Shown in pieces: positions 1 through 64,000 of a stretch of 64,000 nucleotides of DNA (position 1 is the first letter of the stretch; every line of letters starts with the position of its first letter). The notes beneath the pieces were generated by a model. That model searched no databases. It was not told where the DNA came from and saw only the letters and a program-made list of their open reading frames with translations. A program made the translations under genes and the position numbers. The DNA comes from Camelus ferus (taxonomy: Eukaryota), in the NCBI RefSeq assembly GCF_009834535.1, contig NC_045696.1, forward strand, positions 14,076,001-14,140,000, written 5' to 3'.

Positions 1-59
1 CCACAGATGGCATGAGTTATCCATAGACAAGAAGGTCTAAGAATGCTTGTGACGATCAG

Positions 60-720
60 CAAATTATAAGCAGAGAAAACAGGGTAAAACAGCTATTGGT
101 ATATGAGGGAATGGCTGGAAATGGCATTAGACACTAACCTGAGAATGGTATTATGAAAGAATTTTGTTTTGCTTATGAAATTAGATTTTTGTGTATTCAG
201 TGATGGAGCCAAACACCAAGGGCAGACTTCCAGCTGCCAAAAGGACAGCCTTACAAGTAGACTGGTTAGAAGCAGTTTAAAGTCAAGATAATCAAGTCAG
301 GAAAAGCATATAATGAAAACCAAGGAAAGAAGTGGTTATCAGTGCCAAATGCCACAAAACATAGAAGACAAACACGAGATGCATCAAAGATACTAGGTAT
401 GTAATAGGTTGTTGGTGACTTGAGCAAGAGGAGACAGGTTAGAGTGGATTAAAACTGAATGAAAGGCACCAGAGAAAACCATTTTAAATCTTAAATATAA
501 AAGAAGTTGAGAAAAAAATCTGGCCAGGGATGATCTGATGTTGAGACAGGCTTTTAAATATCAAAAGACTTGACTGTGTTTATAGACTAAAGGGAAAGTG
601 TCAGTGGAAAAGAAGAAGCTGAAAATACAGTAGACAGAAGGGATAATTTATCAAACAAGTGTTGAAGGAGATGGCATTTAAAGCAAAGTGGAAGAATGAT
701 TTTTTTGGACAGGAAGGGAG
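60..720 (-). mobile_element. L2 remnant
   Basis: Purine-rich antisense L2-like text ('agtgccaaatgccaca', 'gttggtgacttgagcaagag'). Confidence 0.5.
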
Positions 721-2559
721 GACATGGTTTCCTCTGAGACAAAGATAAAAGGCTAAAAGACAGGTGCAAATGTAGATAAGTGTGTGGGAAGGGAGTTGAC
801 AGAGTTTTCCGCTGATAGATTCCCTTTTCTCCATGAAACAAGCAAGAGTTACAGACAGAGGAGGGCAGAGGCAGACGTAAGCTCTGAGCAAGAGGCTTTC
901 ATGATACTGGAGAAGGGTCGGCGTAGCGGCTGGAAAAGTAAGAAAGAATGAGACCTGAGAAGGAGTGAAAGGATTCTCAAGTAGCACTGAGGACTCGGCC
1001 ACAATGAGAATGCTGAAAATGTGGTGGTGGCACCAATCCATGCGGTTCTGGGATTTTTCCCCAACAGCTCTTAGGAGCCTGAGTTTGGAGTAGAGAAGAC
1101 ATGAATTAATGCACAGATGAGAATTTACAGAGTAGAAATATAGAAGGAGAAAAGAGCTTGCTGAAAGAAGTGTGATGGATGAAACAAATAATAGAAACAG
1201 GAGGCCATATAATTGACTGTCCCAACTAGTATACTCAAATGTTATTATTATTGTATAATGAGTATATTATTATTATATACTCAAATATCATTATTATTAA
1301 TAATGCCAGGACAACAGATGTAAACGATAGAACATATAGAAAGTTAAGTGAAGCATGTAACAGATGTTTTGACTGTGTAGATGAAATGGCATGGCTGTAA
1401 TGGAAGTGTGAGGAACTGGGAGAATAAGAGATGTAGGGATATTGGGCTTAATATTTAGAATAGGAGTGCCTTCTGATGTTGACAAGCACGGGTCTGGAAG
1501 TCGTTTTCTAAAGTAGAGCAGAGTTGATGAGGGGATCGAAGAATTTTGAGGCAGGAATGCTTCAATTGGTTGTCTGTATGATAATTCCATTTTCTAAATG
1601 TAAAATAGAATTTAGTACCAGATGTCAAACCCTTCAAAGCTTTTGATTTAGAGATTGTGGTGGTGGTAAATAACAGATATCAGAAAGTATGGAGAGATGT
1701 TGGATCAAGAGAGTAAGGGATCAGGGATCTAGACAGGAAGTCTGATGATATCCAGTAAAAGAAATGTTGTCTTTATCTTCTGCCAGGAAACCCATCCAGA
1801 GATGCCAGTCTGACCGTCTGCTAAGCATAGAAAACACAAAGGCAACCGGCCAGATAAGATTGCTCTCTTCTCTTTCCTCTCCTTCTTCCCTACGCTTTGA
1901 ATCAGTAAAGGAGCAAAAAAATAAAACCAGTTGATAAGCATCTAAAAAGGCGAGCTTTAAAAGTAGAAAACAAAATAATCATATTTTATCTCCATTTCCT
2001 ACCACAGGTTACTAATCTGTTTCATCTAAGCCATCGTTTTTACACTTGTGATTGATTTTTTTAATCTATAAAATGAAAAAGATACTTGAATTTACTTTAT
2101 AGAATTATGTAAGATATTAAATAAGTTTATATATGGTAATCACTTTGGGATTTTCACAGTACTTACGTAGGTGGTAGCGTTCATCATCATCACCATCATT
2201 GTGTCTTTAGGAGTTGAGTGCAGAGTCTAAAAGTCTTTCCCCCTCACTAACCTAAAAGTTTGCATGTGCTACTCACATTGGGAATTGTGTTTGAAAACCA
2301 AGTATAGAAAGATCTAGAAGAGAAGGCAGCAGCAGGAGAACAGGTTATAGGGGAAGAAACAGAGAGCAGACTGAGGGGCACTGGAGGCTCAAATGACTCT
2401 AAGGTTTGCTTTCCAAATGGACACTACTGCAGCTTCTGTGTAGACAAATAGCTCACACATTGCAGGTGTATTTGGATGGAACTTTCATCAGACCAGCATC
2501 AACGGAAGCACAGAAAGATGCAGTGTGGTCAATTATATTGTTGTTCCCATGTACTCTCT

Positions 2560-3150
2560 CTCTTCTCCTCTGTAAAGGGATTATATATCCCCAGTTCCAC
2601 TGATGTCGGTTTTGCCATGAGATGTGTTTGGTCAAGGAATATAAGCAGCTGTGGTTTACATCACATGTGAATACTGTTTCAGAGACATTACAAGTTTTGC
2701 CAGTGATTCTGTTTCTTTTTTTCCTGCCTCTTTGCAACAAAAATGTCCTCTAGAGGTGTTCTTCCTTCTGCTTCGATCCCAGTTGACCCAAACGTGTAAG
2801 GTGAGTCAGAAATTTTGATTACTTTTTTTTGTAATGTGCTGTGATGAAATTGTCATCTCAGCAAAACTGACTAACAAAAATTGTTCCAAGTAATGTGTTA
2901 ATGTATAAAAAAAAGGAACTATGTCATTGGTTTCAGGTGTAGATTGTGGGTACAGGTAACACTGTCAGTGGAGGATGGGAAAATGGAGATCCATGTTATG
3001 TAGTGAAAAATATTTGTTAAAATTATTGTTTGCAGTCATTTGGAAAACAGGAACTGAACTTGTGGCTTCAGGTGAAGAGGTTGTGGAGCAGAATGCTTTA
3101 CTGTGTCTTTTTTTCACATTAATCAACCTTTTTATAATATTTCAGAGGTA
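2560..3150 (+). mobile_element. MLT1-type LTR plus start of MaLR internal sequence
   Basis: 'ttgccatgagatgtgtttggtcaaggaat', LTR end 'gcaaaactgactaaca', then MLT-int-like 'ggagatccatgttatgtagtg'. Confidence 0.6.
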
Positions 3151-4714
3151 CAAGGTAAATATTCTATAATTTAATTTCTAGAAATAAGTCATGAATTATT
3201 AAGAATTAAATTAGAAAAAAATTTTATGTAATTAACTTCATTTTTATTTCATCAAATAAAATTCCCTGTTTGCTATTATTTCAGGTGAAATAAGGCAGGG
3301 AAAGAGAATATATGGAATATATATATATCGGTATCTAAATATTTTTGAACTTAAAATTCCTGAGGAGCATAATTATAAGAAAAGATAAATAAATGAGTGA
3401 AAGCTGACATCCGTTTTGCTCAGATCCAATTATATAGACTGAGAAACTGGCATTGAATCAGTAGGAAGGATCTCATTGAGGTGAATAAGACCATGGTTTT
3501 TCTCATATGGTATATTTTTAAAAATTTTAATTGGAACAAACATTTAAGGTTGATTTACAAGTAATTTGCTTTAAGCAATATAATTTATAAATAGTAAAAT
3601 ATGGCAGATTTACTTTAGAAAGATGGAAAATAACAAGAAAGAAAAAAAAAACCTTTATGCATTGACATCACTTTACAATATTTGATGCTGGCAATATGAT
3701 GTATTTCTTCCTATATTAAAAAATGTTTATTTTAACATATTTGAAATTAATTCACATCTTCAAAAATTATTATGTAGGTTTTTTAGATTGGACTGTTCAT
3801 TTGGTATTATTTATGTAATATTTTCTGATAGAATCAATAATTTCTAAATGATCATTTTAATGACTATACAGGATTTCCAGACTACTTCATGATTTTTGAA
3901 TCAGATCTAAGCTGTGGAACATCATTATGTCTCAGGCCATAGGGACCGTCCCTCTGAGAATGAAGACCTACCGTCATCATATTGAACCACGTTTTTCTGC
4001 TTCATTTAAACAGATGAACGTCTGTGCCAATATTCTGTTGCTGATTAGCCGGCTGCTCCAGGATGTGTATATTCTTCTCCCAGAAGATAGGAGATTTTGG
4101 GAGAAAACAATTTAACACCTGCAGATTAACTTTTATTCTAGTAGAGAATTTTTAAAATGCTCCTTAAAATACCAAATGAAGCAAGAGTGTTGAAATTGAA
4201 TGTCAACAAGGGCAAGCAACATCTGTTCCAAGAGAAGGTAATGAGGAGGGTCTGACGAATGCCCATTTTTAGGACATTCACTCACTTAACTTGCAGAGAC
4301 TCAGATGCACAATGGGAAGAGCTTTCTGTTGACTACCCTAACCAGTGAAGGGTAAATCCTACTACTGCTCGAGACACCTTCAGAAAAGCCAATCTTCAGG
4401 CAGAGTTTTGGGAGTAAAGACCAAACAGGCTGAATATTGATGAGAAATCATGTATTAAAGAAAAAGGAAAAAACATGTTTTTGACTTTCCCCCTCTTATT
4501 CTAAGAATCACATCTCATCACCATTGAAGAAAGCAATCATATCATATTAACATCTCAATAAATGCCAAATATTAAATAATTTTCTTTATTAAAGTAAAAT
4601 CATTGTATATATCATTATTCAACTTGTTTTTTCACTGAAAATGTAATGTGACTTTTTCAAAAAATAATAGAAATCTATCTCATTATTTTAAAATATGTAT
4701 AGAAGAAAAACTCT

Positions 4715-5700
4715 TTCTTCCAGCCATGTTAGAGTAACTAGTATTGAATTTACCTTCCCATCATATTAAACTGGACAAAGTATTTGAAATAACTTTTCAG
4801 AAATTATACATCATACAACAGGTAGTTCAGAACCACAATGTCTTAAGGAAGGGAAACAAACTATTTAAGCCCAACTGCTACTTTAGCTTCCTGCCTGTAA
4901 CTCTCTCAGGCTCACATTTTAGGGAGGAGAACCCAAGGAGGGGATGATGTTAATATTGTACTGAGTTTTAAAAAAATCAAATTTCAAAGAGTGTTTGTAA
5001 TTTTTGAGTCAGAAGAATAAAGAAAGAGACCTGGTGGTGGCCTTGTCTCTGCTTTATTGAACCTCAAGACACTCAAGTGTATAGTGAAATTCCATGAAGA
5101 AAGGCAAAGAACAATTAAACATCTGTAGCTAAATAATCCCTAGAGATCAGACAGGGCTGGGAGACATAGGAGTTTTCCACCAACCAAAGTGAAGAGACTT
5201 CATTGAAAAGTAGACCCCAAAAGGGAAACACTTCAGTAGTCAGACAAAGCACTAGCACTACAGACAATATTAGACCCACGAAGTAGCGAAAAAAATCAAG
5301 GCATACACAAGTAACTTAATTGCCTACCCAAACCAACTTCCACACCATATAAAGAAAGACAACAAAATTCACATTCTAAACAATACATCATTAAAGTTGT
5401 CTGGCCTCCGTTAAAAAACAATTACTAGACAAGCAAAGAAGCAGGAAAAAAAGTGTGATTCGGAAACAAACATCCGTCGAATTAAAAAAAAAGAAATCAC
5501 AGAGATAATGGAAAGAGCAAATATGGTCAAGAATATAAGAAAATACATGAGTATGAGAAGATAACTGAAAGATAAAAAGGTGAAAATTTACATCTCAAAA
5601 AAATAAAATGTCTTATTTTTAGTTGTTTAAAAAAATTGATGAATGGTATTAAAATCAAATTTAACCAAGAGAATGAGAAGAAGAGTCAATGTTAAGGAGA
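4715..5700 (+). mobile_element. Old L1 5'-end/ORF1 remnant
   Basis: A-rich text with 'aactggacaaagtatttgaaataac' and 'attactagacaagcaaagaagcaggaaaa', typical of ancient L1 5' ends. Confidence 0.55.
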
Positions 5701-5714
5701 ACGTATTTGCAAAA

Positions 5715-5965
5715 GACACATCTGATACCCCACTCGGTGCCTCCCCTGACTCTTGCTGCAGCCGCCCTTGCAGTAGAACACTCCATCCACTTTCCCGCAG
5801 CTGTAACTTGAGAATGCCTTACTTGACGTCCCTGCAGTTATGCCTCTTACCTCCAGCCTGGGTGCTTTCCTGTCAATATTGAGATACGAGATGATGGAGC
5901 ATCTCCCAATACCTATGTATGTGTGTACCTGAAAGTACAGAAGAGTGATTGCCCCCTGGAGTGGA
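5715..5965. mobile_element. ERVL-type LTR fragment (LTR33/LTR16-like)
   Basis: GC-richer island 'ctcggtgcctccc...tgcagccgccc...cctgaaagtacagaagagt'. Family from recall only. Confidence 0.4.
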
Positions 5966-6259
5966 AATCTAAATTAGATTTGATTACATTCCATCAGACA
6001 TACTTGCTCAGTTTGTAAGTTTTGTCTGTTTCTTACAGTTCCCTTGACTGACCAGGGCCAAACCTTGGGCATAGCTACTGAGAAAATTGTTATCCCTGGG
6101 GTGATGAGCTTTTTAAAAATGGAAATTGCTGTGGTAAGGGGGCCACAGAGTCTGTGTTGTGTGCTTCACCCATTTTTGGTAGCAGATAAAAGTCTCAAGG
6201 CAGGAGACAACATTCAGAAACTTCTCTCCTGAACTATTGAACCCTCACCTCTAGACCCC

Positions 6260-6418
6260 GTGTGCTGCAGCTACTACAGAAATTCACGTGGTCTCTGTGG
6301 CTATGGCTTAGCTTCTGTTCTGGATATGGCCATTTCACTGACTGCAGATACGGGTCTCATTATGGTTCTGCCTCCTGTGGATAATATCCATTTTATATAA
6401 ATGCTATTCTTCACCTAG
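6260..6418 (+). pseudogene. KRTAP21-like pseudogene
   Basis: GTG replaces the ATG, then CCSYYRNSRGLCGYG; after a frameshift SGYGHFTDCRYGSHYGSASCG*YPFY; a further shift gives CYSS. This resembles KRTAP21 (MCCNYYGNSCG...GSHYG...PFC..RCYSS). GATAAAA at 6185-6191 sits at the TATA position; ATTAAA at 6692-6697. Confidence 0.72.
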
Positions 6419-8467
6419 AAATTAGATTGTAATCGCAATGCACCTTTTCTTCTAAAATCATCATTCCAAGGCCATTTCTGTCTCGATCTCTCAGTCACAT
6501 CAGATCCCACTGAACTGAGAACAGTCAGAGGCTGTAGGAGACTGACTGCCTTCTTGGAAGTCCTATTTGTAATTGAGGGAACCTGAATTACTCCATAATA
6601 TTTCTAAGAGCAGGAAACCTCATTCTAGTCATCGTCCAATTGTAAACCTACTACCTTCTTAGTCTATGTTTCTATATTGTGATTATTTCCAATTAAACAT
6701 GTTTCATTGGTCCTAACAAGTTTGTGTATGGTTTGTGTCAGACTTCCTATTGACTTACATTCTCGTCTTCTATTTCTGTGCCCTCCTTAGCTGTTTGTTA
6801 CAATTGAGTATGTCTGGCTTCCATTCTGATTGGTCAGTACCCATGACATTCAGAGTATTACATACCTCAATTTTGACCCCCAGAATAATGGCTCCTTATT
6901 GGCCAAGTCTTGTGGCCTTAGTTCATTTTACTTACATGTTTGTTTGTAAGCATATGTGTGCCGTGATCCTGGGTCTATCCATTTCTTTTTTTCATATTAA
7001 TCAGCACTCATGTACTCATCAACACATGCACACATGTACACACACACAGAGACAAGTGCCTCAGGAGAAAAAATTCTTGGGAAAATGCTAATGTGAAAAA
7101 GGTGAGTAGAAGAGGAGAAACAGAAGGCTCAATATTTAGGTATATAAATATTGTTGGTGGGTGGGGGCATAGATAATGAAAAGGAGTAAATAAGCATCAG
7201 AGACTTTTTGAAGGTAAAACTTGTAAGATCTGAGACAGTAATAGTGGAAGAGGAGGGAGAAAAACCTAGAGAAGATAAATTTTCTAAAAGTGTTTCTTCT
7301 TGGAATTTCCCACTTAGAATTGTGGGGACTCCAGGGTGGTATATACAATTGTATATCTGAAAGACTGGTATTGCAAAATTAGTAAGATTAGAGTTGCAGA
7401 TGTATTCTGTGTCTTTCTAGAGACAATAAATAGAGTAGGGTGAAATGATTATGAAGACACAAAAAATTCTCAACACAAGAGCTCTTTCAAATATGTGATA
7501 CCATCTGAAAAAAGAATGGCTTCCTTTTTCAATGCTCTATCACTGGATGTGTCTAAATCCAGGCAGGATCACCCACTACTAGAATAATTTTGGGGGGAAA
7601 ATAACAAACTCAGGGAGAAGGGTGGATTAACTGATCTTACATATCTAATTTTGTCCCACTCTATTCTAGAACACTACAAGTTAGAAATGAATTTGAGCTT
7701 TGAAGCCTGAATAAAAATGGTGATGCTGATACCAGGAAAATACAGAACTGAAAGCTTTCATGTTGCTCTATCTGTGAGGACACAGCAGTTACATCATGTT
7801 TTGACTTTAGAAATTCAATCTCCATGTGGGTTATAAAAAAAGACTACAAGAACTGGAGTCGAGATTCAACCGCCCATGGTTAAATAAATTTATTCTTCCT
7901 AGATTACACTGAATGTTAAAAGGAATTTAAATCTCAAGAAGAAGAAGGGTAAAAGAAGATGGATGGATAGATTGATTGTTATTCTTGAAGGAAGATAATC
8001 ATTTCTTACGAATTAGATAATGAATGATCTCATTCATCAAACCCTTAACTGCATAGAGGACATCTCATTATATACTATGAACAGAGCACTAAAAAACTTC
8101 ATCCCTGCTTTCTGAAAGTGTAAGAAAGACAAAAAACTCACAAGCTACAAAGATCAAAATATTATTATAGTATAATTATACATAGAGGTGTTTAGGAAAT
8201 ACAGAAGGAGAAATCAGAAAAGAGGCCAGGACAAGAGAAAGTAGAGTGAAGGGCTAGGAATCTTTCTGAGACAGACTTACAGTTGAAATAGAAAGGATTA
8301 AATAGGAGTTGGTCAATCATATAAAAGGGGAAATAGTTTTCTGGGCAGAGGAGAAGGAAGAAATACACTTCAGAAAATGTCCATATGCTGGAATCTTATT
8401 TCAATAGCTGTAATCTATCTGAGAGGAAATGTAATCCCTAGTTGGGCTTAAGGAATAAATTCACAGC

Positions 8468-8890
8468 TGTCAGTAACTAGACTTCTAACGCAAGCCCCAA
8501 TGACATACACCCTTGTTTGATCCCCTTCCATTCAGTGTGAGAAGAACCTGTAACTTGCCTCTAACCTTGGCAAAGGTGATGAGATGTCACTCCTGTGATT
8601 GTAATTATATTTGGGGTTAGCAAATAAAACTCAAAATGGATAAATTTGAATTTCACATAAAAAACAGATTACTTTTTAGTATGTTTCATATGCAAGATGG
8701 GACATATTTGCAGATCTGGCAACTCCAATTAATTTATACAGTAAAGATATTTTGCAGATGTCCTGGCTGATATCCTGATTGCAATATTGTGAGACCTTAA
8801 GCAGAGATCCCAATTAAAGATCACTAAGATTGTGCAATACTAAACAGGTGTTGTTGTCAGGTGCCATTTTTGTGGTACTTTACAACAAGC
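8468..8890 (+). mobile_element. MLT1-type LTR interrupted by an hAT MITE fragment (~8612-8726)
   Basis: 'ccccttccattcagtgtg...cctgtaacttgcctctaacc...gtgatgagatgtcactcc'. The insert has MER53-like 'ttagcaaataaaa...taaatttgaatttca...ctggcaac'. Confidence 0.6.
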
Positions 8891-9269
8891 TTCCCCTGCT
8901 GTTTTCTAACATATCTAGTAGGCGTTGGATGGCCTGCATGTCATATCTGTATATCAGCAGAGATCAGGAGATCAGTCATACCGAAGGATATCAAGGATAG
9001 GTCACTTTGAAGTGAAAGTGAAAGACTGAGAGGCACTATCAACCATAGTTGATGGGAATGGCTTGTGAACAAAATATTGAAATAAATTTTATAGGACCCT
9101 AAGTGACACTGGAAATAATGACTCTGAAACATGTGCAAATTTTATAACAGAGTAATTTCACAATGAAACAGATCATCATAAAAAACAGTAAGCTCCCCGT
9201 TGCAGCAAGTGTTCAAACCTCCAATGGGAGGAGGGAAAAAGAGACTTTATGCAGCATGACAAAGAAGAA

Positions 9270-9450
9270 CACACACTTGATCTTTGTAATGTATTAGCTG
9301 TGGAACTTTAGTAAGTTTCCTAACCTCTTTGTATCTCAATTTCCAGGTCACAAATTACTCACTTATATGTATATTTATCAGGATCAAGTAGATTAAAATG
9401 CCTAAAGGAAATGTGTGACTTACAAAACACTCAACAGTGTTATTGTAAAG
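9270..9450 (+). mobile_element. MIR SINE remnant
   Basis: Core 'tattagctgtggaactttagtaagtttcctaacctctttgtatctcaatttcc'. Confidence 0.6.
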
Positions 9451-10424
9451 GATATTATTTTCTGTTGTTGCTGTGGTTTGAATTAGGTGACAACATAGAG
9501 TTGCTAAATAAAAGAAAAAAAAAGAGTTTGAGATTGGGAAGATTGGCCAGTTTCTCCTGTTGATCTACCAAGTAGCATCCTTAGGTAGACACTTTATCAT
9601 TGATAGTCCTATGACATTCAAGACTAGTAAATGAAAGAATGGTAGCTATTGTTTCTTTACATTTTATTGGCTTTTAAAAATGTTATTAATAAATAAAAAT
9701 TGATTAAAAATATTAACAAATAAATGGAATGAATTTGAGAAATCATCACCAGGAACTTCATTGAAAGCCAACTAAGATACCATGACTGAGACCATATTAT
9801 TCGGCATTCAGTTGGGCCAGACATGTGCTTTACATGATGTTAGTCTGTCCTAGTCACAATGTTCTGATAACAGGGATTCTGCCAGGAGACAGAGTTAGAC
9901 ACAATTTAAGGACTCAATGAGACAAACCTCAAAATGAGGAGATCTTTGTTGTAGGAATATAGGATAACCAGGAATATCAACAAGCTGCATGTAGAGATTC
10001 TTATCTGTGTATGAAAAGGAGAAAGCAGAACACATGATGTAGGGGTGGAATTATATCTGTCTCTGAGAGTCACATATTTAAATGTAGACTATCAGAAAAG
10101 AGAAAATTAATGTAGAACATAGAATATTTAACAGCAATAGTGCTACTGTTTTTACCAATGACCTGAGTAAAACACTGAAGTTTTCTAAAATGAGACGTCA
10201 GATCAATGCAAAAATGAGTAACTTGGAGCTGCACATGAAAATACTTCTACACAGATGCTCACTGGGAAAAAAATGTTAGTTATGCCCTATCTATTTTGCT
10301 ACATCAGTAACTGAAATAGCCTCAAGGTCAACAGTTTCTCTCCACCTCTCTCTGTCTTTCTGTCTCTGTGTCTCTTTATCTCTGTCTCTCAATGTCTATC
10401 TCTCTCTCTCTGTCTCTCTCCCTT

Positions 10425-10427
<3 letters not shown>

Positions 10428-10465
<38 letters not shown>
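10428..10465. repeat. (CA)19 microsatellite preceded by an imperfect (CT)n tract
   Basis: Counted directly. Confidence 0.95.
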
Positions 10466-10468
<3 letters not shown>

Positions 10469-11605
10469 CAAGATGAAAATGATGGAGAGAAATGAATATA
10501 TATGATAATCACTGCATATTGGGAAAGTTATTAGCTTTATTGGAAAGCAAGATTAGAAATTTTCCCACATGTAAATTGTTCATATCAGATGTAAACAAAC
10601 ATATGAGAGTAACAAAATGTCAAAGATTTTTTCCCCCTAATTGTTGGGATTTCCACCAATTAGTTATGACTAATATTAGTCAAAGATTAGATTTCATCCA
10701 ATTTAGACAGACAATAACAACATTTGTAAAACACTTTGAGAGTTAAAATTCAATTTTCTTTGTGGAAAAATTCACATTGATGTGATCGAAATCTATTTAC
10801 TAGTAATGCCTCTTTCAAAAAGGACCCTGGATAACATTTTGTCCCAATAATGTGTTTAAATATTTTGTTAATAAAAATGTACCTACATGACACACACAAA
10901 GAAAGGAAGTATTTTGAAAGAAGAAAGCATTGTTTCATTTCTCAGTTTGATTAAATTAAAATCCTGTTTCCTTATTTGAATTTCTTCTCAAGGCAGATGA
11001 AATCAGAAAAATAAAGATTTTTGTGTCCTCACAGCTCTGCTAATAAGGGGGGGAGCTTATTAAAACCCAGAGGATCTCCTAAGTTACCTTTATGCTATAC
11101 TTTAATCTTCACTTTATTCTATACTTTAATCTCATCACCACTACATCAGCGAGATGCCACCCTTTGACTCTGGGTTTGGATAGGAGTTAAAACTATTTTA
11201 TGGAGGGGAGTATAAGTTTGGGAGGCCAAGAATAAAAAAAAAAATTATTTGTGATCAACTGCAAGTCAAATGAAATGATTGAAAATGTGCCCTGCTTATG
11301 TGATATCTGGTTATAGAATGTTAAAGGGAAGATTTGTTACGAAAGACAGCTTGGTGAGTGTGAATGTACCATTTTATTAACAGGCCTCAGTTGGTTAAAG
11401 CAAGCATCCCTAATGCCTTAAGGCGTTATGCTCCAGTCTTGAAACAACATACTAATTATATTAGTCATAAAATTAGCCAATTATATGAGCACATGTGGTT
11501 GGGCCCACTCACATCCAGTGCATATAATAGGTTTTCTGCAAGGAGAAATGTGCAGACTGACGTAATCTACCCTCATTTCCTATCCAAAGTGGAACAACCA
11601 ACACC

Positions 11606-11761
11606 ATGTGCGGCTACTACGGAAACTACTATGGGAGCCGTGGCTATGGCTGCTGTGGCTGCGGAGGCCTGGGCTGCCGTTGTGGGTCCTGCTATGGCTG
11701 TGGCTTCCGCAGACTGGGCTGTGGCTGTGGCTGTGGCTCTGGCTTTGGCTACTACTATTGA
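11606..11761 (+). CDS. KRTAP6: KRTAP6-family HGT keratin-associated protein, copy 1 (51 aa, Cys-enriched variant)
   Basis: Hand translation: [57 protein letters not shown] context, TATAAT at 11523-11528, AATAAA at 12051-12056. The GFRRLGCG core and YYY end are typical of KRTAP6. Paralog number not assignable. Confidence 0.93.
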   Translation: MCGYYGNYYGSRGYGCCGCGGLGCRCGSCYGCGFRRLGCGCGCGSGFGYYY

Positions 11762-12589
11762 GGACACCATGGAAGACCTCATCCTCTACAACTGGACTCC
11801 AGGATTCCCGGATTCTAAACCCCTCAAAGCCTGTGCCTTTCCCTTGGGTTACAAGTAGCCTGAATCTTAGAAGTTTACTATGATCTGTTGTTGAACTACT
11901 ATCTAACCTAAAAATTCCCTGAATTTGCCTCATGAAGTGGGAGATGGTGAAACTCACCCGTGACTGTACAGTTTTGTTTTCATCAGGATGATGGTGTTAT
12001 GGCAACTGCTTTAATGACACTCATGCTGGAGCTTGTTTTTCTGTTGACCTAATAAAGTTGTTCAATCTCAACAGCAATCTTGGTTTGGGTGTCAGTTATT
12101 TGATGTCCCAAGTATCTTACTGACATGTTTTGGGTTCAGTTGGCAAGAAAGGTAACAATTGTATCCTTAAGGAGATATTTCCTATTATTATTTCTAAGTC
12201 AGCTTCTTGACCCATTGTCAACTGTCTTGAGAAATTAACTTACTTTTTGTAAACTTTTGTTTCCTTCTCTGCTACTAAGAGAATGAAATTTGTTATGCTG
12301 GTTAACTCTCAACACTAAATACATTCTTATTTATAAACTCAGTGAAAGATTGTAAAAATAAAAATAATACTTTCCCAATTTTCATATTCATATATCTCTT
12401 ATAATAAGTGAATGTTGTACTATCCTTCTGTACTTCAAATACCTTTTTAAAAAATATTTTGATGAAAGAAACAATCTAAGAAATGTCTTTATAATCTATT
12501 ACATCCTAAAGTAGTAGTTGATTATAAAGCTATTTTTCCTACATAGTGGGCCAGAATAATTATGTAAAAACTACATTTCTTTTACATAC

Positions 12590-13075
12590 TGAAAGTTTCA
12601 AGGTCTCATAATGCAGTAGCCAAGGTGTTGGTCAGATCTGTGGTCTCATCTGTGTCTCAGAAGATGAAAAATCTGCTTCCGAGTTTACCTACTTGGCAGA
12701 ATTTCATTCCTTGTGGTGGTATAACTGATGGGCTCAACATTGACTGCTGGTGGGAAGTCTTTGCTGGAGGCCAGCTTCAACTCCAAGAAGTTACCTATAT
12801 GTCCTTGACATGTGGGTTCCCAAATATGGTAGCTTGTTTTCACAGAACCAGGAAGGGAGGGAAGACACTCCAGCAATATGCGTGCTACAAGCCCATATAA
12901 TTCTATATAACAGAATCACAAATGCACAATCATATATACTTTGTTACAATTGTCATATTCAATTGGTTAGAAGTAAGTTGCAAGTCTTGCCCACAGTCAA
13001 GAGGAGGGTATCACACAGATCACTGACATCAAGAGGCAGAAATCATGGTAGCACCTTAATTGTCTGCCCACCACT
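12590..13075 (-). mobile_element. ERVL-MaLR (MLT1-type) LTR; shorter paralogs at ~22154-22510, ~39711-40100, ~48921-49310
   Basis: 'ttggcagaatttcattccttgtggt...aactga' and 'ttggttagaagtaagttgcaagtcttgcccaca' are antisense MLT1 hallmarks. Confidence 0.75.
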
Positions 13076-13574
13076 GATAGCATGTTGTACATCCTTCCAG
13101 TGAGAATTAGGAGTTTTCCCTCATTTGCAGTGCTCTGGAACAATTTATAGAACATTTGGAGTATCTTGTCATTGAAAATTTGGTAGAATTTCCCTGAATA
13201 ATTATCTGGATCTGCAATATTTTGTAGAGTATTTCTTTAATAACTTTTTTTGGTTTCTTCGAGGAAATCAGTCTCTTTATAATTTCTAAACATAATGGTG
13301 TCAATTTCATTAATCTGTATTTCCCTAGAAAATTCCCTATTGTATCTAGATTTTCAAATTTATAGCAATAAACATCTGCAAAATAGATTCATACAGTTTT
13401 TTAAACTTCTTGTTTTCGTGTTTATTTCTCTTTTGTCTTTTTCTTATTTTGTATATACTTCCTATTCAGTTTTTGCCTTGACAAAGTGATTTATCAATGT
13501 TAAGCTTTTCAAATAGTAGCATTTTAATCATTTTTAAGGTCTATTTTTTTCCTCTTATCTATTTTGTTAATTTT

Positions 13575-16160
13575 TGTTTTTATTCATTCAGCCACCTTCT
13601 GTCTTTTGATTGGAGCATTTAATTCACTAACATTTTAAAGTGATTATTGATAAGTATATACTAATTGAAATTTTGTTACTTGTTTCCTGGTTTTTGTTGT
13701 AGTTTTTTCCTATTCTTTTTTTCTTCTATAAATTTATTCCTTTGTGATATAATGGTTTTCATTAGTAGTATGCTTGTGTTCTTTTATCTCTAGTATTTGT
13801 CTATTTTAGGTTTTTGATTTGTGGTTACCATGGACTTCATATATGTTGACTTATAACTATATGTGCGTGTTTTAAACTGGTAGTCAGTGAAGTTCAAGCA
13901 CATTCTAAACATCTACAATTTTGTTTACTCTCCTCCCCTGTATATTGTGTTTTTTGATATCATGTTTTACATCTTCATGTTTATCTGTTAGTAACTATTT
14001 AGTTACAGATTTTATCATTTTTTGTGTTTTAATCTTTGTAGTAGCTTATTTAAGTGTTTGATCCATAGCCTTACTATATATTTGCTTTTACTAGTGAGTT
14101 GTTTTTTTTTTCTCTTATAAATTCTTACTTCTTCTTGTAGCCATTTCTTTTCTACTAGAGACAACCCTTTAACGTTTGTTTTAGAGCTGGTTTAGTATTG
14201 ATGAACTCTTTCAGACTGCTTGTCTGAGAATTTCTTTATCTCTTCTTCAACTCTGGATAATAATCTTACTGGATAGAGTATCCTAGATTGTAAATTTTTT
14301 CCCCTTCAGCACTTGGAATATCTTATGATGCTCACTTCTGGCCTGAAAACTTTCTAAAGAAAAAAAATCATCTAATAGCAGTATCAGGGTTCCACTCTTT
14401 GTTTTTCTCTTGCCATCCTTAGAATTCTCTCTTTATCTTTAACTTTTACTTTTTTAACTATGATATGTCTTCATATGCAATTTTTTTAGTTCATCTTTTG
14501 GGGACTCTGGGTGATTCCTATACCTGGATAACTGTTTCTTATTTCATGTTTGAGTAGTTTTCAGCCATAATTTTATCAAATTTATTTTCTACAACTTCTT
14601 TTTGGGAGCCCATTAATGTATATATAAGTATGCTTAATGTACCATTTTCACTCTTTAAATTTGTTTTTCTTTTTGCTGTTGTGAGTGGGTGATTCCTGTT
14701 ATTCTATCTTCCAGATCATTTATGTGTTCTTCTCTATCACCTAGTCTGCTGATATTCCCTTCTAGTGTGCTTTTTATTTCAGATGTTTTATTCTTCAGCT
14801 CTTATTGATTCTTTTCTATATTTTTAGATCTTTATTAAAATTCTTACTATGTTCAGGTGTTATCTTCCTTAGTTCAGTTTGCATTCTTATTACTAACACT
14901 TTGAACTATATCTGGTAAATTATTTATCTCTGTTTTATTATTTTCTGGGGGTTTCTCTTGTTCTTTGATTGGAAACAAATCCTTCTGTTTTATTATTTTG
15001 CTTAACTCTCTCTGTCTTTATGAAATTAGGTGAAATAGTTACCTGTCAAAGTCTTGAAGGTGTGTCTTTGTGTGAGTGTATCCTTATACAGTTTGCGTGT
15101 GCCCAATGGCTTTGATAAGAGAGCTGGATCTAGAGCAAGTATGAGTCACACCTTTTCTCAGTCTGTGCAGCAGCTATCATTTTGGTAGGAGGTGGGGCTG
15201 GAGATGAAGGAGCTAGATCCAGAGCCAGGAGTGAGCTGGGGTTTCTCCTATGCTTACTGACCTACACCACCCCATAGGAGGCAGAGTCAGATTACAAGGT
15301 GCTGGAGCAGAAGCCCTGAGGATGGGTTTTGAGCTGAATCTTTTCCCTTTAAGTGTATGCTCTCCTCTTTCTCAGCATCAGCACCTTTGCCCCAGAAAGG
15401 TGTAGGACTGGGACCTGGGCAGGCACCTAGATTGGGCAGAAGCACACTCTGGGGAGGTCCCAGCATACTGGTCAGAGTTCCAGACTGCTCCTAATCTGCT
15501 ACCTTTGAGAGTGCCAGCAATGTCTACTCCCACCTTGTTCAGACTTGGCACTGGATCTGATTTGGCTCTGTCCCCTCAATCTGCACACTCTCCTCAGCAG
15601 TGACAGCCTTTGCCTTAGTGGAGAACTGCACCATGGAGCAAGGTGGACTGGATTGGTCACTTGATATAGGCTGAGGGGCATGCTGCTGTGGTGATGGGAA
15701 AGAAGCCAGAGTCCCAGGCAGTCTCAATCTGCTTCCTTCACCTTGTTTCATGAGCAAACAAATGTGTGTGCACTCTTCACAAGCAGAGTCTAATTTTCTC
15801 ACTGCCCTTCTGCCAGCCCCTTTGGAAACCAGCCAATTGGACTCATCTTCTCAATGTCAAACCCCGGTGCTGGGGTACTCAATATGTGGTTCAAACTACT
15901 CAGTCACCAGGGAGGATCTACAAGCCTGTGTGATCCCACCCACTTCTGCGTCCCCTCCTAGGGGCACAGATCCTTAACTAATTGCTTCACTTCCCCTCCT
16001 ACCTAACTTCCTGTGGATTATTCTTTACAGCCTTGATTGTATGAGACTGTTTCTGCCAGTCTCTAGTTTGTTTCCAGTGAGAATTGCTCCACATGTAGAT
16101 GTATTTTTGATGTGTTCCTGGGGAAGGTGAGCTCAGGGTCCTCCATATTGATCTCCTCCT
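13575..16160 (-). mobile_element. L1 5'UTR + ORF1 + start of ORF2 (degenerate), specific to U1
   Basis: Antisense ORF2-start text ('cttttgattggagcatttaattcac'), ORF1-like T-rich body, and a GC-richer 5'UTR ending 'gaattgctccacatgtagatgtatttttgatgtg'. No open frame. Confidence 0.85.
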
Positions 16161-17045
16161 TTGGTTTTGCATGATTTTAGTCTACCCAAGCCACTGCCTG
16201 ATTATAAAACACATCAGATCTCTTTCCAAAACACAAGCAGCAATTGATTCTGTCAAAATTTTACTAAAACAGACCTCAAATTTTGTATCTTCCTGTGGTA
16301 ATGTGAGAACAACAGAAGCCACCAGAGAATGTGTGCAGCTATAATGCGCGAGTTCAAGTACATACTATCAATGAGGAAAAGAATCATTAATAATATGAAA
16401 TTTAGAAGAAAAAATTACATCTGTCTAGATGCACATCCAAATGCCAAACATCAAGAAAGAATTAGGTAGTAAAATAATAGCATGAAATTGTGAGAAGAGA
16501 GGCACAAAACTTTGCCAAATCTTTAGTCAAACTTTGGAAATACCAAAGATATGGCTTTGGATAGATCAAGGTAGATAATAGTAGCCCTTGGAAATGCTTC
16601 CAAACACACATATTAGGAAAGTAGTGGTTGTGTATAACCATTCATCTATGCATCAAAATTATCAACTATAGATGGCGAAAGAGTCAGCAATTCCACACAC
16701 GTAAAACCACATATTTATAAGAAATGTAGATAACTATACACAAAAATGTAGCAATATGAAAGCCAATTATGTTTAATAAATAATGAATTTAGACGTTTTC
16801 CAAAATGAAAATAGTTTAAATTATTTTTATTCAGTTATGTAACACTAACAAAATATTAAGTGAATATTTTTTAAATTGTTGGAAATTCAGGAAATTCTAT
16901 CAAAAAAAGTCTGATGTTGCATGATAGTCTAAGATTCAGTAGTCATTGTTTGAACAGACAAGAACATCCATTTTACAACTAATGCAGGAGGTACACATGG
17001 TGCCTCATCAGAGAACATCCTGAACAGATGAGCATCTAGAACTTC

Positions 17046-17207
17046 TCAGTAGAAGCCAGAAGACCAGTATCTTCCATAGCAGCATGGGTGGTAGCAGGCA
17101 TAGCCATAGCCACCGTAGCCACAGCCACCGTAGCCACATCCATAGCCACATCCCAGGCCACCATAGCCATAGCCCAGGCCACCACAGTAGTTGTTGTAGA
17201 AGCTCAT
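17046..17207 (-). CDS. KRTAP22-1: KRTAP22-1-like HGT protein, copy A (53 aa)
   Basis: [53 protein letters not shown]. The MSFxNNY start, GYGYACYxP and antisense position between KRTAP6 genes fit KRTAP22-1 as recalled; KRTAP20 is the close alternative. TATATAA(-) at 17283-17289, ATTAAA(-) at 16772-16777. Confidence 0.88.
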
Positions 17208-18180
17208 AATGTGAGGATAAGGAGGCTCAGTTGAAGGCAGAGTCAATTTCTAGTGTTTTAAATTTAAAATCTGCACAGGACCTTATATACCAAAAGAGTG
17301 GTATGTGGGCCAAACCACAGGCTCTCTTCTATTTATATTCTAAACTAATTGGCATTAAAACTATCTCAATAATTCATCATAACTAATATATCTAAGCCAA
17401 AACAACTCTTTTTTGTGTCATGATGCCTATCACAAAATCATATGCATTTAATGATAGATTCTTCTCCTAATTTGGTGGCTTATTTATTCCAGATTGCAAA
17501 TTAAAGCTACATTACTATCATGTGGTCAATTAGCCATGAATATTCTTGTTGAAAATATTAGTTTAATTTAATAATATCCTCCATCAATCTACATATATGC
17601 TGTCTTGGGATCGAAAGTGTGGATTTAAAGGGGAAGAGAAGGAAGAAGAGTTTGTAGGGGGAAAGACATTGTAGAAGAATTCACTTGTTTAACATTGAAT
17701 AACTAACTGTTTTATCTGGCTTATTATTTATTTTTTTTTTTTGAGGAGCAATATTATACACTACAGTTTGGTTTATACTTCACATAAACATATACCCATA
17801 ATTTTATATTTGACACAAAACCAGGGTAGATACCCTAAAGTTTAACCCCATTAACTGCAGATATATAGAAAAGGAAAGACAATCTATTAGAAATACATGT
17901 TTAAAAATGATTCTCAAAATTATGAATGATTTATTGATGTGATGTACCTCCTAATATGTTGCCCTGAAGAAGGCACATCTCTTCTGGGGCTCTTGCCAAA
18001 AATATAACTTCAGTCTAAGTATGAGAAAATTTCAAACAAACCCAAATTGTGGAATATTCCACAAAATATCTGACTCTTCATGAAATTCAGGTTAACCAGA
18101 GGAACTGTCACTAATTAGAGCAGTCTGAAAATATAGACAACTATATTCAGTGTGAATTGGATCCTGGAAACAAACCAAAA

Positions 18181-18204
18181 CAACAACAACAACAACAACA
18201 ACAA
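18181..18204. repeat. (CAA)8 microsatellite
   Basis: Counted directly. Confidence 0.9.
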
Positions 18205-18469
18205 CACTACTAATAAACAAATATGATGAAATAAAAATCCATGGTTAAGAGCATAGTACAAAGTTCATTTCTTTGGTTTGATAAACTTACTATGGTTATG
18301 AAAGATGTTCATATTAGGTGACATTAAGTAAGTAATGTGTATAATACAATTTTTGTGTCATCTTGGTAACATTCAGTAAATTTAAAATTATTTCAATATA
18401 TGAAGTTCAAAATAAATATAAAATTGCTCTTCCATTTCATTGATTTGATCATCTATGACTTCTTCATAC

Positions 18470-19770
18470 ATCAAACGTTATTAAGAAGCAACTGTATACT
18501 GGGCACTATTATGAGAACTGGGGATGGAGAAGTGATCATGGTAGACAAGATCACTATTGTAATGGAGCTTATATTCTAGGTTAAGCCAGGTCAGGAAATT
18601 CAACAGACAGGTAAGCTATTCTTGCTGTTCCTTAAAAAGCTCAAGGGCAGAGAGTTTATGGTGGAAAAAAACTAGGTCCATTTAACGAGTTGAAAAGCTA
18701 CTAAGATCTGTGAATTTTAATGAAGAGGAAGGGTGTTAGCAGATAAGCTCATGGGTGTGGTCATGGCTGTGACACATTGGACCATGATAGCTATGTTTTC
18801 TAAGTTTTGGGTTGCTAAATGTAGCAAATAAAAATGCAAGACAACCATTAAATCTGAGTGTCAGATAAACAAATTATTTTAGCATAAATATTCTCCTTGC
18901 ATTCTTTGGGAAATTCAATATTCTGAATTTCCAAATTGAACTTCAGTATTATGACAATGAAATTTAACTGCATGTCTGGTGTTTACTCTAGCAATCCCAA
19001 TGTGGGAATACATTGAAGGATTACGTTAAAGGAGGTTCATGACCTGATTTGTGCCATGCATGCTTTGAGATGTAGAAAAAATAATGAAACAGACTGGGTA
19101 GTATAGAGAATCATGAATGTAATTTATGTTGTTAAATTTCTAATGACAATTAATCTACAAAGATATTAGTACTAACTTGAAGACATTCAATAAAATTGGA
19201 ATGTATATGAAATATATATATGAAGTAATAAGACTAAAAATGAAATGGAGATTGATTGGAGAAAAGAATATATCCAAAAGTGATCTGTCTAAAGAGAGTT
19301 TAGCTAGACACTAGAGATTATAAGTGGGGAAAACACGTATCTGGGCCCTCTAACAGTTGAGGGCAAAATCTGAGAAGAGAAAAAAGAAGATACAGAAGAA
19401 ACAGCTGCTGAGATTGGAAATGAAACAAAACTGTGTTTGTAGGATGAAGCTAAAGGTTGGGGTCCTATAGGAATGAAAGAAAGGTTGGTGGATCTAAATG
19501 TATTCAGAAGCTGAGTAAAATGAATGCTTGACCTCTGGATAGGGCAGGACTGAGGTCTGGATCATCTGTGCAAGGGCATCTCAGGAGAGTAGCAGAGGCC
19601 AAAGATTCACAAATATGAGTGGAAAGGTAAGGAGATATTAAAATGCCTCCATGAAAACACACTTGTGACATTTTGCTTTGAAGTAGAATATGGCAATGGG
19701 GATTACTTTGAAGGGTATGGAGAGTGACATAAAGCTTGTTTTATTTTTGATTTGGAGTATGTTTGAGAAC
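18470..19770 (-). mobile_element. L2 3' remnant with nested MER53-like MITE; paralogs at ~28370-29780, ~45670-46550, partial ~54880-55220
   Basis: 'tgtatactgggcactatt...gtagacaagatcact...atggagcttatattctag' is the antisense L2 3' end. Confidence 0.65.
18809..18998. mobile_element. MER53-like hAT MITE (imperfect palindrome); paralogs at ~28891-29060, ~46182-46350, truncated ~54881-55013
   Basis: Termini gggttgc...gcaatccc; internal 'tagcaaataaaaat', 'tcagataaacaa' and 'aatttaactg'. Confidence 0.7.
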
Positions 19771-21625
19771 TGAGTGTATTCAGAACAACACACCAGAAAA
19801 GCCTGGGCGAAAAAATCATTCCATGCAAAGCTCTCACTGCTGTAATCAGGGAGGGCAACACAATTCGTCAGAGAAAAGAATCAATTCATGGAGGAAAATT
19901 CTAAGGAGAAAAGATATAATAATGTAATTAGGAACTTGTTTTACCCACAGAAAATGTACTCTACATCGATTTTAATCAAATATGAAAATAAAACGTTAAT
20001 TATAGGTTTTATTTTCATTTTTTGATTAATTGATACAATTCACACTTAGCAAATGTAGCCATGCGCTAAGAATTTAAATATCCTTGAAGAAGAATAATCA
20101 TTATGTTATTTCAACTAGTTTTTGCTAAAAACTTGTGGTTGTCTGATTGACTTGGCACTGTGAGAGTTGAAGCTACTGCTATTTTCTATATGAGAAATTT
20201 GAAGATGCCCTCTGCTTATAGCATCTCAATCCAGTAGTGAATTAAATGTTACAATAAGGTTTTTACTTTACAAAATTGCTCCTACCAAGAACACATGGAA
20301 ATATATTCTAAAACACGTGAATGTACTGATCTGATCTTTAGCATGAAGATATTTTTCTGTATCATTAAGATGCCATTTCCTTTTGATTCACTTGAAATAG
20401 TTACCATACTAGATGAATCAGTAATTTAAATTATCTGTGTCCATATTTGATTATCTACAGAGAGGGGTGGTAAGGGTGTCTAATTTCTTAAACCATCTTC
20501 ACTGCAATGTAAACCAGCCCCAAATTCCACTTCCTAAATCCAGCCTAAGGTTACCCTGAGGGACATATAAAAATAATATTTTGACTAAGAACTATCATTG
20601 TATATCAGAAATCCTTGTGATATTTGAATAATGCTGCTTTCCTACATGCATTTTCTTAAAGATACAGAATTATTTTTTCTAACTGTAACACTACAACCGT
20701 TTTTCTTTGGCTGCCCAAATGATGAGTTATCACACTGATTTCAATGAAAGTAGTTGTAATTCAAGGGTTATGCAAAAGAGCTCAGCATGCCAGGTTACAA
20801 AGCGTACTGACTGGATGTACTGAGAAAGGAATAGTTCTCTGTCTAATTTATTGTTAACACAAATACATAACGCTAGGCTATTGAATAGTTACCTAGAATA
20901 TTAACTAATCACTATATATACAATTACAGAGAAAATAACTATATAAATTGGATTCTAGAGAATGACTTCTATTTTCACGTCCTTTAATAGAAGTTGAACA
21001 TAAATGGGAATTACACTCATTGGTGTAAGTAGGAGACATTTTGTTCAGAACTGATTCCCTTGAAATTTTAATGAGTAAAATTATTATTAGCCTTATGGGC
21101 ATGAAAGATACATTATGGCTTCACATAGAAAAGACACTAAATCCCTGAAGAAAGCAATAATTTGGATCAAGAGAGAAGAAAAATTTATCATTCAAAAGGA
21201 ATTTTTTTTTATAAAAAGTTATAAAATAATAACATTATTATTTAATGCCAAGAGTCTAACAAATGTTTTGTTTCTTTATGTAAGGGATGGTTCCAGCAGA
21301 TTAAAATGAATGTGTGATTTGGGCAGGACTGTGTAAGTGTGAGTTGGTATCTTCTTTCATTCAAACCCTCAATTGGATAAGAGGAGACCAAACTGAGAAA
21401 CCAAGACAGTAAGCCCCCTGAATTTCTCTCAAGCTGTATCTTATGGCTGAGGAACAACAAACTATTTAGATTAGTCATAAATTCTGGCAACGTCATGAAG
21501 GTGTGATGGGTCACACCCACACTAAGGACATACAAAAGGCTCTCTGCAGGGAGACATGTCCACCCTGAAGTGACACTTCTACTCCCTTCTCTACCCAAGG
21601 ACAACCTCAACCCAACACCAACACC

Positions 21626-21781
21626 ATGTGTGGCTACTACGGAAACTACTATGGGGGCCGTGGCTATGGCTGCTGTGGCTACGGAGGCCTGGGCTGTGGC
21701 TATGGGTCCTGCTATGGCTGTGGCTTCCGCAGACTGGGCTGTGGCTATGGGTGTGGCTCTGGCTTTGGCTACTACTATTGA
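21626..21781 (+). CDS. KRTAP6: KRTAP6-family protein, copy 2 (51 aa)
   Basis: [57 protein letters not shown] at 22068-22073. The TATA position reads TACAAAA (21531-21537). Confidence 0.93.
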
Positions 21782-22539
21782 GGACGCCATGGAAGACTCT
21801 CATCCTCTACACCAGGACCTTAGGATTCCCCAATTCTGAACCTTTCAAGTTCTGTGCCTTTCCCTTGGGTGATGATTACCCTCATCGTGGAAATCTAGTA
21901 TGGTCTGTTGATCTACCATCTAACCGATATGTTCTCTGAATTTATCTCATTAAGTGGGATAAAGTGAAGTTCACCAGTGACCTCAGAGTTCTCCTTTCTT
22001 CAGGCTGTTAATATCATAGTAACTACCTTGAGGGCTTCCATCATGGAGTTTGTTTCTTTGTTGACCTAATAAAATTGTTAATTCAAACAGCAGCCCTGGT
22101 TTTTATGCCAGTTATTTAATGTCCAGTATTGTCTACAGGCAGTTTTTTTTTTTTTGGCAGAATTTTGTTCTTTGTGGTTGTATAACTGAGGGGCTCAACA
22201 TTGACTGTTGGTGGGAGGCATTTGCAAGCTGTCTGCAGGAGGCTTCCTGTAGTTCCTTGACATGGTTGCTTGGTTTCTCAAAGCCAAGTAGGAGGGGAGA
22301 TATTCCAGCAATGTGAGTGCTACAATCCCCATTCAATTTTATGTAACAAAATCACATACACACAGTCATACATATTTTGATACTTTTGCCGTATTTAATG
22401 TGCTAGAAGTAAGTCACAAGTCTTGTCCACACTCAAGAGGAGGGCATCATGCCAACCACTGACATTAAGAGGCAGAAATCAGGGCAGTACTTTGATAGTC
22501 TGCCCAGCACTGATATCAATGCTATGGAAATTAGGAAGT

Positions 22540-25500
22540 TTCCCTCATTTGCAGTGCTGGGGGACAATTTATAGAACATCTAAATATTTTATCTCTGAAG
22601 ATTAGGTAGAATTTTCCAGAGTAAGTATTTGAATCTGCAATATTTTGTGAGGTGTTTCTGTAATGCTTTTCTCTGCTTCTTCTAAGCAAATCAGAATCTT
22701 AATTTCTAAATGCAATGTGTCAATTTTGGTAATCTACATGGTCATCTATATTCTCCTAGGAAATTCTCCATTGCATCTAGGTTTCAAATTCATATCCATA
22801 AAGATCTACAAAGTAGATTCATATAATTTTTAAGACCCCATTTCCTTGTTTATCTTTTGTTATTTGTAATTTTGTATATACTTCTTTTTCATTTTTTCCC
22901 CTTGATTAAATTAGCAAGTGATTTATAAACGTTAATCTTTACAAATAGTAACATTTTGACTCATTTAAATTCTATTGCTTTTTTTCTATTTTCTACTTCA
23001 TTAATTTCTGCTTCACTATTTATCACTTCCTTGAATTTCTTTTGATTTACTTAATTGGTTTTTTAAAGGCTTTTTTAAACTGGGATTTCAACTTACTTGC
23101 ATTACTTCTTTCATTTTCACTGACAAAAATGTTTAGTGTTACAAATTTTTCTCTAATTACTGCCTGAAATTTTTTCATAGATTCTGTTAAGTACTATTTC
23201 TATTACCATTATTTACTTTGAAATTCTATAATTGCATACTGTATTTTCTTTTCCACTGGAACATTGTTTAATCAAAGATTTACTCTCCAGATGAACAGGA
23301 TTTTCCATCTTTTGCTTTTGTTAGCAATTCTAGCTTTATTGCATAGCAACCAGAAAATGTTTTCTGCAGTATCTCTACATTAAGAACATACTAATTTTTT
23401 TCTTTCTGATTATTTTTTGTATATTTTCTGTGGAAGATTGAGAAGAAGGTTTATTTTCTACTAACAGCATATAGATGGATATGCATCCATAAAACCTACC
23501 TTATTAATTAAATTTTTAGGTGCTCTCTCATTTTACTTATTCTTTCTACTAGATCTGTTTGTTCAGGGAGTGGTATATTACAGTTGTTCATTATTAATGT
23601 TTTTCTATCTACATCTTGATGCATAAATAGATAAGTAGGTAGATATACAGATAGAAAGAAAGGTAAGCACTATTCATAAAGATGATTTCTGTGTTTGGGG
23701 TTCTTACATAAATACTCGTAAGTACAATATATCTCATATTAGACATTGCTTTGGAGAATACATTTGAGTCAATTTTCTAGACTACTACCATTTTCTTTAC
23801 TTACCCATAAAATCACTGTTTAAATATTTAATAGAATTTATCATTGGAGACATCTGAACCTTGAGTTTATTTTGTGGAAAGTTGTTTTTAATTATGAATT
23901 CATTTTCTTTATTAGATTTAGTGCTATTCAGATTCACTTGACTGAGTTTTGGGAATTTTTGTATTTAAAGGAAACTTTTCATTTCATACATGTTGTGGAA
24001 TTTATTGGCATAACATCCTTCATATTATCTGCTTATTTTTAGAGTCTGTTGGATTTAAAAGGTGGTGATTCTACCATTCTTCAGGTTGGTGATTTGTATT
24101 CTCTCTCCTGCATTCTTGATACATTTGTCTAGAATTTATCAATTTGACCTATTCAAAGCACCAACATTATGTGTTATTGATTTCTTTATAGTTTGCTTTT
24201 TTCCTTTTCAATTGATTTCACTAATGTCTCTATTTTCTTTCATTCTTCCTACTTTATCTTCAATTTTCTCTTTCTTTCTAGCTTTTTCAATAATCTTAGA
24301 GCATTGATTTTAAAATGCCCATTTTTGTAATATAATTGTTTAAAGCTACAAATTTCCCTCTAGTCACTTCTTCATTGTTAAGCCATATATTTGGTATGTT
24401 GCATTTATTTATTAACTGATTTGGAAGATTTTCAAATCTGACATGTGATTCTTTTTTGATTCATATGCTATTTGAAGGGAGTTGTTTTCAAATTCAGGAA
24501 GACCCTGTCCTTATGTACCTGAGACTCTCCTGTCCTCTCCAAGAGTCATCTCGGGAGTGAGGGAGATAAGTGAAGAATCTCACTGTGCCACCAGCCCACC
24601 AGAAGAGACACAGGACATAGGCTGGTGAAATTTCTTCTACATTTTCAGGCAGCAATGTCAGAGACCAGTAGGACAACCAGTGGTCAAGATAAACCAAACA
24701 GACCAAAATAACACTGCAAAAATTCTGAAAATTATGAATCATAGCTCACAAGACCTATGAGCTAAACCTGAACAGGGTGACTACCTGCTTTAAAAAAAAG
24801 ATTCAAATATAACAATGATGCTCCTAATAGGTGAAATTTCTATTAAACCATCATACCAAGATTCCAGAAAATTACAACCGGAGTGAGAAAAGATAATGAA
24901 CTAACCCTAACTCTAAGATAATAAAATTTTCACATTATTGGACACAGATTTTAGAGTAGCTATCATAAAAGTGTTTCAATAATCAAATTCTCTTGAAACA
25001 CACACACAAATATACACATATATATATTTATGAAACGCAAACCACTACCATTGAAAAGCTGGAGTTGGATATAACAATATCAGATTAAATAGACTTTAAA
25101 ACAAATAATTTTAAGAATGATATAGATGGATATTTTATATGATAAATGGGCAATCTCCTAAGAAAATACAACAATTTAAATTTCATATGTACCCAACAAC
25201 AAAGCTCCAATATTCACAAATCAAAGATTGACAGAATTGAAAGGAGAAAGAGACACAATAATAATAGTTGGAGTTTCCAATATCTCATTTTGAATAATAG
25301 ATAGAACAACTATACAAAAGCTCATGGTATAAATAGTTGAAGAACACTATAAACGAACTAGACCTAGCACATTTCTAGTGAATACTCAGCTACAAGGGAA
25401 TTCAAATTTCTCTCAAGTACACACGTGGAACATTCTTCAAGATAGGCCATATGTTTGGCCAAGAAGAGCCAATGAACCTTTAAAAAATGAAATCATATGT
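22540..25500. mobile_element. Old L1 fragments (antisense ~22540-24490, sense ~24490-25500); paralogs at ~40130-43030 and ~49330-52430
   Basis: T-rich antisense ORF2-like text, followed by sense endonuclease-region text ('atatcagattaaatagactttaaaac', 'gaattgaaaggagaaa...ataatagttggag'). Confidence 0.7.
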
Positions 25501-26752
25501 AGTCAAATGTGTATACTGCTTTCAATAGATGAAGAAAATCATATCCACATAATTCTCCCCTCCAGATGCTTCCAGAAAACATGCATTTGGGGCAGGTTAA
25601 GATCTTGTCAAGTCTCACACTTTGATCTGTATTCAGAAAGTCATTGTATATGAACTCATTTTCAGTCTTAGCTACCACAAACTCTAGCATTAGTTACTAA
25701 AAAATTAATAGATATTATTGATTTATATTTCATTATTATTCATATTATTACTAATGCTTAATAATAATAAATGAAGTGAATTAAGTAAAGTTACTATAAA
25801 CTGCTTTACAGAACATTACCCAGACTACCAGGATCAGGGATACACTTTTCAGCCTCTGTTCTAGATCAGACTGTGTTTGCATTATTTTAGTCTACCAAAG
25901 CCACTGCCTTCTAGTGAAGTATAACAGTTCTCTTTCCAAAAGGCAAGCAGAAACTGATACTTTGAAAGTTTCACTGAAACAAATCCCAAATTCTGTATTT
26001 CCCTGTGACAGTGTGAGAGTGAAAGAAAGCTCTCTATGCAGCCACAATGTATAAGATGAGATCAAAAATATATTGTCAATGAGAAAAGAATAACAATAAT
26101 ATAAAATATAGAAGAAAAATTACATCTCCCTATAAGCATATTAAAATAGCAAGAATCCAGAAAAAATAAAATACTTAATAATTAGCACAAAATGGTGAAA
26201 AGAGAGCTACTACTTTGCCAATATCTTTAGTCAAACTTAAGTTGATCAAGGATAGGACTTTGATGATATCAAAATATATAATAGTAGCCCTTGGACATCC
26301 TTACAAAAACATGTTAGGGAAAGCACTGGTTGAATATAATCATCTTCATACCAAAATTGTCTACTATAGGTGGTAAAAGGTTCAGCCACCTCACACACCC
26401 ACACATTTACACAAAATCACAAGAAAGAAAGAAAAATAAATACACATGTAACTGGTATAGGTGTGAAAACAGAGTATCTTTAATGAAAAATGAGTTTAGA
26501 CATTTTCCCAAGTGAAAAGGTCAAACATTGTTTGCATTCAATCATATAATATTAACATGGATTAAATGAATAAATTTCTAAATTGTTGGAAACTCAGGCT
26601 GTTCCATCGAAAAAGATCTGATGTTGCATGGTAGTCTAAAATTCAGTAATGATTGTTGAACAAACTAGAACATCCTTGTTATAATTAGTGCAGGAGGTAC
26701 ACATGATGCCTCATCAGAGAACATCCCGTACCAATTAGCCATCTAGAACTAC

Positions 26753-26920
26753 TCAGAAGAAGCCAGAAGACCAGTATCTTCCACAGCAGCATGGGCGGTA
26801 GCAAGAATATCCATAGCCACCATAGCCACATCCATAGCCACCGTAGCCACATCCATAGCCACATCCCAGGCCACCATAGCCATAGCCCAGGCCACCATAG
26901 TAGTTGTTGTAGAAGCTCAT
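26753..26920 (-). CDS. KRTAP22-1: KRTAP22-1-like protein, copy B (55 aa)
   Basis: Hand translation: [62 protein letters not shown](-) at 26997-27003, ATTAAA(-) at 26479-26484. Below the track length cutoff. Confidence 0.88.
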
Positions 26921-27841
26921 TATGTGAGAAGAAGGAGTCTCAGTTGAAGGGCAGAGTTAGTTTCAAGAGTTTTAATTTTATAGTCTGCACAGGGCCTTAT
27001 ATACCGAGTGGTATGTGGGGCAAACCACAAGCTCTGTTGTATTCATATTCCAAACTAATTGGCATTAAAACTATCTCAGGAATTCCTCATAACAAATATA
27101 TCCAACATAAGACATCTGTGCTGTGTGTCATGGTGCCTATCATGAAATCATATGTTTTAATGAGAAATTCTGCTATTTCAATGTTAAACTATTTTACTAG
27201 CAACCATGAGAGCATATGACACATGCAGATTCAACACATTAAAAATCCTAGTTTTATTTTTAATAATATCCTCCTTCAATTTTCATATATGCATCCTTGG
27301 GAATAAAAGTGTGGTTTCAAAGTAGTAGAGAATAATGGAAAGTTTGTGAAGTAGACTTGTTAAAAGACATCCAGAAGATATAGAGAAGACATAATAGAGT
27401 TTATTTATAAATGAATGATTAATGCATTTTTATTAATTTTGTAGACCAATATTACTCACTTTGATTTATACTTCATATATACATATGAAGGACACTAAGA
27501 ATATATATACATATATTGAGGACACTATATATGTATATATGTTTTTGTATATGATCAAAAGCCATGATTGAATCCCTGAGGTTTAAAGCCATGAACTATA
27601 GTTATATAGAAATAGAAGGATTTATTTTATTAGTAGTTTGAGCTTAAAAAAATCTATTCCAGATACTCTCAAAGATTTACTGACATCATGAAAGTCCTGC
27701 TATGACACAGTGAAATAAACATGTCTCTTTGGTATCTTGTCTAAAATGTATAACCCCAACTTTCTTATGAGAATACAGACAGACCCAAATTAAAGAACAT
27801 ACAACAAAACATTTGGCCCTTTGAAATTGTCAATGACTTTA

Positions 27842-28031
27842 TTTTTTTTAACATTTTTTATTGATTTATAATCATTTTACAATGTTGTGTCAAATTCCAG
27901 TGTAGAGCACAATTTTTCAGTTATACATGAACATGTATATTCATTGTCACATTTTTTTCTCTGTGAGCCTCTACAAGATCTTGTATATATTTCCCTGTGC
28001 TATACAGTATAATCTTGTTTATCTGTTCCCA
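27842..28031 (-). mobile_element. Young 5'-truncated L1 3' end (~190 bp)
   Basis: Poly-T head followed by L1 3'UTR-like text ('ttccctgtgctatacagta'). TSD gtcaatg(a/c)cttta at 27829-27841 and 28032-28044; empty site in U3 at ~45305. Confidence 0.85.
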
Positions 28032-31000
28032 GTCAATGCCTTTAAAGTTAAAGAAAGACTGAGAAACTCTCACCAACTGGAGGACACTAAGAATAAGACA
28101 ATCAAAAGACATGTGGGAATCTTGAACTGGATCCTGGAACAGCAGGAAAATTATGAAATTCAAATAAACTTTATAGATTACTAGAGAATATTGTACAAGG
28201 TTGATTTTTTAAAATTTTACTTGGTTGTGAAAAAATCAACAAAGGTATAACTGAGTACAGGGTATGTTTTTGAAACTTTGATAACTCTAAAATTATTTCA
28301 AAATAAAGAAGGAGATGTTTTAGATGCTCCTTTATTGTATTGATTTGGTCATTTATTAATTCTTTCCTACATCAAAATTAAGAATTAGTTGTAGGTTAGG
28401 GATCATTATGAGCACAGAGGATGGTACAGTGAACAGAACAGACAAGAACCCCATTGCTGTGGAGTTTATACTCTGGACTAAGCAAGGGCAGTAAATGAAG
28501 GTAGACATTTGAAGGCAAATTCTCAAAGTGAATGAGATAATTTCTAATAGTTATGAGTCTATTTAAATAATAAGTCAAGACAAGGTAAGGTAAATTTAAA
28601 GATTATTGGTGAGAGATTACTTCAAGATGGATGTTCAGGGAAATCCTCTCTGAGAGATCCAAGGGAAGAGAAGGTTCTAGCTTTATGCTCTTACTTTCAC
28701 AGGATCAGTAACTCAAATGCAAAGGCTTTAAGTTGGAAACAGACTTGGTACACCTGGAGAGCAGAAAGGTCACTGATTCATATGAAAGTTAATGGGAACC
28801 ATAGGAAAGGAAGAGTGTTATTAGATGGGCTCATAGATGTACTCAAGACTATAAACAAGCAGACTATCAAAGCTGCACTTTCTATGCTTTGACTTGCCAG
28901 ATACAGAAAATACAAATATTAGAAACTCAGATACATTGGATTTTCAGATAAACATTTTTTATATAAGCAAATTCCATTAAATATTTGGGAAACTCAATAT
29001 TCTGAATTTCAAAATTCTTAAATTCAAATTTAACTGAGTGTCTGGTATAATCCAGCAATTTTAATGCAAGAAGGCACTGTGAGAGTCCTGATCTGAAGTT
29101 TATGTCTTGCATGATTTAAGATGTAGAAAAATGTTGTGGGGGGAACATTCAGGGTTATGAAGAATCATGAACTCAGTTTCAGTTTGTAAAAATGTTTAAT
29201 GACAATTAACAACCTAAGAAAATGTCAAATGATCATTTGGATAAATAACAGACTTAGAAAGGTGAATTGAGCTTAACTGCCTAAGGTAACATTTCCAAAG
29301 TAATCCATCCCAAGAGATTTTAAATAGAAACTGTAAGAGGGGCAAGCAGCTAGCTGGGCACCCTCACATTTGAGAAGAAAATCTGAAGAAAAATAATGAG
29401 ATAGGATACTGAAAAGGAGCAGCTGGAGACATTGTAATTAAACCAAATGTGAGTGGTAGGGTGCAAGTAATGATTGTAGAGTTTTTCAGGAATGAAAAGG
29501 GAAGCTGGTGAAGGTGAGTGTTACTCAGAGTCTTGGTAAAATGAAGACAGAACCTCTAGATTTGGCCTTGAGGTGTCAATGATCCCTGCAGGAGCACTTT
29601 TAGTAGAGTGATGGGGATGAAAGTCCAAACGGTGTGAGAAAAGGAATAAAGAGAGAATAGAAAGTAACCATGGAAATACTTACGATGTTTTGCAAGGGAA
29701 GTAGAAAATGGAATATTAGCTGGAGAGGATTGAAGAGACAAAGAGTTTTTTTGTTCTACTTTTGATTGGAATGTATTTAAGAACAGTATATTGTTCAGAA
29801 AATCACAGCAGAAAAAAACATTTTTCAGGGAATCTCATTGGGTGCAATTCCCCCTGTTATGACTGGAGAGAGGAATGTGATTCTTTAGAAGAAACGAATT
29901 AACTCCACAAAATAAATTCTATGGATAAACAACCTACTAAATGTTATTAGGGACACTGTTTTGTACAAAATAATAATGTCTTTTATGACTGCTTTAATCA
30001 AATATCCCTCCCCCGCCAAAAAAAAAGTCAATTATAGTCTTTTTTTAATTGAATAAGGCAATTTAATCATACTAATTTCAAGTGATGTTCTAAGAACTTA
30101 GCCTAGAGGAAGATTGATCATCATGTTATTTAAATAAGATTTTACTGGAAACTTATTTTAAGTTATCCCTTGATTGACCTTGCATTGCGATAGTTGAGGC
30201 TGTTTTTATTTTCTGCATGGGAAATTTGAAAATGATATAGTAATGATGTTTTGTAAATCTAATATTTCAACCCAGCTAATGATGAATAAAAGTCACAATA
30301 CTGTATCTACTTTTTAAAAATGAACCTATCAAATACACACATGGAACATTCAAAAACACATATTGGTTGACTAGATGAATGCATTAGGTCAGACCCTTAG
30401 TGTAAAATCCAAAGAAGCATTTTTTGACTTACTAGACATAATTCTCAAGACAGATGAAATGGAATATTTTAAAAAATCTTGTGGCTTCATGTTTATGATC
30501 TCCAGAGAAGAAATGACTAAAATACAGGGGATGCCCTACATTTTCTATTCTCTGTCCCTTTCTAAGGTTATGAGAAGATATGTAAGAATAATATTTTGAC
30601 TCAGAAATATCATTAGAATAACAGAAACCTACTGATAGATTACACATGTATTTGTGGATAATGCCACCTCTCTACGTATATTCTCTTAAAGATACAAAGT
30701 ATATTTTAACTGTAATATGAACTAGTCTCACTTTTCTGGTGCCTCCTAATGGGAGGATTATCTCATTAACTTGAAAAAAGATGGTAATAATGCTAGGGCT
30801 ATGCAAGAGAATTCAGTGTGACTGGTACAAGGTGAGTAATGATTGGACAGATTGATGAAGGACCAGACCTCTATTCATCACACTGATAAATGTAGATATA
30901 TGATGTTACTCTATTGGTTACTTAGAATATAATTCTAATATTAATGAGAAAGCTAACTAATTTGTATAAATGTGTACTCAATTTAGAAAAACAAAGTGGA

Positions 31001-31439
31001 GAAATTGGATTCCAAGGAATCACTTCTGTTTTGCAGTCCTCCAGTGGAAATTGAACAAAAAGTGTTTATACTCATCAGCATAAGTAAAAAAGTACAATAC
31101 ATTTTGCCCAGACTTTTTTTTTGGAAATTTTAATTAATTGGATTATTATCAACATCATGGGATTGAAAGACACACTATGCTTTCAATATAGAAAAGAAAC
31201 TGAATCCCTAAAGAAGATAATTAATTTGCATCAAGAAGAGAAAAATCCACAAGTCAAAAGAAGTGTTGGTATTATGAAAATTTAAAAAAAAATAGTGAAA
31301 CTAACTGGGACCAAGAGCAAATAAGAGTGAGACTAACAAATGTCATCTCTCTTCATATAAAGGATGGTTCCAAGAGGTAAGATGAACTTGTAATTGGGGG
31401 CAGGACTGTGTAGGTGGGAGTGGGTTCTCCTCTCATTGA

Positions 31440-31701
31440 AACCCTCAATTGGATGAGTCCCAACTGAGAAACCAAGACAGCAAGCACCCTGAATTTCTCT
31501 GAAGCTTTATCTTATGGTTGAGGAACAACAAACTAATTAGATTACTCATAAAGTTTGGCAACGTCATGAAGGTGTGGAGGGTCACACCCACACTGAGGAC
31601 TTATAAAAGGTCCTCTGCAGGGAGACATGTCCACCCTGAAGTGACACTTCTACTCTCCTTCTACCCAAGGACAACCTCAACCCAAAACCAACACCAACAC
31701 C
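31440..31701 (+). promoter_or_regulatory. KRTAP6 proximal promoter/5'UTR type b (also upstream of copies 2, 5 and 6)
   Basis: Near-identical ~260 bp block with (G/C)TCATAAA (posterior-HOX-like), ACGTCA, CACACCC and TATAAAA. Confidence 0.75.
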
Positions 31702-31923
31702 ATGTGTGGCTACTACGGAAACTACTATGGGGGCCGTGGCTATGGCTGCTGTGGCTACGGAGGCCTTGGCTGCGGCTACGGGTCCTGCTATGGCTGTGGC
31801 TTCCGCAGACTGGGCTGTGGCTATGGCTGTGGCTATGGCTTTGGCTCCCGCTCTCTCTGTGGCTGTGGCTATGGGTGTGGCTCTGGCTCTGGCTCTGGCT
31901 CTGGCTTTGGCTACTACTATTGA
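31702..31923 (+). CDS. KRTAP6: KRTAP6-family protein, copy 3 (73 aa, long form with GSRSLCG)
   Basis: Matches the ORF track entry 31702..31923. TATAAAA at 31602-31608, AATAAA at 32191-32196. The RSLCG segment is as recalled for human/sheep KRTAP6-1. Confidence 0.95.
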
Positions 31924-34900
31924 GGGCACCATGGAAGACTCTCATCCTCTCCACCTGGACCTCAGGATTCCCCAGTTCTGAATCCCTCATGTTCTGAGTC
32001 TTCTTGAAGACTTGCCTTCCTGTGTCCTTGGATCTAATACACCAACCTTTCCCTTTCTGTATTTAACTCCTAAAAAAGTGGAAGAATGTGAAATTCATTT
32101 GAGAACTCTATTCATGGTCTCTCATTGGAATGATGCCATCACAGAAACTGCCTTTTGACTTTCATGCAGGAGCCATTTCTCTGTTTTCCTAATAAACCTG
32201 TTCAATCTGGAATAATAAACCTATTTCTTTTTTTTTATTTAAAGTGTCATATTTGTCATTTTGACTTCCTTTTTCCTTCTTGAACTAAAGGAAATAATTT
32301 TCTTACTTAGGGAATATCTTCTTTGAATATTTCTACCAAATCCTTGAATTTGACATAAGAAAGCAGAAATCTTATAGCCCTCAGTGTTCTGCTCTGTTAA
32401 AGCAGTGATACGTGTTTGTTGGTCTATCATTAGGATTGAAGTTATATTTCCCAATATAGTTAACTATTGCCTGAAAACACTATGTACTACAAGAGAATTA
32501 TACTAAAATCTTCCTCTGTGTGAAATCCTTTAGAAAATACAATGTTGATACTCATTTATCCAATTTTAATCTTAAGTTTAGGTATATTTAAACAAGAGGT
32601 GTTTCCTGTTCTTGCCTAGCAGAACAGGTAGAAAAGTTTAAACCTACCCTGCCTCCACCAAATGTTTAAGTGCCCTGAACTGTGGCTTTATTTTTTTGAA
32701 AAAGTGACACCTTTTTTAACATCCAATCCATATTTCAGTTCAGAGCCATTTAATGGCATTTGATACTCTTGTTTGTCTTGAAGTTTTTCTTTCCTGTGAC
32801 TTGTGTAATTTCACAATTGTAGCTGTAATCCTTTGTTTCTCCATAATTTTCTGGGACTAATGTATCTGTTGACTTGTCAATTATCTCCTCTTGATATGGA
32901 ATTTCTAGCTCTTGGGTTGGACAGGAATGAATTTAAGTGCTGTATTAATATAAGATCATGGATATATCGCCATTAATTTTGGTCCAAGGTAGTAAAGTTG
33001 AAGCCAAAGAAAGAAGTAAGATCCCTGGAAAGATAAGAAAATAAAGAGACCATTTTTTTAAAAGCCATTCTTTTATGAAAACTTGTCTTTCTTGTTTACT
33101 TTATATTTGAAGCTTAGGATTTAATGGTATGCTATTTAATTTAATGGCATGCAAAAATTGGATGGCCTATGCTTGCCCGTCTCAAAAAATTAAAACTAAT
33201 TTGGCTTGCCTATGGGTTGTAATTATTGAACACAAATAAAATAAATAATGACTCAAATTCGATAATAGATCCTTAGTTATAGACTGATAAGATTGTTATT
33301 GATTGTAATTTTCCAAAACACATGTCTGAATGTAAGTAAAGTTGGTACACATTCTTAGCTGCTCTAACATATTTAACTTGAATCTAAAAGCCACCACTAA
33401 CAGTCCCAAACATCTCCTTTTTAATCACAATAGCTTGTTCACTTGTCTCAAGTCTTCACGTTATGAATATTTCCAACTAAAACTGAAATTCAAATGATCC
33501 CTTTACATCTTATTCTATTTCACAATTGTGTCTCTTTTTCTTTACAATGAAGACTCTGAACTCCAATTACATCACTATATTTACTCTAGTCTACCTTACC
33601 CCCAAAATGCACTGTGAATTGCCACATTGAAAACAATACCCATTAGCAGTATTTTTAGCATTAGAACGTATCTTACCAAGGATTGTAGAGTATTGTGCTC
33701 AACTTTGATGTGAATTAATTTTCTTCCTGAGTAATTAATTATACCAACCATTTTATCTATAGAATTATTTTGTTTCTATTTATATTCAATCATAGGTACA
33801 TTAGTTCTTTTTAAATATGTTGAATGTTTATGTGGTTCAAAAATCAGAATTACATAAAAACATATACTCAGAGAATTCTCACTCTATGGTTTACCCCTCC
33901 ATCCCAATCCCACTCACCACTATATGAAGCATTTTCATTTTTCTCTCCTTATTTCAGAAACAAGCATACATTTTATTTATGCTGTATATATTCGTTAAGG
34001 TATTCTTGTTTACCCCTCTTTATTATTCAAAGGGTGCGTATTTTTTTCACTCTTTCATTTAATATTTAATCTTTTTTTTTGTACTTTTTACTCTTTTTAG
34101 CCTCTATGCTCACATTCATTCTTTCAAACAGGAAGCACTTAAATTTAGACATTAAAAAATGAATCATTGTAGATTCTAGTACTCTAATAATAATACTTTT
34201 CTAGATATAAATGTATTTCTCCCAGAATTTAATTTTTGAAAAATCTCTGTCCTTCAGTTAAGTCTCAAAAGAAGCACTGTGAACACATAAATACTGTTCA
34301 CCTAGATTGATTTGGCAGTTATTAATAGCTTGCTAGTTTTGTTTCCTCTCTGTCTTGCTGTCTCTCTGTCTCTCCCTCTCTCTCTTTCTCTATTTCTATA
34401 CACACACATGGATACTCAAAACATTATTCCTGAAACGTTTGAAAATACGTTGCAGACTTCATGACACTTCATACTGAAATGAATAGTATAGCTCCACACT
34501 TAACCACAATTCCATTATCACAAAAATAAATATAGCTTTTATACAATACTATTGTCTCATTCATAATCCTTGTCCAATATTTCTCCAATTGTTTTTATAA
34601 CATTTATTTTTGATATAGAATAAAATTAATGGGAATTACCACATTTTGCAGTTATGGTCTGTTGTAATCTAGCATTTCATGAAGTCTAGAACATTTCCCC
34701 AGACTTTTATTATTTCATGATGTTAACACTACAAGACAATTATTTACTAAAATATGTCACAATCTGCTTTTTTCTGATTGTATAAACTATAATATTTGTA
34801 TATTTCATAAATAAATATTTTTAAGACAAAGATTAAAATCATTAGATATGCGAAAAATTAAGAAAGTGATGGTTCAATCAAGCATTGAGTGGGTAACTGT

Positions 34901-35124
34901 GTGTTCTACAACAAAGTCTAAGAACAAAATTAAACATATGAAGCATGAACAATGTATCATTGAGAGCTCTGTTTAAGAGGTAGATCACTTAAAGACTTTA
35001 ATAGTAATTTTTTTTTATATTTTTGACTGGATTGATCCCAAAACATGTATATTTTATTTAAATGTTGTGCATTCAACTTTGGTAGCCGTCTTCTGGAATT
35101 ATTTTGTACAGTAGTACTCCATAG

Positions 35125-35485
35125 AATACTGTGATATCCAACCCGTCCCCCCTTCAACAATGAAGAAATTGCAGTCCAGCTGCTGACAGCATTCCAGGCA
35201 GAATGCCATCAGCTGACAGCCCATCAAAGGAACTGCCTCAGTGGAAAAGCACCTCTCTCAAGAGGTCATGTCCACTTCCTGCAGCCAGCCCATGATGACT
35301 GATTGGTGTAAGGTATAGTGACACACCTTGCTCGAACCCAGCAACTCTTGGGACATCTCAACTTCAGAGTCTCCAGACAATTCTCTGAGGTCTCCACTGA
35401 GCCTACAGCCAACTAAACTTTCCCCTCTGTCTGAGTCTGCTTTCTTCCCTTTGTTTTCATAATACTCATCCATGAATCAATTACT
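35125..35485 (+). mobile_element. ERVL-type solo LTR (LTR16-like) within old L1 debris
   Basis: GC-richer island 'cagctgctgacagc...tcagctgacagccc...aacttcagagtctcc'. Subfamily uncertain. Confidence 0.5.
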
Positions 35486-36169
35486 CCTATAAAGCTTTCA
35501 TAGAAAAACAATTTAATCCAGGATCATGCTATGGATCCACTTGTCATGCTGTCTAGTCTTTTCCATAACCTTAATATTTTTGTAGATTATAGGAGATTTT
35601 TTCTGTTAGAATATTCCACAGTTTGGACTTGTCAAAAGTTTCCTACTAATTAGAACAAAGTTAGGCATTTTATCAAGTAAATAAAGGAAGTAATTATGTT
35701 TGGTTTTATTGTATCCTTCAGGTAGGCACTTGCAGGTGATGTCTTCCATCAGTGATAGTTAATGTTGTCACTTGATCAATATGTTGAGAACCAGATTTCT
35801 CTGCTTGAAAGTTACTTTTATTATTCTTTTAGCAATTAAAAAGTATTTTCGTAGAGATATTTTGTGAATATATAAGTATTCCACTCATATTCCAAAGCTT
35901 ACCCCTACTCCTACCATTTATTTTTCTTTCTTGCCTCAATTATTTATTACGATGATGAATTGCAAATATTGACTTTTCCGATTTTCATTATTTTTTCTCA
36001 AATATATTAACTGGCATTCTACCTCAAGCAAGTTTTACTTTCCACTTGATTTTTCATTTATTTATACCAGTCTAAATTCATGGATTTCTATTATAAATAA
36101 TCCATTATCATTATAATAGGGGTAGCAACTCTCAGACTCTCTCATCAGCTGGAATGTGTATATAATTAT

Positions 36170-36340
36170 AGTGCACTAAGATTTAGGTCACGCCTATGAT
36201 GTTGGGCGAATTGTGTAACTCCTTTGACCTTGGCATTCTTACATAAAATTTACAAACTATTCTCAGATTTTTATGAGAATTAAACATGTTAAAATATGCA
36301 AAGCATTTAGAACATGCCTGGGGTTTAATAAATGTTTCAT
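36170..36340 (+). mobile_element. MIR SINE remnant (a second, antisense MIR lies at ~36530-36710)
   Basis: 'atgagaattaaacatgttaaaatatgcaaagcatttagaacatgcctgg' matches the MIR 3' end. Confidence 0.65.
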
Positions 36341-38929
36341 ATGTGTTATCATTTCATATGTGTTATCATTAACACATATCATTTCATATGTGTTATGCAT
36401 TGTTTTTTCTGTGTCTTTGACTACGTAAGACAATCCTCTGTTTATCTTGCCTGGTGCTGTTCATAGAATTCTATGTCAAAACTTTGTGTAACTTTATAAT
36501 GGTTATTTTAACAGTTGCAGTAATAATTAAAAACCAATTATTAGTTGTATATCATGGGGCAACTGCTGTGTGAAGTAGCTTATGTGCACTATCTCACATA
36601 ATCCTCAGACCAACCTTAAGATGTGATAAAATTCTCTCCATTTTACTACGTCAAAAAAGTAAGGGTATGAAGTAACTTACTCAAGGCACAAGTCTCAAAA
36701 CCACATGCTTTTTTGCCTCTTTGTATAGAAATATAAATTATTAATGTTTCTCATAATGTCTAAACTAAATATTTGGGAAGATCAAATTTATGTTTTGGAA
36801 CTTCCCTTCCTAAAAATCTTTCATTAAATGTTCTCCTGCTCCTTTTCCCTCTGTCACTTTTTTTGTGAAATTCTTACTCTCCTATATTGAATACCTAGAA
36901 TTTATTCTGCATAGCTCACATTTTTGTATAATTTTTATCTATTTACAATTTTACTCCAAATTCTAAGAGAATTTCTGAATTTTGCACCGTACCCTGTCTC
37001 ACCTCATATTACTGGCTTAGCATTGGAATGGATATTTACTTTGGGAAATTAGCTCTTTCATGACAAACAAATATTTCCTTTTTCCGTATTTTGCGATTTG
37101 CCTGTAGATCTGTTAGACATTTATAATTACATGGCTCTTAAATATTATAAAATCTAAAATGAAAAAATATGTCAAAATATTCTTTCTAACAGCACTATTT
37201 CAAAAACTGGGCTCATTCTGAGTCCTCTGATTGATCTCCTAATTTTGAATAGCTGGTTATTTTCCTGTAGTTCTATTCTTAAAAAGATTGTCCCAAGCAA
37301 ACCCAGTAGTGAGACTAAAGATTTATTCTACTAAAATTTATGCATGTTCATATGTAAAGCTCTCATACAGAGACAACTTTAAAGAAAGATATTTAGATTT
37401 TTTTGGTTTCAGTTTGCCTAATTAGGAGTATCCATTATTCTTGAGGGAGACATCAGTTCATCAGAAAGAGCTCACTGTTTATAACACCATATAAAAGACT
37501 TTGTGTATGTATTTTACTCACTTCCCTTTCATCTTCTCCATAGGTGATCTTTTCTTTATTCTAAAAGGAAGCTTAAGCTACTATTTTTTTCTTTCATCCA
37601 ACCTTTTTGTAGGTACGTCAGCAAGCAACATTTTAAGATTCTTGTAGGAGATACTAGTTGGTGCCTCAGCCATATTCCTCTGTGTTAATCATTTCAGTCA
37701 TGGTGGTGTTCCCCTACTGCAAGTCCTTAAGACATTGTGAATGAGGGTTTTCTCCCTGAAAGTAGCAAGATTTGATGGTCCTGGAAGTGCACCTCCCCAG
37801 CTCTCAGTAGAAGAGCAGCAGGTGCACACACACACACACAGAAACACACACACACAAGCACAAGAAGTACCCACAAATATTCATACAGCACACATACATT
37901 CACACAAATAAATGATGTAAATAAAGGAATGCACATTTAGAACTATGCTTCTAAAGGAAAGATAAAATTAGAGTAGTTTTCTAAAGGAAAATTCATGGTG
38001 ACTATGTGCAGACAAAGAGTAGTACTCATTTTATCCTTAGCTACTACACTCTACTGATTCCTAGGGGTTGATTTTTCTTGGAACATAAAATTTCAGAGTG
38101 TTATTTGACTTAACATTTAAATTCAACTATAACCTTCATTGCAGTGATCATTATCATCATCACCATCATCATCTGTATTTTTATATCTTTCACATTATGG
38201 GATACATTACCAAGAGCATGTTTGGTAGGCAAAATCTAGCAGGTTCCATGAAAGATGTCTCTGCCAGTATTATTGTTTTAAATAAAGAAATGCCACAGTC
38301 ACCTTTCAGCCAGATCACAAAGGATACAAATATGTAAATTTTGAAAAAATTATTTCATGAAAAGGTGATTTCATAAATCAAAATCTCATCATTCTATTTA
38401 TTTCTAAATGTGGATTCAGGGTATAAACTTGAAACCATGGGGGAAAACATGTCATATTATAAAGATGGAATGGTAAAAATTTACAAAATATAAATGTAAA
38501 TGAGAAAGAAAAGTCCCGTTTTTTCAGGGCTGGTGTTCCAGATTATCAAACTATTTGCTTTTTTTGTCAAAAGCTTCATGAAGCTGAGTGATAACTATAT
38601 GGCTTTTAGTAGTAAACCATCTCTCATGAGAAAAAAAGAAAAAATCCTATAGAAAAATAATAGATTTGGAGAGAAGGTAATAGAAGGAAAAGTTCAAAGT
38701 TAGGATTGAATACTATAATCTGTTGAATGTCAATAAAAAGAAGGTAAATTTATTGTTTGTCTGGAGCAGCTCAGAATTTGTCAATAAAAATGCTATTTAT
38801 TGACATAAAGATTAATTACAGAAGGATAATTTAAAGATCTCATGAATAAGGCTTTCAGGATGAGACAATTGATTCTCTTAATGGCCCACAGACTGGTTCA
38901 GATATGCTAAAACAAAGCATTATTTCCTC

Positions 38930-39132
38930 ATTGCCTTTGAAGCTATGATTAAACCTGTGTCAACAAATTACTCACATCAGTCCGGAAAATCAGCCCATGA
39001 CATGACCACATGTGGATTCCACTCACACTGAGGACATATAAAAGGCCCTCTGCAGGGAGACATGTCCACCCTGAAGTGACACTTCTACTCTCCTTCTCTA
39101 CCCAAGGACAACCTCAATCCAACACCAACACC
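38930..39132 (+). promoter_or_regulatory. KRTAP6 copy 4 promoter (copy-1-related upstream part, type-b TATA/5'UTR) with CTTTGAAG
   Basis: CTTTGAAG at 38935-38942 (LEF1/TCF consensus); TATAAAA at 39037-39043. Confidence 0.6.
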
Positions 39133-39348
39133 ATGTGCGGCTACTACGGAAACTACTACGGGGGCCGTGGCTATGGCTGCTGTGGCTACGGAGGCCTGGG
39201 CTGCGGCTACGGGTCCTGCTATGGCTGTGGCTTCCGCAGACTGGGCTGTGGCTATGGCTGTGGCTATGGCTTTGGCTCCCGCTCTCTCTGTGGCTGTGGC
39301 TATGGGTGTGGCTCTGGCTGTGGCTCTGGCTTTGGCTACTACTATTGA
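39133..39348 (+). CDS. KRTAP6: KRTAP6-family protein, copy 4 (71 aa, long form)
   Basis: The true start is ACC-ATG at 39133 inside track ORF 39010..39348. TATAAAA at 39037-39043, AATAAA at 39633-39638. Confidence 0.95.
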
Positions 39349-42300
39349 GGACGCCATGGAAGACTCTCATTCTCTCCATCTGGACCTCAGGATTCCCCAT
39401 TCTGAACCTCTCATGTTCTGTGCCTCTCTCTTGGGTGATGATTACCCTCATCGTGGAAGTCTAGTATGGTCTGCTGTTGACCTACCAATGAACCTACTAA
39501 TTTCCTGAATTTACCTCATGAAGTGGGAGATGGCGAAATTCACCTGTGGCCTCAGAGTTCTGCTTTCATCAGGGTGATGGTGTCAAGCAACTGCCTTGAC
39601 TTTCACGTTGGAGCTTGTCTCTCTGTTGACCTAATAAACTTCTTCAATCTAAACAGAAAAACTGGTTTTATGGCAGTTATTTGATGTCCAACATCACTTA
39701 CAAACAGTGTTTTGGCAGAATTTCGTTCCTTGTGGTTGTATAACTGAGGGCGTCAGCATTGACTGTTGGCAGGATGCCTCTGCAGGCTGCCTGCTGGAGG
39801 CCACTCTCAGCTCCAGGAGGCGGCCTGTAGTTCCTTGCCATGTTGGTTCTCAAATACAGTTGTTTGCTTTCTCCAAGCCAGGAAGGGAGGGAAAGCTACT
39901 ACAGCAAGATGGGAGCTACAATCCTATATAATTTTGTGTAACAGAATCACATACACACAATCACATGTATTTTATTACTTTTGTCATATTCTGTTTTAGA
40001 AGTGAATAGAAACTCTTGTCCACACTCAAGACAAGGGCATTACTAGGGCATTGATATCAAGAGGCAGAAATCATGAAAGCACCTTAATAATTTGCCCACC
40101 ACATGTATTGATAGCAATACAAGTTACGCTCATTTGCAGTGCTGGGGAACCATTTATAGAACATCAAATTATTCTACATCTGAAGATTTGGTAGAATTTC
40201 CTTGAGAAATTATCTGCATCTGAAATATTTTGTATGATATTTCTGTAATGGCTTTTTGTTGTTGTTGTTTCTTCTAAGGAATCAGTCTCTTTATAAATTC
40301 TCAGTATAATGGTGTGAAGTTTGGTAATCTGATTCCTTTAGGAAATCATCTGTTGCATCTAGCTTTTCAAATTTATATCCTTAAAGATCTGCAAATTGAT
40401 TCATATCATTTTTAAAACTCCTTGTTTCCATGTTTATTCTACTTTTGTTATTTCTTATTTTGTTAATGCTTCCTTTTTTTTTTCTCATGATCAAATTAGC
40501 AAGATTTAAAATGCTAAATTTTTCAAATAGTAGCATTTTGAATCATTTAAAAAGTCTATTACTTTTTTCTCTTCTAATTTATTAATTTATGCTTCTCTGT
40601 TTATTACTTTGCAAATTCTTTGGTTTCCACTTCATTTTTCTTTATGAAAATTTTTTTAACCTGGGATATTAACTTATTTATGTTATTTCTTTCATTTTTA
40701 TTAACAGAAGTATTCAGTGCTATGAATTTTGCACTAATTACTGCTTGAAGTTTTCTTGTAGATTCTGTTAAGTACTATTATTATTACCACTATTTATTTG
40801 AAAATCTATAATCTCATATTATATGTTCTCTTTCAGATGAGAGTTCTTTAATCAAAGATTTAATCTCCAGGTGAACAGGATTTTTTATCTTTAGTTTTTG
40901 TTAACAATTTTTAGCTTTAAAGCATAACAATCAGAAAATGTTTTCAGCAGTATTAATTGTAAACCCTACCAATAATGTGTTTGTGACCTAATATATGATC
41001 AATTTTTTATGTATTTTCTATGAAAGGTTGAGAAGTTTGTTCTCTACTACCTGTATAGAGGTGAATATACATCCCTGAAAACTAATTATACTAATTAATT
41101 ACATTTTTAGGTCTTCCCTCTTTTTACTTATTTTTTTTCTTTTTTGATATGTTTGTTCTGAGTGATATATTAAATTTGTCCATTATTACTACTGTGTTTC
41201 TATCTAATTTTCCTTGACAGATAGAGCTATATGTATGTGTTCTTCATAAAAATGGGGTCTGTTTTTAGTAAATAAATAAAATACTCAGAAGTGTAATATA
41301 TCAATTGCTAGATATTGCTTTGGAGAAAAATATTGGGGGTTAAATTACTAGGCTACTGCCATTTACTTCCATTACCCATGTTTATGCTGTATGAACATTT
41401 AATAGAATTTACCAGTAAATATTTCTGAGCCCAGATTTTTCATTTTGCAAAGGTAATTTTAATTATAAATTCACTTTCTTTACCAGTTATGGTACTATTC
41501 TGATCTATTTGAATTCCTGCTGATAATTTTTATATTTAAAAGAAACTTTTCATTTCATTTATGTTGTGAAATTTATAGGCAAAACATTCTTCAAAAGATC
41601 CACTTATTTTGGAGCCAGTTGAATCTAAAAGGTGTTGCTTCTTTCATTTTTCAGATTGATAATTTGTATTCTCTATTCTCGATTCTTTATCAGTTTTTCT
41701 AGGTTTTATCAATTTTATCTGACCAAAGTGCCTTCTGTGAGTATTGCTGATTTTCCTATCATTTATTCTTTTTCTATTGAATTGACTCCACTCATGTCTT
41801 TATTTTTCCTTCATCCTTCTTACATTATGTTTAAATTTCTCTTCTTTATAGATTTTTAACAAATCTTAGAGCATTGATTTTTTAAATGTCCTTTTTATCT
41901 AACATAATTAAAGGTACAAATTTTCCTCTAATCACTTCTGCATTGGTAAATCTACATTTGTTATGTTGCATTTCATTATGAATCACTTTAAGATAGTTTT
42001 CAATGCCCCATATGATTTCTTTTTTATTTCACGTGTTATTTAGAGGGAGTTATATCCAAATTCAAGAAGTCTCTGTCCTTTTGTAATTAACATTCTCCTA
42101 TCCCATCCAGGGATATCCTGGCAGTGAGGGAGACAGGTGGGAAATCTCGCCATGTCAGTCCTCCACCAAAAAGACATGGACCATTGAAATTCTTTCTGTA
42201 CTTTCAGGAGCCATGACAGGGAGCAGTGGGACAACCAGTGGTCAGGATCAACCAAACAGACCAAAAGAACACTGCAACAACTCTGAAAATTATGAGTCAC

Positions 42301-44267
42301 AGCTCACAATGCCCATATGCTAAATCTAAATGAGGTGACTTACTGTTTTTTTTAAAAGATTTAAATAGAATCAAGATGCCTTGAACACACAAAATTACTT
42401 TCATATCATCATATCACCAAATAAGAAAATTACAACAGAATGAGAAAGACAGTCAACTGCAGTTAACACAAAGTTAATCAAATATTCAAATTATCTGACA
42501 AAGATTTTAGACTAGCCATCCGAAAAATATTTCATTAATCAAATTTTCTTAAAAATATATATTTGTTTGCAATCAGTAACCATTAGAAAGCTAGAGTGGA
42601 TATAATAATACTAGATTAAATAAACATAGAAACAAAATATTTTAACAGAGAGGGAAGAATATATTGTAATGATAAATGTGGCAATCTATCAGGAAGTTAC
42701 AATGATTTTAAATTCCTATATACCTAAAAACAGAGCTCCATTACACAATAATCAAAAAATTGACAGAATGAAAAGGGAAAGAGATTGCAATAATAATAGT
42801 TGGAGGTTTCAATATCCCCCTTTGAATAACGGATAGAACAACTATACAGAAAATTCTAATATAAATAGTTGAAGAACTCTATAAAGCAGCTGGACCTGGC
42901 ACTCCTCTAGTGAACACCCAGCAAAAAGAGAGCGCAAATTTCTCTCAAGTGCACGTGTAGAACGTTCTCCAAGATAGACCATATGCTAGGTCAGAAAGAA
43001 CAAAGTAATTTTTAAAAGTTGAAATCACACCTAGTCCATGTATAGTCTGCCTTAAGCTGACGAGGGAAGACATGTCTACATAATTATTCCCCATTGATGG
43101 TTCCAGAAAACATGCATTTGGCCTCCCTCATACTCTGATCCTTTTTCAGAAAGTAATTGTGTATGGACTTGCTTTGAGTCTTAGGTCCCATTAATTCTAA
43201 CATTACTTACTAAAAAATAATAGATATTGAGGTGTATTTTATCACTGTTGACAGTATTACTAATACTTAATAATAGTAAATGGACTGAAGTAAGTAAAGT
43301 TACTATGAACAGCTTTATTGAACATTACTCAGACTACTAGAATCAGGGACACAATTTGCAGCCTATATTCTGGGTCAGATTTATGCTAGCATGATTTTAG
43401 TCGACGAAAGCCACTGCCTTGTTATGAAGCATAATAGATCTCTTTCCAAAAGGCAAGTGAAGACTGACTCTTGAAAATTTCACTGAAAATGGCCTCGATT
43501 CTACTGCTTCCTGTGACAATGAGAGAATAAAAGAAAGCCCTCTGTGCAGCTACAGTGCATAAGATGAGTTCAAGTACTTATTATCAAGGAGGAAAGGAAC
43601 AGGCAGTAATATAAAACTGAGAAGGAAAAGTTACATCCTTCCAGAGCGTATTCAAATACTAAGTATCAGGAAAGGATGAGATATTTAAAAAAACAGCATT
43701 AAGTGGTGAAAAGAGCTACCACCTTCCTGATCTCTTTAGTCAAACTTTGGCTGTTTCAAACATAAAGATTTGATGAAATCAAGGCAGACAACAGTAGATC
43801 TTGGATATGTTCACAAAAAACACATAATAGAAAAGCACTAGTTAAATATAACTTTTCATCCGCACATATAAATTGTCGACTATAGAGAGTGAAAGATCCA
43901 GCCATCTCACACACAACTCACAAACACACATACACATACAATCACAAGAAATCTACATAAATAAATATGCATGAAATTATTATACATGTGAAAAACAGAA
44001 TAACTTTAATGAAAAATCAATTTTGACATTTTCCCAAAATGTAAATGGTTAAGATTGTATTCAGTTAGTAACATAGATCAAATGAATATTTTTCTAAATG
44101 GTTGGACACTCAGGCAATTCCATCAAAAAAGGTCTGCTGTTGCATGGTACTCTAAGCTTCAGTAGTCATTACTGAACAGACAAGAACATCCTTATTACAA
44201 TTTGTGCAGGAGGTACCCATGGTGCCTCATCAGAGAACATCCTGAACAGATGAGCATCTAGAACTTC

Positions 44268-44414
44268 TCAGTAGAAGCCAGAAGACCAGTATCTTCCATA
44301 GCAGCATGGGCGGTAGCAGGCATAGCCATAGCCACCATAGCCACATCCATAGCCACATCCCAGGCCACCATAGCCATAGCCCAGGCCACCATAGTAGTTG
44401 TTGTAGAAGCTCAT
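44268..44414 (-). CDS. KRTAP22-1: KRTAP22-1-like protein, copy C (48 aa)
   Basis: [55 protein letters not shown](-) at 44491-44497, ATTAAA(-) at 44005-44010. Confidence 0.88.
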
Positions 44415-47400
44415 GATGTGAGGATAAGGAGGCTCAGTTGAAGGGCAGAGTCACTTTCTAGAGTCTTAAATTTATAGTCTGCCCAGGGCCTTATATACCA
44501 ACAGAGTGGTATGTGGGGCAAACCTAAGTCACTATTGGACTCATATTTTAAACTCATTAGCATGAAGACCATCTCAGGAATTCTTCAAAACCAATATATC
44601 CAAGCCAAGACAACTCTGTTGTGTGTCACGATGCCTATCGTGAAATCATGTGCCTTTAATGAGAGATTCTTCTCCTAATTTGGTGGCTTGTTTATTCTAG
44701 ATTCCAAATTTAAACTATATTCTATCTGCCATGTGTCCATATAACTCCAGTAGAGTCTACCTATTGAAAATCTTAGTTTCATTCAATAATTTCCTCCTTC
44801 TATCTGCATATATGCAGCCTTGGGAATGAATGTGTGGCTTCAAAGTACAAAAGGACAGTGGAAAATTTATGGAGAAGACAGGAATGAAGATGCGTGGAAG
44901 GCACAGAGATGACTTGACAAGGTTCAGTTGTAGATCTTTGAGTGATGAATTTGTTTGTTAATTTTCTGGAGCAATATTATTGACTTCGACTTACAGTGCA
45001 TGTATTCATGCATCTGTGATTTGATAAATGATTAAAAACCATGATATAGTTCCTTTAGTTTATATCCATGAACCATGATTATAGTAGAAGTAAAAGGATT
45101 TATTCTATTAGTAATTTGAGCTTAACAATCTATTTCAGAAACTGTCAAAGATTTAGTGACATCTTGAACCTCCTGTTATAACACAATGAAATAGGCACGA
45201 CTCTTCTGTATTTTGCCCAAAATGCATTACTTCAACATTGTTATGAGAAAACAGACATACTCAAACTGAGGAACATACTACAAAACTTTCGGCTCTTTGA
45301 AATTGTCAATGCCATAAAACTTAAAGACTGAGAAATTGTCACTAACTGGAGAAGCTAAAGACAAGCAAAACCCTTGTGGGATCTTGGACTGGATCCTGGA
45401 ATAGAAAAATGACCATTTGTGGAAAAAATATGAAAGTCAAATAAAGTCTCTAAATTGCTTAAGAATATTGTACAAGGCTAATTTCTTAATTTTTACTTGG
45501 TTATGAAGGATATTAACAGATATAACTGATTAAATGGTATATGCATACATGCTATATATTTTTGCAACTTTTGACAATTCCAAAATTATTTCAGAATAAG
45601 AAAGTCAGAATAATTTTTAGATAATCCTTGATTGCATTGATTCAGTCACTTATTAAATTCTTTCATACATCAAAACTTTCAGAATCAATTGTATGTTCGG
45701 CAATGTTATCTGCATTGGGGATGGAGCCGTGAACAGGACAGACAAGGTTCCTATTGTCATGAAGCTTATAATCTGAAATGTGCAAGTGCAGAAAATGCAG
45801 GCAAAGATCTGAAAGCAAATTCTCAAAGTGAATGATATAATTAATTTCTGATAGAGTTGAGTCTATTTAAATGTTAAATTAAGGCAAAATAAGGCAATTT
45901 TAAGAAGTATTGGTGAGAGTTTACTTCAGAAGGGATGGTCAGGGAAATTCTCTGAGAGATCCAAGGAAACAGAGAATTCTAGCCGTTGTGCTGTTACTTG
46001 CAAGGGTCAGTAACTCAAATGTAGCAGCTTTAAGTTGGAAACAAACTTGGCACATCTGAAGAGCAGAGAGGCCATTGACTTTTGTGTACCATAAGGAGAC
46101 GAATAGTGTTACAAGACGTACTCATAGAGGTGGTCAAGGCTATAACGGGGTAAACCATAAAGGCTGTGCTTCCTATGGTGTGCGTTGCCAGACACAGCGA
46201 ATACAAATACTGAACACTCAGATACATTTGATTTTCAGAGAATCATTTTTTGTACAGGTGTAGCCTATGAAATGTTTGGAAAATTGGATATTCTGAATTT
46301 CAGTATTTTGAAATTGAAATTTAGCTGGTGTTTTGTGTAATCTAGGACCCTTAATGTGGAAAGCAATGGACTATCACTAGGAGGGTCCACTTCTGATTTA
46401 TGTCTTGCATGCTTTACGATGTAGGAAAAAAGGTGGGGGAAATGTTTGGGGATATGAAGAGTCACGAACTCAGTTTCATTTTGTAAAATTTTTGAAGAAA
46501 TTAACAATCTAAGAGGGTGTCAAGTTATCATTTGGGTAAATATCAGACTTTGTTTTGCACAAAATAATATATTTTATGGCTACTTTAATCAAATACTAAC
46601 CCCTGAAAAGAAACCCAAGTCAGTTATAGTCTTTTATATACTGAGTGAGGCAAATTAGTCACACCAATTTCAGGTGATATTTTAAGAACATAAATAATCT
46701 TGAGGAAGATGGATCATCATGTTATTTAGTGGTTTTTTCTTTTTTTACTGGAAACTTATTCTAAGTTATCACTTGATTGACTTGATTTTGTGATAGTTGA
46801 GGCTACTTTTATTTTCTGTATGGGAAATTTGAAAATGATAGAGTGATGATTTGTAGTTCTAATAATGAAATTTTAATGAAAATGATTTACAGGATTTTTT
46901 GTAATTCTAATATTTGACTTCAGCAAATGGTGAATAAAAGTCACAAGACTGTATCTATTGTACAAACAAACAAACAAAAAAAACCCTACTGAATATACAC
47001 ATGGAAAAAGCATTCAAAAACACATACTGAATGAACAGATGAATGTGTTTGGTCAGATCCTCAGTATGAAAACATTCTGCTTTACTAAGAAGGATGTTTT
47101 GAGTTATTAGATATACTTCTCAGGAGAGATGAACTGGAAAATTTTAAAAGTCTTGTAGCTTCATTCTTATGATCTCCAGAGGAGAATTGGCTAAAATATA
47201 GGGGGTGTCGTACATTGCTACTCTCTGTCCCTTTCTAAGGTTATGAGAAGATGTAAAGATAACATTTTGACTCAGAAATATCAATAGTATAACAGAAACC
47301 TACTGATAGATTACACATGTATTTGTGGATAATGCCACCTCACCACATGCATTCTCTTAAAGACACAAAGTACATTTTAACTAATATGAACTAGTCTCAC

Positions 47401-48393
47401 TTTTCTGGTGCCTCACAATGGGAGGGGTTATAACACAAATTTGAAAAAAGACAGGAATAATGCTAGGACTATGCAAGAGAACTCACTGTAGGACTATGGA
47501 ACAGCACTCAGTGTGACTGGTACAATGTGAGTCATGACTGAACATACTGATTAAAACACAGACCTCTGTTTAGTACGTTGATAAATGTAGATATGTGATG
47601 TTACCCTATTGGCCATTTAGAATATAGTTCTAATATTAATGTGAAAACTAACTAATTTGCATGAAGGTATACTCAATTTAGAAAAACAAGTGGAAAGTGG
47701 AGAAACTGGATTTCAAAGACTCACTTCTGTTTTGCCGTCCACCAGCAGAAATTGAACAATAAGTGTTTGGACTCATCAGCATAAGTAAAAAAGTACAATA
47801 CATCTTGCTCACACTGGTTTTTTGGGGGAAATTTTAATTAGTTGGATTATTATCAACATCATGATGATGAGACATACACTATGGTGTCAATATCAAAACG
47901 TAATTGAATCCTTGAAGGAGGTACTCAGTTTGGATCAAAAAGAAAATTCCACAACTCAGAAGGACTGTTAGTCTGATGAAGAAAAATTTAATGAAACTTG
48001 GGCCAAGAGCAAATAAGAGTATGGTTAAAAAATGTCATCTCTGTGATATAAAGAATGGTTCCAGGAAGTTAAAATGAACGTGTAATTTTGGGCCTGAATG
48101 CATAGATGTGAGTGGGTAGCTCCTTTATTCAAACCTCAGTGGCATAAGAGGAGACCAAACTGAGAAACCAAGACAGCAAGCTCCCTGAATTTCTCTGAAG
48201 CTTTATCTTATGGTTTAGGAACAACAAACTAATTAGATTAGTCATAAAGTTTGGCAACGTCATGAAGGTGTGGTGGGTCACACCCACACTGAGGACATAT
48301 AAAAGGCCCTCTGCAGGGAGACATGTCCACCCTGAAGTGACACTTCTACTCTCCATCTCTACCCAAGGACAACCTCAACCCAACACCAACACC

Positions 48394-48561
48394 ATGTGTG
48401 GCTACTACGGAAACTACTATGGGGGCCGTGGCTATGGCTGCTGTGGCTACAGAGGCCTGGGCTGCGGCTATGGGTCCTGCTATGGCTGTGGCTTCCGCAG
48501 ACTGGGCTGTGGCTATGGGTGTGGCTCTGGCTATGGCTCTGGCTTTGGCTACTACTATTGA
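48394..48561 (+). CDS. KRTAP6: KRTAP6-family protein, copy 5 (55 aa)
   Basis: [62 protein letters not shown] at 48298-48304, AATAAA at 48842-48847. Confidence 0.95.
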
Positions 48562-51500
48562 GGATGCCATGGAAGACTCTCATCCCCTACACTTGGACCT
48601 CAGGATTCTCCATTCTGAACCTCTCACGTTCTGTGCCTCTCAATTGGGTGATGATTACCCTCATCATGGAAGTCTAGTATGGTCTGTCGTTGACCTACCA
48701 TCGAACCTGCAAATTCTCTGAATTTGCCTCATGAAGTGGGAGATGGTGAAATTCACCTGTGACCTCAGAGTTCTGCTTTTTTCAGGATGAGGGTGTCAAG
48801 CAACTGCCTTGACTTTCATGCTGGAGCTTCTCTGTTGACCTAATAAACTTGTGCAATCTAAACAGAAACACTGGTTTTACATCAGTGGTTTGATGTCTAG
48901 CATCACTTACAAAAAGTGTTTTGGCAGAGTTTTGTTCCTTGTGGTTGTATAACTGAGGGCCTCAACATTTACTGTTGGTGGGATGTCTCTGCAGGCTGCC
49001 TGCTGGAGGCCACTCTCAGCTCCAGAAGGCTACCTGTAGTTCCTTGCCATGTTGGTTCTCAAATATGGTTATTTGCTTTCTCCAAGCCAGGAAGGGAGGG
49101 AAAGCTACTCCAGCAAGATGGGAGCTACAATCCCATACAATTTTATGCAACCGAATCACGTACACACAATCACATGTATTTTATTACTTTTGTCATATTT
49201 CATTATTAAAAGTAAATAAAAACTCTTGTCCACACTGAAGACAAGGGCATCACTAGGGCATTGATACCAAGAGGCATAAATCATGAAGATACCTTAATAA
49301 TCTGCCCACCACTTCTATTCATAACATCACAAGTTTCCCTCTTTTGTGGTGCTGGGGAACCATTTATAGAACATCAAATTATTCTACCTCTGAAGATTTG
49401 TTAGAATGTCTCTGAGAAGTTAAATGGATTTGAAATATTTTGTGTGGAATTTTTTTATTGTTGTTTCTTCTAAGGGATCAGTCTCTACAATTCCTCCATG
49501 TAATGGTGTCAAGTTTGGTAATCTGTATTCCTTTAGAAAATTATCCATTGCATCTAGGTTTTGTAATTTATATCCTTAAAGATCTGCAAATTGATTCATA
49601 TCATTTTTAAAACTTCTTGTTTCCATGTTTATGTTTCTTTTTTTATTTCTTATTTTGCTTATGCTTCTTTTTCTTTTTTTCCCATGATCAGATTTGTAAG
49701 TGATATATAAATGTTAAACTTTTCAAAAAGGAGCATTTTGAATCATTTAAAAAATCTATTACTATAAACTCTTTTCTAATTTATTAATTTATGCTTGTCT
49801 ATATATTACTTCCTCCTTTGCAGTTTCTTTGGTTTCCACTTCATTGTTGTTAATGAAGTTTTGTTTTAACCTGGAACCTTAACTATTTATGTTCTTCCTT
49901 TCATTTTCACTGACAGAAGTGTTCAGTGCTGTGAATTTTTCTCTAATTACTGCCTGAAGTTTTCTTGCAAATTCCAAGTAAAATTTATCATTACCATTAT
50001 TTATGTGAAATTCTATTATCTCATTATTTTCTCCTTCAGCTGGGAATTTTTTAATGAAAGATTTACTCTCCAGGTGAACAAGATTTTCTGTCTTTTGTTA
50101 GCAATTTTTACCTTTAAATCATAACAATCAGAAAATCTTTTCGACAGTATTTGCAGAAAACCCAACAAATAGTTTGTGACCTAATATATGATTAATTTTT
50201 TGTGTGTTTTCTATGAAAGCTTGAGAAGAAGGTATGCTCTCTACTGTCTGAATAGAGGTGAATTTACATCACTGAAAACTAATTAAACTAAATAATTACA
50301 TTTTTAGGTCTCTCTTTTTACTTACTATTTTCTTTTTGATGTGATATATTTGATCAGAGTGATACAGTAAAATTCTCCCTTGTTACTAGTGTATTTCTAT
50401 CTAATTCTTCTTGATAGATCTACTTATATGTATTTTTCATAAAAATAGCTTGCTTTTAGTATATAAATAAAATACTCAGAAGTGTAATACATGTATCACT
50501 AGTTATTGCTTTGCAGAAAAATATTGGCATTAAATTCCTAAACTACTGCTATTTTCTTATATTACCCATAATTATGCTGTATGAATATTTAACAGAATTT
50601 AACACTGAAGACCTCTGAGCCCAGGTTTTTCCTTTTGCAAAGGTAATTTTAATTATAAATTCACTTTATTTATCAGTTATGGTACTATTCTGATTTATTT
50701 GAATTAGTGTTGGTAATTTGTGTGTTTTAAAAAAAACTTTTTATTTCATTTATGTTGCGAAATTTATGGGCAAAACATTCTTCATAAGATCCACTTATTT
50801 TTGGAGCCAGTAGAATCTATAAGGTGTTGCTTCTTTCATTTTTAAGATTGATAATTTGTATTCTCTCTTCAATATTCTTTATTCATTTTTCTAGATTTTA
50901 TCAATTTGATCTGTTCAAAGTTCCTTCTTTGAGTATTGCTGATTTTTCTATCATTTATTCTTTTCTATCGAATTGATTCCACTCATGTCTTTATTTTTCT
51001 TTCATTCTTCTTATTGTATACTTAAATTTCTCTTCCTTCATAGATTTTTAACAATACTTAGAGCATTGACTTTTAAAATGTCCTTTCTTTTCTAATATAA
51101 TTAAAGGCACAAATTTTCCTCTAATCACTTCTGCATTGGTTAAGTCTACATTTGTTATGTTGCATTTCTTTATTAATCACTTTAAAATATTTTTCAATGT
51201 CCCATGTGATTTCTATTTTACTCTATATGTTTTTTAGAGGGAGTTATGTCCAAATTCAGGAAGTCTCTGTCTTTTTGTATGTAAGACTCTCTTATCCCAT
51301 CCAAGAGACATCCTGGCAGTGAGGGAGACAGGTGGGAAATCTCACTATGCCACTACTCCACCAAAAGACATAGAGGACATGGGCCATTGAAACTATTTCT
51401 GTACTTTCAGACAGCAATGGCAGGGAGCAGTGGGAGAACCAGTGGTCAGGAAAAACCAAATAGATCAAAATAACACTGCAACAACTCTGGAAACTATGAA

Positions 51501-51951
51501 CCATAGCTCACAAAACCAATGTGTTAAATCTACACATAGTGACTTACTGCTTTCTTAAAAAAAAGATTTAAATAGAACCAAGATGCTTTTAATACACAAC
51601 ATTTCTCTCATACCATCATGCCAAGAAATAAGAAAATTAAAACTCAATGAGAAAGATAATCAACTGCAATTAACACAAAGTTAACCAAATATTCAAATTA
51701 TTGAAACAAATTTTAGAGTAGCCATCATAAGAATGTTTCAATAATCAAATTCTCTTGAAAAAACATACTTGTTCTCAAACAGTAACCACTAGAAAGCTAA
51801 AGTGGATATAATAGTACCAGATTAAATAGATATTGAAAGAAAAAATTTTAATAGAGAGGGAAGAATATATTGTAATCACAAGTGTGGCTATTTATCAGGA
51901 AGATACAATGACTTTAAATTCATATGTACCTAACAACAGAGCTCCATTGTA

Positions 51952-52100
51952 GTGGGAGGGTGTAGCTCAAGTGGTAGAGCTGCGTGCTTAGCTTGCAGGG
52001 GACTCTGGGTTCCATCCCAGCACCTCCTCCAGAAATAAATAAATTATTAGTGCTCCCCCCAAAAATGTTTAAAATAAATAAAATTAAATTAAAAAAAAAA
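51952..52100 (+). mobile_element. tRNA-derived SINE, camelid Vic-1-like
   Basis: Box A (tagctcaagtgg, 51963-51974), box B (ggttccatccc, 52008-52018) and an A-rich tail. TSD agagctccatt(g/a)ta at 51938-51951 and 52101-52114; empty site in U3 at ~42732. Confidence 0.9.
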
Positions 52101-53675
52101 AGAGCTCCATTATACACAAATCAAAAAATTAACAGGATGAAAAGGGGAAGAGATTGCAATAATAATAGGCAATGCAATAATAGTAGGCAATAATAATAGT
52201 TGGAGGTTTCCATATCCCACTTTGAATAATGGATAGAACAACTACACAGAAAATTGTAATATAAATAGTTGAAGAACTCTATAAACCAACTAGACCTAAC
52301 ACACATCTAGTGAATACCCAACTACAAGAGAACACAAATTTCTCTCAAGTATGCATGTAGAATATTCTCCAAGATAGACTGTATGCTAGGTCAAAAAGAA
52401 CAAATTAATTTTTAAAAATTGAAATCATACATAGTCCCATGTATAGTCTGTCTTAAACTGACGAGAGAAGACATATCTACATAATTATTCCCCATTGATG
52501 GTTTCAGAAAACATGCATTTTGGCCAGCCTCATACTCTGATCCTTATTCAGAAAGTAATTGTGTTTGGGCTTACTTTGAGTAGAGTCTTGGAGGTACTCT
52601 AAACTCTAACATTAGTTACTAAAAATTCACAGATATTATTGATTTATATTTTATCATTGTTGATATTGTTACTAATACTTAATAATAAATGGAGTAAATT
52701 AAGCAAATTAAACAGGTTTATTGAACATTACCCAGACTACCTACCAGAATCAGGGATACAATTTGCAGCCTATATTCTACATCAGATTTATGTTTGCATG
52801 ATTGTAGTCTACCAAAGCCATTGCCATGTTATGAAGCATAACAGATCTCTTTCCAAAAGGCAAGAAAAGATTGACCCTTAAAAATTTCACTGAAAATGGT
52901 CTCAATTCTATAACTTCCTGTGACAATGTGAAAATTACAGAAAGCTCCCTGTGCAGCTACAATGCATGAGATGGATTCAAGTGCATATTGTCAATGAGGA
53001 AAGGAACAGGCAGTAATATAAAATTGAGAAGGAAAAATTACATCCTCCCAAAGCCTTATTCAAATACTAAGTATCAAGAAAGGATGAGACATTAAAAAAT
53101 AGTATTAAGTGGTGAGAAAAAAAAGTACCATCTTGCTAATGCCTTTAGTTCAATTTTGGATGTCTCCAAGATAAGGCTTTGATGAGATCAAGGTAGACAG
53201 TTGTAGACCTTGGATATGTTCACAACAAACACATAATAGAAAAGCACTGGTTGAATATAACTTTTCATCCGCACATATAAATTATCAACTATAGAGAGTG
53301 AAAGACCAACCTTCTCACACACAACTCACAAACACACATACACATACAATCACAAGAAACCTACATAAATAAATATGCACGAAATTATTATACATGTGAA
53401 AAACAGAATAACTTTAATGAAAAATCAATTTTGACATTTTCCCAAAATGTAAATGGTTAAGATTGTATTCAGTTAGTAACATAGATCAAATGAATATTTT
53501 TCTAAATGGTTGGACACTCAGGCAATTCCATCAAAAAAGGTCTGCTGTTGCATGGTACTCTAAGCTTCAGTAGTCATTACTGAACAGACAAGAACATCCT
53601 TATTACAATTAGTGCAGGAGGTACCCATGGTGCCTCATCAGAGAACATCCTGAACAGATGAGCATCTAGAACTTC

Positions 53676-53822
53676 TCAGTAGAAGCCAGAAGACCAGTAT
53701 CTTCCATAGCAGCATGGGCGGTAGCAGGCATAGCCATAGCCACCATAGCCACATCCATAGCCACATCCCAGGCCACCATAGCCATAGCCCAGGCCACCAT
53801 AGTAGTTGTTGTAGAAGCTCAT
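53676..53822 (-). CDS. KRTAP22-1: KRTAP22-1-like protein, copy D (48 aa, CDS identical to copy C)
   Basis: Nucleotide-identical to 44268-44414 by eye. TATATAA(-) at 53899-53905, ATTAAA(-) at 53413-53418. Confidence 0.88.
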
Positions 53823-56800
53823 GATGTGAGGATAAGGAGGCTCAGTTGAAGGGCAGAGTTACTTTCTAGAGTCTTAAATTTATAGTCTGCCCAGGGCCTT
53901 ATATACCAACAGAGTGGTATGTAGGGCAAACCTAAGTCACTGTTGGACTCACATTTTAAACTCATTAGCATGAAGACCATCTCAGGAATTCTTCAAAACC
54001 AATATATCCAAGCCAAGACAACTCTGTTTTGTGTCACGATGCCTATCGTGAAATCATGTGCCTTTAATGAGAGAGTCTTCTCCTAATTTGGTGGCTTGTT
54101 TATTCTAGATTCCAAATTTAAACTATATTCTATCTGCCATGTGACCATATAACCCCAGTAGAGTCTACCTATTGAAAATCTTAGTTTCATTCAATAATTT
54201 CCTCCTTCTATCTGCATATATGCAGCCTTGGGAATGAACGTGTGGCTTCAAAGTGGAGAAGGACAGTGGAAAATTTATGGAGAAGACATGACAAGGTTCA
54301 ATTGTAAATCCTTGAGTGATTAATTTGTTTTGTTACTTTTATGGAGCAACATTATTCACTTCCATTTATACTGCATGTATTCATGCATCTATGATTTTAT
54401 AAATGATCAAAAACCATGATATAGTCCCTTTAGTTTATATCCATGAACCATGATTATAATAGAGGTAGAAGGATTTATTCTATTAGTAATTTGAGCTTAA
54501 AAATATACTTTAGAGACTGTTAAAGATTTACTGACATCGCGAACCTCTGTTATAAAAAAATAAAATAGGCATGTCTCTTCTAGTATTTTGCCCAAAAGGC
54601 ATTACCTCAACATTGCTATAAGAAAACAGACATACTCAAATTGAGGAACATACTACAAAACTTTCAGCTCTTTGAAATTGTTAAAGCCATACAACTTAAG
54701 GGCTGAGAAACCCACTAATTTGTGGAGGCAAAAGCCATATCGGATCTTGGATTGGATCCTGGAATAGAAAAATAGACATCAGAGGAAAAATATGAAACTC
54801 AAAAAAGTGTGTAAATTACTTAAGAATATGGTGCAAGGTTAATTTCTTAATTTTTCCTTGGTTATGAAAGATATTAATATAATATAAATGCTGAACACCC
54901 AGATACATTTGATTTTCAGAGAAAACAATATTTTGTACTGGCATACCCTATGAAATGTTTGGAAAATTAGATATTCTGAAATTTAACTGGGTGCCTTGTA
55001 TATTCTAGGATCCTTAATGTGGAAAGTCATTAATGGACAATCACTAGGAGGGTCCATCTCTGATTTATGTCTTGCATGCTTTATCATGTAGAAAAAAAGG
55101 TGGGGGAAATGTCCGGGGGTATGAAGAGTCATGAACTCGGTTTCATTTTGTAATATTTTTGATAAAAATTAACAATTTAAGAAGATGTCAAGTGATCATT
55201 TGGGTAAATATCAGACTTTGTTTTGCACAAAATAGTAATATCTCTTATGGTTACTTTAATCAAATACTTCCCCTCTCCAACCAAAAACAAAAAAAAAAAC
55301 AAACAAAGAAAAAACCAAGTCAGTTATAGTCTTTTATAAATCGAGTGAGGCAATTTAGCCACACCAATTTCAGGTGATATTCTAAGAACTTAGATAACCT
55401 TGAGGAAAATGGATCATCATGTTATTTATTGAGTTGTTATTGGAAACTTGTTCTAAGTTATTACTTGATTGACTTCATTTTGTGATAGTTGAGGCTACTT
55501 TAATTTTCTGTATGGGAAATTTGAAAATGATAGAATAATGTTTTGTAATTCTAATAATGAGATTCTAATGAAAATGATTTACAGATGCTTTATAATTCTA
55601 ATACTTCAACTCAGCATTTGGTAAATAACATTCACAATATTATATCTGCTTATTCTATTTTACACAAAAACTCCTACAAAATACCCACATGGAAAAAAAT
55701 TCAAAAACATACGCTGGATGAATAAATGAATGTGTTTGATCAGATCTTTAGTATGAAAACATTCTGCTTTGCTAAGAAGGATTTTTCTGAGTCATCAGAT
55801 ATACTTCTCAGGACAGATGAATTGGAAAATTTAAAAAATCTGGCTTCATTCTTATGATCTCCAGAGGGGAACTGGCTAAAATATAGGGGGTGTCCTACAT
55901 CTGCTACTCTCTGTCCCTCTTTAAGGTTATGAGAAAATGTAAAAATAATATTTTGACTCAGAAATATCATTGGAATAACAGAAATCTACTGATAGATTAC
56001 ACATATATTTGTGGATAATGCCACCTCACCACATACATTCTCTTAAAGACACAAAGTATATTTTATCTGTGATATGAACTAGTCTCACCTTTCTGGTGCC
56101 TCCCAATGGGAGGAGTTATAATACTGATTTGAAAAAAGACAGTAATAATGCTAGGACTATGCAAGAGAACTCAGAGTGACTGGTACAATGTGAATCGTGA
56201 TTAAACATATTGGTAAAGAACCAGACCTGTGTTTAGTACATTGATAAATGTAGATATGTGATGTTACTCTATTGGAAATTCAGAATATAATTCTAATATT
56301 AATGAGAAAACTAATTTGTATGAATGTATAGTCAATTTAGAGAAAAAACAAGTGGAAATTGGAGAAATCAGATTTTGAAGAATAACTTCTGTAAGCAGTC
56401 CTCCAGTAGAAACTGAACATGAGTTTTAGACTCATTGGCGTAAGTAAAAAAACATACATTTTGCTCAGACTTGTTTTTTCTAGAAATTTTGATTAGTCAG
56501 ATTATTATCAACATCATGTGTATTAGAGATACATTATGGTTTCACTATAGAAAATAATTGAATCCTTGAAGAGGATACTCAGTTTGGATCAAAAAGAGAA
56601 AAATGCAGAAGTCAAAGGACTGTTAGTCTTATGAAAAAAAAATAGTGAAACTGGGGCCCATATCAAATAAGAGTGAGACTAAAAAATATCATCTCTCTTG
56701 ATAAAAAGGATGGTTCCCAGAGGTTAAAATGAACGTGTAATTTTGCGCAGGACTGTGTAGGTGTGAGTAGCTGTCTCATTCAAACCCTCAGTTGGATAAG

Positions 56801-57041
56801 AGGAGACCAAACTGAGAAACCAAGACAGCAAGCTCCCTGAATTTCTCTCAAGCTTTATCATATGGCTGAGGAACAACAAATTACATTAGTCATAAAGTTT
56901 GGCAACGTCATGAAGGTGTGGTGGGTCACACCCACACTGAGGACTTATAAAAGGCTCTCTGCAGGGAGACATGTCCACCCTGAAGTGACACTTCTACTCT
57001 CCTTCTCTACCCAAGGACAACCTCAACCCAACACCAACACC

Positions 57042-57203
57042 ATGTGTGGCTCCTGCGGAAACTACTATGGGGGCCGTGGCTATGGCTGCTGTGGCTACGG
57101 AGGCCTGGGCTGCGGCTATGGGTCCTGCTATGGCTGTGGCTTCCGCAGACTGGGCTGTGGCTATGGCTCTGGCTATGGCTCTGGCTTTGGCTACTACTAT
57201 TGA
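57042..57203 (+). CDS. KRTAP6: KRTAP6-family protein, copy 6 (53 aa)
   Basis: [60 protein letters not shown] at 56946-56952, AATAAA at 57490-57495. Confidence 0.94.
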
Positions 57204-58389
57204 GGACGCCATGGAAGACTCTCATCCTCATCTTCATTTAATTATTCATCAGTTCTGAACCCCACAAGGTCTCTGCCTCACCCTCTGATGATTTTTACTA
57301 CCAACTTCGTCTATACTACAAACTTCAGATATGATTTGCCGAAGACCTGATATCCGGATCTAATGCCACTTTGATGCTGGAAGAATATGAAATTCATCTT
57401 GTGAACTCATGTTTTTCTTTTCATCAAGATGATGTTGGTATGGGTTGCATTTTTGTAATGTTTTGCTAAATTTGCTTTTCTTTTTTCTTAATAAAATTTG
57501 AACTTTTTAATACATGTGGAAGAAAATCTGATTTTTTTTCTATTCATTTATTATACAGAGTTTGCCTTTAATTGGGCTTTTTGGTGGGGCATTAGGATAA
57601 TAATTGCTTTACTTTGGGAAACAATTTTCCTCAATGTTTATGTGTTTACTGATATTGCTGTACTGATTCCTACATTTATGACTTCAGAAAAGTATGTGAG
57701 TTTTGAAAATCTCAATTTCTTGTCTGGTAAAGGGAAAAATATTTTATGATAATTTTAGGTTTTTGTATTTTTTTCTCTATAGATTGATACAGTCTTTCAG
57801 TTTGTGTTTCAGGGTCCCTCTAGTATCAACAGAAACCTGACAGGTCGGGCTGAGGTTGACTTTCCCTTATGTTGCCAGAGGTCTCTGAGTTCTGATAATT
57901 CCCAGGATTTTCATTTACAGTGCTTAGATAGGATATATATATAGGATGATTTTTTTTCAGGCATTCATCAAACCCACAGGGTAGTAAGTTCTATACTAAT
58001 TCTCTCCAGTGGAATCCAAATGAAGCCCCAGTCTTCATTTACACCTAGTTGCTCACAGGCCATATCAATCATTAAAATCAGGAAAGGAAAATTGTTATTT
58101 AGGAGTGGAAGGGAAAGTAATATGGTTCAGGATGTCCAGTTGCCCTATTTAAAAGATGTAGACTCTTCCATAAGTATAGGTTAATGTCAATGTTCCAGCA
58201 AATTTTTTGGCACTAATTTTATGAGTTCATCATGGAAAGAGGATATTGCAGCCTAAGAACTTCCTATATGAGCAAAGCTGAAAGGATAAAATCTTACCTT
58301 CAAGCTTCAGCTTTCTTCTTTGGCTTTGTCATATATATCATATTCAATCATGAATCTGAGACAGAAATTGTAGTGGTATGAACCTTACT

Positions 58390-60495
58390 GAACTAATCTA
58401 CTGCTAAAACAACCACCACCACAACAAGTGACAACTCTCAAGATTTTTAACAAGATCCAGGAATTGCAACATAATATTCACAATGTCCAGGATACAATAC
58501 AAATTCTATGAAATACAAAGTCCTGGAAATTGTGAGTAATTCTCAAGGGAAAAGACAACTGAGAGATGCTGTGGTGTATAGACTAAAATGGCCTCCAAAT
58601 TTTATTACCTACTTATATTTACATCCTTGTATTATCCTCTCCTATTGAGTCTGACAGAAGCTGTGACATGCTTCTAACCAACAGAGTATAGAAAAATAAT
58701 AGAAATTACTTCCATGATTAAGTTACATAGATCATAGTGCCCATTTCTTCACATACTTTCTTTTTTGCAGGCATTGATCTTGCAAATGGCTATGTTGTGG
58801 GCTGTCCAATGAAGGGGCCCATTTGGGAAGGAATTGAAAGTGGCCTTTGGTCAATAGCCAGTGAGAAACTGAGGCCCTCAGTCCAGCAATCTGCAGGTAA
58901 CTAAATTGCAGCAACAACCATGTGGGATTAAAAATGAATCCTTCCCCAGGAAATCCTTGAGATGAACCAGAGATGCAGCTGACTCTCCGATTGTAGCTTC
59001 TAGAAAAATCTTTAATAGAAGGCTCAGCTAAGTTGTGCCTGGAATAAAGACCAACAAGATACGTTATCATAACACGTGTGTTTTTAAGCTGTTAAATTTT
59101 TGGCAATAAAAACAGTTAATGATTACAAATACCAATCCCAAAATTATTGGACAAGGACATTTAAGCAGCTTTACAGTCATGATCCATAAGATAAAGATAA
59201 ACACTCTTGAATTAAATGGAAAAAAAAAGATATCATCAACAGAGAAATGGAAATATAAAAAGTACCAAATGGTAATTTTGTAACAAAAAATTACCACATC
59301 TAAATTAAAAAAAAATATATTGGATTGGCTCAATAGCAGAATTGATATGCCAGAGGAGAGTTGGACAACTTGAAGATAAACAACAGAAATTATTGAATCT
59401 GAAAAACCAAGGAAATACAACTTTAAATATAAATAGAGTCTCAGAAATATATGGGACATACCAAAAATTCTAACATTCATGGCATTGGAACTTCCAAAGG
59501 ATGGGGAAAATAGATTGGTGCAGAAATCACATTTGAAGAAATAATGATTGAAAATTTCCCAGAATTGGTAAAACTCATACATTTATAATCAAAAAGTTGT
59601 AACTCTCAATCAATAAGCTCAAAGAAGTCATGTCCAAATACATCATACTCAAGCTTCTGTTAACCAAATAAAAAGAAGAAGGAGAAAGAGGAGGAGGAGA
59701 AAAGAAAAATTCATGAAACTAGGTAAACAACGTATTACATGTAGGTAACAATGATTCAAATTAGTATGGATTTCTCACCAGATACAATAGAGTTCAGAAT
59801 ACAGTAGCAAATGCACCTAAAGTGCTGATAGGAAAGAATCTAACATCCCAACAATACCTTTCAGGAATAGAAACTTTCTCAGATGAGGAAAACTAAGAGA
59901 ATCTGTGCCGGGGAGAACTTTTCTGAAAGAAATGGTAAAGGAAGTTTTTCAGATCAAAGGAAAATAATACTATAGAGATACTTAGTATTTCAGAAATAAA
60001 GAAAAAACAATAGAAAATTGTAAACATTTGGGTAAATAAAAGTTATTTTTTCCTTTTAGTTTTTTAAAAATACATATGACTGTAAAAATTTATATTGGGG
60101 ATTTGAAGGTGTGTTGATAAAATATGAATATGACAAATGTAACAAGAAGAGGCAATGGTAAAGAAACCTGTAAGTTCATAGGGCTTATGCCTTTTAGTTA
60201 AAGTAGTAACGTATCAGCTTTGAGAACACTGTCAAAGATTAGTTGTGTATATGTATATATTGTAATCCCTAGATTAACCACTAAAATTACAGAAGTATAG
60301 CCAAAAAGCCACTAGATAATTAAAATCTAATACTAAATATATTTAAATAATACAAAACAAGGCAGAGAAGTGGAAACTAAGAAACAGAAAACAGAAACAA
60401 ATATCAAATGGTAGAACTAATTTCAAACATGTCAATATTTAAATAATGTGTAAATATGTAAATACATAATTAGAAGGCTAAGATTGTTAAATATA
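58390..60495 (+). mobile_element. Old L1 (5'/ORF1 region to start of ORF2), degenerate, split by the MLT1 LTR
   Basis: 'ggattggctcaatagcagaattga', 'tttgaagaaataatgattgaaaatttccc' and 'ggatttctcaccagatacaat' are ORF1-like. Confidence 0.8.
58568..59125 (+). mobile_element. MLT1-type LTR nested in L1
   Basis: 'tgtggtgtatagactaaaatggcctcca...gagaaactgaggccctcagtccagca...tttaagctgttaaattt', flanked on both sides by L1 ORF1-like sequence. Confidence 0.75.
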
Positions 60496-60712
60496 GTCAC
60501 TATGAGGAATTCTTGAGAATTTTTTAAATGTCAGTTAGTTTGGAAATGAGTCAATCCTGCCTATGGTCTTCCCACATAGAAAATAGATCCTCAAAATTTG
60601 TTCCTATAACTGAGTATTTGTACCCTTTGACCTGCATCACCTGGTAGACAGATGATAGTCAAATTCAAGAAACTGATTCTGCTCCTCAACTGAACCCTCC
60701 ACTCTTGACATC

Positions 60713-60843
60713 ATGGCTACCAAGACAACTACTAGGATGTCCTGGACTATGGCTATGACCATGGCTGTGGCTATGGTAACTCTGGACGTGCCTGCTACTA
60801 CCCATGTTACTCCAGAAGATACTGGGGTTCTGGCTGGTATTAA
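60713..60843 (+). pseudogene. KRTAP22-2: KRTAP22-2-like pseudogene
   Basis: ATG at 60713, then one base short of frame. The restored frame reads YQDNY*DVLDYGYDHGCGYGNSGRACYYPCYSRRYWGSGWY* with an internal TAG at 60733-60735. The 5'UTR and promoter align with the KRTAP22-1-like copies. LDYG and YGNSG resemble KRTAP22-2 as recalled. Confidence 0.8.
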
Positions 60844-61559
60844 GATATTCTAGAATGCTGATCCCTTATATATTTCTTGCTATTGTATAAGAATTATTTA
60901 TTATCTAAGATTTATCTTCTATTCTTACATTAACATCTAAATCCTAGGCTACCCATGATAAAAGTGTTTCCAATTCATTAACTATCTGGAATATCCATGA
61001 TTTTGTGAGGAAAAAATTTCATTCTTCTTTCAATGTTTGCATAAATCCAATCTCAGCATTTCTTTGGGAAAATCTAATTTCATTTTTCATTATACATAAG
61101 TTTATTTGCAAGGATATGATGTACTTATATTCTATATTCATTTTGCTCCATCATTCCTGAGTGTAAGAATATGTGTATGCAGTGTATGTGTGTCTGTGTG
61201 TGTGTGTGTATGTGAGTTTAGCTGCATAGCTGCTGCATTTCTATCAGCTAAGATCTGCTCCAGGGACATGAATTCATTGGCATTTGAAGGGAGAAAGACT
61301 TCATTCTGAGAATCTGAGTGGCCTACAATAGGAAGCCATTCGCATGGCTGAACTGATGAGTGCAGAGTGCGCGCTGATAAGGCACCAAATAGAACCTCCT
61401 AGAGATCACACATTGCATCACGCAGATGCAGTCCTATCTCATGTTGGGTTCACTTCATCCTGTCATTACTTCTTAAAGACAAAAGCTGGCATGAATTCTC
61501 AAAAGCAAAACAAAATCAAATAACAACAACAAAAGGGTTATTAGTGAGGCAAGCTAAAG

Positions 61560-64000
61560 TCCCTTTTCAGGTAAAGTTGGTTCCTAACCAGTAACTGACA
61601 TTCATCATCTCTGTATTTCACCACCCATTCTCGGTTGTCCTCAGATTTGGCTAACACCTCCACTGGTCTGGGTAGCTTGCCGGGTGGGATAACCTAAAAC
61701 TATCTCTGGGACGTCTGAGCCCCCAGTTCCTGTATGCTTATCTGGCTACCGTCCTCTAGGAATGGGAAGCAAGCAGAAACTGCCCCAGTAGATCCTGTGA
61801 ATTTTTGACATATATTTCATACCCACAGTATATAGAACTTGTATCTTCTCATAATAATCAATATAGTTATTTATTTCCCTGCTGACCAACTGCCATGTGG
61901 AGCCCACTATTATCAGTGTACAAGGTAGGCAAAAATTATATGTCAATTCACTAAGTGGTTTCTAGAAACTTATGGTGAAAGGGAGTAATTTTACTTGCAC
62001 ACTTTTTTTTTCAGGTTTATATATTTTAGCTATCAGGGGTAAATTACAGTGCTTAAAAAATATTCCACATTGTAGAAATAGTACCAAACCCCAAAGAGTA
62101 ATTTTTTAACTCATTCATTAGATGCAATTTAAGGGGCCATTTCAACCAGTTGATGTGGTGTGTGCTAAGACTAACAGATTCCATAGCAGTAGGTCATTAT
62201 TTCATCTTCTCAGAGAATGCCTCAGACAAAGCAATGTCATACAGGATTCTATGATGATAAATAAGACCCTGCACATCTCAGATATTGGCTCTGGCCGTGT
62301 CACTGTGGGGAGGAAAACCAAACCCATACCCCATATGTCTACATTCTCAGTAATATCAGATTCCTTCTCTGTGAAAGAAGTCTGCTGTAATCAACTTGCC
62401 ATCAAGAGCTGTTTGATATCCTCTAAGTGTGGCACCCGATTATGGGCTCTGTGAAATTCTCTGATGTTTCCAGATTGGAAATTCAGCTCCAATATTAGCT
62501 AGATCAGCTTTGTGAAAGTCCATTTCTGCCACTATGGCTACACTATGGCTACTACTACATAAGCCCTGGGGTTGCATGTGCCGGAACTGACATTCATTGG
62601 CTGAGTCACTGTCTACCTGGTTGTTTACTACTTGCTCTGTTGCAGATACACTCTGGTGGGAATTAACATCAACACAAACATCTGTATGATTTTATCCACT
62701 CTGATATGTCCAACTACACAATTCTTCCCAAGATCTCTTTAACTGTACTCCTTCCAGATCCTTGAACTTCAGTCAAATCATTAACAAGCCAAGACATTAA
62801 TAAATGTCCAGATGTCCTTGTATGTTCTTACCTCAGATGACATCTCCCTCTGCATGAAATTGGTGATCAGGTCTGCTTAAAATCTTTGTCCACTGGGAAC
62901 ATTTTCCCTTACTATTCTCTGCCAGAGCCATTCTTAGGGGGCTATAGTGCATCAGCAGTCCATTTTCAGCTGATGTCAACATCTTGAGATGACCCATTTA
63001 CGAAACAGGCATGAGTATATTCTTACTCTGCCATTTGGTCATATTAAAGCTTCAGTGGGGCCGCAGAAGTCAACTTACAGAAAGGCTTTAGTGCTACATA
63101 GATCAATAACAAGGGTAACTTACTCATAACCTTTGCACCTGCTTTAACTGATCTTGAATCTATATTCAACATTCAATTCAATATGTATTTTATTAGCAAT
63201 ATATATATATATGCTACTGAACTCAGGTTCAGCTACTCACCATATGCAGGTCAATAAGTCAAGTGACAAGGTGTTGAGGCAAGGAAAGGGATTTCATTAG
63301 AAAACCTGGCTAAGAAAACGGACTATCTAAACATCTCCGAGCAGGCAAATGGCTTTTAAAGACAGTGTGAGGCAGGGTGTGGGAGCAGCTCATGCACAAT
63401 TCTCAGATTGTTTGGCATCAAGGTTAAGTTTTGAGCATCACCAGTCTCTGCATTCAACTGGTCTGGGGTCTATGTGCTTGTGGTCAGCAGTTTTGATCTG
63501 GTGGGGGTCTGCTTCTTATAAAAACAACAAATGGGAATGTATGTCAGACCTTTATTTTTCAGGGAACTGGGAGTTCAATGACTCTGCTGTGTGGCTGATT
63601 TATAGCCTAAATTGTTACCAGTATCCCTGCCCAAAAGCTATTCTTTGTTTCTACCTCTTCACATTTCCTAATAATTAACATTTGAGCTAGGCTTTGAGAC
63701 TCAGGGGAGGCCAGGGAAACTACAGCAAAAGATTTACTTCAAAAGACAGGAACACCAGGGCTTGTACACAGTTTCATTAACACTTAACATTAAATGCCTG
63801 CTGATAAGTCCACCAAAATATATGGTTTGGTGGATCTGAGGTACCCAGTCATAATCGTCAGCTCATATTGTCATTTGACGTCATGCGCTGAGAGATGTTC
63901 AGTCCATTAATATACCAGGGACTCCTTTTTGACCTATGAATATATTCTGATACCATTCGGTCTTTCCTCAGAACTGAGACATCTGTGCTGCAATTCTCAT
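61560..64000 (-). mobile_element. Degenerate ERVL-class internal sequence
   Basis: Antisense pol-like text ('gggccatttcaaccagtt', 'ctgctgtaatcaacttgccatcaag', 'gtccattttcagctgatg'). No open frame; runs off the window end. Confidence 0.55.
63212..63776 (-). mobile_element. ERV1-type solo LTR inserted in the ERVL remnant
   Basis: TG...CA termini. The minus strand ends 'ctttccttgcctcaacacc...ttattgacctg...gagttcagtagca', like ERV1 LTR U5 ends. TSD not clear. Confidence 0.65.

Follow-up and report, generated by a model that had tools for sequence, protein, structure and literature searches.

An array of KRTAP6 and KRTAP22-1-type gene pairs in Camelus ferus, probably copied at three times and kept alike in their cores by gene conversion

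The array described here probably consists of old camelid KRTAP6/KRTAP22 pairs which were copied at three times and whose cores have been kept alike by gene conversion. It was analysed in a window of 64,000 nt (GCF_009834535.1, NC_045696.1 positions 14,076,001 to 14,140,000, forward strand), to which all coordinates below refer, and probably corresponds to the KRTAP6/KRTAP22 section of the glycine-tyrosine KRTAP cluster on camelid chromosome 1. The presumed building block is a head-to-head pair of a K22 gene (−) and a K6 gene (+), which unequal crossing-over presumably duplicated in tandem on three occasions. One or two of these would fall at the artiodactyl base or earlier, and the latest perhaps 33–35 My ago in the camelid stem, before the camel/alpaca split. 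Some K22 partners would later have died, leaving three relics, and the surviving cores, from the TATA box to the 3′UTR, may have been overwritten repeatedly by non-allelic gene conversion, such that the proteins remained near-identical while the spacers drifted. The genes most likely contribute additional small Gly/Tyr/Cys-rich matrix protein to the hair cortex, a predicted effect of dosage that presupposes their expression.

Gene content and family identity

Ten intact frames from ATG to stop, six of the KRTAP6 and four of the KRTAP22-1 type, were found in the order and on the strands given by a previous sequence-only reading. K6a (11606-11761, +, 51 aa) is followed by K22a (17046-17207, −, 53 aa), K6b (21626-21781, +, 51 aa), K22b (26753-26920, −, 55 aa) and K6c (31702-31923, +, 73 aa), a long-form KRTAP6 with an SRSLCG segment, and then by K6d (39133-39348, +, 71 aa), also of the long form, K22c (44268-44414, −, 48 aa), K6e (48394-48561, +, 55 aa), K22d (53676-53822, −, 48 aa) and K6f (57042-57203, +, 53 aa), whose N-terminus reads MCGSCGNYY. 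Each K22 gene is flanked by K6 on both sides, and eight of the ten proteins are, as claimed, shorter than 60 aa. The K6-to-K6 periods along the array are 10020, 10076, 7431, 9261 and 8648 bp; the head-to-head gaps from ATG to ATG amount to 4419, 4782, 3980 and 3220 bp in array order, in agreement with the earlier view of a pair 3.2–4.8 kb apart as the unit. A TATA-like box of its own precedes each gene, for example TATATAA at −82 of K22a, TACAAAA in K6b and a TATAAT-like box in K6a, which has the most diverged promoter and an AATAAA 290 bp after the stop; with their variant boxes, K6a and K6b would be expected to be the weaker genes. Bidirectional promoters are defined by divergent starts at most about 1 kb apart; this arrangement was rejected for the K22/K6 pairs in view of their gap lengths and separate boxes. 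Self-BLAST revealed kilobase-long collinear blocks of 72–88% identity (E near 0), far beyond chance. The four units of ~9–10 kb read previously are, however, related to one another to unequal degrees and fall into three age tiers.

The ten products are single frames of 48–73 aa with a Gly+Tyr content of 53–63%; high glycine-tyrosine KRTAPs are characterized in the accessible part of PMC10487131 as small, intronless and containing 35–60 mol% Gly+Tyr. All ten match Pfam PF11759 (KRTAP; E≤0.003), nine of them above the curated cut-off and K6a below it (score 18.7 vs 21.1), in a scan in which K6d was entered minus its first residue and K6f with two extra N-terminal residues. From the KRTAP6 motifs given in the available text of PMC4820716, the C-terminal GSGFGYYY is present in all six K6 proteins and the N-terminal MCGYY(G)NY (printed MCGYYNY) as MCGYYGNY in five, with MCGSCGNY in its place in K6f. 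A search with the K6b protein returned two matches among ten candidates, a horse KRTAP6-1-like protein (93%) and an unnamed peccary protein, and is uninformative on camelid K6 counts; the orthology of KRTAP6-2/6-3 was judged ambiguous by others, too, in the accessible part of bioRxiv 2020.11.15.383638.

In a FastTree analysis of the four K22 proteins of the window together with matches of ≤80 aa among P0001-P0135 (P0123 left out), K22a–d all fall inside a 32-tip clade with KRTAP22-1 of sheep, pig, cat and alpaca (support 0.93), apart from the KRTAP19/20 types. KRTAP22-1 is described in the available part of PMC5295022 as a protein of 47–48 aa encoded between KRTAP6 genes; K22c and K22d have 48 aa, and K22a and K22b are longer (53/55 aa) through short repeat insertions. 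The family names initially proposed are supported. The nearest named protein of K22c is an alpaca KRTAP22-1-like protein (98% identity), which bears out the assignment to a probable camelid. Whereas the exact K22b protein is present in the public collection searched (P0005), those of K22a and K22c/d were not found there, and the description of the genes as easily missed is accordingly appropriate for the latter and not for K22b. Named Camelus proteins suggest further K22-type copies beyond the window. Many members of the KRTAP22-1 clade carry the NCBI label '20-2-like'.

The window also contains three dead K22 remnants. A K22-like pseudogene (60713..60843, +) with an early frameshift and an in-frame stop, oriented opposite to K22a–d, is about 60–62% identical to them over 500–750 bp including flanks. 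A K22 3′ flank without its coding part (10436..10661, −) lies about 950 bp upstream of K6a (nhmmer E 6.6e-18; no nhmmer match in the reversed-window control). The third relic, again of a K22-type 3′ flank (37645..37990, −; 346 bp, partly GT-rich), is located upstream of K6d and, in an alignment of 356 columns, shares 62% with the pseudogene's 3′ flank (blastn E 5.9e-20, nhmmer only E 0.011); for these 346 bp, the 7 kb stretch between K6c and K6d can no longer be termed unique. A weak candidate for a glycine-tyrosine KRTAP remnant, perhaps KRTAP21-like, is found at 6260..6384 (+), with GTG for ATG and a frameshift (tblastn best E 0.003, nhmmer E 0.34).

Divergence tiers and related layouts in other mammals

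The spacers fall into three tiers of divergence with K2P distances of 0.14–0.16, 0.22–0.31 and 0.36–0.5. The youngest duplicated units, K6d-K22c-spacer and K6e-K22d-spacer (39012..56840, +), are 84–88% identical, and their K2P distance of 0.14–0.16 over about 6 kb of gap-free spacer (A3/A4 0.155, 0.135–0.170; B3/B4 0.144, 0.123–0.164) is roughly half that of tier 2; these units 3 and 4 cluster together in all three trees (support 96–100). Spacer B2 is 0.215–0.227 from B3/B4, A1/A2 are 0.28–0.32 from the others, and B1 is separated from the others by 0.36–0.39 according to HSPs and 0.44–0.57 according to MAFFT. Duplication of a whole trio (K6a–c versus K6d–f) was rejected as the sole model, as the similarity of K6a to K6d extends over only about 200 bp upstream, that of K6c to K6f is short and restricted to the 3′ side, and B3 is closer to B2 than to B1.

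At the camel mutation rate of 1.1e-8 per 5-year generation given in the accessible part of PMC7305198, the youngest duplication would be about 33–35 My old, compared with a camel/alpaca split at about 16.3 Ma (PMC12337305, available part), and tier 2 is dated to 49–72 My. Tier 2 could predate or postdate the camel-pig split; its placement is uncertain because the dates depend on one assumed rate, and ages would be underestimated if spacers had been converted and overestimated if local mutation had been fast. Neither tRNA-type A/B boxes nor dispersed repeats for SINE dating were found in the units of the window. A clock-free comparison is offered by a pig-type K22 3′ flank (P0123, a 93-residue read-through), which at the protein level and over <300 bp of flank matches K22c/d in 58/87, K22b in 53/92 and K22a in 47/89 residues. 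The camel paralogs a, b and c/d match each other in 53–62 of 88–93 residues (K22c/d 92/93); the pig-type flank is consequently about as near to K22c/d as K22c/d is to K22a and K22b. The duplications other than the youngest thus appear to be of about the age of the camel-pig split or older, and on this comparison only the last one would safely qualify as camelid-specific.

Related layouts are contained in published gene tables, from which the likeness between species was read as order and spacing. In the accessible tables and text of Khan et al. 2014 (PMC4180150), alpaca is credited with nine KRTAP6 genes, one of the highest mammalian numbers (pig 4, cow 5, horse 4, rabbit 9, tarsier 8) and linked to fibre in their discussion. 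On alpaca GeneScaffold_2149, six genes of 141–147 bp on the opposite strand are interspersed among eight K6 rows, an alternation also seen in the camel window. The alpaca list forms two mirror-image blocks, whereas the window has one orientation; with the second block reversed, the spacings agree (alpaca 3969 and 4933 bp vs camel 3979 and 4971/4919 bp), whereas the candidate KRTAP remnant at 6260 and the first alpaca pair (5459 vs 5284 bp) would favour the first block. The short alpaca genes are filed as KRTAP20, and the accessible material contains neither a KRTAP22 class nor a description of units, their dates or tracts of conversion; we infer that they are of the K22-1 type from their sizes, strand and spacing in a table without sequences. 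Some K6 rows of this old table are 0.5–0.8 kb apart and look like assembly doubles.

According to the same tables, pig and horse have one and bat two of these short opposite-strand genes among their K6 rows. Pig already combines a K6 period of ~10 kb with an interleaved opposite-strand gene of 147 bp, the K6 period of cow is 10–11 kb, and pig, bat and horse show the camel layout in a smaller version (PMC4180150, accessible supplements). In sheep and goat, the available parts of the literature describe a chromosome 1 KAP6-KAP22 region with five KRTAP6 genes of near-identical coding DNA and diverged flanks (PMC4820716, PMC5295022, PMC8657448, PMC11591541, PMC10487131, PMC12523863), with KRTAP22-1 between two KRTAP6 genes and concerted evolution named for KAP6. 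Two KAP22 genes are described there, compared with four intact ones plus relics in camel, and the camel K6 proteins differ from sheep and goat KAP6 in being mostly short forms (51–55 aa). K22-type genes are thus, as previously supposed, more numerous in the camel than listed for sheep, goat, pig, horse and bat. The human 21q22.1 glycine-tyrosine domain likewise places KRTAP22-1 among KRTAP6 genes, but has three K6 and one K22-1 and no tandem series of pairs. Among the papers searched, which include few from subscription journals, none was found that describes the camelid genes as KRTAP22-1 copies; the accessible parts of PMC4839604, PMC6598621 and bioRxiv 2020.11.15.383638 do not describe the array, and the alpaca chr1 KRTAPs in PMC6598621 are KRTAP13-1, 13-2 and 7-1 only.

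The sequence-only reading had considered the array as a single lineage-level amplification. The camelids separated from other artiodactyls about 60–65 My ago, and the tier-2 dates could just postdate this split. If a single K22/K6 pair had been amplified in the camelid lineage to give the entire array, under selection for fibre, this would also conform to the KRTAP6 excess of alpaca over pig, cow and horse, to its six short genes and to the description of two KAP22 genes for sheep and goat. We nevertheless consider this origin unlikely. Spacer B1 is 0.36–0.57 from the rest, the pig flank is as near the camel paralogs as they are to each other, the K6 period recurs in pig and cow and the interleaved gene in pig, and high KRTAP6 counts are also found in rabbit and tarsier. 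The excess in alpaca was, moreover, already in print. The youngest step is twice the age of the camel/alpaca split and so has no link with a particular breed or with domestication traits.

Homogenised gene cores

Sharp islands of identity stand out from these diverged spacers. The tract around K22c (43905..44830, −) and its partner around K22d (about 53313-54238) differ at 11 of 926 aligned bases, 11/779 in non-coding and 0/147 in coding DNA, vs about 13.5% in the spacers. The non-coding tract of K6b/K6f has 13/294 differences against a background of about 24%, and K6c and K6d differ at 11/381 positions although their upstream DNA is unalignable, K6d jumping from unrelated to 95% identity with K6c at about −113. 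The best tract of K22b and K22c is devoid of a non-coding part; the binomial P values refer to tracts chosen after the fact. As judged from these comparisons, gene conversion appears to explain the alike promoter-plus-coding cores best.

Alternatively, purifying selection and codon bias might have preserved the cores. Coding identity alone is indeed insufficient to argue for conversion, because the K22 proteins are widely conserved among mammals (88–94%, bats and carnivores included); the genes use a restricted set of codons, and promoters can be constrained. However, the 3′ 300 bp are 99% identical between K22c and K22d and only 81–88% between other K22 pairs, so that selection does not hold this flank at 99%; together with the abrupt switch in K6d, this renders the selection reading improbable. 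Conversion of the cores accords with the birth-and-death and concerted evolution of KRTAP families, with tandem duplication, pseudogenes and species-level homogenisation, as outlined in the accessible parts of PMC2528016 and PMC4180150. Both surveys, which used coding sequences, found conversion scarce, with fewer events in glycine-tyrosine than in cysteine-rich KRTAPs, and KRTAP6/KAP6 was not found in the available gene-conversion file of PMC4180150, whereas the flank-aware comparison of the camel array gives clear islands in K6 and K22. Sheep KRTAP6-2 and 6-5 likewise have identical coding DNA and diverged flanks (PMC4820716, available part).

An entire array already present in the artiodactyl ancestor, with copies lost elsewhere and kept in camelids, would be compatible with the deep divergence of units 1 and 2, the two K22-type proteins of warthog and, weakly, a single site, the Y8C variant common to K22a, P0121, P0128, P0027 and all four short suid/peccary proteins; this reading is quite improbable, as units 3 and 4 are only 0.14–0.16 apart and would need an old conversion over the whole 9 kb. 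A false duplication or a polishing that made copies alike, which the 99% identity of K22c/K22d over about 900 bp and the apparent doubles of the alpaca table might evoke, is hardly credible given that the units differ by 12–28% along kilobases and that 17 of 24 listed runs (two species labels, seven studies, one maybe the window's own source; X18-X20 left out for small shares; no RNA run among them) hold 0.84–0.90 of the sampled words of 39000–48700, a span with unit 4 outside.

Implications for camelid fibre genetics

The array is a real, modest camelid variant of the known birth-and-death evolution of an often reshuffled cluster, and involves no new kind of gene or mechanism. We regard as doubtful a more far-reaching scenario in which camelids have at least six KRTAP22-1-type genes, unannotated or labelled KRTAP20, the K22/K6 pair is duplicated as a co-regulated dosage module, and ongoing conversion copies promoter and coding DNA jointly throughout the array, such that copy-number or conversion polymorphism would set the glycine-tyrosine share of the matrix and hence how fine or crimped the fibre of camels and alpacas is. 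The last duplication, being older than the camel/alpaca split, cannot alone explain breed differences. Within the glycine-tyrosine KRTAPs, for which coding-only surveys had reported little conversion, the array provides a clean case. Camelid fibre genetics obtains a corrected parts list, with four intact KRTAP22-1-type genes in the window alone. Since K22c and K22d are identical in their coding DNA and two of the proteins are absent from the collection searched, short-read SNP, RNA-seq and peptide assignments will multi-map, and the diverged spacers are needed as copy markers.

Gene content of the array

The ORF scan of the window reproduced the gene order and strands of the sequence-only reading for all ten Gly/Tyr-rich frames (K6+, K22−, K6+, K22−, K6+, gap, K6+, K22−, K6+, K22−, K6+). 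The KRTAP6-type frames on the plus strand are K6a (51 aa), K6b (51 aa), K6c (73 aa), K6d (71 aa, start 39133), K6e (55 aa) and K6f (53 aa, start 57042), the two starts being set by alignment; the KRTAP22-1-type frames on the minus strand are K22a (53 aa), K22b (55 aa), K22c and K22d (48 aa each). All ten match Pfam PF11759, nine above the cut-off, and carry a polyadenylation-type hexamer 215–291 bp past the stop. A canonical TATA box is found in eight genes; the corresponding position in K6b reads TACAAAA and the K6a box is TATAAT-like. TCATAAA, presumably resembling a HOXC13 site, lies 141–156 bp upstream of K6a, K6b, K6c, K6e and K6f and is lost in K6d; its window-wide frequency is 0.34 per kb and the promoter copies are not independent of one another.

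The published KAP6 C-terminal motif is present in all K6 proteins and the N-terminal motif in five of the six. In the protein tree, one clade of 32 tips takes in all of K22a–d along with KRTAP22-1 from sheep, pig and cat. The K22c search matched 166 proteins among 270 candidates (120 listed), with an alpaca KRTAP22-1-like protein (98% identity) on top among the matches listed. The public protein collection searched contains the exact K22b protein; exact K22a and K22c/d proteins were not found there. The label "keratin-associated protein 20-2-like" on many mammalian K22-1-type proteins hides K22 copy counts. A 48-bp segment retained in K6c, K6d and horse KRTAP6-1-like is missing from K6a, K6b, K6e and K6f. 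As most alpaca K6 rows in the table of Khan et al. 2014 measure 198–228 bp (PMC4180150), conversion or recurrent slippage may have spread the short form among the camel copies.

Lost copies and homogenised cores

A frameshifted K22-like pseudogene (60713–60843, plus strand) is oriented opposite to K22a–d; its TATA region is replaced by a short stretch (ca. 60585–60635) that may resemble an L1 3′ end. Upstream of K6a, a K22 3′-flank relic was detected at 10436–10661 (E 6.6e-18; no match in the reversed-window control), and upstream of K6d, at 37645–37990, a remnant derived from the 3′ flank of the pseudogene, weak by nhmmer. All six K6 genes therefore have, or once had, a head-to-head K22-type neighbour. 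Further copies beyond the window are suggested by protein matches: two dromedary proteins, P0121 and P0128, are each two residues away from K22c/d, and P0027, a 62-aa frameshifted K22-type protein annotated in two records (Camelus ferus/Camelus), has a tail unlike all four window copies and is possibly a K22 copy dying in Bactrian-type camels. Alternatively, the three proteins may be allelic variants or represent orthologous genes of a different Camelus species.

Units 3 and 4, the youngest duplicated pair (39012–56840), share 80–94% identity per 200-column bin, 94–98% at the K6 genes and 96–100% over ca. 1 kb around K22c/d, where 11 of 926 positions (−416 to +509) and no coding position differ. 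Tracts containing non-coding sites were found in eight of nine gene pairs examined, the exception being K22b/K22c; their P values are optimistic as the tracts were picked post hoc. In the K6b/K6f tract, 13 of 294 non-coding positions differ versus a background of ca. 24%, and in K6c/K6d 11 of 381 starting at −113, upstream of which the DNA is unrelated. Coding identity by itself is weak evidence for conversion because mammals in general conserve the K22 proteins. That the 3′ 300 bp homogenised in K22c/d reach just 81–88% in other K22 pairs speaks against selection alone as the source of core identity. Concerted evolution is named for KAP6 in a review.

Repeat structure and age of the duplications

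Self-BLAST revealed collinear blocks of 1.2–6.5 kb with 72–88% identity between units. An assembly artefact is unlikely because the units diverge by 12–28%; in addition, 17 of 24 listed sequencing runs under two species labels hold 0.84–0.90 of the words sampled from 39000–48700, the region covered by this check. About 670 bp of unit 3 (45528–46200) is missing from unit 4 (52095–55218 versus 42726–46550), which carries ca. 150 bp extra near 51948–52095; these length differences are serviceable as junction markers. Two microsatellites inside the array are possible copy-specific markers: (CA)19 plus a TC-rich stretch at 10347–10465, and (AAC)9 at 18179–18206.

The spacers fall into three divergence tiers (K2P): 0.155 (3864 gap-free columns) and 0.144 (2257 gap-free columns) for units 3 versus 4; 0.215–0.227 for head-to-head spacer B2 and 0.28–0.32 for tail-to-tail spacers A1 and A2; and, for B1 (K22a–K6b), 0.36–0.39 from HSPs or 0.44–0.57 from MAFFT, whose alignment is noisy there. 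Camelids diverged from other artiodactyls ca. 60–65 My ago. The camel/alpaca split is placed at ca. 16.3 Ma in PMC12337305. At the camel rate stated in PMC7305198 (1.1e-8 per five-year generation, i.e. 2.2e-9 per site per year), the tiers correspond to about 33–35, 49–72 and >80 My. A clock-free check was provided by the 93-residue tail of P0123, a read-through protein identical to pig KRTAP22-1 in residues 1–51. This tail shares 58/87 residues with the K22c/d flanks, 53/92 with K22b and 47/89 with K22a, the same range as the camel paralog flanks a, b and c/d among themselves (53–62 of 88–93), while K22c and K22d agree at 92/93. On this evidence, the last duplication alone can safely be called camelid.

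Comparison with other mammals

Coordinate comparisons with Khan et al. 2014 rest on supplement 2, parts 5–8 (PMC4180150). KRTAP6 counts in that paper are nine in alpaca and rabbit, eight in tarsier, five in cow and four in pig and horse, and the high alpaca number, an excess already published, is remarked on there with regard to fibre. On one alpaca scaffold, eight K6 rows are interleaved with six opposite-strand genes of 141–147 bp labelled KRTAP20; two K6 rows each have a twin 0.5–0.8 kb away, which may be assembly doubles. Pig shows K6+, a 147 bp minus-strand gene, K6+, K6+ and K6− (gaps 4483, 4883 and 9963 bp), cow three K6 genes spaced 10–11 kb, bat two interleaved short genes and horse one (PMC4180150). 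Two of five sheep K6 genes share identical coding DNA but have diverged flanks (PMC4820716). For sheep, two KAP22 genes are described.

Of the lineage-level amplification of a head-to-head pair originally claimed, the camelid K22 excess stands, because older published tables show no four K22-1 copies across cetartiodactyls; the layout and period, together with some of the copy history, go further back. In the literature covered, which lies mostly outside subscription journals, no description of KRTAP22-1 copies in camelids was found. The likeliest history is repeated duplication of a K22/K6 pair through unequal crossing-over between copies of K6, with loss of some K22 members; conversion would hold promoter and coding cores alike, and the outcome would be additional near-identical hair-cortex matrix proteins, as judged from family knowledge. 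A weak candidate for a Gly/Tyr KRTAP remnant (6260–6384, plus strand, GTG start, frameshift) occupies a position like that of two KRTAP21 pseudogenes upstream of the first bat K6.
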